From positions 32,001 through 96,000 of IMG/VR virus record IMGVR_UViG_3300028837_002886: a stretch of DNA of 64,000 nt. One strand, given 5' to 3'. A program made the position numbers and the translations under genes. Below, one piece after another: positions 1 through 64,000 of the stretch. This DNA is from a virus. Positions within the stretch are counted from its first letter, which is position 1. Every line of letters begins with the position of its first letter. Under the pieces are notes generated by a model, which saw only the letters and a list, made by a program, of their open reading frames with translations, was not told where the DNA came from and ran no database searches.

Positions 1-2433
1 CGCTATAACATCAAATATCGGTTCTAATGCTTTTATAATTCTCATTATAGCAGGTAATATGGCGTTTATGATATTCACAACAGCTTTGATAATCTTAGTC
101 AAAGGTCCCTTAAGTTGAGCCAGCATATTGGAAATTATTTTCCCGAATGTTTTAAATATTTGCGCCAATACTTTACCAAGCGGAGCAATTACCGGGATTA
201 GTTCGTCTATTAGGTCTGTAAACAGTTCCGCAATAGGTGTTATGATTCGGCTGACAAAACTCAATACGGCCGAAATCGCGGGGCTCAATGCTTCGATTAT
301 TTTCATTACGGCGCTTAGTATTGGCGGTACGACAGTCATGAAGGCGTCTATAAGAGTGGTTAGTATCTGTTCTACGATTGGCATAAACCCCATGGCCATG
401 TCTACGATTTGCTCCACTATTTTTACTATTTTAGAGAAAATAGATTCCTCGGCACCAGCAAAAAACAAATCTGTCAAGCGTTTAATCATTTCAAATATCG
501 GAGGAATAATTTTGGAAACACTTTGCATAGCTTGGCCGATATAAACAGCCAACTCTTTTACATAAGGAGCCATGTCTTTGAGGAGTTTGTTAACATGCAC
601 CATTATTTCGCGGATAACCTCTAATATCGGCTGAAGTGTTTCCATGAACAGTAGGGCCATTCTGTTTTTGGCCTGTTCGAACTGTTCCTTCAATTGTTTT
701 TGTTGTCGTTCTCTTTGTTTTGCCAAAACATCTTCTTGTGCCTCGCCAGCACGACCCATTAACTTGTTGACTTCACCCGCTTGGTCTGCGGTGAGGCTCG
801 CGAGCTGCTGGGCCATGCCGTAAGACATATTCATTGTTTTGGCGTAGGCTCTACCTGCTATTGGACCCATCGCCACAATCCGCTTGGATAGTGAAACGAA
901 CTTGGCCGCCATATCTTCTGGTATTTCACCTGCGCCCTGCATGATAGCAGTTGCGTCTGTGACGCTCATGCCTAACTGAGAATATAACGCTATGTTTTGT
1001 TCGAGGGATTCAGGGTCAAACAGGTCTTTAACTTTGGCTGCGGCCGCATCGGCCTCCAGGCCTACTTGAATAAATGTTGCTGCCAATCTTGTTGTTTCTC
1101 TTGAATATTGTTGTATCTGACGCTGGGTAGCGCCCATTGATTTCAATCTACGTGTTGATTCTGTTATGTTCTGTGCCAGAGCCTGTGTTTCGGCTGCTGA
1201 CAATCCTAATGTTTGCTGTAAGGAGGCAAACTGATTCAACATGCCTCTGATTTCAGTTTGGCTCAAGCGACCTACGTGTTGTAGTGTTCCTACCAACTGG
1301 CTCGTTTGTTCAAAGCTCATTCCAAGGCCCTTGGCTGCTTCCCAAGATAGGTCAGCTAAACCCTTGAGATCTTCAACAGGAATGTGCATGGCGGCCAGTC
1401 CTTGATAGACAGCAGCCATATCTTGAACTGCAGCACCAGCCTCCATGGCTGAGTTCTTAATATCTGTCATTAATCTATTGCTGGTTTTTCGAAAAGCTTC
1501 GGCAGACTCAACACCACCAGTCATTGTTCGCGCAATATCGTTAACGGCGGCATCTAAGTCCATGGCTCCTTGTATGGCAGTTACGAACGAAAGTCCACCT
1601 AGTATACCTACAAACCATTTCATCAATTTGATGACTGGAGCCAGTGGTCCCATTATAGCTGTCCACATCACCTTGGCCATTTTGTGCGCGGCTTTGAATG
1701 AAGACGCCATAGTTCTTCCCATAATGACAGCAGATCGACCGGCAATCTTAAAGGCGGTTCCCAGGCCTCTTATTGCGAGGCCAAGTGTACCACCTTCTTC
1801 TCCGGCAGATTTTAATCTTTTCTGGAGGCGTTTGAATACATTTTCAGATTCGTGTTCCATATTGGTAAGAGCGGTTTGTGCCAAATCGGCGGCTCTGGCG
1901 CCCTCTTTTAGTACTTCTTGTTGAGTGCCGAATACCTTGTTGACTGTCAGCCCCACTTTATCGACCAGGTCGCCAAAGGGACCAAGAGTTTTGCGACTGT
2001 CTTCTTGCGCTTTGTTGAAATCTTCAGCTATATCTCTACGCACCTCTTCCATTTTAATTTCTTTCTGTAATACTTCGGCGCGCTCTTCTGCATCCTTCAT
2101 CTGCTGGTCGGCCATTTCCACGGTTTTTTCGCTAAGCTCATCTGTTTTGTCGATGGCCGTGGTCAGAGCGTCGGCCGTGACGCCGTGCACTTGTTGAAAT
2201 ATCGATACTAATTTCTTAACTTCTACAGTAAGCCCTTGTATGCCCGAAGCCAACTGAATGCTCAAAACATCACCTAAACTAACGCCCCACTTTTTGGTCG
2301 AGTCTTCGATAATACTCAATTGACTTCTGATTTGACCACCAACAGCCTGGAACATTCGGCCCAGTTCTGTAAGATTGCTTTCTACATTAAGCATGAAATC
2401 CAAGTTGGTTGTCATCGTGTCGCCTGCGGGCAT
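1..2433 (-). CDS. Tail tape measure protein (3' end outside window)
   Basis: Not in the ORF track; translated by hand from ATG at 2433 (MPAGDTMTTNLDFMLNVESNL...), open to the window edge. Ala/Gln-rich helical protein ending in amphipathic repeats (PILSAVMKIIEALSPAISAVLSFVSRIITPIAELF), adjacent to a hub-like gene. Confidence 0.85.
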   Translation of the reverse strand, partial: MPAGDTMTTNLDFMLNVESNLTELGRMFQAVGGQIRSQLSIIEDSTKKWGVSLGDVLSIQLASGIQGLTVEVKKLVSIFQQVHGVTADALTTAIDKTDELSEKTVEMADQQMKDAEERAEVLQKEIKMEEVRRDIAEDFNKAQEDSRKTLGPFGDLVDKVGLTVNKVFGTQQEVLKEGARAADLAQTALTNMEHESENVFKRLQKRLKSAGEEGGTLGLAIRGLGTAFKIAGRSAVIMGRTMASSFKAAHKMAKVMWTAIMGPLAPVIKLMKWFVGILGGLSFVTAIQGAMDLDAAVNDIARTMTGGVESAEAFRKTSNRLMTDIKNSAMEAGAAVQDMAAVYQGLAAMHIPVEDLKGLADLSWEAAKGLGMSFEQTSQLVGTLQHVGRLSQTEIRGMLNQFASLQQTLGLSAAETQALAQNITESTRRLKSMGATQRQIQQYSRETTRLAATFIQVGLEADAAAAKVKDLFDPESLEQNIALYSQLGMSVTDATAIMQGAGEIPEDMAAKFVSLSKRIVAMGPIAGRAYAKTMNMSYGMAQQLASLTADQAGEVNKLMGRAGEAQEDVLAKQRERQQKQLKEQFEQAKNRMALLFMETLQPILEVIREIMVHVNKLLKDMAPYVKELAVYIGQAMQSVSKIIPPIFEMIKRLTDLFFAGAEESIFSKIVKIVEQIVDMAMGFMPIVEQILTTLIDAFMTVVPPILSAVMKIIEALSPAISAVLSFVSRIITPIAELFTDLIDELIPVIAPLGKVLAQIFKTFGKIISNMLAQLKGPLTKIIKAVVNIINAILPAIMRIIKALEPIFDVIA

Positions 2434-2437
2434 CTAC

Positions 2438-4477
2438 TTACTCCTGTTGTTCCAGTGACGTTTTCATCGCTTCCTCTTGGGCATCCCTTGCGGTCATCAA
2501 CGTCATTGAGGTTGTATATCCGGCTCTGGTTATATTGTGCGTCACATCAGCCGGTACAAATAAATAATAGTTGGTTAGTAATGACGGTTTTCCATCCGGC
2601 CTATGCACAATAACCCTCACTCTTTCTGTGTTAAAATCTACATGTGTTCCATCAAGAAATGGATCTCCCAAAATAGTTAATCTAAGTGTAAGAACCATGT
2701 CTTCATTTATATTAATCATCAAGCGCTCAAGCAGCCATTGATCTCTCTGCGCTTTTTCATCCAAGTCTAATCCATCTGCGCTTTGGGTGTTGAGTGGAAT
2801 TGGGAGAAACTCGCTGTGATTCTTGATATATGTGTTCCATTCTTGCTCTATTTGTTTTTCTCCTTCAACTTGCCGCTGTCTAACCTCTGCGTTCTCGGAA
2901 TCTCTTTTATTGATGGACTGTTGAACCTGATTGTCTATAGCCGCATACTCTTCCCTTAAATCTCCAGTTGTCTTTGGTCTTGTTTCGCCGGTTTCAGCAT
3001 CCACAATGGTGTCGGTTTCGATTTCTCTTAATATATAATTGCCTTGATCATCCTTGACTATATGACCATTGTCGTCTTTAACGGCATATTTGTCAAGAAA
3101 TTTATTCATAGGCGCATATAAATCATCGTATCCTTTTTCATTTTGATTTATTTTAGCCTGTGCCGCCTGGAGTCTCATCACAGAATCCGGGTCCTCACCC
3201 TGTTCTGTTATGTGTCTTTCCTTTTGGTGCTGCGTTTGTACTTCAGAATTAAGAGTGCTTAATGAAACAAGGCCTTCGGATTTACTAGGATCAAATCTTA
3301 CCACATGTTCGGCAATATTACCATTGTCATCTAATGTAAAGCCCATGAAACTCAGGCTTGCATAACCCAAGAAATAACCCTCTGGTATATTGGCCTCCAA
3401 GCTCTGTATTACAGATGTTGGGGTATTGCGCCACTCGTAAATCCTGGCTACTTTTGTTCGTTTCTCGAGAGGCGGCTTTAATATCCACTTTTTGACGAGA
3501 CCATATTTCTCAAAATATTTATCCTCAGGGCGATATGTCGTTATCTCTATTGTGGTTATTTTCGCTTTACGGGTATCTGTATCCTCCAATTGGAGACTTA
3601 GTGCTTTGTTGATAAACGACATCAGTGTTGTTTCACTTTTGCGAAATTGATTAGTATATCCTTTGAAATCCGAGACAGTCATGCTTCTGTTGAACTCTTC
3701 TGGTATATAATAATGAACTTCGTTCTGAAGGCTAAATCTTTTAAGCATAGCTATAACGAATTCCTGCAAGGTGCCGTTATCTTTTTCCGCCCCAGTATTT
3801 GGATCTACAGGCTTAACGACGTCGGTTCTCGTGCCCAGTTTGGTAATATCAAAAAAATATTGGCTGTTGCCAATCATATCAAGGCTTATATCTAGCCATG
3901 TGGCTCGAATGTTATATTTGAAACCTATAAGAATCATGGTAATCCAGTCGCTGGATATGGGTTGACTAACGCCTTCCCAGCCCCATCTTATTTTAGCAAA
4001 ACCTGGAGCCACAAACGGTTCGCCCTCAGCTTGCCAGTAACCTTGTTGTCTTTTTAATATGGTCTCATTGTATAGCGCGAGAGCTGTTAAAGCAAACCTT
4101 TCGATATATGTGAATTCTTGATCCGAAATAGTCAAGCTGCATTTTGGATAAGGATATGTGCTTACTGAAAAGTTAGTAACGAAATTATATGGTATTCTAA
4201 ACAAATTCTGGCTGTATGTGAGTTCATCTGCGCTAGCGTCTGACAAAAATTTAATTTCTATAAACGGCTTAAAAGGATATGTAGGTCTTAGGTATTCCCC
4301 AGTGTTTGGGTCTTGCCAGAATTGAGCTACGCGTTTATCGTTAGGATCGAATGCGTTTTGTCGCGCGATTTGATCCTTGCTTTTCTCTTCAAGGCTCTTC
4401 AGTTTCTTTGCGGTAGATGTTTCGTATACTTTTTCCTTGGCTTTCTGGTATTGGTCTGAAGTGAACTTGATAGCCAT
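2438..4477 (-). CDS. Baseplate hub / tail-associated protein (gp27-like), 679 aa
   Basis: Upstream of the tape measure gene; KIRWGW and C-terminal LTILGDPFL...VTHNITRAGYTTSMTL segments are typical of hub proteins; contains a coiled-coil insertion. Confidence 0.6.
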   Translation of the reverse strand: MAIKFTSDQYQKAKEKVYETSTAKKLKSLEEKSKDQIARQNAFDPNDKRVAQFWQDPNTGEYLRPTYPFKPFIEIKFLSDASADELTYSQNLFRIPYNFVTNFSVSTYPYPKCSLTISDQEFTYIERFALTALALYNETILKRQQGYWQAEGEPFVAPGFAKIRWGWEGVSQPISSDWITMILIGFKYNIRATWLDISLDMIGNSQYFFDITKLGTRTDVVKPVDPNTGAEKDNGTLQEFVIAMLKRFSLQNEVHYYIPEEFNRSMTVSDFKGYTNQFRKSETTLMSFINKALSLQLEDTDTRKAKITTIEITTYRPEDKYFEKYGLVKKWILKPPLEKRTKVARIYEWRNTPTSVIQSLEANIPEGYFLGYASLSFMGFTLDDNGNIAEHVVRFDPSKSEGLVSLSTLNSEVQTQHQKERHITEQGEDPDSVMRLQAAQAKINQNEKGYDDLYAPMNKFLDKYAVKDDNGHIVKDDQGNYILREIETDTIVDAETGETRPKTTGDLREEYAAIDNQVQQSINKRDSENAEVRQRQVEGEKQIEQEWNTYIKNHSEFLPIPLNTQSADGLDLDEKAQRDQWLLERLMININEDMVLTLRLTILGDPFLDGTHVDFNTERVRVIVHRPDGKPSLLTNYYLFVPADVTHNITRAGYTTSMTLMTARDAQEEAMKTSLEQQE

Positions 4478-4496
4478 AGTGTTATATCCTCACCTA

Positions 4497-4503
4497 TTAT
4501 CTT
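4497..4503 (-). promoter_or_regulatory. AAGATAA motif, putative phage late promoter (representative; 16 sites listed in findings)
   Basis: Intergenic, about 20 nt upstream of the hub gene; the same motif precedes many other starts. Confidence 0.6.
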
Positions 4504-4533
4504 CAAGCGAGAGAAAAAATCATCGTAGTTTTG

Positions 4534-5148
4534 TTATACTTCTGGCATTGGAGGAGGAGTTAATGATGGTGGCTCATACTGCGTTCTTTGTGCAAACGGA
4601 GCCCCAGGAGTGGGATTGTACTGAGTCCTTCTGGAGGTGTCGACGATATTCTGTGCCATGGCTTTGGTGTCGGCTGGCGTCTTGACTGCAGGGTTATAAA
4701 TTGTTTGATTGATTTTTCTTATCCAAGGCTCCGCGATGGACTGATTGGCATGAGGCTCTGGAACATTTGACATTCCTGAACTGACCAATCTACCCCTAAG
4801 GTTTTTGGTAAAATAACGGCGAAAGCTTAATCTTGGGATAGCTGGATAAGTTTTCTTTAGCAATTGATATATCACCAAACCGTTCAATGGAACTCCTGAA
4901 TCCCTTGCTGATATAACCCAATTGGCTAGACTGTATTGCAATGCCCCTAAGTAGTGCGTATTCAATCCGGTAGTGTACATTTGGTCAGAGCTCAATACAA
5001 ATACAGTAGGTCTTGGGTCATGTATAATATAACCTGGTACGCCAGATCTATATGTGCATTGATATATGCGGCCTGGGCTGAATGGAATTACTCCAGATCT
5101 AAAGCTGCGTCTGAAGATTAAACCCATAATGCGCTGCCAAAGTCCCAT
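4534..5148 (-). CDS. T4 gp2-like DNA end protector protein
   Basis: PGRIYQCTY...HDPRPTVFVL...GLNTHYL...FRRY matches the gp2 family pattern (YDxxPLV...GLNLHYL...KxY). Confidence 0.65.
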   Translation of the reverse strand: MGLWQRIMGLIFRRSFRSGVIPFSPGRIYQCTYRSGVPGYIIHDPRPTVFVLSSDQMYTTGLNTHYLGALQYSLANWVISARDSGVPLNGLVIYQLLKKTYPAIPRLSFRRYFTKNLRGRLVSSGMSNVPEPHANQSIAEPWIRKINQTIYNPAVKTPADTKAMAQNIVDTSRRTQYNPTPGAPFAQRTQYEPPSLTPPPMPEV

Positions 5149-5504
5149 TACTTACGCTCCAACAATAACTTTTGACGCTCATTGTTAATGTATCCCCACG
5201 CGGCTTTGTATATTTGATACCTGTGAGCGCCTTCTTGTAACATCATCCATGCGACCTTTTCTACCTTGGGGTGGCACTTCCGACAAAGAGTAACTAAATT
5301 CAAATCTTCGTTGCTGTGAGATATTTTGAAAGGGATAATATGATGAACGTGAAGACCTTTTTTCTCTTCACATATTTTACACCGGCCACCGTCACGTCTT
5401 ACTATACGGGCTCTTATTTTAGGCCAATCTTTGCCGTACTTCGCTTTGCCGTGAAAGTGTATATTATACTTCTGTCTTAGACTTGGATTTTTCTTCATTT
5501 TCAA
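5148..5504 (-). CDS. HNH endonuclease
   Basis: RDGGRCKIC...VHHIIP...NLVTLCRKCH. Confidence 0.9.
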   Translation of the reverse strand: MKMKKNPSLRQKYNIHFHGKAKYGKDWPKIRARIVRRDGGRCKICEEKKGLHVHHIIPFKISHSNEDLNLVTLCRKCHPKVEKVAWMMLQEGAHRYQIYKAAWGYINNERQKLLLERK

Positions 5505-6027
5505 GTATCAACTTGTATACTTTACCCAGCAGAGCGACGGCTTGTTTCAAGACAAGATCAAGGTCATCGACGATTTTGTAGGTTTCGGGCTCTTTTAGTT
5601 TTATTTTCAACAGTTGAGAATAACCATATATCTGATCCAACAGCGCTTTGATGTTCAAGATCAAGTCAGGGAACAGCTCTGAAATCTTGTTTGGATGTTT
5701 GACGGCCTCTCGTATTTTCTCTAGGTGTTCAGCTTCTATCATCAGAAGGATAACAGACTTTTCCTCGCCTTTGATGAGATATCCTATGTGCAACACCAAT
5801 GCTGTATCGTTGACCATAACGACAACTTGTCCTGTTGCATCTTGCTTGATTATCCCATAATACTCTTTGAGAGAATCATCATCAGGGAAAAAATCAGTGG
5901 CACTATAGTCCTCAGCCGCATTTTTATTCATACCATAATAATCTCGGGCTTTTTTATTGGCCTGGATTATTTTTCCAGCTTCACTTAAAACAACTACCCC
6001 TATTGGTAATCTTCCAAAATGTAGCAT
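5464..6027 (-). CDS. PAS-domain protein with His-less HisKA-like C-terminus
   Basis: LPIGVVVLSEAGKIIQANKKA is a PAS start; LILNIKALLDQIYGYSQLL resembles the DHp helix but lacks His; no ATPase domain. Confidence 0.55.
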   Translation of the reverse strand: MLHFGRLPIGVVVLSEAGKIIQANKKARDYYGMNKNAAEDYSATDFFPDDDSLKEYYGIIKQDATGQVVVMVNDTALVLHIGYLIKGEEKSVILLMIEAEHLEKIREAVKHPNKISELFPDLILNIKALLDQIYGYSQLLKIKLKEPETYKIVDDLDLVLKQAVALLGKVYKLILENEEKSKSKTEV

Positions 6028-6083
6028 AATTTCCTCCCTATGGTCTACAAACTTATCTTAGGTGATTATCATTCTGTATGCGC

Positions 6084-6119
6084 AAAAAAATGTTCCGTGC
6101 GCCTAAACACACGGAACAT
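6084..6119 (-). terminator. Rho-independent terminator
   Basis: Minus strand TGTTCCGTG-loop-CACGGAACA followed by a T7 run. Confidence 0.8.
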
Positions 6120-6167
6120 AAGACAGGAGGAGTTTCCCCGACCTACGTACGGCCGGGCTAGGAGAAG

Positions 6168-6602
6168 CTATGTGGTTGATAGGTTAAGTATTTTATTTAG
6201 CTTATCTCTTTCTTTTCGCATTCTTTCACCGGCGGATTGCAGCTGCAATTTGAGCATGTTTTTCAACGCAGTAATTGCTTCTTGCATCGCCTTGGTAGAA
6301 CTTTCATCTATCTCACTACTTATATATGTATTGCCACGAAAGACAACCTCCGCCAACCGATCGCCTTCTTCAGAAAAAACTTCGTACACTCTTACGATGT
6401 CTCGACTGCCTTCTGGTCTGTATTGATTTCTTTGGAATCTATATTTACCCACAGCAACAGCCGATTGCGGCTCGGTTTGCTCACTTAAATCTATTAACAG
6501 ATCCACCATTTTTGTCAAACTGCTCCAGGAAACTGCCATTTCGGCGCGCATGCGGGATTCTACACTGATGAGTCTGTTTGTCTCAGCATCCATTATTTCC
6601 AT
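6168..6602 (-). CDS. Hypothetical protein
   Basis: ORF; likely start MEIMDAET, overlapping the end of the methyltransferase gene. Confidence 0.6.
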   Translation of the reverse strand: MEIMDAETNRLISVESRMRAEMAVSWSSLTKMVDLLIDLSEQTEPQSAVAVGKYRFQRNQYRPEGSRDIVRVYEVFSEEGDRLAEVVFRGNTYISSEIDESSTKAMQEAITALKNMLKLQLQSAGERMRKERDKLNKILNLSTT

Positions 6603-8184
6603 TATTTTCACCTTGAATAAATTTATTCGCCAAATCGATATATTCTTGTGAGATATCGAAACCAAGCCAACGGTATTTTCTATTATATTTATTGTTTAGC
6701 CTGACAGCAGCCTGTGCACTGGATCCCGAACCAACAAAAGGATCCACAATAAGACCATCTTCAGGCAAATACAATTCAATAAATCTCATTGGTAAGTCAA
6801 CCGAAAAGGGGGCAGGATGATTGCGGACTTTTGTGTTGGTGGGCGCGATGTCCCAGTTGTCGGTAAACTGCCGCCAAAACACGGCGAAGCTCTCCGCCAA
6901 CGCTTCTTTTGTCTCCTCTTCGCCTTTCTTAATAGCACTTATCAAAGACCTCGAAACCTGTGATGCCATTTTTGTTTTCAGCTGTGTTACGTTGTCTTCG
7001 TAAATCTGTTTAAGAGCGCGATTGATTTTAGTAGGGGTTAAATCGCTCTCTTTTTTTAGCTTCGGCCTCACCTTAAGCAAGGCTTTTTCAGCCAAATCTG
7101 AAATAGTTTCGCTATAACCCTCTAAAACTTTATTAACGTAGTTTAATGACACACTTGCTATATTATCTTTAATTATCTTTTTGTCCAAATCGCTTCCGGT
7201 CATACTTTTTTTTAACTTTTCTTTGATGTCTAATGTGGTTTTATCATACCAAACGTTATAAAGCTGATCTTTCACCTGTTTCAAATCAATACACGTGTGG
7301 TTTGTTATATCATCACCTTTGGTAAGTATCCAGATATACTCTGTAATCGGATTTGGTCTGTAAACTTGCGAGGCCTCGTCTTTGAGGGTTTGTTTTATTT
7401 CTTTTTGCTTTTTATTCTCGGATAATAATTCTAATACGCGAATGTTATTGTTAAGCTCAAGCCTGTCGTTATCCAGGTTGCGATATTCATCCGTATCCTC
7501 ATTGCCATCTTTTTTGAGTTCTCGTAGTTTCGCCAGCAAAGCTTTTTTTAGATCCTTGTATTCGCTCAGCTTTTGTGCTGGCTCAGGCAGGTCCTTGAAT
7601 TTCTTTATTGCCTTTAGCCTGTCTTGATATTTCTGGTAAGAAAGGATGTAGGAGCCAGTTCTTTGTTTGCCAGCACCGAGAGGTTTGACCCACATGATTT
7701 GCTCTTGAAATGTAAAACCGACATCTACGGCTATATTCAGCAAATCAATTCCAGTCGGACGCTTCTGTCCTTCGGCCATTATGTTTGATATGTTGAGGCC
7801 GAACACTCCGCCATCTTTGAGAGCAACATAAGCCGAGGACATCCATTCCTTCATTTGTATTAGATAATCTTCATAAGGTTGGCTGTCGTCATAGGAATAT
7901 TCTTTGCTTTTTCCATCTTCATAAGCTTTGCCTGCACAATAGGGAGGCGATGTAAATATGGCATCTACTCGATCACGAAGACGCAACAGGCCTGTGCGGC
8001 AATCTTCCAGGTGGTTCTTGTTTTCTTCCAAGCCCTCTTTTATATCTATTACTTCTCTTTTGGCTTCTTTGAATATGTTTCGTGTGAGAGCTCTTTGATT
8101 GAGGCCAGTTATTGAGTTTTCGACTTCATCGAGGTCATATAGCCATACGTCGCCATGGTGCGTTATTTTCAGGTACTTTGGCAT
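6583..8184 (-). CDS. N4-C/N6-A DNA methyltransferase (beta class) with large helical insertions
   Basis: Motif IV FTSPPY precedes HPAPF and motif I DPFVGSGS. Confidence 0.9.
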   Translation of the reverse strand: MPKYLKITHHGDVWLYDLDEVENSITGLNQRALTRNIFKEAKREVIDIKEGLEENKNHLEDCRTGLLRLRDRVDAIFTSPPYCAGKAYEDGKSKEYSYDDSQPYEDYLIQMKEWMSSAYVALKDGGVFGLNISNIMAEGQKRPTGIDLLNIAVDVGFTFQEQIMWVKPLGAGKQRTGSYILSYQKYQDRLKAIKKFKDLPEPAQKLSEYKDLKKALLAKLRELKKDGNEDTDEYRNLDNDRLELNNNIRVLELLSENKKQKEIKQTLKDEASQVYRPNPITEYIWILTKGDDITNHTCIDLKQVKDQLYNVWYDKTTLDIKEKLKKSMTGSDLDKKIIKDNIASVSLNYVNKVLEGYSETISDLAEKALLKVRPKLKKESDLTPTKINRALKQIYEDNVTQLKTKMASQVSRSLISAIKKGEEETKEALAESFAVFWRQFTDNWDIAPTNTKVRNHPAPFSVDLPMRFIELYLPEDGLIVDPFVGSGSSAQAAVRLNNKYNRKYRWLGFDISQEYIDLANKFIQGENNGNNGC

Positions 8185-8211
8185 CTTAACTCCGGTTTGC
8201 TTGTGTATATA

Positions 8212-8436
8212 CTATATATGCTTTCTGAACTTTAGCTTATAAAACAAAAAAGCGCTGACTGGGATGATAGCAAAGTTTAGGAAAACATACAAGAGGACGT
8301 TTCGAACGGTGAATGGAACTGTGAACATCATAAGAAATACCGCGCTTATTGCACCCGTGATAGCACTACAGCAGATGCCAAACAAAATAGAGGCGACTCT
8401 TCTACATCGGTGTTTTACTTCTTTAAGTTTATACAT
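8212..8436 (-). CDS. Small two-TM membrane protein
   Basis: Two hydrophobic segments. Confidence 0.55.
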   Translation of the reverse strand: MYKLKEVKHRCRRVASILFGICCSAITGAISAVFLMMFTVPFTVRNVLLYVFLNFAIIPVSAFLFYKLKFRKHI

Positions 8437-8617
8437 TTTCGTTTAGACTCCACATAGCACATATATTTAAAATTGGATCCCCAGCATTTACGTCTCTCTG
8501 AGCACTTGCCACAACCGCACAATATATTACCTTCGTTTACGATGGCCCTGCGTAATTGTTCCAGGTACCAATTGGTTTTCCGGAACATATCTCTCATTTC
8601 GTTGAACTGCTCTATGT

Positions 8618-9067
8618 TTATTGTTCATACTCCTTGATGTATTCCGATAGATAATTGTGTACGGTATCCCCGCCTCCCTCCCAGGGCGACTCGATCCATT
8701 TATAATCCCCGTTTATTTCTACTATTTTAATTTCACCTTCGATGTAATCCCTTTGGCCCTCCATATAGGCATACTCCATAGACATCCTTAAAGAAGCTGC
8801 CGCTCCTTCGTATTGTTCCTCTTCTTTGACTTCAGGTGCTTTTTTCACAGGGTTTTCTTGTACTGCGGTAGTGAGTCCTGGATACTTTTCAGCGTCTCGT
8901 TCGTTTCTAACAGAACTTATTATGCAAAGCAGGATGAAAAAAACAACCACAATCACGGAAATCACAAGCCAATGTTTTCGGAAAAATGTAGACAATTTCA
9001 ATCTAAACCTAAACAAACTGCTCATTTGATGTCCTCCTTTTTTTCCTCTATATCTATGTATCCGCAA
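8618..9067 (-). CDS. Membrane-anchored hypothetical protein (start probably MSSLF)
   Basis: N-terminal TM; conserved-looking EYAYMEGQRD...WIESPW. Confidence 0.6.
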   Translation of the reverse strand: MRIHRYRGKKGGHQMSSLFRFRLKLSTFFRKHWLVISVIVVVFFILLCIISSVRNERDAEKYPGLTTAVQENPVKKAPEVKEEEQYEGAAASLRMSMEYAYMEGQRDYIEGEIKIVEINGDYKWIESPWEGGGDTVHNYLSEYIKEYEQ

Positions 9068-9087
9068 AGATAAAATTGAGGTAAATT

Positions 9088-9369
9088 ATGGACTTCACAA
9101 AGGGTGATATTATAAAGTTTGGTGAGATGTTGGTGTTTATCCGCGAGCCCAAAGAAATCGGCATCATTTTCGCCAAGAGGCCCGATTGGCTTCCCGGCGA
9201 ACGTACAAACGAAATGTATATTTTTTTGAAGCCCTATGGTCTTACTCAAATGGCGCCATCAGGGACGTACGGTTGGGGATGGGAAGAGCTAACGATTGAC
9301 GATAAGGATCAAATAAACAAGAAGATTAATATAGAAGTAGCTAAACGTTTTGTTAAGTGGATGTTCTAA
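9088..9369 (+). CDS. Small beta-barrel-like protein (KGDII start) with C-terminal amphipathic motif
   Basis: Has its own AAGATAA motif and GAGG RBS; a lone plus-strand gene. Confidence 0.7.
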   Translation: MDFTKGDIIKFGEMLVFIREPKEIGIIFAKRPDWLPGERTNEMYIFLKPYGLTQMAPSGTYGWGWEELTIDDKDQINKKINIEVAKRFVKWMF

Positions 9370-9374
9370 TGTGA

Positions 9375-10049
9375 TTATTCCCACGCAGGACAATCTTCTT
9401 TATAGGCACAAAAATCACACAATCTGTTTTTAGTAGGTGTCCAACTCCTGGTTTTATTTATCCTATTCGCAACATCTTTCAAGTATTCTAAAAAGTAGTC
9501 TATTTCATCTGATGTGTACGTGTTGGAATCTATAGAACCCAGAAAGCTGTAATATACGATAGTTTCTATTTGCTCTGGAGGGATGCTTCTTTCTTTCGAT
9601 AACACCAACGAATAAAACTTTAGTTGTAGATCGTTCATCCCCTTCCAGAATTTTTTGGAAGTTTTAAAGTCTATAATAATCAAACCCTCGTCAGTGGTGT
9701 AAATCTTGTCGCTTTTTCCCGCCAGATACAGGTTGCCGACGTTGGTTTTTATTTTTTGCTCGTTCTCACCCTTGTAGCCTTCGTATTGTTTAATATATTT
9801 GACAGTATTACCTATGGCCATTATGAGATTACTTTCCATGCGCTTGGGAATGTTAAACTCTCTCTTGAGCTGTTGTAAGATATCACTGACCTTTTTATGC
9901 TCATAGAGTTCCATGAAGCGGTGTACATAACTGCCAAAAACTAAAGCGTCGGTCTCTGGCTGCGGTTTTTCAATCCTGTCAACATAGCGCCACTTATACT
10001 GTAATTTACATATTTCGTAGGTTTTAATTAAACTTGGGGATAAGTACAT
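9375..10049 (-). CDS. PD-(D/E)XK RecB/Cas4-like nuclease
   Basis: LSPS...C, GSYVH, GKSD, IIDFKT, QLKFY, CDFCAYKEDC. Confidence 0.9.
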   Translation of the reverse strand: MYLSPSLIKTYEICKLQYKWRYVDRIEKPQPETDALVFGSYVHRFMELYEHKKVSDILQQLKREFNIPKRMESNLIMAIGNTVKYIKQYEGYKGENEQKIKTNVGNLYLAGKSDKIYTTDEGLIIIDFKTSKKFWKGMNDLQLKFYSLVLSKERSIPPEQIETIVYYSFLGSIDSNTYTSDEIDYFLEYLKDVANRINKTRSWTPTKNRLCDFCAYKEDCPAWE

Positions 10050-10080
10050 ATCACATCCTGATGAGATTATATATGCTTTG

Positions 10081-10389
10081 TCATTTGGTCAGATATGACA
10101 AATCCATAATAAAGAACTTAACAAGCAGATCTCTCTTTCCTTGACTGGTGCTCACAAGAAGGCTCGATTTGCTCAACCTGGTGAATTGCTTCGACACAAA
10201 ACTGCCGGTTGTGCCTCGGAATATATCACGCCAGTATATTCTTCCATCCTTGACGTCTGTTATCTGTATAAGTATATCTGAACCGAACAAACCACCAGCT
10301 GGCCGTTGGGTTTCTCCCCAATATACCTCACCAACTGTAAATGTTTTTGGGTCTTCCCATTTGTTTCCAGGTATGGTTGCTGACTTCAT
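10081..10389 (-). CDS. Hypothetical protein with C-terminal amphipathic motif
   Basis: Start revised to MKSATIP, directly after AAAGATAAT. Confidence 0.6.
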   Translation of the reverse strand: MKSATIPGNKWEDPKTFTVGEVYWGETQRPAGGLFGSDILIQITDVKDGRIYWRDIFRGTTGSFVSKQFTRLSKSSLLVSTSQGKRDLLVKFFIMDLSYLTK

Positions 10390-10405
10390 AACATTATCTT
10401 TGGCC

Positions 10406-10535
10406 AAAAAAATACCCGCGCGAGGGTTATCTAATACAACACCGGAAAACACTTCGCGCGGGGAGAAACTGAATTATATGTGATCGTCAAGCGCCGGCCG
10501 CAAGGTGACGCCTAACTGTCAGTCATCGTCAGCAA
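10406..10535 (-). ncRNA. Candidate small structured RNA
   Basis: GC-rich non-coding stretch between an AAGATAA motif (10539-10545) and a 9-bp stem (10454-10462/10415-10423) followed by a T7 run. Confidence 0.3.
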
Positions 10536-10559
10536 GGATTATCTTAGTGATACAATAGC

Positions 10560-11066
10560 TCACGATTGCTGCTGTTTGAAGAAAGATTCGTTTGGAAATT
10601 TTAGTATATTGTCAAGCAGGCACACTAAAAAGTCTTCATACTTGACAAATCTAACGCTGGCATTATACAATATCGCTTCGTTTTCTCCGTCTATAAAGGC
10701 AAGTATTTTTCTATTATTATATTTTACTATTACAATGGGCTGTTTATTCGCTCTGTGGGCATCTTCACAAGCTTGTTTCCACCAATCAAGCCATTCTGTT
10801 TCCTTGGCGTCGCCAAGCAGACCCCAAAGACTAAACTCTTTGCGAGATTTACATTCAACTGAAAATCTGAAGTTCTTGGGGCAGATTATATCACCGGTTA
10901 AGATACCCTTGGCTTCTTCGGTGAGTATATCTTTTTGTGCTGTTCCTATTGCGCCAGACGTAGGAACACGATTAAATGGTTGATTAAATCTTTCTTTTAA
11001 TATCCCGCAAACCTGACGCTCGAAGGCGTTACCCTTGTGCTTGCTCTGAATCATTGTATTTTTCAA
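10560..11066 (-). CDS. Holliday junction resolvase (Hjc-like PD-(D/E)XK)
   Basis: KGNAFER...SGA...GDI...VECK...WWKQA. Confidence 0.85.
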   Translation of the reverse strand: MKNTMIQSKHKGNAFERQVCGILKERFNQPFNRVPTSGAIGTAQKDILTEEAKGILTGDIICPKNFRFSVECKSRKEFSLWGLLGDAKETEWLDWWKQACEDAHRANKQPIVIVKYNNRKILAFIDGENEAILYNASVRFVKYEDFLVCLLDNILKFPNESFFKQQQS

Positions 11067-11358
11067 TTTCCTTTTTGGTGCTATTTATTAGATCGTTTAA
11101 CATTTCGGTTCTGTCTTTTGTTCTATCATAGGTGAAATGTATATCAGAAAATTTTTCATATGAGCCGTTCTGGGTAGGATTATCAAAAACAATAAAAGGT
11201 ATTTCTATTCTCGTTCTCCCAATACTTAAGTCTATAGCCGCGTGTACTTGTTCGTATAAAAGAGCGTAAGGGCTGTGCTGCCCACGGTACAAAAGGCGAA
11301 TAAAATTATCTGCTTCTATTGCTATTTCCTTAATGTGCAGGAGGTCGATATTATTCAC
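11029..11358 (-). CDS. Hypothetical protein
   Basis: ORF preceded by a CATATATAA motif. Confidence 0.55.
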   Translation of the reverse strand: MNNIDLLHIKEIAIEADNFIRLLYRGQHSPYALLYEQVHAAIDLSIGRTRIEIPFIVFDNPTQNGSYEKFSDIHFTYDRTKDRTEMLNDLINSTKKEIEKYNDSEQAQG

Positions 11359-11373
11359 ATAGTTATATATGCT

Positions 11374-12120
11374 TTATGGTTTGAGGGCTTTTTTGACACC
11401 GAAGGCCGTGGCTAATGTGCCAAGTATTACTGTGTTTTTGAGGGTCAAAATCCACTCTAACTTGAACCAATCAACATTGTAGTGAAAGAAATCAGGATTG
11501 ACTTTATCGAGCCACTTGTAATACTTTTGAAACTTCATAGCTGACCGGTTCTTTCTGAAATAGGTATTCAGATTCCTACAGAGAAAAGTGGTGAGAAAAG
11601 CCCGGGAGTATTTCGTCATTGGCAAATCTGGTATCGGAACTGTCCACTTAATAAACACTTTGTTTGGGATATAACCGATTGTCGCCTTGGCATTTTTCAG
11701 AGTATCTTTAAACCAGGTGTTATGATCAAAAGCGAAAGTTATAGTTCTGTCGTCCAGTTTTTTTATGACTATATATTTGCTTTTTTTGTCTGAGTTGGAT
11801 AGGATCCTGTCTTTCAACCAGGATATTATGTCATTGCGAGTATATATCAACTTTTCTTTGGGAGTTATCCACAAATAATCCCACTTGAATATCATAGTGC
11901 CCATGTGGTCGCCGGAATAAACAAACGTTACTGTCAAAGGGTTGGCGCCTGGTTTTTTCTTTGGAATGGGCTTGTTGAGTTCAGCTGGAGCGAAGTCGCT
12001 TGTTCCAGCCGGTTTTATAGAGTAACCTGGAGCCGTATATCGCTTAGTGTGAAATGTTTTGATAGCGTGTGCGCCAACGATACCTATTGCCGCGGCTTTG
12101 AGTATTTTGCTTATTTTCAT
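11374..12120 (-). CDS. Hypothetical basic protein with hydrophobic termini
   Basis: 248-aa ORF. Confidence 0.6.
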   Translation of the reverse strand: MKISKILKAAAIGIVGAHAIKTFHTKRYTAPGYSIKPAGTSDFAPAELNKPIPKKKPGANPLTVTFVYSGDHMGTMIFKWDYLWITPKEKLIYTRNDIISWLKDRILSNSDKKSKYIVIKKLDDRTITFAFDHNTWFKDTLKNAKATIGYIPNKVFIKWTVPIPDLPMTKYSRAFLTTFLCRNLNTYFRKNRSAMKFQKYYKWLDKVNPDFFHYNVDWFKLEWILTLKNTVILGTLATAFGVKKALKP

Positions 12121-12137
12121 TAATGTGATCTCGGAGA

Positions 12138-12584
12138 TTATTGTTTACTATCTTTCTCGTCATCGTAGCGAGCCTGAGGATTTCTTTTGTAGTTCTCTCT
12201 GCTCCAACTTCTTTCTCTGTCAAGATCGTAAAGCCTCTTGTATTTGAAATCGCTAAATATGCCGTCCGAGTCATAGTCTTTTACACACTCAACTATGACA
12301 GGCAACTTGGACGTAAGCGCGCTGATTTCAGTTAACAGATGAGCCACATAAACTGGTAAACCCGGCAGATTGACCACAACAGGAACACCGGAGCAGAAAT
12401 AATCCTTATTTTTTTCTACGATGTCATGTACTTGTATATAAGTGCTGTGCTTCTTGAGATTGAGAGAGGCTCTAATGTGTACCTGTTCAACATTAGATAT
12501 TTCGTGGTCTTTCTTTATTGCCTTTATTATCCCATCGGACAAGAGGGCACCAAAGTTCAACAGATATGCTTTCTCCACGCTCAT
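12138..12584 (-). CDS. csx15: Csx15-like protein (type III CRISPR ring nuclease/cOA-binding family)
   Basis: LLNF..., VVVNLPGLPVYVAHLLTEISALTSKLPVIV and YDLDRERSWSR follow the Csx15 layout as I recall it (LNFSHPL; NLPG...A.LLAEL.G..G.FP; LNLQ..R..AR). Confidence 0.55.
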   Translation of the reverse strand: MSVEKAYLLNFGALLSDGIIKAIKKDHEISNVEQVHIRASLNLKKHSTYIQVHDIVEKNKDYFCSGVPVVVNLPGLPVYVAHLLTEISALTSKLPVIVECVKDYDSDGIFSDFKYKRLYDLDRERSWSRENYKRNPQARYDDEKDSKQ

Positions 12585-12642
12585 TGTACACTCCTAATTG
12601 TCGACTTGGTGTTATTTCATTTATCTTTATTGGAAAGAAGTA

Positions 12643-12999
12643 TTAGTCTTTATAAAACTTTAAAAAAGTTACAATATAAGCGCGCTTCCACATCGCACGA
12701 CCATTTTCATACAGATACTTTATCTTGTCGCGCTTATTCTCAATATTATACTTAACAGGAGAGTAGTCTGTATCGACAGTGACACTTATTTTTTGTGCGT
12801 CAGGAAGGCCAAGCATTTGAGCAGCCAGCCCTATTGATCGCTTCATATAAGGAAGGCCCTGTGCTCCTGGTTCCGTAAGAGCGACGCGTTCCTTGTGCGA
12901 AATGATAGCAAGGACATGCTGCTCTCTTTTGTCGTCTATGGTGAGCGCTGTATCTTCTTCGTCGAAATCTTTGTAGTTTATTGGTTTTCTTTTCATCAC
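12643..12999 (-). CDS. Hypothetical protein
   Basis: ORF behind an AAGATAA motif. Confidence 0.6.
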   Translation of the reverse strand: MMKRKPINYKDFDEEDTALTIDDKREQHVLAIISHKERVALTEPGAQGLPYMKRSIGLAAQMLGLPDAQKISVTVDTDYSPVKYNIENKRDKIKYLYENGRAMWKRAYIVTFLKFYKD

Positions 13000-13009
13000 A
13001 AGGTTATCT

Positions 13010-13561
13010 TTAGATGAGGAAGTCTTTTATTTGATTCCAGTTTTCAAATGTGTGTTCGAAGGCGTTGTAATTACGGTTGGCGGGGGTTCTAAAGAGTATC
13101 CCTGTTCCCGAAAAGCGGCGCAAACACAAAGGTCTATCATCAATCATGTAGTTTCCTTTTAATCGCCACTTGTCGGTAATGAATATCATTTGTTCATTTT
13201 TGATAAAAGGAAAGTATTTATTCAGCCACTGTATTTTCTCGGGGATACAGTTTTTGCATGGAAACGGGGCGGTACAAACATATACTTGATATTTTTCGTT
13301 GAGCAGTTTTAATACTTCCGCGGCATCTGGTTTTGGCTCGAGATTGAACCAAAAGCCCTTTTTAGAGAATATTTTAGTAAGAATCTCAAAACCCTCTTCG
13401 TCGTTATGACCGAAGCATCTATAAAATTCCCATTGATATATTTCTTCCGGGCGCCGATTAGTGCCCATTAATTCGTTGTATCCATCGACGATGCCCACGA
13501 TCATGTCTGCCAGAACATCATCCATATCTACGTATATAATCTTTTTATACATGTATCTCAT
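13010..13561 (-). CDS. 5'(3')-deoxyribonucleotidase (HAD, NT5C family)
   Basis: YVDMDDVLAD, EKIQWL, IDD. Confidence 0.9.
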   Translation of the reverse strand: MRYMYKKIIYVDMDDVLADMIVGIVDGYNELMGTNRRPEEIYQWEFYRCFGHNDEEGFEILTKIFSKKGFWFNLEPKPDAAEVLKLLNEKYQVYVCTAPFPCKNCIPEKIQWLNKYFPFIKNEQMIFITDKWRLKGNYMIDDRPLCLRRFSGTGILFRTPANRNYNAFEHTFENWNQIKDFLI

Positions 13562-13581
13562 GCTATTATATATGTCATGAC

Positions 13582-13613
13582 AAAAAAAAAAGACAGCTCC
13601 CTAAGGAGCTGCC
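13582..13613 (-). terminator. Rho-independent terminator after cca
   Basis: GGCAGCTCC-TTAG-GGAGCTGTC followed by a T10 run. Confidence 0.9.
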
Positions 13614-14927
13614 TTAGTTGTCAATCTTCTCTTTGATATATCTGATAGCATCTTCCTTGCTTTTCAGAACATCTTCGAGTTGCTTGTCGGTTACATCTTC
13701 CAAAAGCTCCCGGAAGATAGGCCCTGGTTCAAGACCGAGTTCGATCAAATCATGACCGTCGATTAGTCGTGGAGGCTTAATCTCTTCGGGCTCAAAAGTG
13801 TCGAGTTTCTCGTTAATATAATCGTACCACTCAATCATCTTGGTAGAAGAAAGAGAATCGGCACGACATAGTTGCATCAACTCAACCAAATAAGGCTGAG
13901 CGAGCATTCTCTTGAGTTTAGCGGTACGCATCTTGGTTGCTTTCTTAATGCGCATATGGTCATGAATCAAATTATATACCAACTCAATGAACTTGGTTGA
14001 AAACTTAAGCTCTTTGAGCCGCTCTTTGGCCATGTCAGCCCCAACAAACTCATGAGCGCGACTTCTGACTCTGCCGTTCTCATAGACAGTCACCGGAGGC
14101 TTCCCGATGTCATGAAGCAGAGTCGCCCAAATGGTCTCGTCTTTGAGGTCCTCGTTCTCCTCGAAAAGAAGGTCCATTACAATCTTGGTATGCTCAAAAA
14201 CATCACCCTCTGGATGCCACTTGGGTTCTTGTGGACAGCCCTTCATGTTTGCGACTTCCGGAAGAACTTGTTTAAGAAGACCAGAAGACCATAGGAGATC
14301 CAACGCTCTTGTAGATTCACCAAGCCTGAACAGCTTGGACAACTCATCCTGGATCCTCTCGTTAGAAACCTCATGGATTTTATGAGAGTTGCGGACGATA
14401 GCCTGAAAAGACTCGTCTTCAATCTTCATATCAAAACGAACTGCGAACCTAACGGCCCGTAGCATTCTCAACTTATCCTCATCGATTCTTTTTTGAGAGT
14501 CGCCGACAAACCTTAAGTTTTTGTTTTCCAGGTCTTTCTTGCCGTCAACCAGATCGATGAAATGGTCTTCGATAGGATCATAAAACATGGCGTTGATAGT
14601 AAAGTCCCTGCGCTCGGCATCCTCTTGAATGGTAGCATAGGTTACTTTAGAAGGGTGACGGCCGTCCAAATACTCACCGTCGGTTCTGAAGGTGGCCACC
14701 TCAAAAGGGTCGCCGTCCATCATAACCACAACAACACCGAAAGTTTTACCGATGGGAAGGGTGAGGTCAAAAAGCTCCTCAACCTTTTCCGGAAGAGCAT
14801 TGGTGGCGATGTCATAATCATGAGGCTTGTGGCCGAGAAGCATATCGCGGACAGAACCGCCGGCATATACAGCATCATAGCCATTGTCTTGAAGTTTTTT
14901 GACGATGTTTAGTGCTTTGTCTTTCAT
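13614..14927 (-). CDS. cca: CCA-adding tRNA nucleotidyltransferase with HD domain
   Basis: GGSVRD, DYDIAT, RRDFTINA, EDKLRMLRAVRF, HPEGDVFEHT, LLHDIGK; start revised to MKDKAL. Confidence 0.92.
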   Translation of the reverse strand: MKDKALNIVKKLQDNGYDAVYAGGSVRDMLLGHKPHDYDIATNALPEKVEELFDLTLPIGKTFGVVVVMMDGDPFEVATFRTDGEYLDGRHPSKVTYATIQEDAERRDFTINAMFYDPIEDHFIDLVDGKKDLENKNLRFVGDSQKRIDEDKLRMLRAVRFAVRFDMKIEDESFQAIVRNSHKIHEVSNERIQDELSKLFRLGESTRALDLLWSSGLLKQVLPEVANMKGCPQEPKWHPEGDVFEHTKIVMDLLFEENEDLKDETIWATLLHDIGKPPVTVYENGRVRSRAHEFVGADMAKERLKELKFSTKFIELVYNLIHDHMRIKKATKMRTAKLKRMLAQPYLVELMQLCRADSLSSTKMIEWYDYINEKLDTFEPEEIKPPRLIDGHDLIELGLEPGPIFRELLEDVTDKQLEDVLKSKEDAIRYIKEKIDN

Positions 14928-14933
14928 GTTTAT

Positions 14934-14962
14934 ATTATAACCTATATTGCTCGTCCTGTAAA
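14934..14962 (-). promoter_or_regulatory. Sigma70-type promoter TTTACA-N17-TATAAT, leaderless
   Basis: Exact 17-bp spacer; ATG 6 nt after the -10 box. Confidence 0.8.
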
Positions 14963-15151
14963 GGCCGATCGGCCAGAAGAAATGACGGGTTTCCACTGCG
15001 CGCAGGTGGGTATCTTTGGTGATCGATACACGTTTAAGTTAATACACTTAGAAGTGGTGCCAATTGGAATATTCACACGCCAACGACACGTCAAGCATGT
15101 TTTATTCATCAAAAGCATTTTAGCTTTTTTCTTGCGTGTCCAGTTTGCCAT
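14942..15151 (-). CDS. Small Cys-rich protein, AKxLL family
   Basis: MANWTRKKKAKMLLMNKTCLTC. Confidence 0.65.
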   Translation of the reverse strand: MANWTRKKKAKMLLMNKTCLTCRWRVNIPIGTTSKCINLNVYRSPKIPTCAQWKPVISSGRSAFTGRAI

Positions 15152-15428
15152 TATGTTTTTTCCGCATAAGAGATATGTATTTTTTATGCGTACGTTCCAC
15201 ATGTTGCCAGAAGTCATCACGCTTATGGGCGTCATTCACATGAGGATAGTAATCTTCACAAAACAGTTCTTTTGGGACATCACACATTCCGCTGTCGTGT
15301 AAAAATGTGTTTCTTTCTTCAAGTCGACAATACCAGTCTTTATATTCAAAAGAGCCCTTTATACAATAGAGGCAATTTATACATCCTTTATCTAATAGCA
15401 GTTTTTTGGCGACGTTCGCTTTTTTCAT
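15120..15428 (-). CDS. Small Cys-rich protein, AKxLL family
   Basis: MKKANVAKKLLLDKGCINC. Confidence 0.7.
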   Translation of the reverse strand: MKKANVAKKLLLDKGCINCLYCIKGSFEYKDWYCRLEERNTFLHDSGMCDVPKELFCEDYYPHVNDAHKRDDFWQHVERTHKKYISLMRKKHNGKLDTQEKS

Positions 15429-15652
15429 ACTATACGTTTTGAACCTTCCCAAAAATCACATGTTCCCATGACATTTATTTTACAAACTTTACCAATAAAG
15501 TCATGATTTTTATTGTTACTCCAAAGCGGGTGCGCGCAATAATGCCCTATATTATTGCCGTATGCATCTAAATGATAAAAATGTATGCACCTCTGACATG
15601 TTTTACCTAATAATAATTTTTTTGCGCACTCTTTTGTAAATCTATCTCTCAT
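15425..15652 (-). CDS. Small Cys-rich protein, AKxLL family
   Basis: KECAKKLLLGKTCQRC. Confidence 0.7.
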   Translation of the reverse strand: MRDRFTKECAKKLLLGKTCQRCIHFYHLDAYGNNIGHYCAHPLWSNNKNHDFIGKVCKINVMGTCDFWEGSKRIV

Positions 15653-15852
15653 TTCGTTTTATAACCGCGGTAAAAGTCCCGACATGTATAATCATTGGAA
15701 ATATTTTCGTCTACACCACTCTGCCGCGAACGCAACATGCATAAGTATTGGTATTTATGTGTTTTTGGATGAAGACGTCGGTATCCGTAAAGGCACTTGC
15801 AACAGTTTTTGTCCAACAATAATTTTTTAGCTACAACGCTCTTGCTTATCAT
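15649..15852 (-). CDS. Small Cys-rich protein, AKxLL family
   Basis: KSVVAKKLLLDKNCCKC. Confidence 0.7.
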   Translation of the reverse strand: MISKSVVAKKLLLDKNCCKCLYGYRRLHPKTHKYQYLCMLRSRQSGVDENISNDYTCRDFYRGYKTK

Positions 15853-16448
15853 GGCATAGTTTCAGGATTAGAAAGCATACTGATAAAGGACCTGTATTCG
15901 CGTATCATGTTTATGAATATGTGTCCTTGTTCAATAGCATCATCAATAGCCTTGTGAGTGTGCTTGTGTGCCGTATTCATCCACCGGCCTGGCATCCTGG
16001 CTTTTGTTACTTTTCGGTACTCGCAATTTATCAAAAACATTGCAAAAGTTTTCATGTCCAGCGCAGAAAACGAAAATGGCGAATGCTTCATGAATCTTAT
16101 GAGATACCAGTATACAAAAGTGAAATCAAAACCTGCGGGAAAAGCAACGAGCACGGGTTTGCAGTTAAACTTCAAAGCGGTTGCAGTGACCCACTTGTGA
16201 AACCGTTTCATTACTTCTTCCGGATCTCCGGGATTCTTTCGGCATTCATCCCACGCCTCTTTGTTGCGACTCCAGAACTTCATGGTATTAGGATCCTGCT
16301 CTGCATCCGGAAGTTCCTTGAGATTAGCTTCAAATGTTCCTACCATGTTTCCTTCACGGTCAAATGCCGCGGCCGCAATGCTCAACATAGAGTTAGGACC
16401 AGGTATGGGACCGTCTGCTTCTACGTCAACACTAAAGTACATTTCCAT
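15849..16448 (-). CDS. DEDDh 3'-5' exo(ribo)nuclease (Rv2179c/RNase AS-like)
   Basis: SVDVEADG, GFD, LDMKT, HKAIDDA. Confidence 0.85.
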   Translation of the reverse strand: MEMYFSVDVEADGPIPGPNSMLSIAAAAFDREGNMVGTFEANLKELPDAEQDPNTMKFWSRNKEAWDECRKNPGDPEEVMKRFHKWVTATALKFNCKPVLVAFPAGFDFTFVYWYLIRFMKHSPFSFSALDMKTFAMFLINCEYRKVTKARMPGRWMNTAHKHTHKAIDDAIEQGHIFINMIREYRSFISMLSNPETMP

Positions 16449-16899
16449 CTTGTTTACCCTTTTCCATTATTTTATTCAAATCCATATTGAATGGATCAAA
16501 TCTTTTTTTGTATGCATCAGTTTTTTTATAGTTTTCTTCCTGATAATGTCTGGCCAAAACTATTTGTTCGGTGGCCTTTTTAATCTTTTTAGATATACGC
16601 ATCATTATGCGCTCTTCCCAATGTTTAGGATACCTGATGCGCCAGCTATACACTATTTTGTAAGCGTGACCGCCGACCTTCATCATACAATACATAAAAG
16701 CCGCATACAGCGCAACTTTAATATACCACGTCATGAGCTCGTGATTGTGAAACATACACAGCCCTATGGCCAACAAAGCACCTACGCCGATCCAAATAAT
16801 AATGCCGCTCCATACGCTTGCTTCTTTCTCCTTTTTCATAAACAGCCCCTTCTCCTGTAAATTATTATCATGATAAGTTCTTCCGCGAATCAAACGCAT
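16432..16899 (-). CDS. Two-TM membrane protein
   Basis: Two hydrophobic segments; start uncertain. Confidence 0.55.
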   Translation of the reverse strand: MRLIRGRTYHDNNLQEKGLFMKKEKEASVWSGIIIWIGVGALLAIGLCMFHNHELMTWYIKVALYAAFMYCMMKVGGHAYKIVYSWRIRYPKHWEERIMMRISKKIKKATEQIVLARHYQEENYKKTDAYKKRFDPFNMDLNKIMEKGKQDGNVL

Positions 16900-17896
16900 C
16901 TCTCACGCCTTCTCCAACAAAGATGAGAAGTGAAAGTAAAACCGAAAGCACCACAAATGAAGTAATTCCTAACCAAGGCGCCTGCAAATTGGCCTTTCCT
17001 TGAGCCAGTAATCTCCCTAACGAAGGAGATCCGGCTGGAAGCCCGAATCCCAGAAAATCAAGAGAAGTAAGAGCGACGATGGAACCATTTAGAATGAACG
17101 GCAAAAACGTTAACGTAGCAACCATTGCGTTAGGAAGTATATGCTTAAACATAATCTTAAAATCTTTGACACCCAAGGCTCTTGCGGCTTTAACATACTC
17201 AAAATTTCGGGTCCGTAAAAATTCTGCGCGCACTACCCCAACTAACGACAGCCATGAAAACAAAAGTAAGATTAACAACAGCAACGCAAAGTTTGGAGTA
17301 ATAATACTAGTAATAATTATTATCAAAAACAATGTTGGTATCGAGCCCCAGATTTCAATGAACCTTTGCATCAATAGATCAACTCTACCACCAAAATAAC
17401 CCTGAACCGCTCCTGCCATTATTCCGATAGCAGAACTACATGTGGTCAATACAAGTCCGAAAATTACAGATATCCTGAAACCGTAAATCACCAGCGCGAC
17501 TACATCATGACCTTGGTCATCGGTTCCCAGCCAATGTCTCAGAGAAGGTTTAGTTGGTGCTGGTTCCGTCATTATATAATCAATTGTATCAAATTTATAC
17601 TTAATCGCTGGCCAGATAATCCAGCCGTTGTTTTTTATCAACTCTTCAAGATATGGATCATGATAATCTGCCTTTATGTTTAATGTCCCGCCGAAATCCA
17701 TCTCCGTATAATTTTTGGTTATTGGAAAGTAAAACCGATCTGCGTATCTTATAAGCAGAGGACTATCGTTTGCTATGAACTCGGCAAAAAGTGAAAAAAC
17801 AAAAAGAAAAAGGAATATCCAGAGCGACCAGTACGCCCTTCTGTTTGCTATAAAATTATCTAATCTTCTTCTTGCTACCAGGCTTAGTTCTTTCAT
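16868..17896 (-). CDS. yejE: Oligopeptide/microcin C ABC transporter permease YejE
   Basis: NRRAYWSLWIF, AEFIANDSPL, HWLGTDDQG, RAEFLRTRNFEYVKAARALG, GEGVRDAFD. Confidence 0.92.
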   Translation of the reverse strand: MKELSLVARRRLDNFIANRRAYWSLWIFLFLFVFSLFAEFIANDSPLLIRYADRFYFPITKNYTEMDFGGTLNIKADYHDPYLEELIKNNGWIIWPAIKYKFDTIDYIMTEPAPTKPSLRHWLGTDDQGHDVVALVIYGFRISVIFGLVLTTCSSAIGIMAGAVQGYFGGRVDLLMQRFIEIWGSIPTLFLIIIITSIITPNFALLLLILLLFSWLSLVGVVRAEFLRTRNFEYVKAARALGVKDFKIMFKHILPNAMVATLTFLPFILNGSIVALTSLDFLGFGLPAGSPSLGRLLAQGKANLQAPWLGITSFVVLSVLLSLLIFVGEGVRDAFDSRKNLS

Positions 17897-17905
17897 CCCT
17901 AATCC

Positions 17906-18325
17906 TTATTCCAGGACTGCTTCGGTCACTCCCCAAATTTTAATTTCCACGACCTCTCGATGTTCAGTAAACACAAATACACCAAAATACTCTTCGCGCG
18001 AGTCAACACGTCTATTGCCTTGGTGATATACTTTTAGATGCTGCACTACCTGCTTGTTCTGCGTATTCATATAGACATACAAGTACTCCATCGTCCATCC
18101 TATTACCACTTCGCTTCCCTTGTTAGTCAAAACATACGAAACTGAAACCAGCGAACCAACCTGGGTCCAATCTCTTAATTCAATCTGTAAGGGAGACATA
18201 ATGCCCTGTTTCTCATAGGCCTTCTTGGATGAAAAGTGGTTCGGATATTTTGCCACACTTCCTACAATCACCGCAAAACCTATAAGAAATGAGATAAATA
18301 ATATATCACGGCCGCGTTTTGTCAT
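17906..18325 (-). CDS. Membrane-anchored hypothetical protein
   Basis: N-terminal TM followed by a beta-rich domain. Confidence 0.6.
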   Translation of the reverse strand: MTKRGRDILFISFLIGFAVIVGSVAKYPNHFSSKKAYEKQGIMSPLQIELRDWTQVGSLVSVSYVLTNKGSEVVIGWTMEYLYVYMNTQNKQVVQHLKVYHQGNRRVDSREEYFGVFVFTEHREVVEIKIWGVTEAVLE

Positions 18326-18340
18326 GTCATGACCCCTTTA

Positions 18341-18535
18341 TTAAGACGTCTCATTTATCTCAGCAAGTCGTTTCACGCTCTTTGCGTGAAACTCTGCGTG
18401 CTTAGTCAAATGAGACTTTTCCCACTCAATCATTGCTTCTAGGTTGGCAATATGTTGTGCGCCTTCTGCCAGGTACTTCTCATTCCAAGCAATCTTTGCT
18501 TCAAGCTGTTCTTTAGTCATATGATTACAACTCAT
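18341..18535 (-). CDS. Small coiled-coil protein
   Basis: Internal repeat LEAKIAWNEK/LEAMIEWEKS. Confidence 0.6.
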   Translation of the reverse strand: MSCNHMTKEQLEAKIAWNEKYLAEGAQHIANLEAMIEWEKSHLTKHAEFHAKSVKRLAEINETS

Positions 18536-18682
18536 CTCTACTTTCCTTAATTAAGTATTTACTTTTAATACCCGCCATTTATATAGGACGGCCGGCAATG
18601 CTTTCTCATTTTCCGATCCATATAACCCTTGTAGTACACATGATGGAACCGAAAAGTGTACTTAAACCATCTTCCTATGATC

Positions 18683-18931
18683 CTACTCAATCTTTTCATG
18701 ACGCATCTCCTTTAGTTTCTTTTTTTCAATCCGTATTGAAACACAATCGCTATATGTTCTCACATAGTAGGCCCAGCCCTTAATTACTTTCACCTGCCAC
18801 TCATATTTGTCACCATAAAGATCTTGAATCTCAGCCACTCGCTCACGCGCATCAATAAGATGCTTAAAAACTTCTACGGAGACATCAGTATGGGTATCTT
18901 CTGTAATAACTATGTACACTTCCATTTTCAA
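18683..18931 (-). CDS. Hypothetical protein
   Basis: ORF in the minus-strand operon. Confidence 0.6.
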   Translation of the reverse strand: MKMEVYIVITEDTHTDVSVEVFKHLIDARERVAEIQDLYGDKYEWQVKVIKGWAYYVRTYSDCVSIRIEKKKLKEMRHEKIE

Positions 18932-18960
18932 CCACCTTGGTTTATTTTTAATCTCACTTT

Positions 18961-19219
18961 TTACACCTCGCGCGTTTCAAAGTCAATACGAGGATCTATG
19001 AACATATACATCACAACCACAACCACCTATCTTTTTTTTCTCTACCGCATTTCTCACATCGAAAAATAGCTATGCGCAGAGTTCCTCCCCATATAGCATA
19101 ATACATGCCACGTTTCCACTGATGCTTACATTTCACCAAACGATTCCATATTTTCTTTAATCTTTCCATCAAACCTCTCTAGTTTCAAAGTCAATACGAG
19201 GATCTATGAACATATACAT
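18961..19219. repeat. Direct repeat of the yejB 3' end (18974-19011 = 19182-19219, 38 bp identical) flanking one small gene
   Basis: GTTTCAAAGTCAATACGAGGATCTATGAACATATACAT occurs twice, 208 bp apart. Confidence 0.95.
19011..19169 (-). CDS. 52-aa zinc-ribbon-like protein
   Basis: Translated by hand: MERLKKIWNRLVKCKHQW...RCEKCGREKKDRWLWL; TGATG overlaps at both ends. Confidence 0.65.
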   Translation of the reverse strand: MERLKKIWNRLVKCKHQWKRGMYYAIWGGTLRIAIFRCEKCGREKKDRWLWL

Positions 19220-20272
19220 TAGATCTCCGATTAGTTTTAGAAATAAACCCATGAGACTAAATACATATAGTGTCGCAAACATTACCGCATAATCCCTGCC
19301 CAAGGCCGACTCGAACCCCAAGAGCCCTAGCCCATCAAGAGAGAAAATTACTTCTATTAAAACAGAACCGGTGAATAGAACGCTTATAAATGCAGATGGA
19401 AACCCGGCAATAATAATCAACATGGCATTTCTAAACACGTGACCATAAAGAATTTTCTTCTGCTTGAGGCCTTTTGATTGAGCTGTGATTACATACTGCT
19501 TGCTTATTTCAGCCAAAAACGCGTTCTTTGTGAATATAGTAAGGCCTGCAAACCCGCCTATTGTCATCGCAAATATAGGTAGTACCAAATGCCAAAAGTA
19601 ATCGGCTATCTTCATGCCAAATGAAAAGGTGGCCCACCCATCTGAGACCAATCCTCTTAAAGGAAATATATTCAAAAAGCTCCCGCCAGAGAAGAGTATT
19701 ATCAACATAATGGCAAATAAGAAACTGGGTATTGCATAACCAATTGTTACAACAAATGAACTCCATAAATCGAATTTTGTTCCATCTCTTATTGCTTTCT
19801 TGATGCCTAGTGGAATTGAGATTAGATAAGTCAATAGCGTTGTCCATATACCCAACGAGATTGACACTGGCATTTTCTCTAAAACCAAATCAAGAACTTT
19901 TCTGTCTCTGTAATAGCTGGTTCCAAAATCAAACCTTATGTAATTCCACATCATAATAAAAAACCGTTTATAAAGTGGTTTATCAAAACCATACATCTCT
20001 TCAATTTCCATAATCAGTTCGGGATCCAATCCTTGAGCTCCTCGATACTTTGACTCCATCCCAACCTGCTTGTCTGTTTTTGTTTGACTAACCTCGCCAC
20101 CACCACCTTTCGTTATTCTTTCAGTAACTGCAACATCAACGCCTTTGAGCCGAGCAATCGTTTTTTCAACAGGACCACCTGGGGCCGATTGTATTATGAA
20201 AAAATTAATAATCATAATCCCAATTAGTGTAGGAATAATAAGACCCAAGCGTCTGAGGATATAGGATATCAC
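19169..20272 (-). CDS. yejB: Oligopeptide/microcin C ABC transporter permease YejB
   Basis: YILRRL...APGGPVE, YRGAQGLDPE, YGFDKP, HVFRNAMLIIIAGFP, DPRIDFE. Confidence 0.95.
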   Translation of the reverse strand: MISYILRRLGLIIPTLIGIMIINFFIIQSAPGGPVEKTIARLKGVDVAVTERITKGGGGEVSQTKTDKQVGMESKYRGAQGLDPELIMEIEEMYGFDKPLYKRFFIMMWNYIRFDFGTSYYRDRKVLDLVLEKMPVSISLGIWTTLLTYLISIPLGIKKAIRDGTKFDLWSSFVVTIGYAIPSFLFAIMLIILFSGGSFLNIFPLRGLVSDGWATFSFGMKIADYFWHLVLPIFAMTIGGFAGLTIFTKNAFLAEISKQYVITAQSKGLKQKKILYGHVFRNAMLIIIAGFPSAFISVLFTGSVLIEVIFSLDGLGLLGFESALGRDYAVMFATLYVFSLMGLFLKLIGDLMYMFIDPRIDFETREV

Positions 20273-20619
20273 TTCACAATCCTTGCTAAAAAGTCCCCAC
20301 CTATTATAATAACCCTATCGTCCTTAGTTCGAACAACCAGCACCCCACCATCTTCAAGCGACCAAGATTTACATGTTTCTATAACAGAGGCACTCCTGTA
20401 TGGTACATCAATATCAATCCAAGTTGTAGTCGCTACTCCGTCAATCACAACGGTGGGCTCGGTTAACATGGGCTCACTAACCTCTTGAGCCTGTGCCATT
20501 TCTGGTTGATCAAATTGAAGCCTACTTGCGATAAAGAGTACGGCGACAAAAACAAGAACCACAATAACAAAAATAATCACAAAACGTAAGGTTGTGGACA
20601 CACTTTTTAACCAACTCAT
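20269..20619 (-). CDS. Membrane-anchored hypothetical protein
   Basis: N-terminal TM. Confidence 0.6.
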   Translation of the reverse strand: MSWLKSVSTTLRFVIIFVIVVLVFVAVLFIASRLQFDQPEMAQAQEVSEPMLTEPTVVIDGVATTTWIDIDVPYRSASVIETCKSWSLEDGGVLVVRTKDDRVIIIGGDFLARIVK

Positions 20620-20632
20620 TTTTAAAAACCTC

Positions 20633-22210
20633 CTAAATTATATCAAATGCAGCCTTAACTAGAGCTTGTGTATATACGCTCTTTGGTTTCTCAAGGACCT
20701 CTCCAGCCTTGCCCTCCTCCATAACTACACCATCTTTAATAACGATAATCAAATGACTCATCGCCTTTACAACGCGAAGATCGTGACTTATAAATAAATA
20801 TGCCAGTTTATAGGTGCGCTGCAACTCTAATAAGAGATCTATCAGCTGATTTTGAATTGATCGATCCAAAGCTGATGTAGGCTCATCTAGAATTAAAAGT
20901 TTGGGTTTTAACACTAGCGCTCTAGCTATACATATGCGTTGTCTTTGACCTCCACTAAACTCGTGTGGATATCTATTTCGGATGTCTGGCTCCAAGCCTA
21001 CTTTGATTAAAGTTTGCCATACCATATCATTCCAACAACCCTTAATGTTGTGAGCGGATAATCCTTCTTCTATAATTTGGCCTACAGTTAAACGAGGGTT
21101 AAGGCTTGCGAAAGGATCTTGAAACACAATTTGAATTTCTTGTCTGTAAGGTCTCATTTCTCCACTTAGAAGATTGTTTAATTCTACGCCTTGAAACTTG
21201 ATCTGGCCTTTACTAGAAATCAATCTCAAAACCGCTAACCCAAACGAGGTTTTGCCCGATCCGCTTTCTCCAACCAAACCGACCGTCTCTCCCTCTTTGA
21301 TTTTAATCGTGATTCCATCAACAGCTTTCACATATCCTTTTACTTTCCTGAACATGCCTTTATATATAGGATAATGTACTTTAAGATCGTTGGTTTCTAA
21401 AACTAGTTTTTTCTTGGTAGTTTCTATAGGCTTTTGCTTTGGAATAGACGCAAGCAAATACTTTGTATATGAGTGTTGAGGATGTTTAAAAATACTAAGA
21501 TTATCCCCGCTTTCTACAATCTCCCCATCTTTCATTACGCCAATACGGTCAGCCATTTTTTCTACTATATAAAGATCGTGCGTGATTAACAACATTGACA
21601 TATGTAACTTGTCGCGAAGCTCTCTTATGAGCTTCAATATCTCTCGCTGTATCGTGACATCCAGAGCGGTTGTGGGTTCGTCTGCTATTAATAAATCTGG
21701 CTTGTTTGCGAGAGCTAAGGCTATCATAACTCGCTGTCTCTGACCGCCAGACAACTGGTGCGGAAATGAACTCAAGCGCTGCTCGGCATGATCTAGCTGA
21801 ACCTGATCCAACAACTCGATCGTTCTTGCCCTTCTTTCGCCCCCTGTTACATCTTGATGAAGATCGATAATCTCACCGATTTGCTTCTCGATTGTATGGA
21901 GAGGATTAAGCGATGTCATAGGCTCTTGGAATATTATAGAAACATCATTTCCTCTAATCTTTCTCAATCTCTCCTCGGAACATTCAAAAACATTGTTGTT
22001 CTTTAATATTATTGAGCCATCGTATCTCGTATAAGCAGGTAACAGTTGCATAATCGCATGAGCGGTGGCCGACTTACCTGCTCCACTTTCCCCTACGAGA
22101 GCAAAAGTTTCTCCTTTTTTAATGTCAAAAGAGACACCTCGGACAGCATCAATGCGCTGTTGAGGCATCTCAAACTTTACAAATAGATTCTTTATAGTGA
22201 GTAAGCTCAT
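20633..22210 (-). CDS. yejF: Dual-domain ABC transporter ATPase YejF
   Basis: Two Walker A motifs (GESGAGKS, GESGSGKT), two SGGQRQR, two DEPT; adjacent to yejB/E. Confidence 0.9.
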   Translation of the reverse strand: MSLLTIKNLFVKFEMPQQRIDAVRGVSFDIKKGETFALVGESGAGKSATAHAIMQLLPAYTRYDGSIILKNNNVFECSEERLRKIRGNDVSIIFQEPMTSLNPLHTIEKQIGEIIDLHQDVTGGERRARTIELLDQVQLDHAEQRLSSFPHQLSGGQRQRVMIALALANKPDLLIADEPTTALDVTIQREILKLIRELRDKLHMSMLLITHDLYIVEKMADRIGVMKDGEIVESGDNLSIFKHPQHSYTKYLLASIPKQKPIETTKKKLVLETNDLKVHYPIYKGMFRKVKGYVKAVDGITIKIKEGETVGLVGESGSGKTSFGLAVLRLISSKGQIKFQGVELNNLLSGEMRPYRQEIQIVFQDPFASLNPRLTVGQIIEEGLSAHNIKGCWNDMVWQTLIKVGLEPDIRNRYPHEFSGGQRQRICIARALVLKPKLLILDEPTSALDRSIQNQLIDLLLELQRTYKLAYLFISHDLRVVKAMSHLIIVIKDGVVMEEGKAGEVLEKPKSVYTQALVKAAFDII

Positions 22211-22235
22211 AATAACCTTGAGGGGTCAGTTACAT

Positions 22236-23324
22236 TTACCAGCGCTTTTTAAGTGTATGCGTGAGAACCTCGCACCCGCCCTTTGTTACAAGAATGTCAT
22301 CCTCAAGACGAACCCCATAATCACCAGGTAAATAGATACCTGGTTCTACTGTTAAAACCATGTTTTCTTCAAACACGTCAGGATATTGGCTGTCATGAAT
22401 GTCAAGCCCAATACCATGCCCAAGTCCATGAATCCAGCTGTTCTTATATCTCCCATATCCAGTTGTTATTTTCTTCGCCTCTTTTATTACATCTTCCGAC
22501 TTAATCCCAGGTTTAATCATGCTAATGGCAAGCAGCTGCGCTTCAAGAACTTTATTGTACATATGTTTTTTCCATCGATCTGGAGTTCCCATAAAATATA
22601 CCTGAGTAATATCAGACTTGTAGCCCTCGACCTCAGCACCAAAATCAATGAGTACTACATCATCTTTCATTAGGGTGGTGGTTCCAGAAGAGTGGTGAGG
22701 TACACTGGTATTCTTTTCAAAGGCCACGATGGTAGAGAACGCAGGATCATCTGAACCCATCTTCTTCATATGATACTCCACCTCGGCCGCTAAATCCATC
22801 TCGCTCATTCCCTCATGTAAAAATGTAGGTAATATTACAGTTAGTCTACTAACTATTTCGCATGCGCGTTTTATTTTATCTATCTCATCCGGAGATTTGA
22901 TACTTCTGCGCTTTGCAAAAAGATCCGTTACATCGAAAATTGAGTTACGAGCTACAAAGATTTCCTCTATTGTACGATAAGAGCTGTGTAAAAGAGAGCC
23001 AAAGCAAAGTCCTATCTTATAGAACTTTGGGAGGATTTTCTTAAGCATTTCATCTCGCTCTTGTATTTTACTCCAAACTACAAATTCGTCATAGCTTGCC
23101 TGGCGTCGATTTAGCTCTTGATCTCGACTTGGTGAAAATAATGTAATCTTCCCGCTTTTCTCCAGGAGTACTGCAGCCCCCTCGCTTTTGGAGGAAGTAA
23201 AGCCCGTTACATACGTGAGATTCTTATCTACAATCATATCGCTCCAGAGAAATATTGCGTCACAGTTGCCTGGCATTCCGTCTATGATATTCTTAATCCT
23301 CGGTTTACACTCGTCTTTAATCAC
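22236..23324 (-). CDS. Xaa-Pro aminopeptidase/dipeptidase (M24B)
   Basis: PHH, IDFG, SDIT, HGLGHGIGLDIHD, VEPGIY, GVRLED. Confidence 0.92.
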   Translation of the reverse strand: MIKDECKPRIKNIIDGMPGNCDAIFLWSDMIVDKNLTYVTGFTSSKSEGAAVLLEKSGKITLFSPSRDQELNRRQASYDEFVVWSKIQERDEMLKKILPKFYKIGLCFGSLLHSSYRTIEEIFVARNSIFDVTDLFAKRRSIKSPDEIDKIKRACEIVSRLTVILPTFLHEGMSEMDLAAEVEYHMKKMGSDDPAFSTIVAFEKNTSVPHHSSGTTTLMKDDVVLIDFGAEVEGYKSDITQVYFMGTPDRWKKHMYNKVLEAQLLAISMIKPGIKSEDVIKEAKKITTGYGRYKNSWIHGLGHGIGLDIHDSQYPDVFEENMVLTVEPGIYLPGDYGVRLEDDILVTKGGCEVLTHTLKKRW

Positions 23325-23336
23325 ATGCCGATCCTT

Positions 23337-24359
23337 TTAAACAGATTTTACTTGCTCATCAAGATAACTAAATACGTTTTCGGACTTTACAACATGATGA
23401 TTTATTTCAATCTTGTCCAAATCGTGTGCTGTTATAAAATCAAATATGAAGTCCTTTTGTCTGTTGGAAAAGTCGCCATCTAAATTATACATTCTAAAGG
23501 ATGAAATCTTAACCCAGTTCTGTCGTTCTAAATCGTTCTCCTGTGTGACGTTTTCCACAATTCCCTCTTCTGCTAATGCTTCCATAAGAACAATGTGTCC
23601 CATATAAGGACAAGGATAAAAATCTCCATCGGGGCTAAGCCATCCAGAAGAAGAATCTTTCGGTTTTCCCTTTGTTGCTCCAAGGCTATCTATTTTTGTT
23701 TCATTTTCGATAAACTCATCTGTCGTCCTGGGGCCGGCCGCTATGCTCTCGTTAAGCTTTCTTATTGATGCATCAAAAAGCGTTTTTGCGTTTTGAGCAT
23801 CTAGATCGTCTTTTATATAACTCGCATCTTTGCTGAACTCGGCATTTCTTAACGCCTCTTCGACTTTGTTTTCAAAATCCGTAATGGATCTGTTTGATAT
23901 GTTATAAAGAAACATTAAATTTCTCAAATATTCAAATGTTTTTTTCTCCATACTCAAGGCGGCGTTTTTGGCTTCTGTTTGTGTATCAAGTATTCCAACT
24001 CCCCGACCAAGACCAAGATATTTAATCATGTTGTTTCTAAGGGTGAGATCATATTTAAGTTTATCGGTCCTTAGCTCGATATATTTCTTTTCGAACCAGT
24101 CCATCATCTCATCAGTAGTGATTCCCTTGTAATTGTCGGTTTCTGAATAAAGATTTGGATCGTTGCGAGTATCTCCACCTAGTTTCATGCGGCCTTCGAA
24201 CAAACTAATAGCTTGTTCTTCATTCATTCCCAGACCCTCTTTTGCTGTTTTAAAAGCATGTATACAACTTCTTTCTTCCCAGAGATCCCTCATAATTTTA
24301 GTCAGGTGTTCTCCGGTTGTCCAGAATGTTAAGCTTTGATCCTTCATTTGTTTATCCAT
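23337..24359 (-). CDS. Hypothetical phage protein
   Basis: 340-aa ORF with GWLSPDGDFYPC...H motif. Confidence 0.7.
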   Translation of the reverse strand: MDKQMKDQSLTFWTTGEHLTKIMRDLWEERSCIHAFKTAKEGLGMNEEQAISLFEGRMKLGGDTRNDPNLYSETDNYKGITTDEMMDWFEKKYIELRTDKLKYDLTLRNNMIKYLGLGRGVGILDTQTEAKNAALSMEKKTFEYLRNLMFLYNISNRSITDFENKVEEALRNAEFSKDASYIKDDLDAQNAKTLFDASIRKLNESIAAGPRTTDEFIENETKIDSLGATKGKPKDSSSGWLSPDGDFYPCPYMGHIVLMEALAEEGIVENVTQENDLERQNWVKISSFRMYNLDGDFSNRQKDFIFDFITAHDLDKIEINHHVVKSENVFSYLDEQVKSV

Positions 24360-24631
24360 TAGATACTGAGCTCCTCGTAATCCTTAGTGTACAGTTTTTC
24401 GTTTATTTTTTCAATGGCATAATGTTTTGCGTCCCAAGAATCATGAAAATCTTTGACCTTAACCTGGAGTTTTTTATTCAGCTCTATACGCCCCCACTTG
24501 GTGATCACCTGATTGCCTTTTACCGAAACCATCCAAACCTTGTAATGGTTGTCGCTGGTACAGAAAAAAACTCTTTCATCACACTCTTTTGTGAGCATAT
24601 ATCTCGCGAGCTCAGAGTTTTTAAGTTCCAC
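24359..24631 (-). CDS. WGR-domain protein with N-terminal ARYML tag
   Basis: NHYKVW...VITKWGRI...KINEKLYTKDY. Confidence 0.7.
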   Translation of the reverse strand: MELKNSELARYMLTKECDERVFFCTSDNHYKVWMVSVKGNQVITKWGRIELNKKLQVKVKDFHDSWDAKHYAIEKINEKLYTKDYEELSI

Positions 24632-24866
24632 TCAACTCCTCCCTCAAAGCTTTTAACTCTTTATAGTGTTCGCATGTTCTAGTCGTTGGCACATCAGACA
24701 CACGTCTCTCGAGTGTTCTCTTTCGATCTGGTTCCCGGTATTCTGGAACGCACCAAACAGGGTAGCCGGAATCCATAATACTCCCCCGAGTTCGCCATCC
24801 ACACGTCTCACAGTTTTTAAGTAAAAGCCCCTTGGCTATTTCTGCTTTGGCTGAAACCATTCGCAT
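24621..24866 (-). CDS. Small Cys-rich protein, AKxLL family
   Basis: KAEIAKGLLLKNCETC. Confidence 0.7.
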   Translation of the reverse strand: MRMVSAKAEIAKGLLLKNCETCGWRTRGSIMDSGYPVWCVPEYREPDRKRTLERRVSDVPTTRTCEHYKELKALREELSGT

Positions 24867-25084
24867 TTCCCATCGTGGTTCAGGATTTCATCACAAGTCC
24901 CGGCATGTTCCAACTTCAAACGTTTGTATTTCTTTTTCCGCAATATTCTTTTTCTGCCAGGAAGCTTGCAAAAAGAAAATCCGTAATCCAATCCCATGGT
25001 GAAAATATAATGCCGGCATCCTTCGCATGAGTGAATATCTCTTCCCAACAGAAGATTTTTGGCTTCTGCCGACTTATAATCCAT
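24836..25084 (-). CDS. Small Cys-rich protein, AKxLL family
   Basis: KSAEAKNLLLGRDIHSCEGC. Confidence 0.7.
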   Translation of the reverse strand: MDYKSAEAKNLLLGRDIHSCEGCRHYIFTMGLDYGFSFCKLPGRKRILRKKKYKRLKLEHAGTCDEILNHDGKCEWFQPKQK

Positions 25085-25271
25085 TGTATATATCTATGCT
25101 TCAGGGTAATCAGAGCCCATATTCATGAGTTCAGAAGGTCTTATGGCGCCCGCGACATAAAGCAAATGAGCCAAGTCTTTAGACAGACAGTCTTTACAGT
25201 TATTTGGGTAACAGTTACAGAAAGCCTTGCAGCCACTATCTACCAACATTGGTTTGTGTAGTATATAAGGA

Positions 25272-25613
25272 TTATTCATTGGAACTCCCTAGAAGTGATT
25301 TTGCTGTGTTTCTTTTTTCGATTTGTTTTTCGTTGGCTATGTCAGCAAGCTGTTTAGAGTATTTCACTATAAGATTACGACCTTTTTCAATATGCTCGCT
25401 GGTGAGATGTCGGCCATTTTTGAGCCATTCTGCATAATAACTGCCGCGCTTGGCATCAAAAGCACTAAAACCGACCCCATTGCTATATAGAGTGGATTCA
25501 GCAACTTGCTCGGAAACTGCTTGTTTGCCGTAAATGGCCAGTATTCCTCTTTCAACAGCCTTGTCTGATTTTGATAGTAACTCTTTGATTTCTTCTTTGG
25601 TATAAGTTTTCAT
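25272..25613 (-). CDS. Hypothetical phage protein with C-terminal AKSLL
   Basis: First gene behind the 25648 promoter. Confidence 0.75.
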   Translation of the reverse strand: MKTYTKEEIKELLSKSDKAVERGILAIYGKQAVSEQVAESTLYSNGVGFSAFDAKRGSYYAEWLKNGRHLTSEHIEKGRNLIVKYSKQLADIANEKQIEKRNTAKSLLGSSNE

Positions 25614-25619
25614 GATATA

Positions 25620-25648
25620 AGTATATCACAGTTAGGGAGGTTTGTAAA
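25620..25648 (-). promoter_or_regulatory. Sigma70-type promoter TTTACA-N17-(TGa)TATACT, leaderless
   Basis: 17-bp spacer; ATG 6 nt after the -10 box. Confidence 0.8.
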
Positions 25649-25675
25649 GTTAAAAAACGGTGTGACTTTCATTTG

Positions 25676-25875
25676 TCAGAACGTAAAGCCATAGAAGTGC
25701 TTCGTTCTTCGTGTGGCCTCTTCGAGTGCCTCCTTGTGAGTCATACCGTGTTTTGATTCCAAATGAGTCGTGGTTCTGTGTATCATGCCATCAAACTCGC
25801 ATATGACGAGTCTATTTTTTCGCCTTTAAGAAGCTGCTTGGCATAATCCCGTCGGAGTTTCTTGTTGCCGCTCAC
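25676..25875 (-). pseudogene. Frameshifted AKxLL protein with MucR/C2H2-like segment
   Basis: GTG...YAKQLLKGEK then an A6 run; adding one A gives NRLVICEFDG...THLESKHGMTHKE. Confidence 0.45.
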
Positions 25876-26066
25876 TCGTACCATTTATCTATCTCATCGA
25901 ACCAGTATGAGACTTCAGGTTCGTTAATATATTCCAGAAGCAGTTTGTCGGCTTTTACGTGATCTTCAACAACATGGCTGCTGTTGATTGCCACGTCTTT
26001 TAATTCAGCTATCAATCTCTTTATTCGATCGGTCAGAAGATATTTCGCGAACTGGGGCTTTGTCAT
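25872..26066 (-). CDS. Small protein, AKxLL family
   Basis: MTKPQFAKYLLT. Confidence 0.65.
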   Translation of the reverse strand: MTKPQFAKYLLTDRIKRLIAELKDVAINSSHVVEDHVKADKLLLEYINEPEVSYWFDEIDKWYE

Positions 26067-26187
26067 TTCTCAGCCACCTTTCTATAAAAGTTCCCATTGA
26101 GACTTTTTTTTCTTCTAAAAGAAGACGCTTGGCTACCTCTTTTCTGTACCAAACATCAAAGTCGTCGAAGTTTCTGATCTTGTTCAA
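26005..26187 (-). CDS. Small protein, AKxLL family
   Basis: RKEVAKRLLLE. Confidence 0.55.
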   Translation of the reverse strand: MNKIRNFDDFDVWYRKEVAKRLLLEEKKVSMGTFIERWLRNDKAPVREISSDRSNKEIDS

Positions 26188-26332
26188 TTTTAGTATGCCT
26201 TTTCTCTTCGTCTATTTTGACACGCATCTGCCAGGCATCTCCAATAAGCCTAAAAAGGTACTTTGTTTTTAATGGCTTCTTGAGAAAAGCCTTGGCCCAT
26301 ACTGCTTTGCTTTTACGACTGAGTTCTTTCAT
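26156..26332 (-). CDS. Small protein, AKxLL family (58 aa)
   Basis: Translated by hand: MKELSRKSKAVWAKAFLKKP... Confidence 0.55.
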   Translation of the reverse strand: MKELSRKSKAVWAKAFLKKPLKTKYLFRLIGDAWQMRVKIDEEKRHTKIEQDQKLRRL

Positions 26333-26753
26333 ATATTTTTTCTATCTCAATTTTGGCTTTTTTTAACAGCGGCTTTTGATACGTATAAGCCATTTCTACA
26401 GCTTGATCCACCGGGTAGAACTTGGAAACATCAACCTCGCTCTTATCATATCCAACAGTGTGCTTTTTGTCATCTATCTGACCGGCCTTTACTTTGGCGA
26501 GATATGCATGAACTCGCTTTTTCTTGCCATAGTGCCTGTCAACGTGCCCGAGATATTTGATGATCTCGGGGGTGATGCCAGTTTCTTCCTTGGTTTCTCT
26601 TATGGCGGTTTGTTCTAACTTTTCGCCGCGGTCAATATTGCCTTTAGGAAATCCGAATCGTTTTATCTTCCAGTTGCCCGCTCCATGTACCATGAGAATG
26701 TGCGGAACTCCATCATAATCCTGTACAACAATACAGCCAGATGATTCTTCCAT
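26313..26753 (-). CDS. NUDIX hydrolase (Ap4A hydrolase-like)
   Basis: FPKGNIDRGEKLEQTAIRETKEETGI. Confidence 0.92.
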   Translation of the reverse strand: MEESSGCIVVQDYDGVPHILMVHGAGNWKIKRFGFPKGNIDRGEKLEQTAIRETKEETGITPEIIKYLGHVDRHYGKKKRVHAYLAKVKAGQIDDKKHTVGYDKSEVDVSKFYPVDQAVEMAYTYQKPLLKKAKIEIEKIYERTQS

Positions 26754-26764
26754 TAGTGTTATCC

Positions 26765-26977
26765 TTAGTAATCTATGTCTTCAATGGCGCCGAATATTCC
26801 CATGATTCTCAACACGACGAATAAAACGAAGACGAGAAACACCATGGGTATCAGCATAATAAATCCAAATGAGCACCTCGCGGTTGTTTTTATACCTTTA
26901 CGAATCGGCCTGGGTTTTACCCAGTTCGGATTTTTCAAAAGGTTCTTCGCTACGAATACTTTTCTATTTCTTCTCAC
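26765..26977 (-). CDS. Small membrane protein, AKxLL family
   Basis: KVFVAKNLLKNP plus C-terminal TM. Confidence 0.65.
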   Translation of the reverse strand: MRRNRKVFVAKNLLKNPNWVKPRPIRKGIKTTARCSFGFIMLIPMVFLVFVLFVVLRIMGIFGAIEDIDY

Positions 26978-27334
26978 TTGTCTTTCTTTATATGAACCGC
27001 GAGTCCTTTGTTTCTGGGTGCATCTTCTACATCCTTTACTATCCGCTCAAGTTCGGTTACAAATTCCTCATAATGAAACATCTGTAAACTTCTATCTCCT
27101 TCTGCATCTTGAATTTTCCATTTCAATTCGGCTATCTTTTCTGCTATCCATGTATCCACCTCATCGGCTATATACATATCCGTATATGGATTCCCAATTC
27201 CCAAAATTATCTTTGCATTATACCGCTTCATCCTCTCCCCCCAACTTCGCTACGAATACTTTTCTATTTCTTCTCACTTGTCTTTCTTTATATGAACCGT
27301 GAGCCCTTTGTTTCTGGGTGCATCTTCTCCATCC
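26945..27334. repeat. 90-bp direct repeat (26945-27034 and 27245-27334, 3 mismatches) flanking one small gene
   Basis: Copies are exactly 300 bp apart and duplicate the VWA gene end plus the next gene start. Confidence 0.95.
26974..27231 (-). CDS. Chimeric small protein ending in the duplicated VWA C-terminus
   Basis: Starts MKRYNAKIILG, ends EDAPRNKGLAVHIKKDK. Confidence 0.65.
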   Translation of the reverse strand: MKRYNAKIILGIGNPYTDMYIADEVDTWIAEKIAELKWKIQDAEGDRSLQMFHYEEFVTELERIVKDVEDAPRNKGLAVHIKKDK

Positions 27335-28578
27335 GAGGGAGTGCACCAAATACAACGGATGTTATGAATCTCAAAGTTCCAGTCAGCCCACAGGTCAGTG
27401 AAATACACGAGAAGCGCTTTATCTTTTTTGTGCTCTTTCATCCAATCAAACACAGGACCGAATGATGTACCGCCGCGACCGTGAAGTTCTATCTTCTTGT
27501 AATCTCCGCGACGATATTTGTAATACACCTTGTTGATTTGAGTATCACACTCAAGGATAGTAAGCCTGTCCTTGTCCTTGGCTATTGTTTCGATTTCTTT
27601 GAAGAACATCTGGAAATATTCCTGGTCAATGGAACCAGACGTATCAACAGCCACAACCAGTTCGTTGTGAGGCCGTTTATATCCAGGCAGTGGAAGCTGT
27701 CGCCGGTTTCTCTTGTTCCAGGTTCGGAAACGAACCGGGCCTTTGCCCCATGTCCAGTTGTTTGTGTATTTTCGTAGTAGCTGTTTCCAGTTTAGAGCTT
27801 TATCCCTGGTAAGCTCATCCAGTTTTTCAACCATTTCACCAGACATTGAACCCCAACTACGCATCCTGGCGCTTTTGACGATCTCTTCGACGACCTTTTT
27901 ATCCATCTCAGTCATCTGCTTCTGTATCCAATCGTGTACATCCATCTGCTTGAACATCTTTTTTAGAGGAGATTCGTCATCTCCACCACCTTTGCCTTTT
28001 CCATCTTGGTCTTGATCTCCCTGTCCATCTTGATCTCCCTGTCCACCTTTTCCATCACCAGGACCTTTAAGGCCAGCTTGCTGCATTTCCGAGCCGTATT
28101 TTTGTTTATACTGCTCATACTTTTTCAGCAACCATTCGTACAGAGGTTCAGAAATCTTTTCTCCTTGATAGCCTTCATCTACAGCATGAGAGAAGTATGT
28201 TCCCTGATCCCAGCACTTGATCGGCCGGCCGGCTATTTTGAGAGTGGTAATGCTATCGTTGATAATCATATCGGCTGCGATGTTCCACACCATTTTTTCT
28301 GGCATGGCTCGCTCCGTATGAAGGGAAATTACGTGCATGATCTCATGGATCATGACAAACTCAAGGATATCACTCGGGCATTTATTGACAAATTCTTTAT
28401 CGTAATACAGGTTCAGGCGTCCCTTTTCAACGCCAACACCCATTGTGGGCATCGGCAATTCGCCTGGGCCGCACTCGTGATAGTAAAACCTAAGAGTGAA
28501 CTCAGAGAAGAAAGGGGCCTCTTGAACCCACTTTGTTGAAATGATTTCAATCTTCCTGGGTATTCTGGCCCGCTTCAT
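27274..28578 (-). CDS. HExxH metallopeptidase-like + VWA domain protein (DUF2201 type)
   Basis: HEIMH, NIAADMIIN, Gly/Gln linker, MIDAS DTSGS, GGGT, YFTD. Confidence 0.9.
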   Translation of the reverse strand: MKRARIPRKIEIISTKWVQEAPFFSEFTLRFYYHECGPGELPMPTMGVGVEKGRLNLYYDKEFVNKCPSDILEFVMIHEIMHVISLHTERAMPEKMVWNIAADMIINDSITTLKIAGRPIKCWDQGTYFSHAVDEGYQGEKISEPLYEWLLKKYEQYKQKYGSEMQQAGLKGPGDGKGGQGDQDGQGDQDQDGKGKGGGDDESPLKKMFKQMDVHDWIQKQMTEMDKKVVEEIVKSARMRSWGSMSGEMVEKLDELTRDKALNWKQLLRKYTNNWTWGKGPVRFRTWNKRNRRQLPLPGYKRPHNELVVAVDTSGSIDQEYFQMFFKEIETIAKDKDRLTILECDTQINKVYYKYRRGDYKKIELHGRGGTSFGPVFDWMKEHKKDKALLVYFTDLWADWNFEIHNIRCIWCTPSDGEDAPRNKGLTVHIKKDK

Positions 28579-29672
28579 TATTTCTGCTCCTTTGACATCA
28601 ACTCGATGACCTTGTCTGATTCGTCATCAAACTTGTCGAGATACTTGTCAATGAAATGGTTTCCATCTGGACTGTCGGTCTTTTTGGCCACTTCCTTGAG
28701 GAAAGCCATGTGAATGTCATCCTCCATGTAATCTGTCATGTAGCGGTGGAGGTTTTCCAGATGCTTCTCCATGATCTTTTTCATTTTGCTGATGGTAACA
28801 ACCAGCTCCTGGTTGGCGGCATATCGTTGCTCACGTGCCATCTTCTCGAGCTTCGGTTTGACCTCGTCGTACTTGTTGAGGATGTCCTTTGGATCGACCA
28901 GGTTTTTTTCCTCCAGATACTTCATGAAATGAACCGCGGCGTCAGAGATTATATCGGCCGCGAGGATGTTGGTAACCTTTTTGATACCCAAGTCGCTATT
29001 CATCGCGATAAGGTCAGAAAACTTTTCCCAACTACGAGGAGTAATAAGAAACTCGTCATCGCTTTTAGTCTTGGTTTTTTTGTACAGGTAAGCTGGCTTG
29101 GCGCCAAGGAAAGCGACAACATCTTCATTGATGCTGTTCTTTTCGGCCCACTTTAGCCAACTTGGCAGGTCAGGATCCATGAAGAAATGAATGAACCTGT
29201 TGTTGAGAGCCGGATCTAAATCAACAACATCACAGCCATCTTCTGCTCCCAAGTTACCAGCACAGACAATGTGCCACTCGTCGACGAGTTCAAGGTTTCC
29301 AACCTGTCTGTCAAGAACCAGCTGGAAAACCGTTTGCAGTACATCTGGTGCAGCTCTGTTTAGCTCGTCGAGAAACAGGATGCCTGATGTTCCCTGATAC
29401 TTTGTGGTTGTCTTGAAAGGTAGGAACTCCGGAGGAAGCCATCTTGAGATACTTTCTTCCGGAACCGGGTAAGGAATACCCTTGATGTCGGATGCTTCGT
29501 GTTGTGACAGCCTAAGGTCTATAAATAGGATGCCTCGTTCCTCGGCAATTTGCTTGACGATTGCCGACTTGCCAATACCAGGCACTCCATGAATAAAAGG
29601 GGTGACTGTTTGCTTTCCTTCCAAAGGAAGGACCAGATCAAGTTTCTTTTTTACTTGCTGGGGATTTGCCAC
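28578..29672 (-). CDS. MoxR-like AAA+ ATPase
   Basis: GVPGIGKS, LFLDELNRA, AGN, DPALNNRF, TPRSW. Confidence 0.92.
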   Translation of the reverse strand: MANPQQVKKKLDLVLPLEGKQTVTPFIHGVPGIGKSAIVKQIAEERGILFIDLRLSQHEASDIKGIPYPVPEESISRWLPPEFLPFKTTTKYQGTSGILFLDELNRAAPDVLQTVFQLVLDRQVGNLELVDEWHIVCAGNLGAEDGCDVVDLDPALNNRFIHFFMDPDLPSWLKWAEKNSINEDVVAFLGAKPAYLYKKTKTKSDDEFLITPRSWEKFSDLIAMNSDLGIKKVTNILAADIISDAAVHFMKYLEEKNLVDPKDILNKYDEVKPKLEKMAREQRYAANQELVVTISKMKKIMEKHLENLHRYMTDYMEDDIHMAFLKEVAKKTDSPDGNHFIDKYLDKFDDESDKVIELMSKEQK

Positions 29673-29709
29673 TTGTTTACTCCTTGTGTTGGTTTGTTAT
29701 ATGTATGTT

Positions 29710-30315
29710 TCAATAGCTACCTAATGAAGGCCTATAGTTCTTGTATTTATTCATATGGGCCTTTCGCTTGTTTATGAGATTCCGCCGAGACTTAGCTTTC
29801 GCCAGTTTGTTTAGAGGACCTCTGATTTTGGTTTCATATAAATTCATTATGGGCGATTTTGGATACCAACCGGCTTTGTTTTGTACATCCACGCGCTTCG
29901 CTTCTATCGGATATTTTTCGAAATAAGCATCCATCAGCCAATTGCTTTTGGGTTTTAAACAATCCGGAAGAGACTTTCTGATTGATTCACAGGCGTCTGA
30001 TATAGCCTTCAGAAAATCCAGATAAGAGTTCAGTTCGATCGAATCAAGAGGCGCCCGAGACACTTTGATTTTGGTCAGGTACTTTTTATACATCTTAGGA
30101 ACCAAATAAGTCATCGCGAACCAGTGGACATTTTCAAGTACAGCATTTGTGAGCCGAGTTTGTTTTGATGCTTCTACAATCACAACAATCGCGGCTTCGG
30201 GTATGGAAAAATCTTTCATCAAGTGTTGAATAAATGTCTTGTCATCTTTAGCTAAGGTGTATGGGCCTATTATAGCCTCAGCAAGTGCTTGTTCTGCTAT
30301 TTCTTGTGAATTCAT
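29710..30315 (-). CDS. Hypothetical protein
   Basis: 201-aa ORF. Confidence 0.65.
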   Translation of the reverse strand: MNSQEIAEQALAEAIIGPYTLAKDDKTFIQHLMKDFSIPEAAIVVIVEASKQTRLTNAVLENVHWFAMTYLVPKMYKKYLTKIKVSRAPLDSIELNSYLDFLKAISDACESIRKSLPDCLKPKSNWLMDAYFEKYPIEAKRVDVQNKAGWYPKSPIMNLYETKIRGPLNKLAKAKSRRNLINKRKAHMNKYKNYRPSLGSY

Positions 30316-30486
30316 TTACTTCTCCTCAACTTCATAGGCTTCTCGAAGAAGTGAGTTCCGTTCAATCTCTTCCTTTGTGGGCTTCCAATACTTAGGAGGC
30401 TTTGGCTTAGGAATGTTTGTGACCGGAATGAAATTCATCTTCTTGGTGTTTTTAACCTTATCGTGTTGGTAGTTTTTGTTAGTCAT
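30316..30486 (-). CDS. Small hypothetical protein
   Basis: AGGAGG RBS before MTNKNYQ. Confidence 0.6.
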   Translation of the reverse strand: MTNKNYQHDKVKNTKKMNFIPVTNIPKPKPPKYWKPTKEEIERNSLLREAYEVEEK

Positions 30487-30522
30487 TTTTAAACCCTCCT
30501 GAAAGTTTATCGAACATACTTT

Positions 30523-30551
30523 ATTATAATACAAAACAGAAGGATTGTAAA
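30523..30551 (-). promoter_or_regulatory. Sigma70-type promoter TTTACA-N17-TATAAT
   Basis: Consensus with 17-bp spacer, intergenic. Confidence 0.8.
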
Positions 30552-30557
30552 GGAAAA

Positions 30558-31118
30558 TCAGAGACTTTCGCGTAATATTTTGATGAATTTTTTGATTTTT
30601 GATTCCAGTCCGAGCTTTTTATAAAGTCTCTTGCGGATTTCTTTGTGAGGTTTTATCTGAACTTCGGGAGCTTTGGCCGGTTCAACTTCGTAGATATTAG
30701 AACCGCCTGTTTTGGAGATGGTGCCAACCTTGTATTCGTCCTGTTTATTGAGTACATCATTCTTACCGAGAGCTCGCAGTATGGCTTCAATAACGTTTGA
30801 ATCGGGCTGTCCCCATAGGTTGATTTGAGTTCTTGCCGAGTTGGTTCTACCTCGTATCCAGTTAGCCTTGTCTTCGTTGGATTTCATAGCATCATTATAA
30901 TGCTTCATCATGTTGCTGTGGGTGACTCTTTTAGATAAGACTTCTGCTATGTTAGCAATCGCCTTTCCGTTGAGAAATAATGTGGTTTTGTTTTTATCTT
31001 TATCTGCGTACAAAAGATTACCGGACTTGTATGAGAAAGCTACAACGTTTGGTAATCCGAAATAATGATCGGGGGATGTCTTAAGTTCCGGTTTTTCGGA
31101 GCTGTAAATAGCTTTCAT
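30558..31118 (-). CDS. Hypothetical protein
   Basis: ORF behind AAGATAA and GAGG. Confidence 0.7.
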   Translation of the reverse strand: MKAIYSSEKPELKTSPDHYFGLPNVVAFSYKSGNLLYADKDKNKTTLFLNGKAIANIAEVLSKRVTHSNMMKHYNDAMKSNEDKANWIRGRTNSARTQINLWGQPDSNVIEAILRALGKNDVLNKQDEYKVGTISKTGGSNIYEVEPAKAPEVQIKPHKEIRKRLYKKLGLESKIKKFIKILRESL

Positions 31119-31159
31119 GCTTGTACCTCGTTGCTATTATCTTATAATAATAACACTTA

Positions 31160-32293
31160 TCACTTGTTTTGTAAAGCAGAAAGTATAATATTACTCGCGA
31201 CTTTTCCAGAAGCGTGATTTATGCGCCTCCTGAAATCATTTGTGTTTATGCTCTTACCGCTTAGAAAATATGCCACTCTTTCTCGGAGCTTGTTATAGTC
31301 CAGCGGAACAACAAGTCCCGAGGTGCTGTAAAACTTACCCTGGTCATTTTGAGTGTCTAGTATAACAGTAGGTTTATTTAGAAATATTGATTCAACACCG
31401 GCTCCAGACCAACTAGTTACAACGACTCTCGCCTTCCTCATGAGTTCTACTGAGTTGATTTCGTTTTCGCTGTAAACCTTGTTTACCACACCTTTGAACT
31501 CTCCCTCACAGTCGGCGTGCTCCTTGATTATAATAGGGAGCTTGAAATCCTCCGTGAGTTTCAAAAGATTGAGTTTGCCAAGTATGTTTATTTTGTTTGT
31601 TATACCCTTGCCTTGTGTCAGATATAAAATATAACCTCCTTGTTCAGCGGGATAAATATCAAACAACTTGGTAGGAGAATAACCGGCTATATTGGAGTTA
31701 GGATTATCAAACTCCCTGTGACTGATTTCACCAAAGTTGAAATGATGGTCCACAAAAGGAATCATTTTCTTTTCAACCCAGGTCCCATAACCGTGTTGTA
31801 TGCCTATTTTTAATATATCTATCTGGGGCAGTATTTGATTGTGCACCTTGTTCAAACAAGGAGTTATCAGAGCTTTGACCCTGTATTGTTTGATGGTTTT
31901 CTTGATAAAATCTACCATTGGAGAAACGTCTTTAACCTGAAAAAAGCCACCGTCGACATTCTGCCCGCACATTATTATAATATTGTAGTATCCAAGCCTC
32001 TCGGCTTCCACAATCTCATTGATTGCCATGTGTGTCATGCGAGGACTATCTATAAGCCACAGCACAGCCTCGCCCGATGGGCTGATTATAGGCTCATTCG
32101 CAAGCGCTTTCTTCCACGCTTGGTAGTACCATTTCTTTTCTTCTGGAGATTTGTTCTGGAATTTGAACAAAAAATAACCATCATCGCGAGCTTTTCCGTT
32201 GCTGTTTATAATATTCAACATTCCTGGTAACTTGAATGTCTCATCGGTTACATAATATTTGGTGTCGTATGCTGCTTTGTGTAGTATATTCAT
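31160..32293 (-). CDS. GT-B glycosyltransferase-like protein (capsule/KpsS-like C-terminus)
   Basis: IQHG, IKEH, VVTSWSGAGVESIFLNKPTVIL; start probably MNILHK. Confidence 0.6.
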   Translation of the reverse strand: MNILHKAAYDTKYYVTDETFKLPGMLNIINSNGKARDDGYFLFKFQNKSPEEKKWYYQAWKKALANEPIISPSGEAVLWLIDSPRMTHMAINEIVEAERLGYYNIIIMCGQNVDGGFFQVKDVSPMVDFIKKTIKQYRVKALITPCLNKVHNQILPQIDILKIGIQHGYGTWVEKKMIPFVDHHFNFGEISHREFDNPNSNIAGYSPTKLFDIYPAEQGGYILYLTQGKGITNKINILGKLNLLKLTEDFKLPIIIKEHADCEGEFKGVVNKVYSENEINSVELMRKARVVVTSWSGAGVESIFLNKPTVILDTQNDQGKFYSTSGLVVPLDYNKLRERVAYFLSGKSINTNDFRRRINHASGKVASNIILSALQNK

Positions 32294-33033
32294 TACGTGT
32301 ATCGTCCGTTGTATAGTGCTACTGGGGCGCCGTTCCAACTCCTTTTAATTGTAAAATTTCCTTTTAGGATTTTCTTGGCCACAAGGTTTCGGAACCTTTC
32401 CCAGTTTTTTATGACCGACTTGTATTGTTTCTCGGTAAGGTATTGATGCTTGACGCTATATTTGAGTAAGCTGTTGTAATATCCTCGAAAATGACTCGTA
32501 CACATAGACAGTAATAAGATTTTCTTTTGAAGTTCGTACAACCATGTGGCATTCGCAAAGCTGTCTAAGTTTGCAATGAGCCACTTAAGATTACTTATAT
32601 GTCTTTCTTCTAACTCACATGTCTTGCCGAGTTCTATTATTCTTTTTATTTCAGGATGCGCCTTTTGATGTTGTGTGGCTGTGTATAGAAATGGATGTTT
32701 GCGTAGATTTTCCTGTATTGTGCAGGGTTTCATATTAAAAGGTTTTTGTGTGAAATAGCTATTGTCGTCTATAACAGAACGTTCCTGGCTTCTTTGTTCA
32801 CCTAAAGACAACTTCTCCCAGTCGTTCATTCCAGACGCAGCGGCGCACCTGATGGCCGCGCACAAACGGCATACATGAACATGTTTGTTGATTTCGAATA
32901 CGTATTTTATTTGTTTATTGCAATCATCGCACACTGTAATTTTTGAGGCGTAGAACTTGTTGGTAATCTCGAACGAACACTCTTCCTGTAGATCTTGATC
33001 TGTGCAGCCGGTAATATAAAAAACAGGGTGCAT
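32293..33033 (-). CDS. Cys-containing hypothetical protein with C-terminal AKKIL
   Basis: CDDC...CRLC; LTEKQ. Confidence 0.6.
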   Translation of the reverse strand: MHPVFYITGCTDQDLQEECSFEITNKFYASKITVCDDCNKQIKYVFEINKHVHVCRLCAAIRCAAASGMNDWEKLSLGEQRSQERSVIDDNSYFTQKPFNMKPCTIQENLRKHPFLYTATQHQKAHPEIKRIIELGKTCELEERHISNLKWLIANLDSFANATWLYELQKKILLLSMCTSHFRGYYNSLLKYSVKHQYLTEKQYKSVIKNWERFRNLVAKKILKGNFTIKRSWNGAPVALYNGRYT

Positions 33034-33061
33034 TTCATTCTCCTATGGAACTATGTATGCT

Positions 33062-33778
33062 TCAAGTGGAATCCAATTTATTCGAGGTATCTATCTCAAA
33101 CAGTTTTGTGGGAGTTCCATAGTCAACAAACCTATTTTGTTCGAGGCCTTCGTGTTCTTGAGCAAATGAATCCCAGTTAAACCACAGTTCTGCACCGTGT
33201 TTGCTTAAATATTGACTGGTAAACACAAATAAGCCTATGTGTTTTTTATAAAGCTCAAGCTCTTTGATGTATCCCTCTTCGCTTACGGGGATGACATTGC
33301 GAGAGAAGTACAATGCGTGATTATCGTGGGACGCAACCACCTTGCACGATGAGCTTGTTTCTAAATCTTCTCTGGAGTAAAACTTAGAGTATATCGTGGC
33401 TATTTCGTAGGGATTGTTTTTGAGATATTCTTCAACTGTCGGCCACAATGTATTGATTTCTTTGGGGCTCAATGATGTTTCGGAGGCGGGCCAAGAAATA
33501 TAATAATCAAAAAAGCGATGATTTGTGTAGTACCGATATATTTTTTCAGTCGCGCACGGACCATATGGCATTATTTCTATTTCGACACCCGGAAATTGTT
33601 CTGCATATTTAACAATTGTATTGTCTGATGCCGCAACAGCTATTCTATCTGCGAAGTTCAATTTCACGGCGTGATGTATAGCCCACCACAAAAAAGACTT
33701 GCCATTATACTCGGCAAGCGCTTCTGTTTCATATTTAGTAGATAGATATCTTGCACCGACGACAGCTACCGTGCTCAT
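33062..33778 (-). CDS. kdsB: KdsB-like (CMP-Kdo synthetase) cytidylyltransferase, divergent
   Basis: GARYLST, KVV...ALYFSRNVIP, KHIGLF, EGLEQNRF. Confidence 0.75.
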   Translation of the reverse strand: MSTVAVVGARYLSTKYETEALAEYNGKSFLWWAIHHAVKLNFADRIAVAASDNTIVKYAEQFPGVEIEIMPYGPCATEKIYRYYTNHRFFDYYISWPASETSLSPKEINTLWPTVEEYLKNNPYEIATIYSKFYSREDLETSSSCKVVASHDNHALYFSRNVIPVSEEGYIKELELYKKHIGLFVFTSQYLSKHGAELWFNWDSFAQEHEGLEQNRFVDYGTPTKLFEIDTSNKLDST

Positions 33779-33813
33779 GTTTTCTCCGATGAAATATATA
33801 CAAGCTTAGAGGA

Positions 33814-34215
33814 TTACCAATTGCCTATTTGCTTCACCTTCGGAAATATCTTGTCCCAATCTACACCTGGATATTTCTTTTTCATTCTCTTTACGGCACT
33901 ACTAAATTTGGCCATATATGGATGGGGTTGAAAAGTAACTTCTGGGTAGCTGTTCATGAAATCATGATAAAAACGTCTGAACTCTTTAGGTATGCTTTGC
34001 CACGCTCCCTCAGGCAAATCGGGAACATAGTATTCCATAGCGGCCATTTCTTTCTTGTCCATGATTTTCGGGATAATTCTTTCCTTGCTCTTGTCCATGC
34101 GGACGACTTTGGTGGTGTGCACACCGGCTTTCGGATTAGCCATTGGGTCATCCGATCTTCCTAGATCTACACTGATGATTTTCGTAGCTTCCGATAATGC
34201 GCTTTTGAATTTCAT
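33814..34215 (-). CDS. Hypothetical protein with CTS-like leader
   Basis: MKFKSALSE; behind AAGATAA. Confidence 0.65.
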   Translation of the reverse strand: MKFKSALSEATKIISVDLGRSDDPMANPKAGVHTTKVVRMDKSKERIIPKIMDKKEMAAMEYYVPDLPEGAWQSIPKEFRRFYHDFMNSYPEVTFQPHPYMAKFSSAVKRMKKKYPGVDWDKIFPKVKQIGNW

Positions 34216-34278
34216 TTCAACTACCCTGGGTCGTTTCGATTATCTTTGCCTGAACACCCATTATGCTTAATGGCTCAA

Positions 34279-34614
34279 TTATGACATGTCAACAAAGCTA
34301 CTGAGTTTTTCTCCAATTATATCAGCCAACTTGCTCGCAAAGAGAAGTACGAACTTCTCAACCACGTTTCCTAAAATATAGATAATGGTAACTATGCCAA
34401 ACATCTTGATTACCAAATTAATGTCTAGTACTGTGTCGCTACCGGAACGATAAACGATAAACAAGCTTACGGCCGTTATAAGGAACCAGACAGACCACGA
34501 GATCCACTTGCGCGATCTCATTTTTTTCTCTTGAGACAATCTCTTCATCTCAACTTCTTGTACTGCGACAGCTGCTATCTTTTTTATAGTCGTTTGGCTT
34601 GGATTAACCGGCAT
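34279..34614 (-). CDS. Two-TM membrane protein (holin-like)
   Basis: SRKW followed by two TM helices. Confidence 0.5.
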   Translation of the reverse strand: MPVNPSQTTIKKIAAVAVQEVEMKRLSQEKKMRSRKWISWSVWFLITAVSLFIVYRSGSDTVLDINLVIKMFGIVTIIYILGNVVEKFVLLFASKLADIIGEKLSSFVDMS

Positions 34615-35380
34615 TATGATCTCCTATCAGATCTTTCACTGTGTTTGTTTTATATTTCGCTATCGATGCTAATTCTTTTTTATTTCGCTCTCTGGCGTCC
34701 ATCTCTTTGCGGCCTTGTATGTAAAAGTAATCATCGCCCCCCGCAAAGCCTAACCTATACATATAGAAATTCTTACTGTTGAACCAGTGTATTAATTTAG
34801 GTAACACCATCCACGCCAGGGGTCTTTCACTGTTCTTAAAACTTACACCGTCTTTCTTCTTGAGTGCGAACGACAGGTCGTATTCATCTGACATGCTGCG
34901 GTAATGTTCTCCTTTGAGTTCAAGGCCATATTTATCCAGGATTTTATTAATGGACTTTGTGGGCATGTCTTTTATTTCGCCGCCACCTCTTTGCTGCCCG
35001 TACTCAATGATCTTATCTATCGTCTCAGCGACGGTCATACGGGTAAGGTCCAAGAGCTTTTTGACATTGTTGACTTCTAACTTGAATGGCTCCTCCATGT
35101 TTAAATATAGATGCGTCAACGGCGGCCTCTTTGTGTCTACCCACTTAAAATGAACTACCAAACGCGCTTTAGGAAAATTAGTCCTAAGTGGACCGCCTCC
35201 TTTGCGATAAAAAATAGGGTCCCACATTCCAGACTCGCCTTCTGTTTCGTTGTCTATTGGCCCTATGCGACTTTTCAGCTCTTTGACTAGCGTCTTGACA
35301 AAAGCCGTGGGTTGGTTTGACATAACCTTGGCGGCGTTTACATCCTTAAATTTTTCACTTATCGCTTCTGTTATATTCAT
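34604..35380 (-). CDS. Hypothetical protein with CTS-like leader
   Basis: MNITEAISE. Confidence 0.65.
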   Translation of the reverse strand: MNITEAISEKFKDVNAAKVMSNQPTAFVKTLVKELKSRIGPIDNETEGESGMWDPIFYRKGGGPLRTNFPKARLVVHFKWVDTKRPPLTHLYLNMEEPFKLEVNNVKKLLDLTRMTVAETIDKIIEYGQQRGGGEIKDMPTKSINKILDKYGLELKGEHYRSMSDEYDLSFALKKKDGVSFKNSERPLAWMVLPKLIHWFNSKNFYMYRLGFAGGDDYFYIQGRKEMDARERNKKELASIAKYKTNTVKDLIGDHNAG

Positions 35381-36021
35381 TCTTCAAAACTCGAGTTTAT
35401 TATTTGAGGTTTAATAGGTTCGCTCCAACTCATCATTTCTTCGTCATACTCCACGTTGTTGTTCCAGGCGTCTTGTAGTGCTTCTTCCATGGTATCATCA
35501 CTTACATACTTTCCTAACTCTTGTTCAATCCTGGAGGCAATGCGCGACAGTTCATACGCATAGCTCCAATTCATATTCTTATCTTTTCGGAAAGCATTAA
35601 CAACTTCTTCACCATACTCTGTTTTAAGATTTTCCCAATACTCATCAGCCGCAAAGCCTATTTCGTCATTCACGTATTCATACTTGGTATCGTCAGACCA
35701 ATCATTTTCCTTGGCTTCTTTCTCGAGCTCTTCCATGTCAATCCAGTCGCCGTCTTCTATCTCTTTCATATCATTGAGTATTTTTGTAACTTTTTGTTGA
35801 GCTTCCCAAACAGTGTCTACAATGGCACCAACAGATCGAGTCGCGGCCGGTTTGTTTACCGTTTCATAAAAGATATAGTTCACGAAAGGACTGACATCTT
35901 CCACGATATTATAGATATCATCCATGAAACTATCGACCGCGCCATCGACAACGCTCACCATCCAGCTCGGCATTTTATTGGGCCATTTTATTATGGCATC
36001 AATTAGATTTGTGGCGGTCAT
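35377..36021 (-). CDS. Acidic helical hypothetical protein
   Basis: D/E-rich; ends KPQIINSSFEE. Confidence 0.65.
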   Translation of the reverse strand: MTATNLIDAIIKWPNKMPSWMVSVVDGAVDSFMDDIYNIVEDVSPFVNYIFYETVNKPAATRSVGAIVDTVWEAQQKVTKILNDMKEIEDGDWIDMEELEKEAKENDWSDDTKYEYVNDEIGFAADEYWENLKTEYGEEVVNAFRKDKNMNWSYAYELSRIASRIEQELGKYVSDDTMEEALQDAWNNNVEYDEEMMSWSEPIKPQIINSSFEE

Positions 36022-36361
36022 ATATGCTTTGTTCCCAGTCAGACTTCATGTCAGCTTTCCATTCCATGGCTTCCTCGTAATCGTTTACTTCTATTATTCT
36101 TATATTATGTTTATTCATCTTCTTGCGCAACTTTTCTACTTCTCCCCGTTCAGCTGCAACAATCAAAGCATCGCTGCGCAGTAAAGGGCCATAGTCGCTG
36201 ACCAAAACGATCTGTCGGTCGTTGTGCCTCTCGATGAACTTTCTGATGGCATCATTGGAGCTGCTAATAGATAACTTGGGTAGATCTTCCATGTGATAAA
36301 GCATACGATACCCCTCCCGTGTAGGTCGTAGTGACTGTCTGTAGGCTTCCATCAAAGTCAT
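35999..36361 (-). CDS. Hypothetical protein
   Basis: ORF in operon. Confidence 0.6.
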   Translation of the reverse strand: MTLMEAYRQSLRPTREGYRMLYHMEDLPKLSISSSNDAIRKFIERHNDRQIVLVSDYGPLLRSDALIVAAERGEVEKLRKKMNKHNIRIIEVNDYEEAMEWKADMKSDWEQSIYDRHKSN

Positions 36362-37020
36362 TTGCCACTCCCTGTTAAATACTTTATCAACTCCATTTTA
36401 GGATTATTGCTTATATCTATCTTTAGGTAATCTTGAAAAACCTCCTGACATGATTCGCCAAAATCATACATTTGGTCAAAATTACTAACATGTCTGTTTA
36501 TTTGTTTTTGATACCAGCTTATATCATTCCATGTTTTTTCTATGTCTTCTATGTGTAAATCGCCATGTTCTATGTCAAGCTTGACGCTTTCCCAAAGACC
36601 TAGCTCGTCTACATCCATCTTGCTCGCGATCTCTTCTAAAAACTCATCGTAACTTTCCTGAAGGTCATTGACATCAACATCTTCGGGTTTCAGCGCTTCG
36701 CCCTCTTCCCTGCTGGCTTGTACTATAGAATTGACAAGACCCTTGCGAAAGTCGTCGGCATCTCGTACTAAATCTTTAAACCGACGCATGGCCTCTTTCA
36801 TGGCTTCTTTTTCCTTGCCCAAAGGCAGACCCACCATTTCGTTTAGTAGTAGCGCGGTGAGAGTGTGAGAGCCCGTATCTTCATATATTCGTTCGGCTAT
36901 ATCATTCTGATATGCCATACTGGCGTCGACGACGGCTTCCCATATATCGTTACGCTCTTCAACGGGCAGCAGTTTTTCGTCAGTGGTTACTCTTATATAA
37001 AAAGCTTTTATGTTTATCAT
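36358..37020 (-). CDS. Acidic helical hypothetical protein
   Basis: Ends DISNNPKMELIKYLTG, resembling the end of 40034-40666. Confidence 0.65.
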   Translation of the reverse strand: MINIKAFYIRVTTDEKLLPVEERNDIWEAVVDASMAYQNDIAERIYEDTGSHTLTALLLNEMVGLPLGKEKEAMKEAMRRFKDLVRDADDFRKGLVNSIVQASREEGEALKPEDVDVNDLQESYDEFLEEIASKMDVDELGLWESVKLDIEHGDLHIEDIEKTWNDISWYQKQINRHVSNFDQMYDFGESCQEVFQDYLKIDISNNPKMELIKYLTGSGK

Positions 37021-37568
37021 TGTTCCAACACGTATTTTATTAATTCGCTTAATGATTTTCTCTTATCAATTTTTACATTTTTAAAGTTTTTCTGGGGACT
37101 TGTACACTGTTCATCTACCTTGCTATCAATATCTTTTAAAAATTCATCGAATCGTTCCTGAAAACACTCGACATTAAGATCTTCAAGCTTTAGTTCTTTG
37201 TTCTCTTTCTCTACCGTCGCGTCGACAGTTATAGTCTGGTCTTGTATTTCCTCATTAGCCTCTTGAACCAGCGATGCTGAAATCTTGATTGACTCTGCTA
37301 TTTCAACAGATCCTTTCCAAGGAGTAAAATAATTACCGTCAACAATAACCTCTAATAAAGCCATGTCATATATTTTAAACGAGTCTCCAAACTCTATGAG
37401 CGGAGGAACAACAACTTTGGCGGAATCGCCTTCAACCATTGCCGTAATCGTCGTGCTCAAGCTTTCGGAAGTCGGTAACACCAATTTTACAGTTGGAGTA
37501 GAGGCGCTGCCAACAATATTTAGCTTAAAGTTTAACTTCGTGGATTTATCTTTAAATATTTTAATCAT
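37017..37568 (-). CDS. Probable virion protein (beta-sandwich N-terminus)
   Basis: LEVIVDGNYFTPW motif; ends ELIKYVLEQ. Confidence 0.55.
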   Translation of the reverse strand: MIKIFKDKSTKLNFKLNIVGSASTPTVKLVLPTSESLSTTITAMVEGDSAKVVVPPLIEFGDSFKIYDMALLEVIVDGNYFTPWKGSVEIAESIKISASLVQEANEEIQDQTITVDATVEKENKELKLEDLNVECFQERFDEFLKDIDSKVDEQCTSPQKNFKNVKIDKRKSLSELIKYVLEQ

Positions 37569-37582
37569 TATTTATTTTGTCG

Positions 37583-37879
37583 TTAAGTTGGTTTGACTAG
37601 CCTAACCGCGACACCTCTTTTAATTAGTTTAGCTTTACACTTAACGCCATCTGAAGGAGTCACTTCAATAAGCGCCGTTTCAATCACTAGCCAATCGTCT
37701 TCTGGTCGAACACGAACATCGAGCGGGGGGACATAACCTACTCCGCCTCCAATCACGTCAACAGGTTCAGGAATTTCGACAGCTGCTTCCCAATATATGA
37801 ATGCAATACCAACATTAGAATTAATAAAAGGTATCATAATGCCACCCTGCCGCCTAGACTCAAATCGAACTTTTTCCAT
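37583..37879 (-). CDS. Hypothetical protein, probably virion-associated
   Basis: Follows the LamG gene; start probably MIPFINS. Confidence 0.5.
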   Translation of the reverse strand: MEKVRFESRRQGGIMIPFINSNVGIAFIYWEAAVEIPEPVDVIGGGVGYVPPLDVRVRPEDDWLVIETALIEVTPSDGVKCKAKLIKRGVAVRLVKPT

Positions 37880-39969
37880 ACGGTAACATTATCGTCCTCG
37901 TATATCGTTATGATGTCTCCATTTCTCGTAATTTTGTTTTCTGATATTTTTCTAATTATATCAACATCTAAATCTACTCTGTCTATTGTTTCTACACCAG
38001 ACGATATTGTATTATCTATAGATCTTAAAACACCAACCAAGGCGTGAAAATAGATTCTTAGCCAATTTAATTTTGGAGTATTCTCTCCTGTACTAATCAT
38101 TGTTGCTTTAAACTGAATTATATTTCCACAGTATTTAATATCATCACCACTGTTATACGGTTTATATCCAACTTCTAGTGGATGATCAACGTGTCTCACC
38201 TCTATCGATAGTCCTGTTCCTGATGGAGTTTCAGCATAAAAAGATACACTATCTAAATACACCCCATTTGTATTATCTTCAGGTTGATAGGCAAAACTTT
38301 CGTAATAGCCACTACTTTCATAACCCGCGCTGGAAGTTATTTCCACATTATCCAATTCAGGAGTAACATTTATATCTGTTGTAGATAACTGCCACTTAAG
38401 TCGTATTTTATCAGGACTGCCCATACTTTGCATTGCTGTTTCCAACTGTGTCAACGTAAGCCATGATTCGTTCCAACTCCCACCACTATTAACTGAGTAC
38501 TGTCTGAGAACAGTCGTATTTGCTGGAATAGTAAAAGTCTCTACAACAGAAAGCCATGCAAATATCTCCGCAGGATCAATATCAGTATTCATTGCTATTT
38601 CATGGTTTCCCAAAGGATACACCACATCTTCAGCTACATAAATATTATCTAATTCTGGCGTAACTATTCCTACGTCTGAATGCATAAAAGCTCTAAATTT
38701 GAAAACCCCAGAACTTGCAAGTGTAGAAATATTAGAATTAATTATACTTGCGACATTAGATTCACTAGCATAATACCAAGAATCAGTTTGCCCTCCCGTG
38801 ATAGCGGTCCAAGCGGCGCCATTCCACCATTTCCAAGTGGCTCCATTATCAGAGCTAATTTGATGTTTTATCCCTGAGCCCGCCGGTTTAGTAGATGTTT
38901 CTGTGAATACACCTAACACAGTAGCAAAAGCATAGCCAGAATTAGGGTAAACATCTGGATTATCAATTGCGTAAGTATCAGGCATTAATTCTGTTCCAGC
39001 TCCTCCATTATATCTATAATTCACATAAGAAGCACTAAGTTCTTGATCGTAAATAACTATTTCATCAACTTGTCCTTTTATTGTATCGATACTAGTAGAA
39101 ATATTTAAATATTCACTATTAACAGTAGTTCCTGTTAATGTGTTATTATTAAGAATATATGAATTTTCTATATTATCTATGTAAATATGCATGCCATTAG
39201 CTGTAGAACTACCATCATAAGTAACAACAATATGATGATAATTATCATCATCTAAAATAATACTTGTCGCAACTTGTATAACATTAGAGTTGGCATCCCT
39301 AATAAAAAATCTAAGTTCTTCGGTTCCATCATTCCAATAAATATTAAATCCTTGTAAAACTCCTCCTTTTTTGAAGAGACGTTGATGTCCATCAGTATTC
39401 TGTAATTTAAACCAACCTTCAAAACTAAACTCATCTGTTTTTTCAAAACTAGCTATATTTCCACAATTTATCCATTCATTAACTCCATCAAATTGCAAAC
39501 AATTATTTAATTTTCCAGTAACCCAATCTGCATCTTCCATATTTTGAGTTGTTCCATTCCTACCATTCCCAGAAGAATCAGGAACATTGGTTCCAGAAGA
39601 TTCGTTTAAATGATACCACGCATAAGGATTTAGTGGAATTCCTTTTAATCGCGCTACACCTCCGGTTACTTCAATCTTAGCTCCATCAAACGTGTAATTG
39701 CCACTTGTCGTAAATGACCAATTATTATCGCCACCAGCCGCGGGCTTTAACTTGGCAACTTCATTAGCTATCTCTATTTTTGTATCATCATAAGTATAAT
39801 TTGCTGAGGTAGTGAACGGAATGTCGTCACTACTACCAGTTTTTTTTGCAAGTCCTAGATAGGCGCTATCGCCACTACCAATAACTTCTACGTTGCTTTT
39901 TGTAGGACTTCCAAAATTAAATTGTGTATCGCTATTCCATTGAGCTATTCTGGTTGGCATATTTTTCAC
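37834..39969 (-). CDS. LamG/concanavalin-A-like domain virion protein, 711 aa
   Basis: YHLNESSG...DSSGNG, LQFDG, YHHIVVTYDG, GQVDEIVIYD; duplicated NYTYD.KIE..VA.LK segment. Confidence 0.85.
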   Translation of the reverse strand: MKNMPTRIAQWNSDTQFNFGSPTKSNVEVIGSGDSAYLGLAKKTGSSDDIPFTTSANYTYDDTKIEIANEVAKLKPAAGGDNNWSFTTSGNYTFDGAKIEVTGGVARLKGIPLNPYAWYHLNESSGTNVPDSSGNGRNGTTQNMEDADWVTGKLNNCLQFDGVNEWINCGNIASFEKTDEFSFEGWFKLQNTDGHQRLFKKGGVLQGFNIYWNDGTEELRFFIRDANSNVIQVATSIILDDDNYHHIVVTYDGSSTANGMHIYIDNIENSYILNNNTLTGTTVNSEYLNISTSIDTIKGQVDEIVIYDQELSASYVNYRYNGGAGTELMPDTYAIDNPDVYPNSGYAFATVLGVFTETSTKPAGSGIKHQISSDNGATWKWWNGAAWTAITGGQTDSWYYASESNVASIINSNISTLASSGVFKFRAFMHSDVGIVTPELDNIYVAEDVVYPLGNHEIAMNTDIDPAEIFAWLSVVETFTIPANTTVLRQYSVNSGGSWNESWLTLTQLETAMQSMGSPDKIRLKWQLSTTDINVTPELDNVEITSSAGYESSGYYESFAYQPEDNTNGVYLDSVSFYAETPSGTGLSIEVRHVDHPLEVGYKPYNSGDDIKYCGNIIQFKATMISTGENTPKLNWLRIYFHALVGVLRSIDNTISSGVETIDRVDLDVDIIRKISENKITRNGDIITIYEDDNVTVWKKFDLSLGGRVAL

Positions 39970-40033
39970 CTAGTAAGATTAGTTAGCTTATGTATACTGT
40001 TACCTCCCAGTTTTATATATTTTATCTTGTGTT

Positions 40034-40666
40034 TCATTGTTCAAATGTATATTTTATAAATTCAAGCTTTGGGTTTTTTGTTATGTCAAAATCTCCCCAA
40101 TTCTCAAGTTCCTCATCGATATATTTTTGCAGCCAATCTGCGTATTTACTGTCTATTTCAAAAATAGCCTCTTCTACTTTTTTCTCCAAGTAAGGTAAAT
40201 TTTTCTTAGTCTGTATTATCTTTTTCCTGGCAAGCTCAGACGTCCCAATCATATCTGCGAAACTTGGGTCCATGTCTAGTTTGTCTGTTATTTTTCTGGC
40301 ATACACTTTATAACTGGATGGCTTCATGCTCGGGAGAGTACGTTGCTTTACTGGATACTCCTTTTCGTATTTGGCTAACGCATAGACGAGTTTTTTGTAA
40401 TTATCAAAAAGATCCGTATCAATGTATAAATAATTATCCTCGCGCGTGGGTTCATATAACAGATAGCCTGACAGGATGACAGCGTTTGTTATTTTATTCA
40501 TTGTAGCTAGCGCGTCTTGCCAGGCCTCCGCCTCGGCTTCCAGTTCTACTTCTGCCATTATTTCGTGATAAGTATACACAAAATTTTTGATATACTTGTT
40601 GCTAAGCGCGCGGTGTTTCGCAAAGTACATAAAATCATCAAAATTCATTTCATCGTCGTCGTACAT
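40034..40666 (-). CDS. Acidic helical hypothetical protein
   Basis: Ends DITKNPKLEFIKYTFEQ. Confidence 0.65.
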   Translation of the reverse strand: MYDDDEMNFDDFMYFAKHRALSNKYIKNFVYTYHEIMAEVELEAEAEAWQDALATMNKITNAVILSGYLLYEPTREDNYLYIDTDLFDNYKKLVYALAKYEKEYPVKQRTLPSMKPSSYKVYARKITDKLDMDPSFADMIGTSELARKKIIQTKKNLPYLEKKVEEAIFEIDSKYADWLQKYIDEELENWGDFDITKNPKLEFIKYTFEQ

Positions 40667-40668
40667 AA

Positions 40669-41130
40669 TTAGGACTCGTGAATTTTTTTCAAAGCTTCGA
40701 CATGATGAAATTGTCTTAATTTCGCGCCGAATGCTTCGAAATATTTTGCTATATCTTTATACGAACCTTTCTTTACTGCGATTACTATTGCTGATGGAAA
40801 AAACATCCTACGGTGTTTTTCATATACTATATATAGACGATAGCCCTCATACTGTTTAAACCATGACCTAGCCCGCTCTATACTGCTATCGTGATCTAAA
40901 CCTATTTTTACAGCTAGATCGTCGTGGCTCGTGCGCTTAGACATCGACCCAGTTATCCAAAATAAAATACTTAACAAGTCTTCATCGGGATAAAGATCGA
41001 ACATATCATGTATCGTCTGTCTCTTTATTGGTTTCATTCGTAAGTTGTCTCCCTGCCTTCCCTGCTCATTGTGTAAAAATCTTCCAATGCCCCGGTCAAT
41101 AGGGACCACGATAAGTAGCCCAGTAGCCAT
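40669..41130 (-). CDS. Hypothetical protein
   Basis: ORF in operon. Confidence 0.55.
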   Translation of the reverse strand: MATGLLIVVPIDRGIGRFLHNEQGRQGDNLRMKPIKRQTIHDMFDLYPDEDLLSILFWITGSMSKRTSHDDLAVKIGLDHDSSIERARSWFKQYEGYRLYIVYEKHRRMFFPSAIVIAVKKGSYKDIAKYFEAFGAKLRQFHHVEALKKIHES

Positions 41131-41359
41131 TCCTCGTTTCGTCCAGCAAACTCCGCGCGTATTTGATATACCGTTCTCTTGATGCGACCAGTGCTCATTA
41201 CAGAACGCCGAGATCCTTTGACTATTTCTTTGAACCCCAAGTTATGCATGTAGGCTATCTTTTTTAAAACATGCTCTAATTCGCGCACAACTGGGCCCTG
41301 TACAGGTAGTTGATCTTCAAACATTATCATTAAATGTAATTTCTTTGGCAATCTTATTT

Positions 41360-41659
41360 TCATAATTTTTTCATCGGCGGCCAGGCGCCTTCGTGGAATT
41401 GGGCTATTATAAAAGTTTCCTTCGCTTGATTCTTCCTCATCCACTGTTCCCAATCCCATTTTAATATTTCATAGATTTCTTCACCTAACGCGTTAGGCTC
41501 CAAGTCACGCGGATCGGTTGCGCCCGTTCCATATGTTAGATTGCTGATAGCATTATCTTCAGCGGTCTCGATATCATCAATAAACCAAAACCCTCCGAAT
41601 TTCTCTTTTAGTTCTTCTTTGTGTTGTAATATCAAATCTACAAATTTGTCTATTGTCAT
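41360..41659 (-). CDS. Hypothetical acidic protein
   Basis: ORF in operon. Confidence 0.6.
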   Translation of the reverse strand: MTIDKFVDLILQHKEELKEKFGGFWFIDDIETAEDNAISNLTYGTGATDPRDLEPNALGEEIYEILKWDWEQWMRKNQAKETFIIAQFHEGAWPPMKKL

Positions 41660-41925
41660 GTCTTATCTTCATGTCGACTTTCTATCAAGCGTTTAATCAT
41701 GTTGATTTTTGCTTCATATAATGTTTCGAACAAATCATCCGGGTGTGCATATATTTTCTTTTCAATATCTAGATGTCCATCGCTCAGCCCTTTGATGATA
41801 TTTACTGAGATCAACGGTTTTGATTTAGAAATAAAATCAACTTCAGCCTCAGCTACGTGCCAACTCAGCTTGTTATTTAGTGGCAAACTGTGGTATAGTA
41901 AATATACTTTTTCGCCCTTTTTCAT
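41656..41925 (-). CDS. Small protein, paralog of 43328-43591
   Basis: MKKGEKVY...SW...PDDLF.T..EAKINMIKRLIE. Confidence 0.75.
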   Translation of the reverse strand: MKKGEKVYLLYHSLPLNNKLSWHVAEAEVDFISKSKPLISVNIIKGLSDGHLDIEKKIYAHPDDLFETLYEAKINMIKRLIESRHEDKT

Positions 41926-41948
41926 GAGCTTTTTGAAACCTCCATAAA

Positions 41949-43142
41949 TTATCGTAAATATTCAAATTTGGCGGTTAAGCATCCTTTGAATAGGATCATT
42001 CCATTCTTTATATAGACCGGCAAATGACTCACCTGAGAGTCGTTATAAAAATCTGTTTTATAAATCAAAGGAATGAAATCTGATAAATTCTTACTGAACG
42101 ATTCGCTTGACTCTCGAGCCAACCCACTCGGTAGATTATCAATCGCCATAATCATAATCTTTTTGCCATTTGCTCTCTTTGGTTTCCACCAATAAATAGG
42201 ATCTTTAAATGTGGTTGTTCTATTTACTAACTTATTTCCACCATTTATATCACACGTAAAATCTCCAATAATCCTAAGCCTAGAATTCAATCTATTCTGA
42301 AACATTAACTTTTCTAGAATTGGTGGTTCCCACGGTTTCCAGGATGTTGCATTAATCAAAACTGTGAGGTAAGGTAAAAATCTGCCAAGTCCTCGATCCT
42401 TTGTGTGTTCTCTCGTAAACTGAGTTACATAGATATCCTGCTGTGCTCGAAACCGTTTCTTCGCAGAGATGGCAAATAACTCCTCAGGTTTTATATAACG
42501 ACAAGATAAACAATTCAGCACTTCTAAGGCGCCCTTTGCCATACGACCATTCCCCACAATCCCAATTATAAAGGATGTTAAACTCCTTGGAAATGATCCA
42601 CACACCTGCCGTTGAAGATTATGTTTTAAAAGCTTAACGTTTTGATATAGCCGCGCGGTAAAGAGATTCACAAAAGGTGTACAAAGATCTTCCTTTAAAA
42701 ACTGCTTACCTAAAAGTCTTAACACCTCTACCATACCCACTATGCCAGCGAATCTGCCAAATGTCGAAAGTTTTTCGCCTGCAGCAGTGGTCATCAATTC
42801 ATAGTCAAAGAGATTACACCCTGACCGCATTAACTTTTGTAACATTGCCCGATTACATTCTTGCGCCAAGTGCGTATGTGAAAAGAAAAAGTAAGTTGAA
42901 TGCTTCTGAATAAACTTTAGAGCAACATCTTTTATACCAAAGACTACACAATCTTGACTTAAGTGCTTCACCAATCTTGCTCCTACTTGCGCATACTCCT
43001 TATCCTTAAACGCTCTTTCTTTTGACTTCTGTACTTCTACATCAATACCAAAATCGAGCAATAATGATTCTACGTTAGCAGGCATAAGAGGGGATCGGGT
43101 CTCGCCGGGATGATTCTCTCGTCTAATACCAATCTTGTTCAC
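41949..43142 (-). CDS. Lysine-ketoglutarate reductase / saccharopine dehydrogenase (AlaDh/PNT superfamily)
   Basis: IGIRRE, RSPLMP, FFFSHTH.AQ..N, DYE, FGRFAG, GNGRMAKGA, DFTCD, IDNLPS. Confidence 0.85.
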   Translation of the reverse strand: MNKIGIRRENHPGETRSPLMPANVESLLLDFGIDVEVQKSKERAFKDKEYAQVGARLVKHLSQDCVVFGIKDVALKFIQKHSTYFFFSHTHLAQECNRAMLQKLMRSGCNLFDYELMTTAAGEKLSTFGRFAGIVGMVEVLRLLGKQFLKEDLCTPFVNLFTARLYQNVKLLKHNLQRQVCGSFPRSLTSFIIGIVGNGRMAKGALEVLNCLSCRYIKPEELFAISAKKRFRAQQDIYVTQFTREHTKDRGLGRFLPYLTVLINATSWKPWEPPILEKLMFQNRLNSRLRIIGDFTCDINGGNKLVNRTTTFKDPIYWWKPKRANGKKIMIMAIDNLPSGLARESSESFSKNLSDFIPLIYKTDFYNDSQVSHLPVYIKNGMILFKGCLTAKFEYLR

Positions 43143-43327
43143 TTTTAAATCCTATGTTATATTAAATATTTCTTTCTCTTCTACCTCTTCTCCTGCTAGC
43201 TCTTCAAGCTTTTTTATAATGGGTCTAACTTCTTCGTCTTCTACCCACACTAAGCGTTCTACCATTCTCATCCACGGTAATAAATCTTTAGCAAGCTCAG
43301 CTATCTCTTTTCCAAACTCTGTCTTGG

Positions 43328-43591
43328 TCATTCTGCTATTCGTTCTTCTATAAGTCGCCTTACTAAATTAATTTTCGCCTCGGCTGCGGTTTTGAACAGA
43401 TCTTTTGGCCTCGCGTAATGAGACGCGTTTTTTCTAAATCTGAAAAAATAGGCACCTACTTTTTCTATCATCTTTACGCTGGATACAGTACCCACAATGG
43501 AATTAATATTCACCTTCCATATGGCCCAGCTGGGTTTTTCGTTTACGCCCCATCCTGTGAAAAGAAAGTATACTACATCTCCCTTTTTCAT
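43328..43591 (-). CDS. Small protein, paralog of 41656-41925
   Basis: MKKGDVVY...PKDLFKTAAEAKINLVRRLIE. Confidence 0.75.
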   Translation of the reverse strand: MKKGDVVYFLFTGWGVNEKPSWAIWKVNINSIVGTVSSVKMIEKVGAYFFRFRKNASHYARPKDLFKTAAEAKINLVRRLIEERIAE

Positions 43592-44910
43592 ACTTTACCC
43601 CAACCCCACATGTTGAGCATATAGGCCTTGAAAGCTTTACCTAACAGGTCGGCCTTGTTTATATTATGCTTGACCTTTCTGAGCTTATAACCGTTTATCA
43701 ATAACGCTTTTTTGATATCCTCAGCTTTCATACTCTTGGTGCCTTCGTATCTATTCCACATACCCTCGAGTTTTCTGATGGTGTCATCTATCCTGTCGTT
43801 GATTTTTTGTTTATTATATGGTATGCCAAGTTTCTTAGTACTGCGCGCTCTAAATAGATCATCGGTGCTTTTATATTTATTCATGGTTTTTGGGCCAAAC
43901 TTGCTTATTTTAGAAATGCCGAAAACATCATTGAGCATGAACATGTTGAAACTTTTCATGATAGGATCCAACTCGTCTCTCAACGGTCCCCAAAGTGCTT
44001 GATTGAGTTCCCTAAAGTCCCCGGTAATTTTTAACAGGGTTTCTCTATCAAGACCCTTGCGGTATTTAACAACCAACCCTTCTATTCTTGGATGTTCCGG
44101 TGGGACCTCTACTTCTGGCCCAGCCAGCTTGGAAACCATTTTGGTGAGGATAATAGAACCGACTTTGTCTGCTATTGTGCGCATTAACTCAAACTGTTTT
44201 TCTGGATCCTTTTCTGCGCGCAGTTGTTTTATTTCACCAATATTTTTCCAGGCTTTCAAAACAGGTTCAAGTGTTTTTCCTATGTCCTCTTTGTCTATTT
44301 TGATGGGACCTTTGAACTCCCAAGCACTTGTTCTTTTACCAACTACCCTATCTACATCTGCCGGGGTGCCTATATAACTGACTACATCGGATATTACACT
44401 CATCTGACCGATCACATCTGCAAGGTCGTTTAGATTGTATTCGGCATCTACCGGCTCAAAATCTTTCTCTGGATCTACATAACCATGAAAGACAACATAG
44501 TTTTTTGTCTCGCTGTATGGTACTATGTTCGGCACAAAGCCAAATATGATTTCACAATTTATGAAATTTCTATCTAGGCCGTATTTCTTTTTATCTTCTT
44601 CGGAGAGCTTCCTGAAACCTTTTTTGATTGCTTTGAAACCGGCCCTAAAAGCATCGGAGCCCGGATGGGTAATTGGGAATTTTTCATCTATGTTGGCAGA
44701 GGGTTTGGCTTTCTTGCTTCTAACATACACTACGTTATTGTAATTGTCAAAACCAACCATAAGGTTGGCGCCATCTACTTTTTCGTAAGCTTCGGTGCGA
44801 CCTTTTAGCAGATCGTTTATAAATCCGATAAATCTTGAAGGGGACAGAACTTCATATGGGTGGGCCATGTGACCTGCCGCTCCGCCTTCAAACAGTTGAG
44901 CGTTATTCAT
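43588..44910 (-). CDS. RNA-ligase-like covalent nucleotidyltransferase
   Basis: Motif I EKVDGAN, III NCEII, IIIa VVFH, IV EGLVV, V LLKIT; N-terminal LFEGGAAGHMAHP. Confidence 0.65.
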   Translation of the reverse strand: MNNAQLFEGGAAGHMAHPYEVLSPSRFIGFINDLLKGRTEAYEKVDGANLMVGFDNYNNVVYVRSKKAKPSANIDEKFPITHPGSDAFRAGFKAIKKGFRKLSEEDKKKYGLDRNFINCEIIFGFVPNIVPYSETKNYVVFHGYVDPEKDFEPVDAEYNLNDLADVIGQMSVISDVVSYIGTPADVDRVVGKRTSAWEFKGPIKIDKEDIGKTLEPVLKAWKNIGEIKQLRAEKDPEKQFELMRTIADKVGSIILTKMVSKLAGPEVEVPPEHPRIEGLVVKYRKGLDRETLLKITGDFRELNQALWGPLRDELDPIMKSFNMFMLNDVFGISKISKFGPKTMNKYKSTDDLFRARSTKKLGIPYNKQKINDRIDDTIRKLEGMWNRYEGTKSMKAEDIKKALLINGYKLRKVKHNINKADLLGKAFKAYMLNMWGWGKV

Positions 44911-44952
44911 GTTGAGACACCTCTGCTATTTATCTTTGTGGGAAGAATATAT

Positions 44953-45699
44953 TTATGCGGGCTTGACGCGCTTTTTAGCTTCAGTCTTGGAGATAGGCTT
45001 AATTTCGTATGTTCCGTCTTTGTTTACTTTTTCAATAGCGCCGTATTTCTCGTCATCGCCGATGCGAACGACGCGGCCCGGGACCATTAGATCTTTCTTG
45101 CTTGGGGGTTTAGGTTGACCTTGTTGCCTCTTCTTTTGTTCTTTTTCCAAATGCTTATACAAACCCTCAGTGGTCCATAGCTTTGGATCTTTTACTTTCT
45201 TGGCATATCCTTTATCTATTCTCAGACCGGCATACTTGCCTGTAGGCATTTTAAGAAGAAGACCAGCAACACTCTTGAGTTCGCCAAGAATGTTTTCATT
45301 TATGATCATATCGCCGGCGACGTTATACAAATCGTTTGAGAGTTTTCGTCTAGCCGCTCTATCTAAATGAAGTCTTGCAATATGATAAAACTCATGAGCG
45401 ATGATAAACATTAGTTGTTCGGGTGGGAACGTATCGATAAAAGCTTCGTTGTAGTAAAAGTTTATTTTGCCGTCCTGTATATTAACGCCCGCGGTTTGTA
45501 CGTCAGGGTGGTTTTTGATAAATCTACACTTTAAAAGAAAAGTGGCGAATAAAGCATCCCTCGGAATGAGATGCTGTATCATCGCGCGCAATTTTTCTGG
45601 AGGTCTTGTTTCTTCTTGTTCTAACAGCAGGTTGCCGATCTCGACAAATGGATCTTGTACCCGCTCATTCATTCGTTCAAGTAAACTCTTAAGACTCAC
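44953..45699 (-). CDS. Stand-alone HExxH metallopeptidase-like domain (DUF2201 N-terminal type)
   Basis: TAGV, AHEFYH, NVAGDMIINE. Confidence 0.85.
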   Translation of the reverse strand: MSLKSLLERMNERVQDPFVEIGNLLLEQEETRPPEKLRAMIQHLIPRDALFATFLLKCRFIKNHPDVQTAGVNIQDGKINFYYNEAFIDTFPPEQLMFIIAHEFYHIARLHLDRAARRKLSNDLYNVAGDMIINENILGELKSVAGLLLKMPTGKYAGLRIDKGYAKKVKDPKLWTTEGLYKHLEKEQKKRQQGQPKPPSKKDLMVPGRVVRIGDDEKYGAIEKVNKDGTYEIKPISKTEAKKRVKPA

Positions 45700-48001
45700 G
45701 CTTTACTCCTGCGAGTTTGAGCATATCTTCTGTGATTGTTATATCGGGAGTTAGAGGAGAAATAGCCTCTTCCTTTTTGGTTTTCTTTTTCTTTCTCTCG
45801 TGAAGGATAAAGTTCTTTGTCTCGGTATTAATGAACCGCTGTTTGAGCTCTGGATCTTTAATTCTTACGGCTGCCTTTTCGATAGGCTCATAAGTTTCTC
45901 CAGACTTCATCATTTGCATGTACTTCTTTTTATCATCTCCAGTTGCTATTTGCTCAAACTGCTTATCGATAGACTGCATGAAGCCATCCCATCCAGCCTT
46001 GATGCGATCAATGCCGAGCTGCAACAGGCCTGCTTTATAATCTATGGCCAGCTGATTCTTCATTTCAAGAGCAGGAGCCAATGACTCAAAGTGGGCTGTA
46101 ATAATTTCAGCGCCTATGTCTAGGTCCTTAACGAATTGACCAACGTTCATGAGGGCTTGAGTCAAAGGATCGCTTTTTGCTGATTCGTAATATTTAATAC
46201 CCTTTTCCTTCATATATTTCTTCATGGCCGTTTTGGAACCGAAGTTGGCGATTTCCTGTGCCATTTCATTCATCATAATTTCATGGTCGATGGACTTGCC
46301 TTTGATTTTCTCGCGAACACCCTTGTAATTTAATAGGACATCTCTGGATGAAACCGCTTGCTTTTTGAGTTCTTCATAGTTGAGTACCATTTCGGATACT
46401 AGTTCTTCAGAATCTTTGCCTAGAAGTCTAGGAGCAACGGATTTAAACAAGTCGGCTTGACTGGCTACAATATACGCTCTTGCTCCGACGGCCTCTACAT
46501 CTTTCATGTCCTTGAATGATTTCTTGCCTAATTCCTGATAATTCTTTTTCTGAGCGTCTTCAAGAGCGCTGTACTCTTTCAAGCCCTTTAGTTTGGTCAT
46601 CCTATCTACAGAAGTCCATGTTGCTGGATCTAACCAGCCTGATTCGGCTTCGCCGCCGAAACCCTTCATGACTTTCTGAAAGGCCGCTTGAGGATCCTTG
46701 CTTTCTTCTGTCCATTTTAGTAGGTTAGATGTTATGATAGAAAGAACAGGCCCTGTGTTGATTTTCTTGTTTTTGTAATCGATGATGGTGTCTTTCTTGG
46801 AGAACTTTAGCCAATCTGGTAAGCTGTACTCCATTCTCATCTTGTACATAAAACGTCTAAGAGTAGGAGCGTCGAGCTCGTTGACTGCGGTCGCGTTGTC
46901 TACTTCGCCCGCGTTGCCGGCTGCGATAGCGATTGTATTTTTTGGTAAAACATATGTTCCTATTTTACCTGTAAGCGCCAGGTTCATGGCTGCTTTCATT
47001 TGTTCTTGAGAACCAGCGTTGAACTCATCCAAGAACAATAAGTGCTTCTTCGTGCTGCCTTGCTCTGGCATTACATCCGACACCTGCATTGTAACACCCT
47101 TGCGCCCTGTCATTTTTCCTTCCATGTCTATAACAGGAAAACCAGCGAGAGTTTCAATAGGCACGTGCTGTATTTGGAGCAATGTTACTTCCCAGCCTCT
47201 CTTCTCAAAAAATTCTGTAATGACTTCGGATTTGCCAACACCAGGAGGACCATAAAGAAGCATTGACAGCTTTCGCTTTTCGCCAGCTGCGCCTGCTTCG
47301 ACTATGTCTGCCATATCTTCGAGTGTTTCTTCCAGGTCGCCGACTGTAATTATACTTTCAGCAACCGGAACGTCTTTTCTTTTACTAAGCTCTGCGGCCA
47401 TGCTTTGAATGTTGAACTCAGCCTCGGCTTGTTTTCTGACGCCCATGTATTCCTTCTCTGCCTCTTTGGGTGCCATAACTTCCAAACAAATCTTTTCTAA
47501 AAGAATTCTGTCTGCATCGCTTATGGCGTCTTCGGCGACACCTACCTTGGCGGGTGCCCACAGTGTAGGCCCTAAATAGAATATAGGGACCCCGCCTCTT
47601 GGGTGCATCTTGGCTACAGCAACACTACCATCTGGCTGCAAATGGCCTTTTATTTTGCCATTCTTGCTGCTCTCGTGTTGATACATCGGCACTTTCTTTT
47701 TGCCGCTATAGGTGACGCGCTTCATGTAATCGAGGTCTGGTGTGACCTTTTCGCCGCGATTGTTATAGAGGGCATATTTGTTATTTACTAACTTACATAT
47801 CGCAGCATGAAATCTGAACCAGGCTGGCTCAATAGCCTTGACTGCTTTTGACATTTTTTCATATATTTTTCTCAAGGCAACAGGAACAGCCGCAAGAGCC
47901 TTTTTAACCCCTGCGCCCATCTTTTGAGCTGTGGCCGGAATGTCAACTTCGTTTAGTTCATCATTCATTTTATCAAGTAGATGATCAAATCCGAGAGCCA
48001 T
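45689..48001 (-). CDS. MoxR-like AAA+ ATPase with long extensions, 770 aa
   Basis: GPPGVGKS, LFLDEFN, AAGN, DAPTLRRF. Confidence 0.88.
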   Translation of the reverse strand: MALGFDHLLDKMNDELNEVDIPATAQKMGAGVKKALAAVPVALRKIYEKMSKAVKAIEPAWFRFHAAICKLVNNKYALYNNRGEKVTPDLDYMKRVTYSGKKKVPMYQHESSKNGKIKGHLQPDGSVAVAKMHPRGGVPIFYLGPTLWAPAKVGVAEDAISDADRILLEKICLEVMAPKEAEKEYMGVRKQAEAEFNIQSMAAELSKRKDVPVAESIITVGDLEETLEDMADIVEAGAAGEKRKLSMLLYGPPGVGKSEVITEFFEKRGWEVTLLQIQHVPIETLAGFPVIDMEGKMTGRKGVTMQVSDVMPEQGSTKKHLLFLDEFNAGSQEQMKAAMNLALTGKIGTYVLPKNTIAIAAGNAGEVDNATAVNELDAPTLRRFMYKMRMEYSLPDWLKFSKKDTIIDYKNKKINTGPVLSIITSNLLKWTEESKDPQAAFQKVMKGFGGEAESGWLDPATWTSVDRMTKLKGLKEYSALEDAQKKNYQELGKKSFKDMKDVEAVGARAYIVASQADLFKSVAPRLLGKDSEELVSEMVLNYEELKKQAVSSRDVLLNYKGVREKIKGKSIDHEIMMNEMAQEIANFGSKTAMKKYMKEKGIKYYESAKSDPLTQALMNVGQFVKDLDIGAEIITAHFESLAPALEMKNQLAIDYKAGLLQLGIDRIKAGWDGFMQSIDKQFEQIATGDDKKKYMQMMKSGETYEPIEKAAVRIKDPELKQRFINTETKNFILHERKKKKTKKEEAISPLTPDITITEDMLKLAGVKRES

Positions 48002-48011
48002 TGTATTCCTC

Positions 48012-49118
48012 CTAAAACTTCGGCTGGTCGTACATTATATGATTACCGTCTTTCTTCGGGTATCTGGTGTTAGGGTCTTGAGTTATTACGTAAAAAATAT
48101 TATCTTCACTCGTGCCATAGACTTTTCCTAAAGTCTGTTTCGTCATCGGACTAAAGCCGCCATCGGTGAAGATCACCAGAAATGGTGCTGTTGAGTATTT
48201 AGTGCCCAGCAAAGACCTAACTACCTGCGTGTCCGATGGACCCAACTGTAGCAAAAATTTGCCGTCTTTCTCTTCTTTGATTAAAGTTTCGTCGATATAT
48301 CTAAATATAGAGCCAGGGTCAGTGCCTCCACCACCCTTGACTTCTATCTTTTTGCTCGGTTTAAATTCCATGAATTGGTGTACCGTAGTATCCCACTCCA
48401 TAGCAAACACTTTACCAGAAACACCACCTGCTGCCGCCTCAAACGTCTTGGCTACAGAGTTGAGTTCGTTGACTACGTTTTGCATGTCGTCAGCAGTGAT
48501 AGAACCAGAAGTATCAAATGCGAATATCATGTAGATATAATTCTTTTTTGGTTTTCTTAGAGGCGCCTTCGCTATAATACCGACCTGTGCTTGTGCCTTC
48601 CATGGATACATAAGATAGCTTGGATGCTGTTTTAATTTCTTACCGACCTTATCGGCAAAAAATCTGACTTTTTGTTTGAGCAATCTTGGCCAATCGATTT
48701 TGGCATCAATCAAAGGTCCAAAAACTTGTAAACTGTTTCCGGCCTCTTTACCTGCCTTACCTCCCATACGATGAGTTTTGCGTTTAGCTTCATCATAAAC
48801 CCGTTTTATAACACCTCTGGCTGTGCCGTCGCTCTTGTCGATTATTTTTTCGGTATCGGTTAGAGTGCCACGTTTCTTTTCGCCCTCTTTAGGTTTGGCC
48901 TCTCCGGGCTTACCTTTTCCTGGTTTACCTTCTGCCGGCAGCTCCTCGACACCCTTTTTATCCTCGCCTTCTCCGGGTTGTGGCTGTCCGGCCGGAGGAG
49001 GGCCAAAAGGCCATACCTCAACATCTTCGGGGGCCTGTACGGCACCACCTTCGCCCGGCGCGCCTTGCGGCTGACCGGGCACTATAGGTGTTAGTTCATC
49101 GAAAGTATAGGTTGGCAT
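48012..49118 (-). CDS. Stand-alone VWA-domain protein
   Basis: Pro/Gly-rich N-terminus, IDWPRLL, FDTSGS, GGGGT, FTDG. Confidence 0.88.
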   Translation of the reverse strand: MPTYTFDELTPIVPGQPQGAPGEGGAVQAPEDVEVWPFGPPPAGQPQPGEGEDKKGVEELPAEGKPGKGKPGEAKPKEGEKKRGTLTDTEKIIDKSDGTARGVIKRVYDEAKRKTHRMGGKAGKEAGNSLQVFGPLIDAKIDWPRLLKQKVRFFADKVGKKLKQHPSYLMYPWKAQAQVGIIAKAPLRKPKKNYIYMIFAFDTSGSITADDMQNVVNELNSVAKTFEAAAGGVSGKVFAMEWDTTVHQFMEFKPSKKIEVKGGGGTDPGSIFRYIDETLIKEEKDGKFLLQLGPSDTQVVRSLLGTKYSTAPFLVIFTDGGFSPMTKQTLGKVYGTSEDNIFYVITQDPNTRYPKKDGNHIMYDQPKF

Positions 49119-49126
49119 TTGCTACC

Positions 49127-49573
49127 TTACTTTTTAGTCTTAAGCTTTGCGGCTGTCGTGTTGAGAACACCGATCGTTTTGTTCTCAAGCAGATCCTTGA
49201 TTGTCTCAAGTAACTTCAGAAAGTTCATATCACCGCTTTTTGATACCTCAACGAATGTGGTAGCATCGATTGCTTCACTCACGCTTTCACCAAATTCGGC
49301 TCCCATTCCTTTCTTTGCTGCAACAGCTTCTTTGGACTTTGGCTCCATTGCGATAATTTCCCACTTATCGTTTTCGAAGTCATTACTGTCCTGCTTGAGA
49401 CCGATCACGATGTTGTATTTCTCGGGAACGTATGCCCACTTAAAACCATACTTTTTCTTGATGGCATCAGGCACGTTCTCACCATGCATCATGGCCTCTG
49501 TCAGAGCTTGCTCTGCGCCTTTCTCTGACTTTTCCTCGAGCATGTCCATAAACTTATCGAGTTGCATGCGCAT
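49127..49573 (-). CDS. Hypothetical protein with CTS-like leader
   Basis: MRMQLDKFMDMLEE; behind AAGATAA. Confidence 0.7.
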   Translation of the reverse strand: MRMQLDKFMDMLEEKSEKGAEQALTEAMMHGENVPDAIKKKYGFKWAYVPEKYNIVIGLKQDSNDFENDKWEIIAMEPKSKEAVAAKKGMGAEFGESVSEAIDATTFVEVSKSGDMNFLKLLETIKDLLENKTIGVLNTTAAKLKTKK

Positions 49574-49583
49574 TTCTCCTTAC

Positions 49584-50189
49584 CTAGGTTTTTATTATCT
49601 TATCATCACTAAGCTGATTACTGCTAGCTGCAATCAACTTTTTTAGATTGTCGTATTCATTCCACAAAGTCGTGGGCATTAATCTTTTGAAATTCTCTTC
49701 GTTACTGTCTAGCAAAGCCTTTCGTACCCTTGTGGCGCTCACGCTTTCGTCTTCACGAGATATTGTTTGGACTTCTACTTTGGCGCCGTCTTCATAATAA
49801 TCCTCAATATGTTTCCTATACTCGTCGGCGCGATCTTCGCCAGCAAACAGAACAAAGTGAGCTTTTGTTTTTTGTTTGCTGATATATCTCGACAGCCTTT
49901 GTACTATATGAGGCGTGAAACCGGTCGGAGCTTTTATAATGTGGGTCTTCGGTATTTTACCCGCAAAAGCTTTATGGATCAGCTTCTCGCGCTGTTGAAA
50001 CGTGAGCGGATTATTTTTCCTTGACCGTCCTGCCACTATTATCACGAATAAGTCGCGGTACTTTTTTCGAGCGTCGTCGATTATGTTATAGTGCGCTACG
50101 GTCAAAGGTTGCATCCGCCCAAAAAACAAGGCTGTGCCTTCTAAGTGTCCTTCAAATAATACATCTCTGATTATAGTGTTAATGTTCAT
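49584..50189 (-). CDS. HxGH-superfamily cytidylyl/adenylyltransferase-like protein
   Basis: FGRMQPLTVAH, NPLTFQQR, AGEDR, VSATRVR; start MNINTII behind AAGATAA. Confidence 0.85.
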   Translation of the reverse strand: MNINTIIRDVLFEGHLEGTALFFGRMQPLTVAHYNIIDDARKKYRDLFVIIVAGRSRKNNPLTFQQREKLIHKAFAGKIPKTHIIKAPTGFTPHIVQRLSRYISKQKTKAHFVLFAGEDRADEYRKHIEDYYEDGAKVEVQTISREDESVSATRVRKALLDSNEENFKRLMPTTLWNEYDNLKKLIAASSNQLSDDKIIKT

Positions 50190-50208
50190 AGCACCATTAT
50201 CTTTACGA

Positions 50209-50781
50209 TTAGTTAGTAATAATCTTATTACTTTTTCGTATATTGTCTTTTGCCCATAATGGTTGGAGATTACACAAAGCCCAGCATTGTTTGAATTCTG
50301 GATATTCAGGTTTCTCAAATTTCCACGCAGATCTTGGAATTATGTGATCTATATGCCATTGACCATAGTTGTTCCAAGACATACCAGGCTGGAATAGATT
50401 TTCGAGGTGTTCTTTAAGTTGTTGTAAAGTATAACCAACTAGTTCTTCCCAGTGTCTCCCAGATTTGCTTTCCTTAAGCGAATGATACATCATACTGCCG
50501 ACACTATTATTTAATCTATAATTAAGATCGTTTTTTTGTTTATCTGCTAGCCGAAGCTTAAGATACTCATTTAATCTTCCATTATTGTTTTGCTTCCATT
50601 GCCGACAGCTTTCCTTATGTTTTTCCCAGTTATTCAAGCGCCATTGTTTATTTGATTCCTTAATTTTTTCCTTGTTACTATTGCGATATATTCTAGAGCG
50701 CTCTTTCTCTTCTTCTAAATGAGTAGATCTATATTGTTTGTTATATCTACGTTGTCTGGTTCTCTTTTTCTCTCCGGTCAT
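50209..50781 (-). CDS. HNH homing endonuclease
   Basis: GMSWNNYGQWHIDHIIP...NLQPLWAKDNIRKSNK. Confidence 0.9.
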   Translation of the reverse strand: MTGEKKRTRQRRYNKQYRSTHLEEEKERSRIYRNSNKEKIKESNKQWRLNNWEKHKESCRQWKQNNNGRLNEYLKLRLADKQKNDLNYRLNNSVGSMMYHSLKESKSGRHWEELVGYTLQQLKEHLENLFQPGMSWNNYGQWHIDHIIPRSAWKFEKPEYPEFKQCWALCNLQPLWAKDNIRKSNKIITN

Positions 50782-52199
50782 TAATACTTCTCCAAAACTA
50801 TCTTTTGGAACCCCTCTCCACGATAGGCCTTTATTCTCTCTTTACTATGGCGCTCAAGATAGCGGTTAGTGGCATCATAAAAGTCATAGATTACAACTTC
50901 ACGTTTGGTGTCTGTTTTACGCAACGCTCGGCCCAATCTTTGAAGAGCCCTTATGAATGATTTGCCGCCTGCCGTCACTATTAAAGTTTTGAGTTCTTGG
51001 ATGTCTATACCCTCGTCTAAAATAGTGGAACCAATAAGGATTATATCCTTGCCTTCTTCAAACTCTTTTATGGCCTGCTCGCGCTCTTCTACTTTGGTGT
51101 CGCCGTAAATGAACACAGAGTTTGGGATCATCTTGTTCAGCTTTTCGCCATGAATGATATTTTTAACAAGCACTAAAACAGGTTCAGGCGCATTTTTAGC
51201 AAGCTCTACTATTTTTTCATTTCGATAATGGTTATGTATTATACCGCCTCGTTCTGCCCCGACCCAGCCGTATTCCTCTATATTGCGATTGTAAATCTTG
51301 GGGCCGCTCTTGAGCTTTTTTCTCTGAGTTACTTTATTTATGGGCACGATATGAATAGTAGGCTCAGCCAACCATCCTTCATCGACCAATTGCTTGGCAC
51401 CCAAATCGAACTTGGCCTCACCGAACCAAGCTTTTACAAGAGCGTTGTGAAGTTTATCCTTACTAAATGGAGTTGCCGATAATCCGAGTTTGTAGTGAGC
51501 GTTGACAAGCTGAGATAACAGCGTTTGATACGTAGGCGCATTTGCCCTGTGAACCTCATCAACAAATACCATTTTAAAGTTCTGCCTTATTGTCGGGTCT
51601 ATCTTACGTGCGGACTGAATGGTTGCTATTGTGATTTTATCAGGCCTATAGTTGGTGCCCTGAACTATACCTATGTTGGTGAGGCCATCTTCCCTGAACT
51701 TCTTCTCTGTTTGATGAATAAGGTCCTTCTTGTGGGCCAACACAAGAGTGGGCACATCCAATAACTTTATAATGGCGGCCATAATTTTTGTTTTGCCAGA
51801 TGCGGTAGCCGATTTGATAATCATTTGCTGCTCTTTTAAAAACATTTTGACAGCGTCTATTTGATATGGTCGTAACTCAACATTGAGACAGTTTTTTATC
51901 TCGCCGGCAGTAAAGTTGTGAGTGTGCTTCTGACGATGATCGACTATTTGATAGTTCAGGTTTTCTATATTATCTAATAGCTTTTTTAGTTCCTCGAAGA
52001 GGCCTATTGGCAGGCCAGCGTGCTGCTTGTTTTGAAATTTGAGAAGTTTTACTATACGCACATTGTGTTTTTGGAACCTGCCATATGTAAAGGCTTGGGA
52101 TATATCTCGGTAGGTAAACTTTTTGGAAATATGCTCTAATAAATAATTACGTGCAGTGATAGCGATGAAATTATTTGTTAACTCCACTTTACAAAGCAT
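50781..52199 (-). CDS. uvsW: SF2 DNA helicase, UvsW-like
   Basis: LRPYQ, ATASGKT, DEVH, SAT, QRLGRALR, IYDFYD. Confidence 0.8.
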   Translation of the reverse strand: MLCKVELTNNFIAITARNYLLEHISKKFTYRDISQAFTYGRFQKHNVRIVKLLKFQNKQHAGLPIGLFEELKKLLDNIENLNYQIVDHRQKHTHNFTAGEIKNCLNVELRPYQIDAVKMFLKEQQMIIKSATASGKTKIMAAIIKLLDVPTLVLAHKKDLIHQTEKKFREDGLTNIGIVQGTNYRPDKITIATIQSARKIDPTIRQNFKMVFVDEVHRANAPTYQTLLSQLVNAHYKLGLSATPFSKDKLHNALVKAWFGEAKFDLGAKQLVDEGWLAEPTIHIVPINKVTQRKKLKSGPKIYNRNIEEYGWVGAERGGIIHNHYRNEKIVELAKNAPEPVLVLVKNIIHGEKLNKMIPNSVFIYGDTKVEEREQAIKEFEEGKDIILIGSTILDEGIDIQELKTLIVTAGGKSFIRALQRLGRALRKTDTKREVVIYDFYDATNRYLERHSKERIKAYRGEGFQKIVLEKY

Positions 52200-52221
52200 G
52201 TTTTCACCTGGATTATATTAA

Positions 52222-52416
52222 TTACTTTTGTTTCTTTTTCCAAGCCTTTAGGGCTTTTTCATATTCTTCTTCAGAATCGAATTCTTCTATTTTCGGGCAA
52301 TTACCCATTCTTCTACCTTTCCCAGACATTCCGGGTGCTGGCCCCGAACCATCTGGTATTCCTCTTACGCCTTTCCAACCTTCTGTCAATTTATCAAGCA
52401 GCTTTTGTAAAGTCAT
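52222..52416 (-). CDS. Small protein with CTS-like leader and PDGSGP..GRRMGNC motif
   Basis: MTLQKLLDKLTE. Confidence 0.6.
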   Translation of the reverse strand: MTLQKLLDKLTEGWKGVRGIPDGSGPAPGMSGKGRRMGNCPKIEEFDSEEEYEKALKAWKKKQK

Positions 52417-52428
52417 TTTGGTGTCCTC

Positions 52429-52569
52429 TCACTTTTTCTTCTTTTTTTTAGGCTTAGGTTTCTCGTCTACCTCTTTGGCTTCTGGTTCTTCGGCTACTTC
52501 TTTTTCGGCGCTTACTTCTTTATCAAAAATACCTTCTTGTAGTTTCTTTAGCAGATCTTCAAACCTCAT
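52429..52569 (-). CDS. 46-aa charged peptide with CTS-like leader
   Basis: Translated by hand: MRFEDLLKKLQE...KPKPKKKKKK; GGAGG RBS. Confidence 0.6.
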   Translation of the reverse strand: MRFEDLLKKLQEGIFDKEVSAEKEVAEEPEAKEVDEKPKPKKKKKK

Positions 52570-52598
52570 ACGTTCCTCCGTTTATATATGATCTACGA

Positions 52599-53734
52599 TT
52601 ATCTTTGTGGGGACAATAGTATCTTTGCAATATTTGACTTAATGAGGGATCTGATATCTTCTTTAGTGGTGTCGCGGTCTACCCAAATACTAAATATCTC
52701 ACTAAGTATCTCTTGGTGAGGAGTGCTTTTGGGCCACACTTTGTATAACATAAATTTCGCATGCGTGCGCACAAATATTTTGTTCTCTATTTCATCTGTA
52801 TAATCCAGAACCGAGAAATTGTAGCCTTCCAGTTGTTCCTCTTGTATTTCTTCTACAACTTCTTCTATTTCATCTATTAACGTCATTTCTCAAAAAAGCT
52901 TTGGAGATCTCTTTCCTTACTTTTCGTTTCACCTCCCCGATTGTAGCCCCCTCCCTGAAATATACTTTTGCTATCTCATATTCCATATATGATACTTTTG
53001 CTACATAGTCCTCGTTGTGTATGACAACCTCATAAGTGCGATCTTTAATATTCATTAGCTCGCCTGGAAATGTAACACTAAAATTATGACCTGTTTGCTC
53101 ATTGATCCGCATCAAAAGCATCCCCAGTTCCTCGTACATTTTTTCCATGTCATATAAACGATCATCGATTTTTGGAAACATAAGTTTCATTTCTTTAAAA
53201 GCCATTTCGCTAACGCCTTTTCTAGTAGCTTTGGTATTTCTTCCATTCGCATAGCATTTGCTCTTATGTTTATAATGTCAACAGTAAAAGTATTGCTCAT
53301 ATAATCCTGGTCGTCCGGTCTTGTTGCCAGATTTGAATCCACAATAGTACGCATTATAAAAGAAATGTGGTATTCGAAAGAATAATCCACGGGCATTACT
53401 CTGATTACGTTCGTATCTAAATAGTACATGTGGCAATTAAACACCTCATTGAAGTGCTTGGCCGATGCGACGGCACATTTTGTTATTTTTATTTCATCGC
53501 TAGTATAACTCACCTCAACAACAACCTCTTTGCTTTCGCAATGCGGCCCATTCGCTTAACTAAAGGGTGATCCAATATGCTATCAAATCTTTCGCCCTGA
53601 CGGTTTCGTATCTGACCTTTGTCCAGATACATAACAGACCACTCTTTCTCTCCTTTGAAGATGATGTTGGCCATTTCTATAGATGTTTTAAGCCGCTCTC
53701 TCCGTTCTGCTTCCTTGTCTGTTATTTGGCCCAT
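52599..53734 (-). CDS. Four overlapping small genes with C-terminal AKxLL-type motif (52599-52886, 52870-53205, 53187-53513, 53510-53734)
   Basis: Ends: IAKILLSPQR, ISKAFLRND, LAKWLLKK, KAKRLLLR. Confidence 0.7.
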
Positions 53735-55386
53735 TCGTATTTCTCTATATTCGCTTTTGTATATATATGCTTGAGCTCGAGTTTTACTTCTTTAGCCCAA
53801 CCGAATGTAATCCTTGGGCTTACATATGACGCCAATGATGTGCCGAGGTTCAGGTCCAATGACTTTTTCTGTAGGTATGTCTGAAGCTTAAGTTTTTCAA
53901 CCTGTTCTTCAAGTCTGATGATCCGTTTTGCCCACATATCTTTTTTGTGTCTGTAAGATTTGTTGGCCCTGTAAATGGCTCCTCTTAGGTTCGAGTTCTT
54001 GTATTTTCTTTTATAGTTGGCAACCTTTCTTTGTTTTTCTTTCAAGGCTTGCGACAGCTCCTTCTTGCTTATTTCTTTATATGCCTTTAGGAGCTTTTTC
54101 TTGTCTATGAGTTTTGCTTGTTTATTTTTCAAACCCTTTTTAGCTGCTTCCGTCGGTGTCTTGCGATGGTTGAGTTTCTTGGCCACCAGCATATTTGCTT
54201 CTTTGAAAATCTTGATCTTTTCATTAACAGAAAGGTTCTTATCTTTATGCTCATTCAAGTAGTTTCTCATAATAGCGGTTGCTAATGCTGTCCGGAAAAC
54301 TTTCGCAGTAAGACATGGCTCAAACTGTCCCAAGAGTTCGTTGACATCCTTGGATGTTACATTGGCGAAAACCTGGTCATCGGGCTTCTTGTTTTCCATG
54401 AGCTTCTTTATGTTAGCCACCGTCTTTGCCGGTAGCTCCGCATAATCGCTGTATAATATACTGTCCTTGCCTAGAAACTTGAAGTATGTATAATGCTCAT
54501 TGTCGTCGGAAAACTCGATATGCTTTCTCAGTAAAGTGGTAGCTCCGTATGTGTCAGCTTCGTCTTCATCTTTTTCATCACCAACCCTGAAACCGAGTCG
54601 GGCTATCAAACTACACACAACTGCGGTTTCCCTGTCGAACTTGCTGTCCATTCTGCTGTCGATAAAGTCAATCGCTTCCGGCATTTTGTCAATCAGCTTC
54701 ATGGCTTTTTCGAACTTTTCGACATCATTGGTTTGTCTGATGTATGCCTTGGGACTTGGCATAACATACTTGTAATTACCGGTGAGTTTATCAAACCAAA
54801 ACGCGAACCACATCGCATCATGATTGTGAACGATGTTTCCCCATTTGCCAGCGGGATTGGGAGCATTTTCCCCAACGTTAAGGGTGACATCTTCAGAAGT
54901 GACGCGAGGCTTCCACCTGCCCCTAAGTGGATTTTTACCTCGACCCATAAATATTCCGGGCGGCTCGATTATATAGTTTGCAATCTCTATTTTTTTGCCA
55001 TCCATGATGGCAACGCCGAACTTTTCTTTGCGAGCCGCCTTTTCGGCTTTTTCTTCTTCTTTTTCCTCTTTGCCCCTATTTTTCTTCTTTTCTTTCTCTA
55101 TTTGAATTTTGTTGTAGTATTCCGTGAAATCCCAATCATCGGGGAACCTTGTCGCGACCAAGTCAGCAGGGAGCTTTTTCTTCAGGTCGGCCCAGAAGTT
55201 TTTCTGATAAACCTTGTCAAGAACATACTGAGTTTGGAGCCTGGCTGCCCAATGATAAATCATTTCTTCGGCATCCGGATTACCATTGAACGATACTGGC
55301 TTTCCTTGAACCTTTATTGGAAAACCTTTGGGTTCGAAAGGTGGTGAAAATGATGGGCCATTGTGTCTAAGAGTTGTCCACTTCAT
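53722..55386 (-). CDS. DNA topoisomerase IB, long eukaryote/archaea type
   Basis: KWTTLRHNGP, EPPGIFMGRG; catalytic pentad FRVGDEK, FLGKDSI, AKVFRT, LNH, GTSLASYVSPRI. Confidence 0.95.
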   Translation of the reverse strand: MKWTTLRHNGPSFSPPFEPKGFPIKVQGKPVSFNGNPDAEEMIYHWAARLQTQYVLDKVYQKNFWADLKKKLPADLVATRFPDDWDFTEYYNKIQIEKEKKKNRGKEEKEEEKAEKAARKEKFGVAIMDGKKIEIANYIIEPPGIFMGRGKNPLRGRWKPRVTSEDVTLNVGENAPNPAGKWGNIVHNHDAMWFAFWFDKLTGNYKYVMPSPKAYIRQTNDVEKFEKAMKLIDKMPEAIDFIDSRMDSKFDRETAVVCSLIARLGFRVGDEKDEDEADTYGATTLLRKHIEFSDDNEHYTYFKFLGKDSILYSDYAELPAKTVANIKKLMENKKPDDQVFANVTSKDVNELLGQFEPCLTAKVFRTALATAIMRNYLNEHKDKNLSVNEKIKIFKEANMLVAKKLNHRKTPTEAAKKGLKNKQAKLIDKKKLLKAYKEISKKELSQALKEKQRKVANYKRKYKNSNLRGAIYRANKSYRHKKDMWAKRIIRLEEQVEKLKLQTYLQKKSLDLNLGTSLASYVSPRITFGWAKEVKLELKHIYTKANIEKYEWAK

Positions 55387-55775
55387 AATAGAACATCCGC
55401 CTTTAGTAAGAGTTTTGCTTTTTCCCTCTTGGTTATTTCTCTATAAAAGCCGTCGATAAGCAGTTGGTATATATCCATCTTGTGCATCCGGTCAATGCCC
55501 GCGACCTCCAACGTATCGATATTTAGTTCAAAAACCTCTGTCATATGGCTGTATTTTATTTTTTGCTGACCTTTTCTGGGATGAAAATCTGTATCATCGA
55601 TATGGCCCGGATTAAATATGATATAGCGCTTATTTCTTATGTCATAAAGGACACGATTTTGCTTTATGTTGTAGAGAACTTTTATGTTACGCATTTTTGA
55701 TGGCATCTGCCTGCTCTCTAATGAGTTTTCTCGAACTATAGTAAAGCTTATCCCAGTTTTTTGTTCCGAAACCAA
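55383..55775 (-). CDS. Hypothetical protein, C-terminal AKxLL
   Basis: ITKREKAKLLL. Confidence 0.6.
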   Translation of the reverse strand: MVSEQKTGISFTIVRENSLESRQMPSKMRNIKVLYNIKQNRVLYDIRNKRYIIFNPGHIDDTDFHPRKGQQKIKYSHMTEVFELNIDTLEVAGIDRMHKMDIYQLLIDGFYREITKREKAKLLLKADVLL

Positions 55776-56022
55776 ACTCGGAAGCCTCGAGATTTTGTTT
55801 CTTTTTCTTGTTTACCCGCTTGGAGAGTTTTTCATAAAGACCGCTGCTCTGTCTATCTTCAAACTCGTCTAAAATTTGCTGGATTTTAGGACCTATATAT
55901 TTTGTACTGCCGTTTTTGACTGACTTGGCGGCATTGTGAAAAGCCCACTGTCTTGGATCGCCTGACCTTTTATAAAGTTCAGCGATTTCCTTCAGGTGTT
56001 GCGAAGCCGTCATTTTTATCAT
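55687..56022 (-). CDS. Stand-alone PolX N-terminal helix-hairpin-helix domain
   Basis: LKEIAELY...RQWAFHNAAKSV...IGPKIQQILDEF. Confidence 0.6.
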   Translation of the reverse strand: MIKMTASQHLKEIAELYKRSGDPRQWAFHNAAKSVKNGSTKYIGPKIQQILDEFEDRQSSGLYEKLSKRVNKKKKQNLEASEFGFGTKNWDKLYYSSRKLIREQADAIKNA

Positions 56023-56336
56023 TTAAGCTCTCTCTTTATTAATGTAGAATACTCATCAGCATTTTGAATAAACATTTGGTCATCAAGCGACCGCACTCCA
56101 CATATTATATATGCCTTTTCTTCTGGTAAGTATATATAATACATTCTAATGGCGCTGGAGATTACATCTTGAGGTTTAAATTCAAATCGGCTGGCAAAAG
56201 CTCTCAAGAGGTCGTTGTGATCATTTGCTACATTGCGAGAAACCAATATAGTTCCCTGATAAAGTATTATACGACCGCAGGATTGATCTAATTTACCGTC
56301 CTGAATGTAGCCTGGTGAGTGGAAGTATTTACTCAT
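56019..56336 (-). CDS. Hypothetical protein
   Basis: First gene behind the 56371 promoter. Confidence 0.7.
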   Translation of the reverse strand: MSKYFHSPGYIQDGKLDQSCGRIILYQGTILVSRNVANDHNDLLRAFASRFEFKPQDVISSAIRMYYIYLPEEKAYIICGVRSLDDQMFIQNADEYSTLIKRELK

Positions 56337-56342
56337 GTATAC

Positions 56343-56371
56343 ATTATAAGTGGTTTTTGCTGATTTGTAAA
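56343..56371 (-). promoter_or_regulatory. Sigma70-type promoter TTTACA-N17-TATAAT, leaderless
   Basis: 17-bp spacer; ATG 6 nt after the -10 box. Confidence 0.8.
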
Positions 56372-56376
56372 GCTTT

Positions 56377-58259
56377 TTATTTTCCGCGAAAAGGCGCGGT
56401 ATGAAAGAACATCGCTCTCATGGCGTCTTTTTTATAATCTGGATTAATTTTAATCGCCGGCGCGTATAACTCTGGTGAAACATAGCGCTTCCACCACGTT
56501 ACATCATCTATACAGTATTCATAACACAGAAGCCTCGGTCGAACCGGCAGGTATTCGATAGGAATAATTATAGAGAGAGATTTGGTCGCTTTCTTGTACA
56601 AGGGGATCGCTTTGCCTATCTCTAATACTGGTTTACGTGATTTCATTTAAGATACCATATGTTAATTAGTCGTTTCACCGTGTTTTTCTTTTCGGTTATG
56701 GACATCTTCTTGAAAGTGCCGATTTTATTTCTTAAAGGAAACGATAGCTCGGTTACAACCCAATATGGTTCATGCAACTTATATTGATATGAACGCCATG
56801 TTTCTCGGTTTCCCAACTCTTGTTTCTTATAGATTGGGATTATGATCTTTCGGATAGATCGCGAGCCGTCTTGAGATAATGTCGCAACAGCTATTGGCTT
56901 TCCGGGTATTATATTCATGGTCTTGGCAACCTGTCGAAAATCATGTTTAGAATAGTATATACGTTTTGTTTTATCCAGCCTTCGTTTGTACCGGCCCGGC
57001 CTCTCACATAGATTACTCCAGTGTGCTGCTCTCCATCATGGGATCGCCAAGCCTTATCATAATCAGCACCCCAATAAAAACCCTGCGAAGCTCTTGTTGG
57101 ATGACCCTGGGTGGAACCTTGGGGCCCGCCGTCTATCTCTATTGTGTTATTAGGATTGAGCCAGCCGCGGCCATATGCTTCTAATTCTTTAGGAATGCCG
57201 TGAACATCAGGAGGTTCGTTTTCGCCCAGCACAATATAGTTTATTCCTCTATATTGCTTGAGCTTCTTGCCTATTGGAGTTTTTGTCGTCAAAGGCAAAG
57301 ATAGTTCTTTCAGGATCTGTTTTAATTTCATTCTGTCTCTCGCATAGTGTCAAACAGAAAGTCTATAAGATTGCCCTTTTTAAAGCTATTCGGCGTCAGA
57401 GCGCCGTTATATACACTACTGCCAGGCGCCATGACTGATGATTTCGATGTGGTGTTTTTGTCGCCTAATAATATTTTATAATTAATAGTCTCGCCAGCAA
57501 CGGAAGTCACCTCTCCCACAAACCACGTGCCGCCGTAAGTTGCGTATATGAATTGATCACCTTTGTAGTATTTCATTTAATACTTTTCCCAGCAATGTCA
57601 AACAAAAACACTATGACTTCGGTTTTATCGATCTCGGAGTCCAGTTCGGCGCTATTATACACATCATCGCCAACCATCATAACACCACTCTTGCAGAATT
57701 CAGTGCTCTTGTCACTTAATATACGCGCATAACTATATTCAAGCGCTTTGGTGTCGTAATGTTGTATCTCTCCCACAAACCACGTGCCACTATAAGTTGC
57801 GTATATAAATTGATCGCCTTTGGAGTATTTCATATTAGTCTGGCCACTCCTCGAACATTGTCTTTACCACGAGATGTTTATTGCCTTCGCCTATTTTTAC
57901 CGCGTCGGTGTGTACATCATTAATAAAACGAAAAGAACCATGAGCCGGACAAAGTCTACTGGGTCTTGTTAACGATACGTATTCGTAATAATAATCACGC
58001 GTGATCCTGATAACCTTTAGCAAGTTAGGGTATACTATGCCCTTTTCTGGGTTATATACTATATCACCTGGTTTGAGTTTCATTTCACTATTTCCAGTTC
58101 GGTCTGGTCAGACAGCCCCCATCCAAGCAACCAAAAGATCATGTATCGTTTTGTAGAATAAGATAAATCCTCTTCGTCAGCGGGTTCGTGTGTATAGAGC
58201 CGTAATACTTGTTGGCCCGACTTTAGATAATCGAATTTGTAAGCAAACTTGTATTCCAT
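56377..58259 (-). CDS. Operon of seven small genes (56377-56646, 56643-56918, 56915-57331, 57328-57576, 57573-57833, 57835-58083, 58080-58259) sharing a C-terminal amphipathic motif
   Basis: Overlapping or abutting start/stop codons, behind AAGATAA at 58267-58273; 57328 and 57573 are paralogs (MKY.KGDQFIYATY.GTWFVGE). Confidence 0.7.
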
Positions 58260-58266
58260 AACACTA

Positions 58267-58291
58267 TTATCTTGGTGCCCGACAAAGATAA
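58267..58291. promoter_or_regulatory. Back-to-back divergent AAGATAA motifs at the strand switch
   Basis: TTATCTT(58267-58273)...AAGATAA(58285-58291), each pointing at a start codon. Confidence 0.7.
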
Positions 58292-58318
58292 TAATATATC
58301 AAAACGGAGGCAATAGAC

Positions 58319-58960
58319 ATGAAGAAACTACTTTTAGTGTTGTTGTGCTTATTCGTAGCATTTCCGCTGTTCGCGTGGAATACGGCTGAGTACAATAACC
58401 CAACTCTTGAAGAATACAGCTGGTATGTGCGCGAGTTGCCGATGCACTCTATACTATTCAAAGATGGTGAGCAGACAGAAAAATACTATACTGAATATTG
58501 CTTGTTTTTTGGAAACGAGCTAGCGGAGAAAATCAACCATGATATGAGCGCAAGCGGTTTGCTGCTGGCGATATATATGTTTAAACCAGCCGATAGAGAA
58601 GAACGAGAAGATTATCCACTAGGCTGGCAGATCGAGTTAATCGATAACTCTAGAGGCATATATTATATGTGGCCAGCGCTGGCAAAAGATATCTGGCCGA
58701 AACTACCAGACATCATGAAACACACTCTTAAAGCGCTTGGTGCGAGAACTCCTGGTTTAATGATGATATATTTTACGCCGTATACAAACACTGTTTCTGT
58801 TTTCTATAAGGAAAGTTACTCCGAAAATGAGAATTTTTACAAAGCTAAGTTAAGAAAGCTTCAGTTTTACTTCGATAAATTGGAAAATTTTGAAAAGGAA
58901 GTTAAAAATCCATGGCAGGGCGCTCCAGTTTGGTTAAATCCTCCAGAAGAGATTGAATAA
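58319..58960 (+). CDS. Exported protein with signal peptide
   Basis: MKKLLLVLLCLFVAFPLFA-W; GGAGG RBS. Confidence 0.75.
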   Translation: MKKLLLVLLCLFVAFPLFAWNTAEYNNPTLEEYSWYVRELPMHSILFKDGEQTEKYYTEYCLFFGNELAEKINHDMSASGLLLAIYMFKPADREEREDYPLGWQIELIDNSRGIYYMWPALAKDIWPKLPDIMKHTLKALGARTPGLMMIYFTPYTNTVSVFYKESYSENENFYKAKLRKLQFYFDKLENFEKEVKNPWQGAPVWLNPPEEIE

Positions 58961-59295
58961 TGGCTTTGGCTAAGTTCGGCGAATGGTACGAAGATGAGGC
59001 TATGTCATCAGGCACCAATATTGCCGTCCTTGTGTTTCCAGTTTCAGTCACAGGTCGACCTGAAGATTGGCACGGAGTAGAAGCGTGGTTCGACGTCGTA
59101 GATGGTCGCGTCAAGAACGTTCTTCCTAAAATAGTTCGCGGTTTTAGGCATCCGCGGAAGTGGGCAACAGAGGACATGAATCGACTTCCTGTCGAGTTGG
59201 AAAAACAAGTCATGAAAGCGTTGGGCGGTTGGGTAGGATTGAAAAAAATGATAACAGGCTGGATATTTAGCTATGAAATTGAAGAGAATCCTTGA
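58960..59295 (+). CDS. Hypothetical protein
   Basis: Ends KKMITGWIFSYE... Confidence 0.65.
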   Translation: MALAKFGEWYEDEAMSSGTNIAVLVFPVSVTGRPEDWHGVEAWFDVVDGRVKNVLPKIVRGFRHPRKWATEDMNRLPVELEKQVMKALGGWVGLKKMITGWIFSYEIEENP

Positions 59296-59479
59296 AGAAA
59301 GTGATTTTAAAGTGGGAGATATTATATTAATAGGCAAGTTCAAAAATAAAAGGGCAGAAGTAAAGGGTTTCGGTAAAGACAAAAACAATCAACCCACCGT
59401 TAAGACAAACAAGGGCGAGAGATCGTTGTATAGATTTCGTATCCAAAAACTTATGCCAAAAAAGAAGAAAAAAGATTAA
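59273..59479 (+). CDS. Small basic SH3/KOW-like protein with CTS-like leader
   Basis: MKLKRILEE-SDFKVGDIILIGKFKNK. Confidence 0.7.
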   Translation: MKLKRILEESDFKVGDIILIGKFKNKRAEVKGFGKDKNNQPTVKTNKGERSLYRFRIQKLMPKKKKKD

Positions 59480-59655
59480 ATGGAATACGGCAAACTTGCG
59501 AGGCGATTAGAAAAGAACACCGGAGCTTATGTTAGTCCCAGCCAGGTAAAAAGATATTTAGATAGTCATACGGAACTCAAGAACAAAAATTATCAGGACA
59601 CATACAGAGCCCTTCACAGATACTTTTTGAAATTTGCCGATGAGCTGGAGCAATA

Positions 59656-59970
59656 ATGGCCAGAGACGATAAGATAGAACTAGCCAAGAAAGTAATAGGC
59701 ATCAAAAAAGAAATAGATGAAGTCAAACGCGAGGGCCACGAGGAAAGACGCAAACTCGCTAACAAAATACATAGATTATTCAAGGAAATACGCTACGTAT
59801 ATTCCAAAAATCAGAAAGACATACTGTTGCTCCAGCGCAGACAGACTGACACTGAGAAGTATCTGAAAAAGATTAAAAAGTACGCCGACTGGGCCATAAG
59901 ACTGATTATAGGCATCTTGCTCACAACTATAATCGGTGTGTTCCTTAATATAATAATCAAGGCGTTCTAG
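59656..59970 (+). CDS. Coiled-coil protein with C-terminal TM (XhlA/holin-like)
   Basis: WAIRLIIGILLTTIIGVFL. Confidence 0.55.
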   Translation: MARDDKIELAKKVIGIKKEIDEVKREGHEERRKLANKIHRLFKEIRYVYSKNQKDILLLQRRQTDTEKYLKKIKKYADWAIRLIIGILLTTIIGVFLNIIIKAF

Positions 59971-59979
59971 GAGTATTTA

Positions 59980-60330
59980 ATGAGGCTTAATGAGGTGATA
60001 GGGAGAAAAACACAAGTTGATCCGTATCTCAAACAAAGAGCGTTTATTGTAGATAAAAAAAGAAAACTATTGGTAGGTATAGCTCCCGAGATACACCTGA
60101 AGCAGTATATGACAGAAGCTATAGGGATGAAGTGGTTCGCTGATTATGCTGGTAAAGTAATAGTAGCTGAAACTCTAGAGGGTTTATTTAGAAAACTCAT
60201 GGATATCGGCGTCATTAGTTTTGTGCCGATGATAGATTGGCCAAGAGCAGAAAAAGGAGCCAAGGCCACGGTGGCGTTAACGAGTGAACCGTATAAGTCA
60301 ATCGAAAAATTTGTTATGGTTCGCAGCTAA
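59980..60330 (+). CDS. Hypothetical protein
   Basis: MRLNE leader; GGAG RBS. Confidence 0.65.
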   Translation: MRLNEVIGRKTQVDPYLKQRAFIVDKKRKLLVGIAPEIHLKQYMTEAIGMKWFADYAGKVIVAETLEGLFRKLMDIGVISFVPMIDWPRAEKGAKATVALTSEPYKSIEKFVMVRS

Positions 60331-60371
60331 AAGAGCCAATTTGCCAGGTCATTTGGTTTTTATCACCTGTT

Positions 60372-63119
60372 TTATTGTTGTCTCTTTACTGGTGCCCATC
60401 CGGCTGCTATCATTTCTTCAGGTTTGGTTACATAAGGGTTGATTCGTATAACGTTGCCTAATGGAAGTTGATGCTTAATGGGTACGCTTCCTTCGTGAGC
60501 TATTTTCTCCCACCATTGCACATTAATGTGATCAACCGAAAGAAGACGTTTGGCTATCATAGTCCTAGGTTTCAATTTCACTTACAATCCTTACTACAAT
60601 CAAATTAAAGCACTCGTCGTTCTTTTTCAAGAGCTTTGAGAAAAAGGATGGTTTGCGCAGCAAAACCGCGCAATGCTTTTGGTAATCCTCTTTTGTCTCT
60701 TCTGTTATAACCTCATCCTCGCAGAGCTGGTCCAGCAGTATATTTTTGACTTTTTGGAACTCTTCTTCCAACGCGCTTCTTGTCATATTAAACATGTTTA
60801 TTGTTCCCATAATTACTCCTCTTTCAAATCGTCTCTGGCTGAGTTTTTGCTATTCTTGTTGGTAAAATTTTCTTGTTTGAGACTTTGAATTATTCGATAA
60901 TACTTGTAGGTTTCGTCAATAACCTCTGCGCGCACGACACCGAGCCAATGTTTATATTGTTTTTTATAATCTTCTTCGTCTTCTATGGTAACAGGAATGG
61001 CAATACCACCCTGAACTTTAACACTTTCAAAGTCATCCACGTTTTTTGTGAGTTGAAAATTAACAGTTAGAGTTATTTCCTTAGACATATTATTCCCTTT
61101 TGATTTATATATGCTATCACATCCAAACATAAGCGCGTAATAATTAGCGCAGTCGCTGCCCCGGCCACTAACTGAAGAGCGAAAATGTCAGGAGTATTGT
61201 TGAATAAAACAAACGCACCAACGACAAAAGCTATTTTTGAAACCAAACCAAAAAGAGTCATTTTACTAGTTTTCCTTTTGCGATTGCTCGTTTTCTTTGA
61301 GGGGTGTTCTTGCCGAATATATAACCATACATATCTATGCCGCGGGCCCAATCAGCATATAGAGCCGCCCTGTCTTTCGCATCTATTTCTATTTCAGGGC
61401 AGTTTTCTGAAGTATTCTCGTACTTCCACCCCATACGTGCTGGACTTGCTTGACCGCCATCAATGAATAAATTACCACATGAACAGTAATGAAAATCATG
61501 GATTGCGCGACTGTATATAATATCGCCGCATAAAGTGCATTTTATACCGCTCACTATCATATTAAAAGCTCCTTGGCGTGTTTCTTTTTTATTAAAGGAT
61601 CTATTATTTCGTATATACTTGAGTTGCGGTTTGATAAGCGCGAAATCTCTGCTACTAATATCTATTTTCTTCAGTTTCATCCTTGTTGCTCTCGCGCAGT
61701 ATAAAGACTGCTTTTTTGGAGTTGAGCTTCTTTATAAGTTTTTCGTTTTCCACCAACTCGAGACACCGAAAACTTGGGAGCCTTTCCCAATGTTGTCTTT
61801 GGAACTTGCCGGTCTTTTTCTTATAGGCAATCATCATCATGCCTTTGTAGTGTAGTTCTTGGGCATACAAGTATATCTCGTCCTTGCGGTCAAGAGGCCA
61901 GGCCTTCATGAACCATTTACCCAAAAGAGAGTTGAGCATTATTTCATTTGCCGTCATATAATAGATACCTCTTCGCGTATTCTCGTTTTGTCAAAGGTCT
62001 TGTTTCGTTTCTTGTAAGAGCCCTGAATGTGCTAGCCTTCCACCAGCTATGCTTACTTTCGCAATGGTCTCTCGACATATAGCTATCCATTCTGACAAAA
62101 TACATAATCCTACCAGCGTTGGTCTTTCTGTGTCTTAGCACGGTATAGAATTTGCCATTGTCGTTCCATGTTTTATCGGACCACCTGAAATCTTGGCCTG
62201 CGTATACACTACCAACCTTTATTTTTCGTGACATCCAACACCTTCTTTACCAACTTGACTGTGCGAATGGCTTTGTTTTTATCGCTGACATCAGGAGGCA
62301 AATTCGTTATAGCCTCCATAACCAAGTCAAACATCTCCATTAATTTTTTCGGAGTCCATTCTTCCGTCGGCTCTGTAGGATTTAACAGTCTTTTAGCTCG
62401 TTCGGTTCTTTCTTTTGCCATTCGTAACATTCCTTATACAGCCTCTTATGTATTTTATCGACTTCTTTTCGACACGATTCATACGTTTTGTTTTGCCACG
62501 TTTCACACTCTTTTTTCATGGCTTCAATCTCCGCGGCCGTTGTCCTCTGCGGTTTTTCCAGTGGAGGATTTAATAAGGCTTTTGCTTTTTTTGTTTTTGG
62601 TTTGGCCATATGTAATCAACTACCTCTCGTTTAGTCATCTTTCTCATCGTGGTGTTGCCACAACTCCAGGTTATCATCAAGATACTCTTCAAGGTTAATC
62701 TTGATACGATGTGGTGTTTTCCACATTTCCCAATTTTCTCTTTCTTGATCAAGTGGTTGTCGCGACCGTATGATCTCGCCCCACATTTCTTCCACTTCGC
62801 TGGCTGTTTTCTCTGGCGGGTTCAAAAGGTCTTTAGCTCTTTTTGTTTTCTCTTTTGGCATGACGTCTTATCTCTTTTATAATGTTATTGTCGAACTCAT
62901 GGGCCATTTCTTCAGATACAATACGCCGTAGTAATTCTTCGACAGACGGCGGATTGAGAAGCTCTCTGGCTTTTTTTGCTTTTTCTGTCAATTGCTATTA
63001 TCAACCAGCGAGATATCGTTTGTGTATTCAACAGTTACATAATCTTCTGCTTTGGCAACACCAGCAATTATGATCAGAAACACAATAGTCACAACTATAA
63101 AAATCCAAGCCTTTTTCAT
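60372..63119 (-). CDS. Operon of about 12 small overlapping genes, most with AKxLL-type motifs; includes a Zn-finger gene (61258-61680) and four AKxLLNP genes (62209-62430, 62382-62609, 62631-62861, 62833-62991)
   Basis: IAKRLLS, YAKRYLL, RAKRLLNP, KAKALLNPP, RAKDLLNPP, KARELLNPP; CTLCGD...HDFHYCSCG..IDGG. Confidence 0.65.
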
Positions 63120-63230
63120 AATATAGCCTCTTTATTTTCACCCTTATATATGTTATGACGTTTATTGTTTATAATAAGGGTGGACATATTTGAGTGTTAA
63201 TCTACAACCTTTCTGATCGTTTACAATATT

Positions 63231-63259
63231 AATATATCATACCTCATGAGTTCTGTAAA
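63231..63259 (-). promoter_or_regulatory. Sigma70-type promoter TTTACA-N17-(TGa)TATATT
   Basis: 17-bp spacer, intergenic. Confidence 0.7.
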
Positions 63260-63262
63260 GGG

Positions 63263-63463
63263 TTATTTTGTTTCGGGGAGGGGGCACCACTCTGGTATTT
63301 CCAAAGATTCTTCTAACCTCAGATCTTTTTCCGAACGTTTTATTTGACGGGATTTTACGGAGCAAACGTAGCCACTATTCCAGTAACAATCATGAACATC
63401 CTCGAACTCAAGACATGGGCACTCGTTACAATAGTTGATCTCATATTTGAGTTCTCGGCACAT
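63263..63463 (-). CDS. Small Cys-rich protein
   Basis: CNECP...C...IPEWCPL. Confidence 0.7.
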   Translation of the reverse strand: MCRELKYEINYCNECPCLEFEDVHDCYWNSGYVCSVKSRQIKRSEKDLRLEESLEIPEWCPLPETK

Positions 63464-63504
63464 GATAGTTCTCTGCGTGAATTGGTAGAACTATCTTGTC
63501 TCGA

Positions 63505-63792
63505 TTATGATTTCAGATAAGCTTTGATTATACTATTACCAAGTTTTTTTAGGTTCTTTTTCAGATCTTTAATGTGACATATTTTTTGTTTATCCAAGAA
63601 CACTTCGTCGTTAGCGACCACAATGTCACCTCTGTATATGGCATCAACTCTATCTCTCGGCGGAGGGGTTTGCCAAGTTTTTCTTTTCCTCTGGCTCAAA
63701 GTTGTCGCAGAGTCTTTTATTCCGAAGTCCGGTTTTATAGGTCCCATTTTTCTCCTCTTTTTATTTAGTCCTGGTGCAAATTCAGGTCCCAT
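63505..63792 (-). CDS. Hypothetical protein
   Basis: Ends IIKAYLKS. Confidence 0.55.
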   Translation of the reverse strand: MGPEFAPGLNKKRRKMGPIKPDFGIKDSATTLSQRKRKTWQTPPPRDRVDAIYRGDIVVANDEVFLDKQKICHIKDLKKNLKKLGNSIIKAYLKS

Positions 63793-64000
63793 TTCCTTCT
63801 CTCAACATTAGTTTTGCCAACTCGCGCTTTGATAAGTCTATGCCACCTGTCAAAGCTACATTTACGTATCTGCCACGAATGAACGCTCCCATTACGGGTT
63901 CCTTGAAAAGTTTATCCTCACAGCTATCAAAACTCACCTGAAACAGCAACATTCCGTTTCTACGAATGAAGTTATATTTATTAGGATCTCTACTCACCAA
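63782..64000 (-). CDS. Hypothetical protein (5' partial), C-terminal AKLML
   Basis: LSKRELAKLMLRE. Confidence 0.55.
   Translation of the reverse strand: MVSRDPNKYNFIRRNGMLLFQVSFDSCEDKLFKEPVMGAFIRGRYVNVALTGGIDLSKRELAKLMLREGNGT

Follow-up and report, generated by a model that had tools for sequence, protein, structure and literature searches.

Canonical Csx15 proteins, such as HaCsx15, CsCsx15 and CliCsx15 (9teu), have the same size, Rossmann/SAVED-like fold and secondary-structure order as the phage protein described here. They also share with the phage family the N-F-G head loop, the LPGL loop, Q51, the base-stacking aromatic and the first two tail arginines. In contrast, the phage clade lacks the N-terminal His and the third tail Arg, and the protein encoded in our window (the whole 64,000-nucleotide stretch analysed) additionally lacks the central His, falls below the curated cut-off of the family, is phage-encoded and is without cas genes. 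Among viral proteins, AcrIII-1 is a cA4-targeting enzyme of a fold unrelated to that of the Csx15-like protein. AcrIII-2 (9r8s) is likewise viral and directed at cA4, and is the best structural match to our model, but it is an enzyme with a duplicated SAVED fold and a catalytic His. Acb2-type phage sponges work in the mode that we propose below, namely stoichiometric capture of an immune second messenger; they act on CBASS or Thoeris signals, and no fold or sequence relationship to the Csx15-like protein is expected.

Csx15, a bacterial protein, binds or cleaves the cyclic-adenylate alarm of type III CRISPR, and head-to-tail filaments are characteristic of its cA4-bound state. Two papers deal with Csx15 (10.64898/2026.10.26.761840; 10.64898/2026.01.21.700848), and its kinship with SAVED domains is already published. 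The HaCsx15 substitutions H8A and R125A are reported to eliminate catalysis while cA4 binding and multimerisation are retained, and H90A in CliCsx15 to abolish cA4-induced oligomerisation, with H90 also implicated in catalysis. Chi et al. (2026) describe an orphan protein from Pseudomonas fluorescens, PfCsx15 (9tet), as sponging cA4, and its H11A substitution as abolishing both cA4 binding and sponging. PfCsx15 resembles the phage protein in being stand-alone, not CRISPR-linked and proposed to bind without catalysis, but it is bacterial and keeps H11 (needed to bind), H82 and all three arginines. The Csx15 domain of CbCash (9ylu) is reported to bind cA4 via F241 and F275 and to form filaments in which cA4 touches one dimer only (PMC13462974). 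Alignment places Gln at both of its His positions, so that it is His-less like the window protein; F275 aligns with our F113 and F241 with an invariant leucine, L76. Unlike the phage protein, CbCash is a Schlafen tRNase fusion found in type III loci. According to Hoikkala et al., 25 % of Csx15-bearing genomes are without a type III locus.

A role of viral Csx15 against CRISPR has, as a general idea, been published before. Klimavicius et al. (bioRxiv 10.64898/2026.10.26.761840, October 2026) propose 'vCsx15 / AcrIII-3' as an anti-CRISPR ring nuclease from just over 20 viral sequences, which they describe as rare and mostly in prophage regions, and themselves state that no viral Csx15 activity has been demonstrated. 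Chi et al. (2026) hold the opposed view that Csx15 is absent from phages; neither study assayed a viral copy. The vCsx15 proteins are virus-encoded homologues like ours, and their role in counter-signalling is also a proposal. The clade described here, which may overlap these >20 published sequences, differs in lying on phage contigs of 131-388 kb and in lacking the catalytic residues. Chi et al. also argue that the cOA output of type III systems is so high that sponging may be ineffective, and published discussions (including 10.64898/2026.10.26.761840) expect viruses to favour degradation over sponging against type III CRISPR.

A Csx15 homologue in a large phage genome

The gene lies in a 130,931-bp IMG/VR virus contig, estimated by CheckV to be about 70 % complete, which encodes a tape-measure protein, a helicase, a RusA-like resolvase and an exonuclease; the record is a large uncultured tailed phage from marine sediment. 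Among the matches listed, no phage helicase exceeds 32 % identity to that of this record. The company of the gene (Table 1) includes NT5C, a CCA-adding enzyme, an RNase T-like exonuclease, the RusA-like resolvase and a PD-(D/E)XK exonuclease. Across the whole record we found neither a match to Cas10 (Csm1/Cmr2 profiles TIGR02578 and TIGR02577) nor a CRISPR-like repeat array.

Table 1. Features at and around the Csx15-like gene (positions in the window)
Feature	Position	Strand	Remarks
Csx15-like CDS	12138..12584	(-)	ORF, ATG start, 148 aa; His-less phage clade of Csx15
AGGAG ribosome-binding site (Shine-Dalgarno)	12591..12595	(-)	direct reading; 6 nt before Csx15-like ATG
AAGATAA motif	12621..12627	(-)	37 nt upstream of Csx15-like ATG
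F1 gene, 248 aa	11374..12120	(-)	start 17 nt past Csx15-like stop
Terminator-like hairpin, strong	13590..13615	(-)	11 pairs + T run

The strong hairpin probably ends the upstream unit, and is followed by NT5C, a 118-aa ORF, the Csx15-like gene and F1. No terminator is predicted between the last two, which are probably co-transcribed from an AAGATAA-type promoter belonging to the Csx15-like gene. AAGATAA occurs 36 times in the window, compared with 21.7 +/- 4.7 in shuffled sequence (equalled in 1 of 100 shuffles), and 13 of its 54 copies genome-wide fall within non-coding DNA, which makes up 5.9 % of the genome (binomial p 1.3e-5). Judged from this distribution, it is likely to be a recurrent, intergenic-enriched phage promoter element; no sigma-70-type promoter is predicted at the copy before the Csx15-like gene. 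A library labelled as a metatranscriptome, and flagged as probably DNA, yielded three small contigs, each of which lies on the CCA-enzyme gene; the Csx15-like gene has none.

Judged by profile comparison, the ORF is a true but divergent homologue of Csx15 along its whole length. The NCBIfam equivalog CAS_Csx15 (NF040560) matches the window protein over profile positions 2-123 of 125 (E 2e-5) at 24.8 bits, below the curated whole-protein cut-off of 35 bits; the same profile gave 24.5 bits in a six-frame search of the record. The PADLOC Csx15 profile matched with an E-value of 0.0014, the nearest ESM Atlas cluster was annotated 'putative CRISPR-associated protein Csx15' (score 0.92), Pfam returned noise alone (INTS7_C, E 0.05; REC102, E 0.13) and PHROGs no family. 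All 38 family members tested match NF040560 at E <= 0.01 (best E 1.5e-13), and hhalign pairs the phage family (A1) with 17 canonical Csx15 sequences at 99.8 % (E 1.7e-28) over 128 columns, full length. All 17 of those sequences match NF040560 themselves, P0116 for example with 89.7 bits against the 35-bit cut-off. A profile built from the phage family only gave weak rows against PDB sequences (best E 0.066; CbCash 0.32), and one that included bridging sequences reached the solved Csx15 structures 9teu (9.7e-15), 9tet (1.1e-11) and CbCash 9ylu (2.9e-15).

The AF2 model of the protein (pLDDT 87.4) has alternating strands and helices with five main strands, and its predicted fold is Rossmann-like alpha/beta, related to SAVED and CARF domains. 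In a VIA search, whose library apparently holds no Csx15 entries, the top five matches were all SAVED domains with modest Z-scores of 7.0-7.7 (below 8), the best being 9r8s (Z 7.7, rmsd 3.5, 112 aligned residues); these matches agree with the relationship between Csx15 and SAVED already in the literature. For a predicted complex of four protein copies and four AMP the score was 0.02, where the mark is 0.42, a value that weighs neither for nor against oligomerisation.

Much of the sequence-only reading is thereby borne out. It had described a phage-encoded protein following the Csx15 layout from end to end, and the strings that it quoted are present in the translation (LLNF at 8-11, VVNLPGL at 70-76, AHLLTEI at 81-87, KLPVI at 93-97 and DLDRERSWSR at 120-129). 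The absence of cas genes and of an array, which it had noted for the window, extends to the entire record, and the AAGATAA motif that it attributed to the gene was located upstream. It had also proposed profile and structure comparisons with Csx15; the profiles gave clear matches, and a Foldseek search of the model against the PDB returned nothing at E <= 0.001, the best being Csm6 5fsh at 1.7e-3.

The ligand site across the family

We took a census of ligand-site residues in 98 family sequences. At position 13, which corresponds to H8 of HaCsx15 and CsCsx15, H13 of CliCsx15 and H11 of PfCsx15 within the NFxH motif, none of the 98 has a His (A 71, S 12, T 10, V 3 and two gaps; A13 in the window protein). 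The sequence-only reading had remarked on this replacement, which is confirmed as NFGAL here against the canonical NFGHP. The position of the central His (CliCsx15 H90, PfCsx15 H82) is His in 82 family members, Ser in 15 and Asn in one, and is S88 in the window protein; H82, the His of AHLL, was considered for this role and set aside, as alignments put the central His at S88. In the tail, R125 and R129 are present in all 98 sequences and position 132, where a third Arg would fall, is never Arg (Y 78, F 18, H 1, N 1; Y132 in the window protein), the equivalence to the R-x3-R-x2-R of HaCsx15 (R118, R122, R125) being taken here from spacing and not from the HaCsx15 sequence. The window protein is thus altered at three characterised ligand-site residues of Csx15: A13, S88 and Y132.

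Other parts of the site are strikingly constant. The NFG head loop is invariant in the phage family; the base-stacking aromatic at position 113 (CliCsx15 Y113, PfCsx15 F106, CbCash F275) is present in 98 of 98 (Y 57, F 41; F113 in the window protein), as are Q51, N72 and P74-G75-L76, with P77 in 97, and in the wider set the conservation of Q51 is still 90 % or more. By alignment, then, the known cutting residues appear to be lost and most of the binding residues kept. There are also residues peculiar to the family, namely H53 (95/98), K44 (91/98), K45 (95/98) and D54, E99, C100, K116 and R117 (each 98/98), which could form a new active site. Invariant motifs specific to the family are SLNLKK, QVHD, EC and KRLY.

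Conservation of the clade and its partner gene F1

Clustering at 90 % identity divides the Csx15-like clade into 97 clusters. The phages that carry it are large, look lytic and come from sediments as well as other habitats, and relatives lie on five IMG/VR contigs with lengths of 158-388 kb. The gene is under strong purifying selection. Identity to the relatives at loci L003-L008 is 56-62 % for the Csx15-like protein, compared with 26-30 % for the neighbouring exonuclease and 24-29 % for F1. In the tree, the phage clan is set apart from canonical Csx15 by a well-supported branch (99/96) and has much shorter terminal branches. The sequence-only reading had taken the gene for a captured one, and the idea of a recent capture is not supported: the gene is clade-wide, stands in fixed order with a partner and shows far higher conservation than the genes around it. 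Megablast of window positions 9000-16000 against 50,697 GenBank phage records gave no match, and tblastn of these records with either the window protein or canonical Csx15 (P0116) as query gave none at E <= 0.01, so that no isolated phage relative is known. Five phage records that share just a distant relative of the exonuclease, all of them fragments 15-70 % complete, are without a Csx15-like gene (0/5), a weak hint that the gene is restricted to the clade.

The order Csx15-like gene then F1 is kept in nine of nine loci and through three different gene arrangements, while the exonuclease switches side. Seven of the nine have intervening ORFs (a small ORF, F6, in six, and a 381-aa ORF on the opposite strand in L008). 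F1 is a fast-evolving protein of about 250 aa, with hydrophobic N- and C-terminal helices, and is probably membrane-anchored. It matched no Pfam or PHROGs family and gave no usable match in the ESM Atlas; a word search found one close homologue only. Its AF2 model (core pLDDT about 70-93, overall 68.7) had no BFVD match at E <= 0.001, and the best PDB match (Z 5.1) covered a 63-residue piece.

Possible roles of the Csx15-like protein

We put forward a model in which the protein is a stand-alone, non-catalytic binder of cyclic oligoadenylate, a sponge of a large tailed phage, and regard this as about evenly balanced between right and wrong. The protein would form Csx15-type dimers that bind cyclic oligoadenylate, most probably cA4 and possibly other cyclic oligonucleotides, through the head loops N10-F11-G12 and N72-L-P-G-L-P77, the aromatic F113 and the tail arginines R125 and R129. 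Ligand held uncut would leave less of the free second messenger that the type III CRISPR (or CBASS) defence of a host makes, and the activation of effectors would be blunted. With catalytic residues absent and most binding residues kept, the alarm is probably trapped rather than cut. The analysis shows the homology, the fold class, the phage context, the pattern of residues and the strong purifying selection; ligand binding, oligomerisation, the lack of catalysis and a role against host defence are what we infer. There are precedents for this in the HaCsx15 H8A and R125A variants, which bind without catalysis, in sponging by PfCsx15 and in ligand binding by the His-less CbCash. Other observations speak against a sponge. 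Binding, too, can suffer when the N-terminal His is lost, given the effect of H11A in PfCsx15, and S88 occupies the very position at which H90A costs CliCsx15 its oligomerisation. The clade-wide, syntenic and slow evolution of the gene is unusual for an anti-defence gene, its fixed linkage to F1 hints at a different, two-gene function, and the argument of Chi et al. concerning high type III cOA output applies here too.

The sequence-only reading had offered a ring nuclease beside a sponge, and the former is not supported, because none of the 98 sequences has an equivalent of either HaCsx15 catalytic residue (H8 and R125) and the window protein lacks the central His as well. An active enzyme would require a rebuilt site, for instance from H53/D54, K44/K45 or K116/R117, which degrades cA4 or other cyclic nucleotides in the manner of a true 'AcrIII-3'-type enzyme. 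H53 and D54 do lie just two and three residues past the invariant Q51, the central His is kept in most of the family and the published expectation that viruses prefer degradation points in the same direction, but we consider such an enzyme unlikely. Loss of nucleotide binding altogether, with the protein serving instead as a scaffold in phage DNA or RNA metabolism or as a decoy for a host Csx15-interacting or SAVED/CARF protein, would fit its position among nucleic-acid metabolism genes and the three changed residues A13, S88 and Y132. The invariant residues that have been retained, however (NFG, NLPGLP, F/Y113, R125, R129 and Q51), are precisely residues of the Csx15 ligand site, and this explanation also seems improbable to us.

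It is conceivable, though again we give it little credence, that the protein is a ligand sensor paired with F1, which reads a host alarm or a phage-made nucleotide and controls F1 in lysis timing, superinfection exclusion or membrane remodelling. The preserved gene order despite the mobility of the exonuclease, the 17-nt gap without a predicted terminator and the pattern of a slow-evolving sensor beside a fast-evolving partner would all fit, and in fused effectors, CbCash among them, Csx15 domains are reported to sense cA4. Against this, neither an effector domain nor an effector fold can be recognised in F1, other ORFs separate the two genes in most loci and their adjacency could be mere inherited backbone synteny. 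A more elaborate version, which we think very unlikely, makes the protein the sensor half of a two-gene module that senses a cOA alarm or phage-made nucleotide and controls F1 via oligomerisation, such that the phage eavesdrops on type III CRISPR or CBASS to switch its programme towards early lysis or exclusion.

Whichever role applies, the present locus belongs to a sizeable and extremely conserved phage clade without the known cutting residues. If cA4 is bound, the protein would be the first sponge against type III CRISPR to make use of a regulator fold of the host itself, and would test whether sponging works against high type III cOA output. If cA4 is not bound, the conservation and the constant partner suggest that phages employ a defence-sensor fold for a function not yet known. 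The Csx15-like proteins are small and look soluble, so that the question is directly testable. Of the more distant His-less intermediates, neither P0099 nor P0103 turned up in IMG/VR, and a P0098-like one lies on one 158-kb viral contig; a cluster look-up of such intermediates led mostly to short contigs and a metagenome scan to just one contig of 1.2 kb.

Csx15 homology and ligand-site residues

Our comparisons indicate that the Csx15-like protein is a true Csx15 of a divergent branch, and the identity proposed by the sequence-only reading is borne out at the level of profiles, profile-profile alignments, solved structures and fold. The protein matches the NCBIfam model CAS_Csx15 (NF040560; E 2e-5, profile positions 2-123 of 125) with 24.8 bits, below the curated cut-off of 35 bits, and the PADLOC Csx15 model at E 0.0014; Pfam and PHROGs gave no significant match. 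A word-indexed search yielded 97 unnamed homologues (53-95 % identity) from 128 candidates, and NF040560 is matched at E <= 0.01 by every one of the 38 phage-family sequences that we aligned, with 1.5e-13 as the best value. When 1.84 billion representatives were searched exhaustively with a profile, 42 proteins came out at E <= 0.001; they form a gradient from the phage family to canonical Csx15. Seventeen of the distant matches were compared with NF040560 and all hit it (17/17; the canonical sequence P0116 scores 89.7 bits), and hhalign placed the phage family against these 17 sequences with 99.8 % probability (E 1.7e-28, 128 columns). A profile that includes bridging sequences matches two solved Csx15 proteins, 9teu (9.7e-15) and 9tet (1.1e-11), as well as the corresponding domain of the Csx15-Schlafen effector CbCash (9ylu, 2.9e-15), none of which was found with a family-only profile lacking those sequences. 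We take 9teu to be CliCsx15 because H20, H97 and Y120 of the chain, minus an offset of 7, fit the published H13, H90 and Y113.

The AF2 model is confident (pLDDT 87.4, pTM 0.77) and predicts helices alternating with strands, of which five are main ones. When it was compared with 48,161 PDB representatives, SAVED domains took all of the top five places; the viral SAVED ring nuclease 9r8s ranked first (Z 7.7, rmsd 3.5, 112 residues). The Z values are modest, and in the Foldseek comparison that had been suggested nothing was returned at E <= 0.001, but the SAVED pattern agrees with the kinship reported in print for Csx15 itself. In the ESM Atlas, the closest cluster carries the name putative Csx15 (score 0.92).

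In HaCsx15/CsCsx15, H8 and R125 are reported to be catalytic, the H8A and R125A mutants retaining binding and multimerisation, and R118 to be required for binding and filament formation. The functional residues given for PfCsx15 are S9 and H11 from one dimer and H82, R116, R120 and R123 from the other, H11A abolishing binding; for CliCsx15, H13 is described as catalytic, H90A as abolishing oligomerisation and Y113 as stacking on adenine. These positions were mapped onto our protein through alignments with solved Csx15 proteins and hhalign (see the table), the HaCsx15 arginine numbers being assigned from the R-x3-R-x2-R spacing rather than from the HaCsx15 sequence. The replacement of the NFSHP-motif His at A13, already noted from the sequence, extends to the entire census of our protein and its 97 homologues (n=98): position 13 is never His (A 71, S 12, T 10, V 3, gaps 2) and position 132 never Arg (Y 78, F 18, H 1, N 1), so that the two residues with a demonstrated catalytic role in HaCsx15 have both been lost from the phage clade. 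Position 88 is H in 82, S in 15 and N in 1, and our protein, in the Ser minority (15/98), is without the central His as well. Fully conserved (98/98 each) are R125, R129, an aromatic at 113, Q51, N72, P74-G75-L76, E86, E99, C100, K116 and R117, followed by F11 and P77 (97/98), N10 (96/98), G12, H53 and K45 (95/98) and K44 (91/98). In our alignment the CbCash domain has Gln at both His positions, and it is reported to bind cyclic tetra-adenylate (cA4) by F241 and F275 stacking and to form filaments (PMC13462974); F113 aligns with F275. CbCash is a solved precedent for cA4 binding by a Csx15 domain without His.

Relatives and the partner gene F1

A pattern-based scan of IMG/VR placed relatives on five contigs of 158-388 kb (5/40 pattern matches confirmed), and a scan of 185,579 species' genomes placed them on two MAG contigs (2/42 confirmed), L007 (39 kb, labelled Gammaproteobacteria) and L008 (117 kb, labelled Thermoplasmatales). 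Since both share the gene order of the IMG/VR contigs L003-L006, they are probably mis-binned phage contigs, and their labels are no evidence on host. An unrooted tree of 47 sequences, which does not give the direction of transfer, splits canonical Csx15 from the phage family and the more distant His-less 'intermediate' sequences (support 99/96); the phage family is a single clan (98/96), and its branches are much shorter than those of canonical Csx15. Purifying selection on the protein is very strong: identity to L003-L008 is 56-62 % (exonuclease 26-30 %, F1 24-29 %) and to the closest phage, L002, 76 % (exonuclease 66 %, F1 57 %). The gene has the look of a phage core gene. No Csx15-like gene was found in five more distant phage fragments (0/5), which share only a remote exonuclease relative.

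The downstream gene F1 encodes a fast-evolving protein of ~250 aa that has a hydrophobic helix at either end and matches no recognisable family or fold. It follows the Csx15-like gene in 9/9 loci (the window, L002-L008 and L024), across three otherwise different arrangements among which the exonuclease switches side; this linkage hints at a two-gene function. In six loci (within L003-L008) a small conserved ORF, F6 (~87-97 aa), separates the two, joined in L008 by a 381-aa opposite-strand ORF. F6 is missing from the window and L002; in the former, only 17 nt separate the Csx15-like gene from F1, and no terminator is predicted between them.

Possible functions

A viral anti-CRISPR role for Csx15 is already known as an idea. 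Hoikkala et al. ran ring-nuclease HMMs on 28,114 phage genomes, and Chi et al., citing them, state that Csx15 was seen in no phage genome. In the searches of Klimavicius et al. (October 2026; bioRxiv 10.64898/2026.10.26.761840), ClusteredNR yielded a single viral homologue, and env_nr and IMG/VR 'over 20'. These authors describe viral Csx15 as rare and located mainly in prophages, and they suggest the name AcrIII-3 but present no experiments; their preprint was the sole source of that name in a full-text literature search. The main texts of these Csx15 papers do not describe a clade of the present kind, which is large, highly conserved and catalytically disarmed, is carried by large phages and has a constant partner gene.

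The sequence-only reading offered a captured ring nuclease or a sponge for cyclic oligoadenylate (cOA). Loss of both HaCsx15 catalytic residues speaks against the former; the latter is best supported, and we give it about an even chance. The protein would hold cA4 or a related cyclic oligonucleotide without cutting it, and host type III CRISPR or CBASS signalling would be blunted. A non-catalytic binder is favoured because ligand-site residues are kept while catalytic ones are lost, and because of the PfCsx15 and CbCash precedents and the strength of purifying selection. That the protein is a ring nuclease whose active site has been rebuilt, for example at H53/D54, seems unlikely to us.

Several points weaken the sponge reading. 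S88 replaces the His that CliCsx15 needs for oligomerisation, and PfCsx15 needs H11 for binding; that nucleotide binding has been lost in favour of another role is an improbable alternative. Chi et al. reason that the large cOA output of type III systems makes a sponge a weak countermeasure, and the resemblance to a core gene also counts against it, as does the F1 linkage. That same linkage would suit a sensor controlling F1, which we consider doubtful.

Genomic surroundings and the AAGATAA motif

The window covers bases 32001-96000 of an IMG/VR virus record that is linear, 130,931 bp long and ~70 % complete by CheckV; no Csm1 or Cmr2 (Cas10) match and no CRISPR-like array occurs in it, in keeping with what had been noted for the window. 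Nearly every gene in the window lies on the minus strand, and PHROG matches include a tape-measure protein, DNA helicase, HNH endonuclease, ABC-type ATPase, RusA-like resolvase, PD-(D/E)XK exonuclease, DNA methyltransferase and tRNA nucleotidyltransferase. GenBank phages offered no close relative at DNA or protein level; several sequencing runs from two studies, which carry the label marine sediment metagenome, contain near-identical DNA. All motifs cited earlier were found in the translated ORF.

Features of the window and mapped residues of the Csx15-like protein
Feature	Position	Strand	Remarks
Csx15-like ORF	12138-12584	-	ATG start, 148 aa
AGGAG site	6 nt ahead of Csx15-like start codon	-	read from sequence
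AAGATAA copy of Csx15-like gene	12621-12627	-	
F1	11374-12120	-	248 aa
NT5C, CCA-enzyme and exoribonuclease cluster	13010-16448	-	just upstream
Strong intrinsic-terminator-like hairpin	13590-13615	-	11 pairs then 8 T; upstream, between CCA-enzyme and NT5C genes
PAS-domain protein	5464-6027	-	187 aa
Double ABC-ATPase	20633-22210	-	525 aa; phrog_293, E 1e-138
N-terminal His of characterised Csx15	A13		alignment
Central His	S88		alignment
Base-stacking aromatic	F113		alignment
First tail Arg	R125		alignment
Second tail Arg	R129		alignment
Third tail Arg	Y132		alignment

The adjoining genes include an NT5C deoxynucleotidase and an RNase T/Rv2179c-like 3'-5' exoribonuclease, clustered with a 460-aa CCA-adding tRNA nucleotidyltransferase (HD region). 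Together they might serve to repair tRNA 3' ends, of interest here because Csx15-Schlafen effectors cut tRNAs, a speculative link. Elsewhere, a PAS domain (PAS_9, E 1.2e-6), a sensor domain unusual in phages, forms the N-terminus of one protein.

The AAGATAA copy ascribed to the Csx15-like gene is real. The motif occurs 36 times in the window against 21.7 +/- 4.7 in shuffles (1/100 shuffles reach 36), with 31/36 copies on the coding strand; of 54 copies genome-wide, 13 lie in the non-coding DNA, which by a crude gene call makes up 5.9 % of the total (binomial p 1.3e-5). Intergenic copies that precede genes lie mostly 19-37 nt upstream of the start codon. Since a frequent extended form is cAAAGATAAT, the motif may contain a -10-like GATAAT box, and AAGATAA(T) is probably a phage-specific promoter element. 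Further minus-strand copies of AAGATAA(T) lie, for example, at 4497, 31137, 34240 and 44930.

Follow-up and report, generated by a model that had tools for sequence, protein, structure and literature searches.

Introduction

Encapsulin cargo-loading peptides and microcompartment encapsulation peptides are short terminal sequences, placed at either end of unrelated cargo proteins, that dock to one shell protein. The encapsulin shell itself shares its fold with phage capsids. CheY-binding peptides, N-terminal in FliM and C-terminal in CheZ, are helical, have the form ...LL and are bound by one small domain. The sliding-clamp motif QL[SD]LF is a pentapeptide with two hydrophobic last residues, found N-terminally, C-terminally or internally in unrelated proteins that meet at one hub. 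Degrons of AAA+ proteases are N- or C-terminal and transplantable, and among those described for ClpX, the lambda O degron contains T-A-K-I-L and the Dps degron T-A-K-L-V (PMC12723719; PMC8138137). For the MoxR/peptidase-vWA pair, a role in virion assembly and structural-protein processing was proposed by Iyer et al. 2021 (PMC7824862).

Here we describe a five-residue tag, Ala/Thr-Lys-x-Leu-Leu, common to dozens of otherwise unrelated small proteins of a large uncultured phage and its relatives. It was first noticed in a window of 64,000 nucleotides (positions 32,001 to 96,000 of IMG/VR record IMGVR_UViG_3300028837_002886), which we analyzed within the whole phage genome (G000; 130,931 bp, 215 proteins from our own gene caller). 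A preliminary description of the window stated that no described system matched the tag, and we found none in the literature searched.

Results

Occurrence of the tag

All 27 sites listed in the preliminary description were recovered, 19 as strict AKxLL and 8 as looser forms (ARYML, AKAFL, AKIIL, ARELL, AKKIL, SKAFL, AKRYL and AKLML). For 26 of them the coordinate given was the low end of the minus-strand ORF bearing the quoted peptide; for the remaining one, 25875, the peptide belongs to ORF 25783-25884. An additional strict copy was found at 43278-43292. Sites in the window are as follows.

15110..15124, minus: N-terminal tag AKMLL, Cys-rich ORF 14942-15151, start taken at MANW...
15396..15410, minus: N-terminal tag AKKLL, Cys-rich ORF 15120-15428
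15611..15625, minus: N-terminal tag AKKLL, Cys-rich ORF 15425-15652
15817..15831, minus: N-terminal tag AKKLL, Cys-rich ORF 15649-15852
24593..24607, minus: loose N-terminal ARYML, ORF 24359-24631, precedes WGR domain
24822..24836, minus: N-terminal tag AKGLL, Cys-rich ORF 24621-24866; AKCLL in G001 orthologue
25049..25063, minus: N-terminal tag AKNLL, Cys-rich ORF 24836-25084
25290..25304, minus: C-terminal tag AKSLL, ORF 25272-25613, 5 residues from end
25828..25842, minus: tag AKQLL, 33-aa ORF 25783-25884
26034..26048, minus: N-terminal tag AKYLL, ORF 25872-26066
26119..26133, minus: tag AKRLL at residue 19, ORF 26005-26187; doubtful gene (TTG start, overlaps neighbours)
26282..26296, minus: loose AKAFL, ORF 26156-26332
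26936..26950, minus: N-terminal tag AKNLL, membrane protein ORF 26765-26977; AKTLL in G001 orthologue
27202..27216, minus: loose AKIIL, ORF 26974-27231
32365..32379, minus: loose AKKIL, ORF 32293-33033, 23 residues from end
43278..43292, minus: N-terminal tag AKDLL, ORF 43152-43331 (new)
52614..52628, minus: C-terminal tag AKILL, ORF 52599-52886; AKDLL in G001 orthologue
52891..52905, minus: loose SKAFL, ORF 52870-53205
53196..53210, minus: C-terminal tag AKWLL, ORF 53187-53513; start codon of the next gene falls inside the tag codons
53519..53533, minus: C-terminal tag AKRLL, ORF 53510-53734
55404..55418, minus: C-terminal tag AKLLL, ORF 55383-55706
60540..60554, minus: N-terminal tag AKRLL, ORF 60372-60581
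61962..61976, minus: loose AKRYL, ORF 61944-62234
62383..62397, minus: N-terminal tag AKRLL then NP, ORF 62209-62421, KKAKxLLNPP family
62571..62585, minus: N-terminal tag AKALL then NPP, ORF 62382-62609
62823..62837, minus: N-terminal tag AKDLL then NPP, ORF 62631-62861
62956..62970, minus: loose ARELL then NPP, ORF 62833-62991
63803..63817, minus: loose C-terminal AKLML, ORF 63782-64201, extends past the window; AKLLL in G001 orthologue

Strict AK.LL occurred 19 times in the 215 proteins, compared with 1.52 ± 1.26 expected from 500 per-protein shuffles, none of which attained 19 (maximum 7). All copies but one (18 of 19) lay within 25 residues of either end. The opening 25 residues account for 10 of these (0.23 expected) and the closing 25 for 8 (0.17 expected), and the protein interior held a single copy (1.09 expected). 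In an unbiased scan of all gapped 4-mers of terminal segments, AK.LL ranked top (18 versus 0.36). We regard the observation as confirmed. Six-frame counts were 7, 16 and 10 on the coding minus strand versus 1, 0 and 3 on the plus strand. With five small ORFs missed by the caller included, the terminal count becomes 26 versus 0.37, a biased figure because these ORFs were chosen for carrying the motif. The loose pattern A[KR].[LIMF][LIM], strict copies included, was modestly enriched (38 versus 13.4 in total; 16 versus 1.95 at N ends and 11 versus 1.66 at C ends), and thus some of the eight loose sites may be due to chance.

Codons, position and shape

The claim that codons vary freely was upheld. 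In G000 every Ala and Lys codon (four and two, respectively) and five or six of those for Leu occur in the tag, in genome proportions (chi-square p 0.39-0.91 for the A, K, L and L positions), and the x codon is free. Because synonymous codons track genome usage, selection acts on the protein, as had been suggested. In G002, TTA was preferred at both Leu positions (p 0.017 and 0.002).

Use of either terminus was also borne out: five tag-bearing genomes pooled gave 54 N-terminal and 48 C-terminal copies. N-terminal copies lie 2-15 residues from the protein end, most commonly with A/T at residue 7 (26 of 54 copies); for C-terminal copies this distance is mostly 0-7 residues (at most 7 residues after LL in 42 of 48). 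The tag makes up the final turn of a short helix; an L usually comes next, and after that a helix breaker: N, G or D was enriched two residues past LL in the pooled copies, and the AF2 model of ORF 15425-15652 (mean pLDDT 61.7) has a helix at residues 7-14.

Distribution and conservation in relatives

The tag characterizes a clade composed of large and jumbo phages (G000, G001, G002, G004 and G005), and is enriched at protein ends of related viral contigs. Terminal copies numbered 45 versus 0.8 expected in G002 (second-ranked terminal 4-mer) and 12 versus 0.27 in G004 (top-ranked); G005 uses the form TKxLL, with 10 versus 0.31, and TK.LL was its top terminal 4-mer. G001, the closest relative, had 18 copies, 9 terminal and 9 interior, and the tag was outside its top five terminal 4-mers. 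Neither G003, which is unrelated, nor the early region of T4 has the tag. G+C content of the tag-bearing phages spans 29-41%, and their hosts are probably different.

The tag was retained in orthologues whose bodies drift. In 11 G000-G001 alignments, 4 of which reach barely beyond the tag region, 38 of 44 fixed tag positions were identical compared with 30-67% overall identity. The tag also shifts place between orthologues, so it is portable, as had been proposed. For example, the protein at 126892-127299 of G000 ends VKSLLKT, and its G002 orthologue has AKDLL inside an internal 19-residue insertion. Similarly, the G002 terminase carries the tag on an N-terminal extension of ~35 residues, and the G001 terminase is without this extension. 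The tag is under purifying selection, and single proteins have acquired it, lost it or had it relocated. We conclude that [A/T]-K-x-L-L is a true and autonomous short linear motif.

Carriers and gene setting

Carriers are small proteins, cytoplasmic or cytoplasm-facing, and most are small accessory proteins. They include Terminase_6N, TROVE+vWA_Ro60, MORN_2, WGR, zinc-ribbon-like and membrane proteins; 18 of 20 carriers checked matched no Pfam family, and with the tag masked, no pair among 39 carriers was detected at BLASTP E<0.02. In three carriers the tag lies on a basic N-terminal segment before a hydrophobic helix. The view that the bodies are unrelated is right only in part, because some carriers form paralogue families. 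A Cys-rich CxxC...C...C family comprises seven G000 carriers, with 15 matches in G002; the KKAKxLLNPP family comprises four G000 carriers and a membrane-protein family two, and G002 has tandem MORN proteins. One Cys-rich family supplies 24 of the 54 pooled N-terminal copies, and part of the copy count thus reflects expansion of paralogue families. Carriers had also been regarded as early cargo, but not all are early, since the large terminase subunit of G002 is tagged.

Most carriers are encoded in rows of small genes behind sigma-70-like promoters, outside the structural block, and many lie side by side. TTTACA-N17-TATAAT with at most one mismatch occurred on the minus strand at window positions 14962, 25648, 30551, 31175, 42593, 56371, 56937 and 63259. 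Almost all carriers had been placed downstream of such promoters. This is true of the clusters at 52.6-55.7 kb and 60.4-63.0 kb and of part of 24.4-27.2 kb, but not of the 14.9-15.9 kb cluster, which has no such site directly upstream. The MoxR operon leads directly into a row of ~10 tagged genes.

Seven G000 proteins matched all four other tag-bearing genomes, and five of these belong to two MoxR-type modules, which are candidate receptors for the tag.

28578-29672, minus: MoxR AAA+ ATPase
27274-28578, minus: DUF2201 metallopeptidase-vWA protein
44953-45699, minus: second split module, HExxH peptidase half
45689-48001, minus: second split module, AAA_5 ATPase
48012-49118, minus: second split module, vWA-like half

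The HExxH motif and the vWA DxSxS motif were invariant among 62 aligned homologues.

Discussion

A probable common receptor and alternative explanations

The tag resembles a shared address or handle for a common partner. On balance, every carrier is probably recognized via its tag by one common receptor. We would place this receptor in the cytoplasm of the infected cell because of the three carriers with the tag on a basic segment before a hydrophobic helix. Two observations count against this explanation: the paralogue expansion, and the evenly split terminal and interior copies in G001. As to the nature of the receptor, our guess, possible though doubtful, is an AAA+ chaperone or protease machinery acting on exposed protein ends, either the MoxR ATPase encoded by the phages themselves, together with its metallopeptidase-vWA partner, or a ClpX-type unfoldase of the host. 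Accessory proteins recognized by their tag might then be processed, remodelled or removed in a timed manner. That all five genomes have the MoxR modules carries little weight as evidence, since these genomes are relatives that share other genes, structural ones included. The metal site of vWA and I-domains normally binds an acidic ligand residue, and the conserved charge of the tag is a lysine, which argues against the AAA+/vWA reading. The proposal of Iyer et al. 2021 concerns virion assembly, not turnover of accessory proteins, and counts against a turnover role.

Alternatively, the tag may address cargo to a phage-built structure, which we consider unlikely. For packaging and injection this would be the interior of the procapsid, the portal or the scaffold; otherwise, it would be a tubulin-organized site of assembly or replication. 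Use of either end on varied cargo recalls encapsulin and microcompartment peptides, the tagged G002 large terminase is bound to meet the portal, and the clade has a common structural module and a tubulin/FtsZ-like protein. The MoxR/peptidase-vWA pair was tied to virion assembly in the account of Iyer et al. (PMC7824862). However, most carriers lie outside the structural block, three resemble membrane proteins and would be improbable capsid cargo, and the tubulin-like gene was found only in G000, G001 and G002 (the G004 and G005 contigs are incomplete).

The chance is likewise low that the tag docks take-over proteins to a single conserved hub of the host. Examples would be RNA polymerase, chaperones like DnaK, and proteins of the replisome or of cell division. 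Such a role would suit small accessory proteins mostly outside Pfam families, and a motif kept in phages of such different G+C content fits a very conserved target; DnaK-binding segments, too, typically have a Leu-rich core with basic flanks. However, the tag is also found on terminase, which is a late enzyme, and on a Ro60 homologue, and the consensus is unlike the clamp-binding motif.

It is very improbable that the tags bind each other, in which case their Leu-Leu helices would pair without any further receptor and join the small proteins into a condensate or into homo- or hetero-oligomers: a short helix with an LL(L) face and adjacent genes would suit this, but five conserved residues, with A/T and K invariant, are few for a zipper. 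Common descent alone, with very diverged paralogues retaining an ancestral terminal helix that has no present shared function, has an equally small probability. It would account for the Cys-rich, MORN and NPP families, but not for a tag that lies at the N end in some carriers, at the C end in others and in one case within a loop, that is better conserved than the bodies, and that occurs on terminase, Ro60, MORN and WGR, whose folds cannot be of common origin. Finally, chance, composition or a DNA/RNA gene-boundary signal (promoter, ribosome-binding site or recombination cassette), to which copies near gene boundaries, the start codon at 53196-53210 and TTA preference in G002 might point, is refuted for practical purposes by shuffle counts and codon usage, with a free x codon and varying distance to the gene end.

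Comparison with known systems

Encapsulin and microcompartment peptides are, like the phage tag, short terminal helices or peptides on unrelated proteins, but their consensus differs, and carriers of the phage tag are mostly apparent early accessory proteins, with membrane proteins among them. The clamp motif is also a pentapeptide ending in two hydrophobic residues on many unrelated proteins; however, the tag has no Gln or aromatic residue and its second residue is Lys, 45 carriers in a single phage far exceed replisome needs, and a clamp gene was absent from all five tag-bearing genomes. CheY-binding peptides share an ...LL helix usable at either terminus but are acidic, whereas the tag has a lysine. 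Only one receiver-like protein stands alone here, and it is a cREC enzyme domain (PF20274), which Iyer et al. place in RNA repair or nucleotide processing (PMC7824862).

The MoxR AAA+/metallopeptidase-vWA gene pair of group 2.2 jumbo phages is the same as that found here; the account of this pair by Iyer et al. 2021 (PMC7824862) names no client tag, and the link between tag and pair is our own suggestion. As for ClpX, N-motif-1 of lambda O and Dps has AK followed directly by two hydrophobic residues, so that in this comparison by sequence alone the AK-x-LL of the phages is shifted by one free residue; N-motif-1 is also known at N termini only, and both differences count against a ClpX-type receptor. 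Still, the ClpX signals, which fall into five classes of N- or C-terminal degrons, are, like the phage tag, short, transplantable terminal peptides, and they hand varied proteins to one AAA+ machine.

Enrichment of the tag at protein ends

The preliminary description listed 27 sites of an A-K-x-L-L motif near one end of small proteins. All of them exist, 19 as strict A-K-x-L-L and 8 in looser form, and an additional strict site missing from that list lies at 43278-43292. Among the 215 proteins called in the full record (G000; 130,931 bp, the window being its bases 32001-96000), strict AK.LL occurred 19 times, compared with 1.52 ± 1.26 expected from 500 per-protein shuffles. None of the 500 shuffles reached 19 copies, which rules out composition or chance as the source. 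Ten copies were found within the first 25 residues and 8 within the last 25, and the interior held a single copy (1.09 expected). The proposed enrichment at ends was borne out against both shuffled and interior controls, AK.LL being the top terminal gapped 4-mer with 18 copies versus 0.36 expected. Inclusion of five small ORFs missed by the gene caller gave 26 versus 0.37 expected, a count that is biased because these ORFs were added for bearing the motif. As a control, the top terminal 4-mers in T4 bases 1-50000 (90 genes) counted merely 2-3. The next most enriched terminal 4-mers of G000, YY.WY and MA.YY, come from a row of tandem paralogues of ~100 aa upstream of the window (genome 21550-23031, L082), four of which start with MA[DE]YYKWY.

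Codons at the four fixed residues matched genome usage (p 0.39-0.91), which, as had been proposed, places the constraint on protein rather than DNA; a DNA-level signal is ruled out by the same test. An effect of the translation-initiation region is argued against by the C-terminal copies. A membrane-targeting amphipathic helix does not fit the invariant A and K, or the acidic or polar residues that precede the tag in one related phage (G002). The observation of the tag is confirmed, and is stronger than could be known from the first reading.

Occurrence in related phages

Completeness of G000 was estimated by CheckV at 70%. Its G+C is 0.41, and 201 of the 215 called genes are on the minus strand; genes were predicted with a simple caller of our own, so some N-terminal assignments hinge on the chosen start. 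Megablast of two window stretches against deposited phages (50,697 records) gave no match, and the helicase showed only ~32% identity to Bacillus phages. Relatives were found by scanning viral contigs with alignments of two proteins (A1 and A3, respectively):

53722-55386, minus strand, topoisomerase IB of eukaryote/thaumarchaeal type, three Pfam domains
12138-12584, minus strand, conserved 148-residue protein, no Pfam or PADLOC family

One-sequence scans of the viral contigs, using the AAA_5 protein or topoisomerase IB, returned nothing, whereas the alignment-based scans succeeded. The topoisomerase is 56-60% identical to phage relatives and ~42-43% identical to Nitrosopumilus-type archaeal proteins. 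Identity of the 148-residue protein was unusually high, at 76% in G001, 58% in G002 and 59% in G004, most shared proteins being at 25-45%. The related records, all incomplete contigs, were G001 (189 kb), G002 (388 kb), G004 (178 kb) and G005 (106 kb), with 87, 44, 27 and 20 proteins in common with G000. The topoisomerase scan also returned an unrelated contig, G003 (122 kb), which had only two proteins in common with G000, topoisomerase IB and a lectin-like protein.

The terminal tag was abundant in G002 (45 versus 0.80 expected) and G004 (12 versus 0.27), and the variant TK.LL was found in G005 (10 terminal copies versus 0.31). As Cys-rich proteins of G004 also bear TK.LL, the motif is [A/T]-K-x-L-L. 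G001 was the weakest case: of its 18 copies (2.1 expected in total), 9 were interior, 2 were N-terminal and 7 C-terminal. G003 had 1 copy of AK.LL (1.2 expected). Small metagenome contigs adjoining topoisomerase IB also bear the tag; in L002, for instance, a MORN-like protein has AKRLL at its N end. Despite the provirus label of G004, no host-like flanks were seen in it. This 178-kb contig also contains an island of ~10 genes with N-terminal Cys-rich motifs (95086-109973, L141-L142), which by eye look like radical-SAM enzymes.

Pooling the five tag-bearing genomes gave 54 N-terminal and 48 C-terminal copies. At N ends, A/T is residue 7 in 26 of 54 copies (range 2-15). At C ends, 42 of 48 copies have no more than 7 residues past LL, with a mode of 2 (15 of 48). 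An additional L directly follows LL in 25 of 54 N-terminal and 11 of 47 C-terminal copies, and N, G or D is enriched at the second residue past LL. Carriers are small; their median length is 87 residues, whereas that of all proteins is 114. An AF2 model of a Cys-rich carrier (15425-15652; 43-row alignment, mean pLDDT 61.7, low to moderate confidence) predicted a helix at residues 7-14, corresponding to the tag, followed by a small strand-rich cysteine domain.

Portable and inherited copies

The tag had been described as portable and present on unrelated bodies. This holds in part: non-homologous folds carry it, but paralogue families supply part of the count. One Cys-rich family has the pattern M-x(5-10)-AKxLL(L)-x-K-x-C-x-x-C...C...TC-x-x-W; its members, recognized by four conserved Cys after the tag and a profile match, are only some of the carriers and account for 24 of the 54 N-terminal copies. 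Seven members are in G000, with matches in G001 (2), G002 (15), G004 (3) and G005 (8). Among 1.84 billion proteins, 39 representatives were detected at E<=1e-3, and 34 of the 39 had strict [AT]KxLL, a share biased by the presence of the motif in the search profile itself. Further paralogue families among carriers are four KKAKxLLNPP proteins, two membrane proteins and a tandem MORN family in G002. With the tag masked, no pair among 39 G000 carriers matched at BLASTP E<0.02, although BLAST is too weak to detect the Cys-rich family, so this comparison is a lower bound on relatedness. Pfam searches with 20 carriers gave no family for 18 at E<=0.05, the exceptions being WGR on 24359-24631 and one weak DUF3566 match.

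Domains bearing the tag include WGR, Terminase_6N, TROVE+vWA_Ro60 and MORN_2, and these carriers cannot have common ancestry. The G002 terminase has the tag on an N-terminal extension of ~35 residues, which the G001 terminase lacks, and in one protein family the tag is at the C end in G000 and inside an internal 19-residue insertion in G002. Between G000 and G001, 38 of 44 fixed tag positions were identical in 11 alignments (overall identity 30-67%), four of which extend over little more than the tag region. The reading of a portable tag is supported, and the tag is both portable and inherited.

Gene setting

By motif position, putative sigma-70-like promoters precede most carriers. A different motif, AAGATAA(T), has 43 minus-strand and 11 plus-strand occurrences in G000. 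It often lies 10-40 nt ahead of gene starts, those of structural genes among them, and may be a phage-specific promoter element:

4503, 6059, 12627, 31143, 34246, 44936, 49601, 52605 and 58273, examples of AAGATAA(T) in the window

At 52605, the motif and the stop codon of tagged ORF 52599-52886 overlap.

Recognizable genes of G000 include a tape-measure-like protein, DNA methylase, CCA-adding enzyme, YejF-like ABC ATPase, helicase, cREC domain, RlaP, hybrid histidine kinase, split Pol III alpha and two AAA+ modules of MoxR type that include metallopeptidase and vWA parts. The following regions were also annotated:

16868-23324, minus strand, YejF-like double ABC ATPase (20633-22210) and permease-like neighbours
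genome 108919-109917, outside the window (L083, L084 for this and the next three), tubulin/FtsZ-like protein
genome 107663-108112, Hsp20
genome 115945-116802, gp32-like single-strand-binding protein
genome 120796-122802, hybrid histidine kinase (PAS-HisKA-HATPase-REC)
genome 125662-126882 and 118672-120780 (L084), split Pol III alpha, both parts matching one 1381-aa protein (G002 373123-377268)

The two Pol III alpha pieces have 406 aa and 702 aa, the latter with NTPase, finger and HhH domains. Region 16868-23324 also encodes a 362-aa protein matching phrog_24316; neither this protein nor the YejF-like ATPase and its permease-like neighbours had a BLASTP match in G001 or G002. PHROGs searches of G000 proteins were mostly empty, and PADLOC found nothing for 9 of 10 conserved proteins, the AAA_5 protein giving one weak IetA match. 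ORF 26974-27231 (minus strand), just downstream of the peptidase-vWA gene (27274-28578, minus strand), has nearly the same last 17 residues (...EDAPRNKGL[A/T]VHIKKDK) and resembles a partially duplicated 3' end of that gene.

Possible receptors

Machines that act on exposed ends of many client proteins include AAA+ unfoldases/proteases, systems for secretion or packaging, and compartment shells. The findings are consistent with a short linear motif that a single common receptor recognises: the tag is over-represented relative to composition, occurs on non-homologous proteins, is conserved in orthologues and lies in regions whose exposure is judged from terminal position and one low-confidence model. 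In three carriers the tag is on a basic N-terminal stretch ahead of a hydrophobic helix, and by the positive-inside rule the receptor should be cytoplasmic.

Seven G000 proteins had a match in every one of the four other tag-bearing genomes: the MoxR ATPase and the metallopeptidase-vWA protein paired with it, the three parts of the second, split module, and two uncharacterised proteins, for which ESM Atlas gave no usable match. HExxH and the vWA DxSxS motif were invariant in 62 homologues, and the MoxR operon of G000 runs directly into ~10 tagged genes. Based on these all-genome modules, their invariant motifs, the adjoining tagged genes and the fact that ClpX degrons are likewise terminal and transplantable (PMC12723719), we rank first the possibility that AAA+ chaperone or protease machinery would use the tag as a handle; any specific receptor is suggested with low confidence. 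A single complex prediction, run without controls, of the DUF2201 peptidase-vWA protein (A5, 62 rows) with zinc and carrier 15425-15652 (A4) gave a score of 0.00 and a mark of 0.32, values that speak neither in favor of binding nor against it.

Ranked after this handle is a cargo or address tag; the terminase that bears the tag favors it, as does the part in virion assembly proposed for the MoxR pair (Iyer et al. 2021, PMC7824862). Docking to a host hub and pairing of tags with each other are also ranked below the AAA+ handle. A small receiver-like protein (genome 117481-117813) has tagged neighbours in three genomes; it was dropped as a CheY-like hub because it is a cREC domain adjoining an RlaP gene, placed in RNA repair by Iyer et al. 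(PMC7824862).

A second tag in an unrelated contig

The unrelated G003 (121.5 kb; L126-L129, e.g., L126:615-19911) has its own terminal tag, N-P-[ST]-[RK]-R, laid out like [A/T]KxLL. Of its 35 terminal copies, most lie 0-20 residues from the C terminus, with a few at the N terminus. The form NP.RR by itself occurred 23 times versus 0.05 expected. Both AGT and TCN codons are used for its Ser, which points to a protein-level tag, some codons being skewed nonetheless. This second, different tag suggests that the principle may be widespread and overlooked, since five-residue motifs are invisible to ordinary homology searches. The simple scan that compares gapped 4-mers at protein ends with composition and interior could be applied to all phage genomes.

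We consider it conceivable, if on balance doubtful, that large phages use private, lineage-specific address codes, [A/T]KxLL here routing ~7-13% of the proteome, including zinc-ribbon, MORN, membrane, Ro60 and terminase proteins, to one clade-encoded receptor such as the MoxR/metallopeptidase-vWA pair. If true, tagging of protein ends across the proteome would be a so far undescribed strategy, general among phages, for organising accessory proteins. Most small phage proteins are without known function or family, and a shared, transplantable tag makes dozens of them accessible to the same experiments, through a single pull-down, mutant design and reporter. Should one receptor read the tag, that receptor would be a central control point of infection across a clade of large phages, and the tag itself would be of direct use in engineering as a targeting or degradation peptide.

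Comparison with known tags

Literature searches turned up no description of such a tag and 'AKxLL' in no paper, in agreement with the earlier remark that no described system matched. Cargo peptides of encapsulins and microcompartments are bound by a shell protein that encloses the cargo, and no such partner was identified for the phage tag. Sliding-clamp binding motifs have the consensus Q-L-[SD]-L-F or QxxLxF. The phage tag differs in having A/T at position 1 and K at position 2 (102 of 102 copies, by pattern definition), and aromatic residues show no enrichment at positions 5 and 6; the five tag-bearing genomes yielded no sliding-clamp gene. In the ClpX degrons of lambda O and Dps, T-A-K is directly followed by two hydrophobic residues (PMC12723719, PMC8138137). 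The phage tag departs from this ClpX N-motif-1 both in sequence and in placement. Its residue after AK is free: N-terminal copies have N, A, R, K, H, L, D and others there, and just 17 of the 48 C-terminal copies have I or L. As to placement, 48 of its 102 terminal copies are C-terminal rather than N-terminal.
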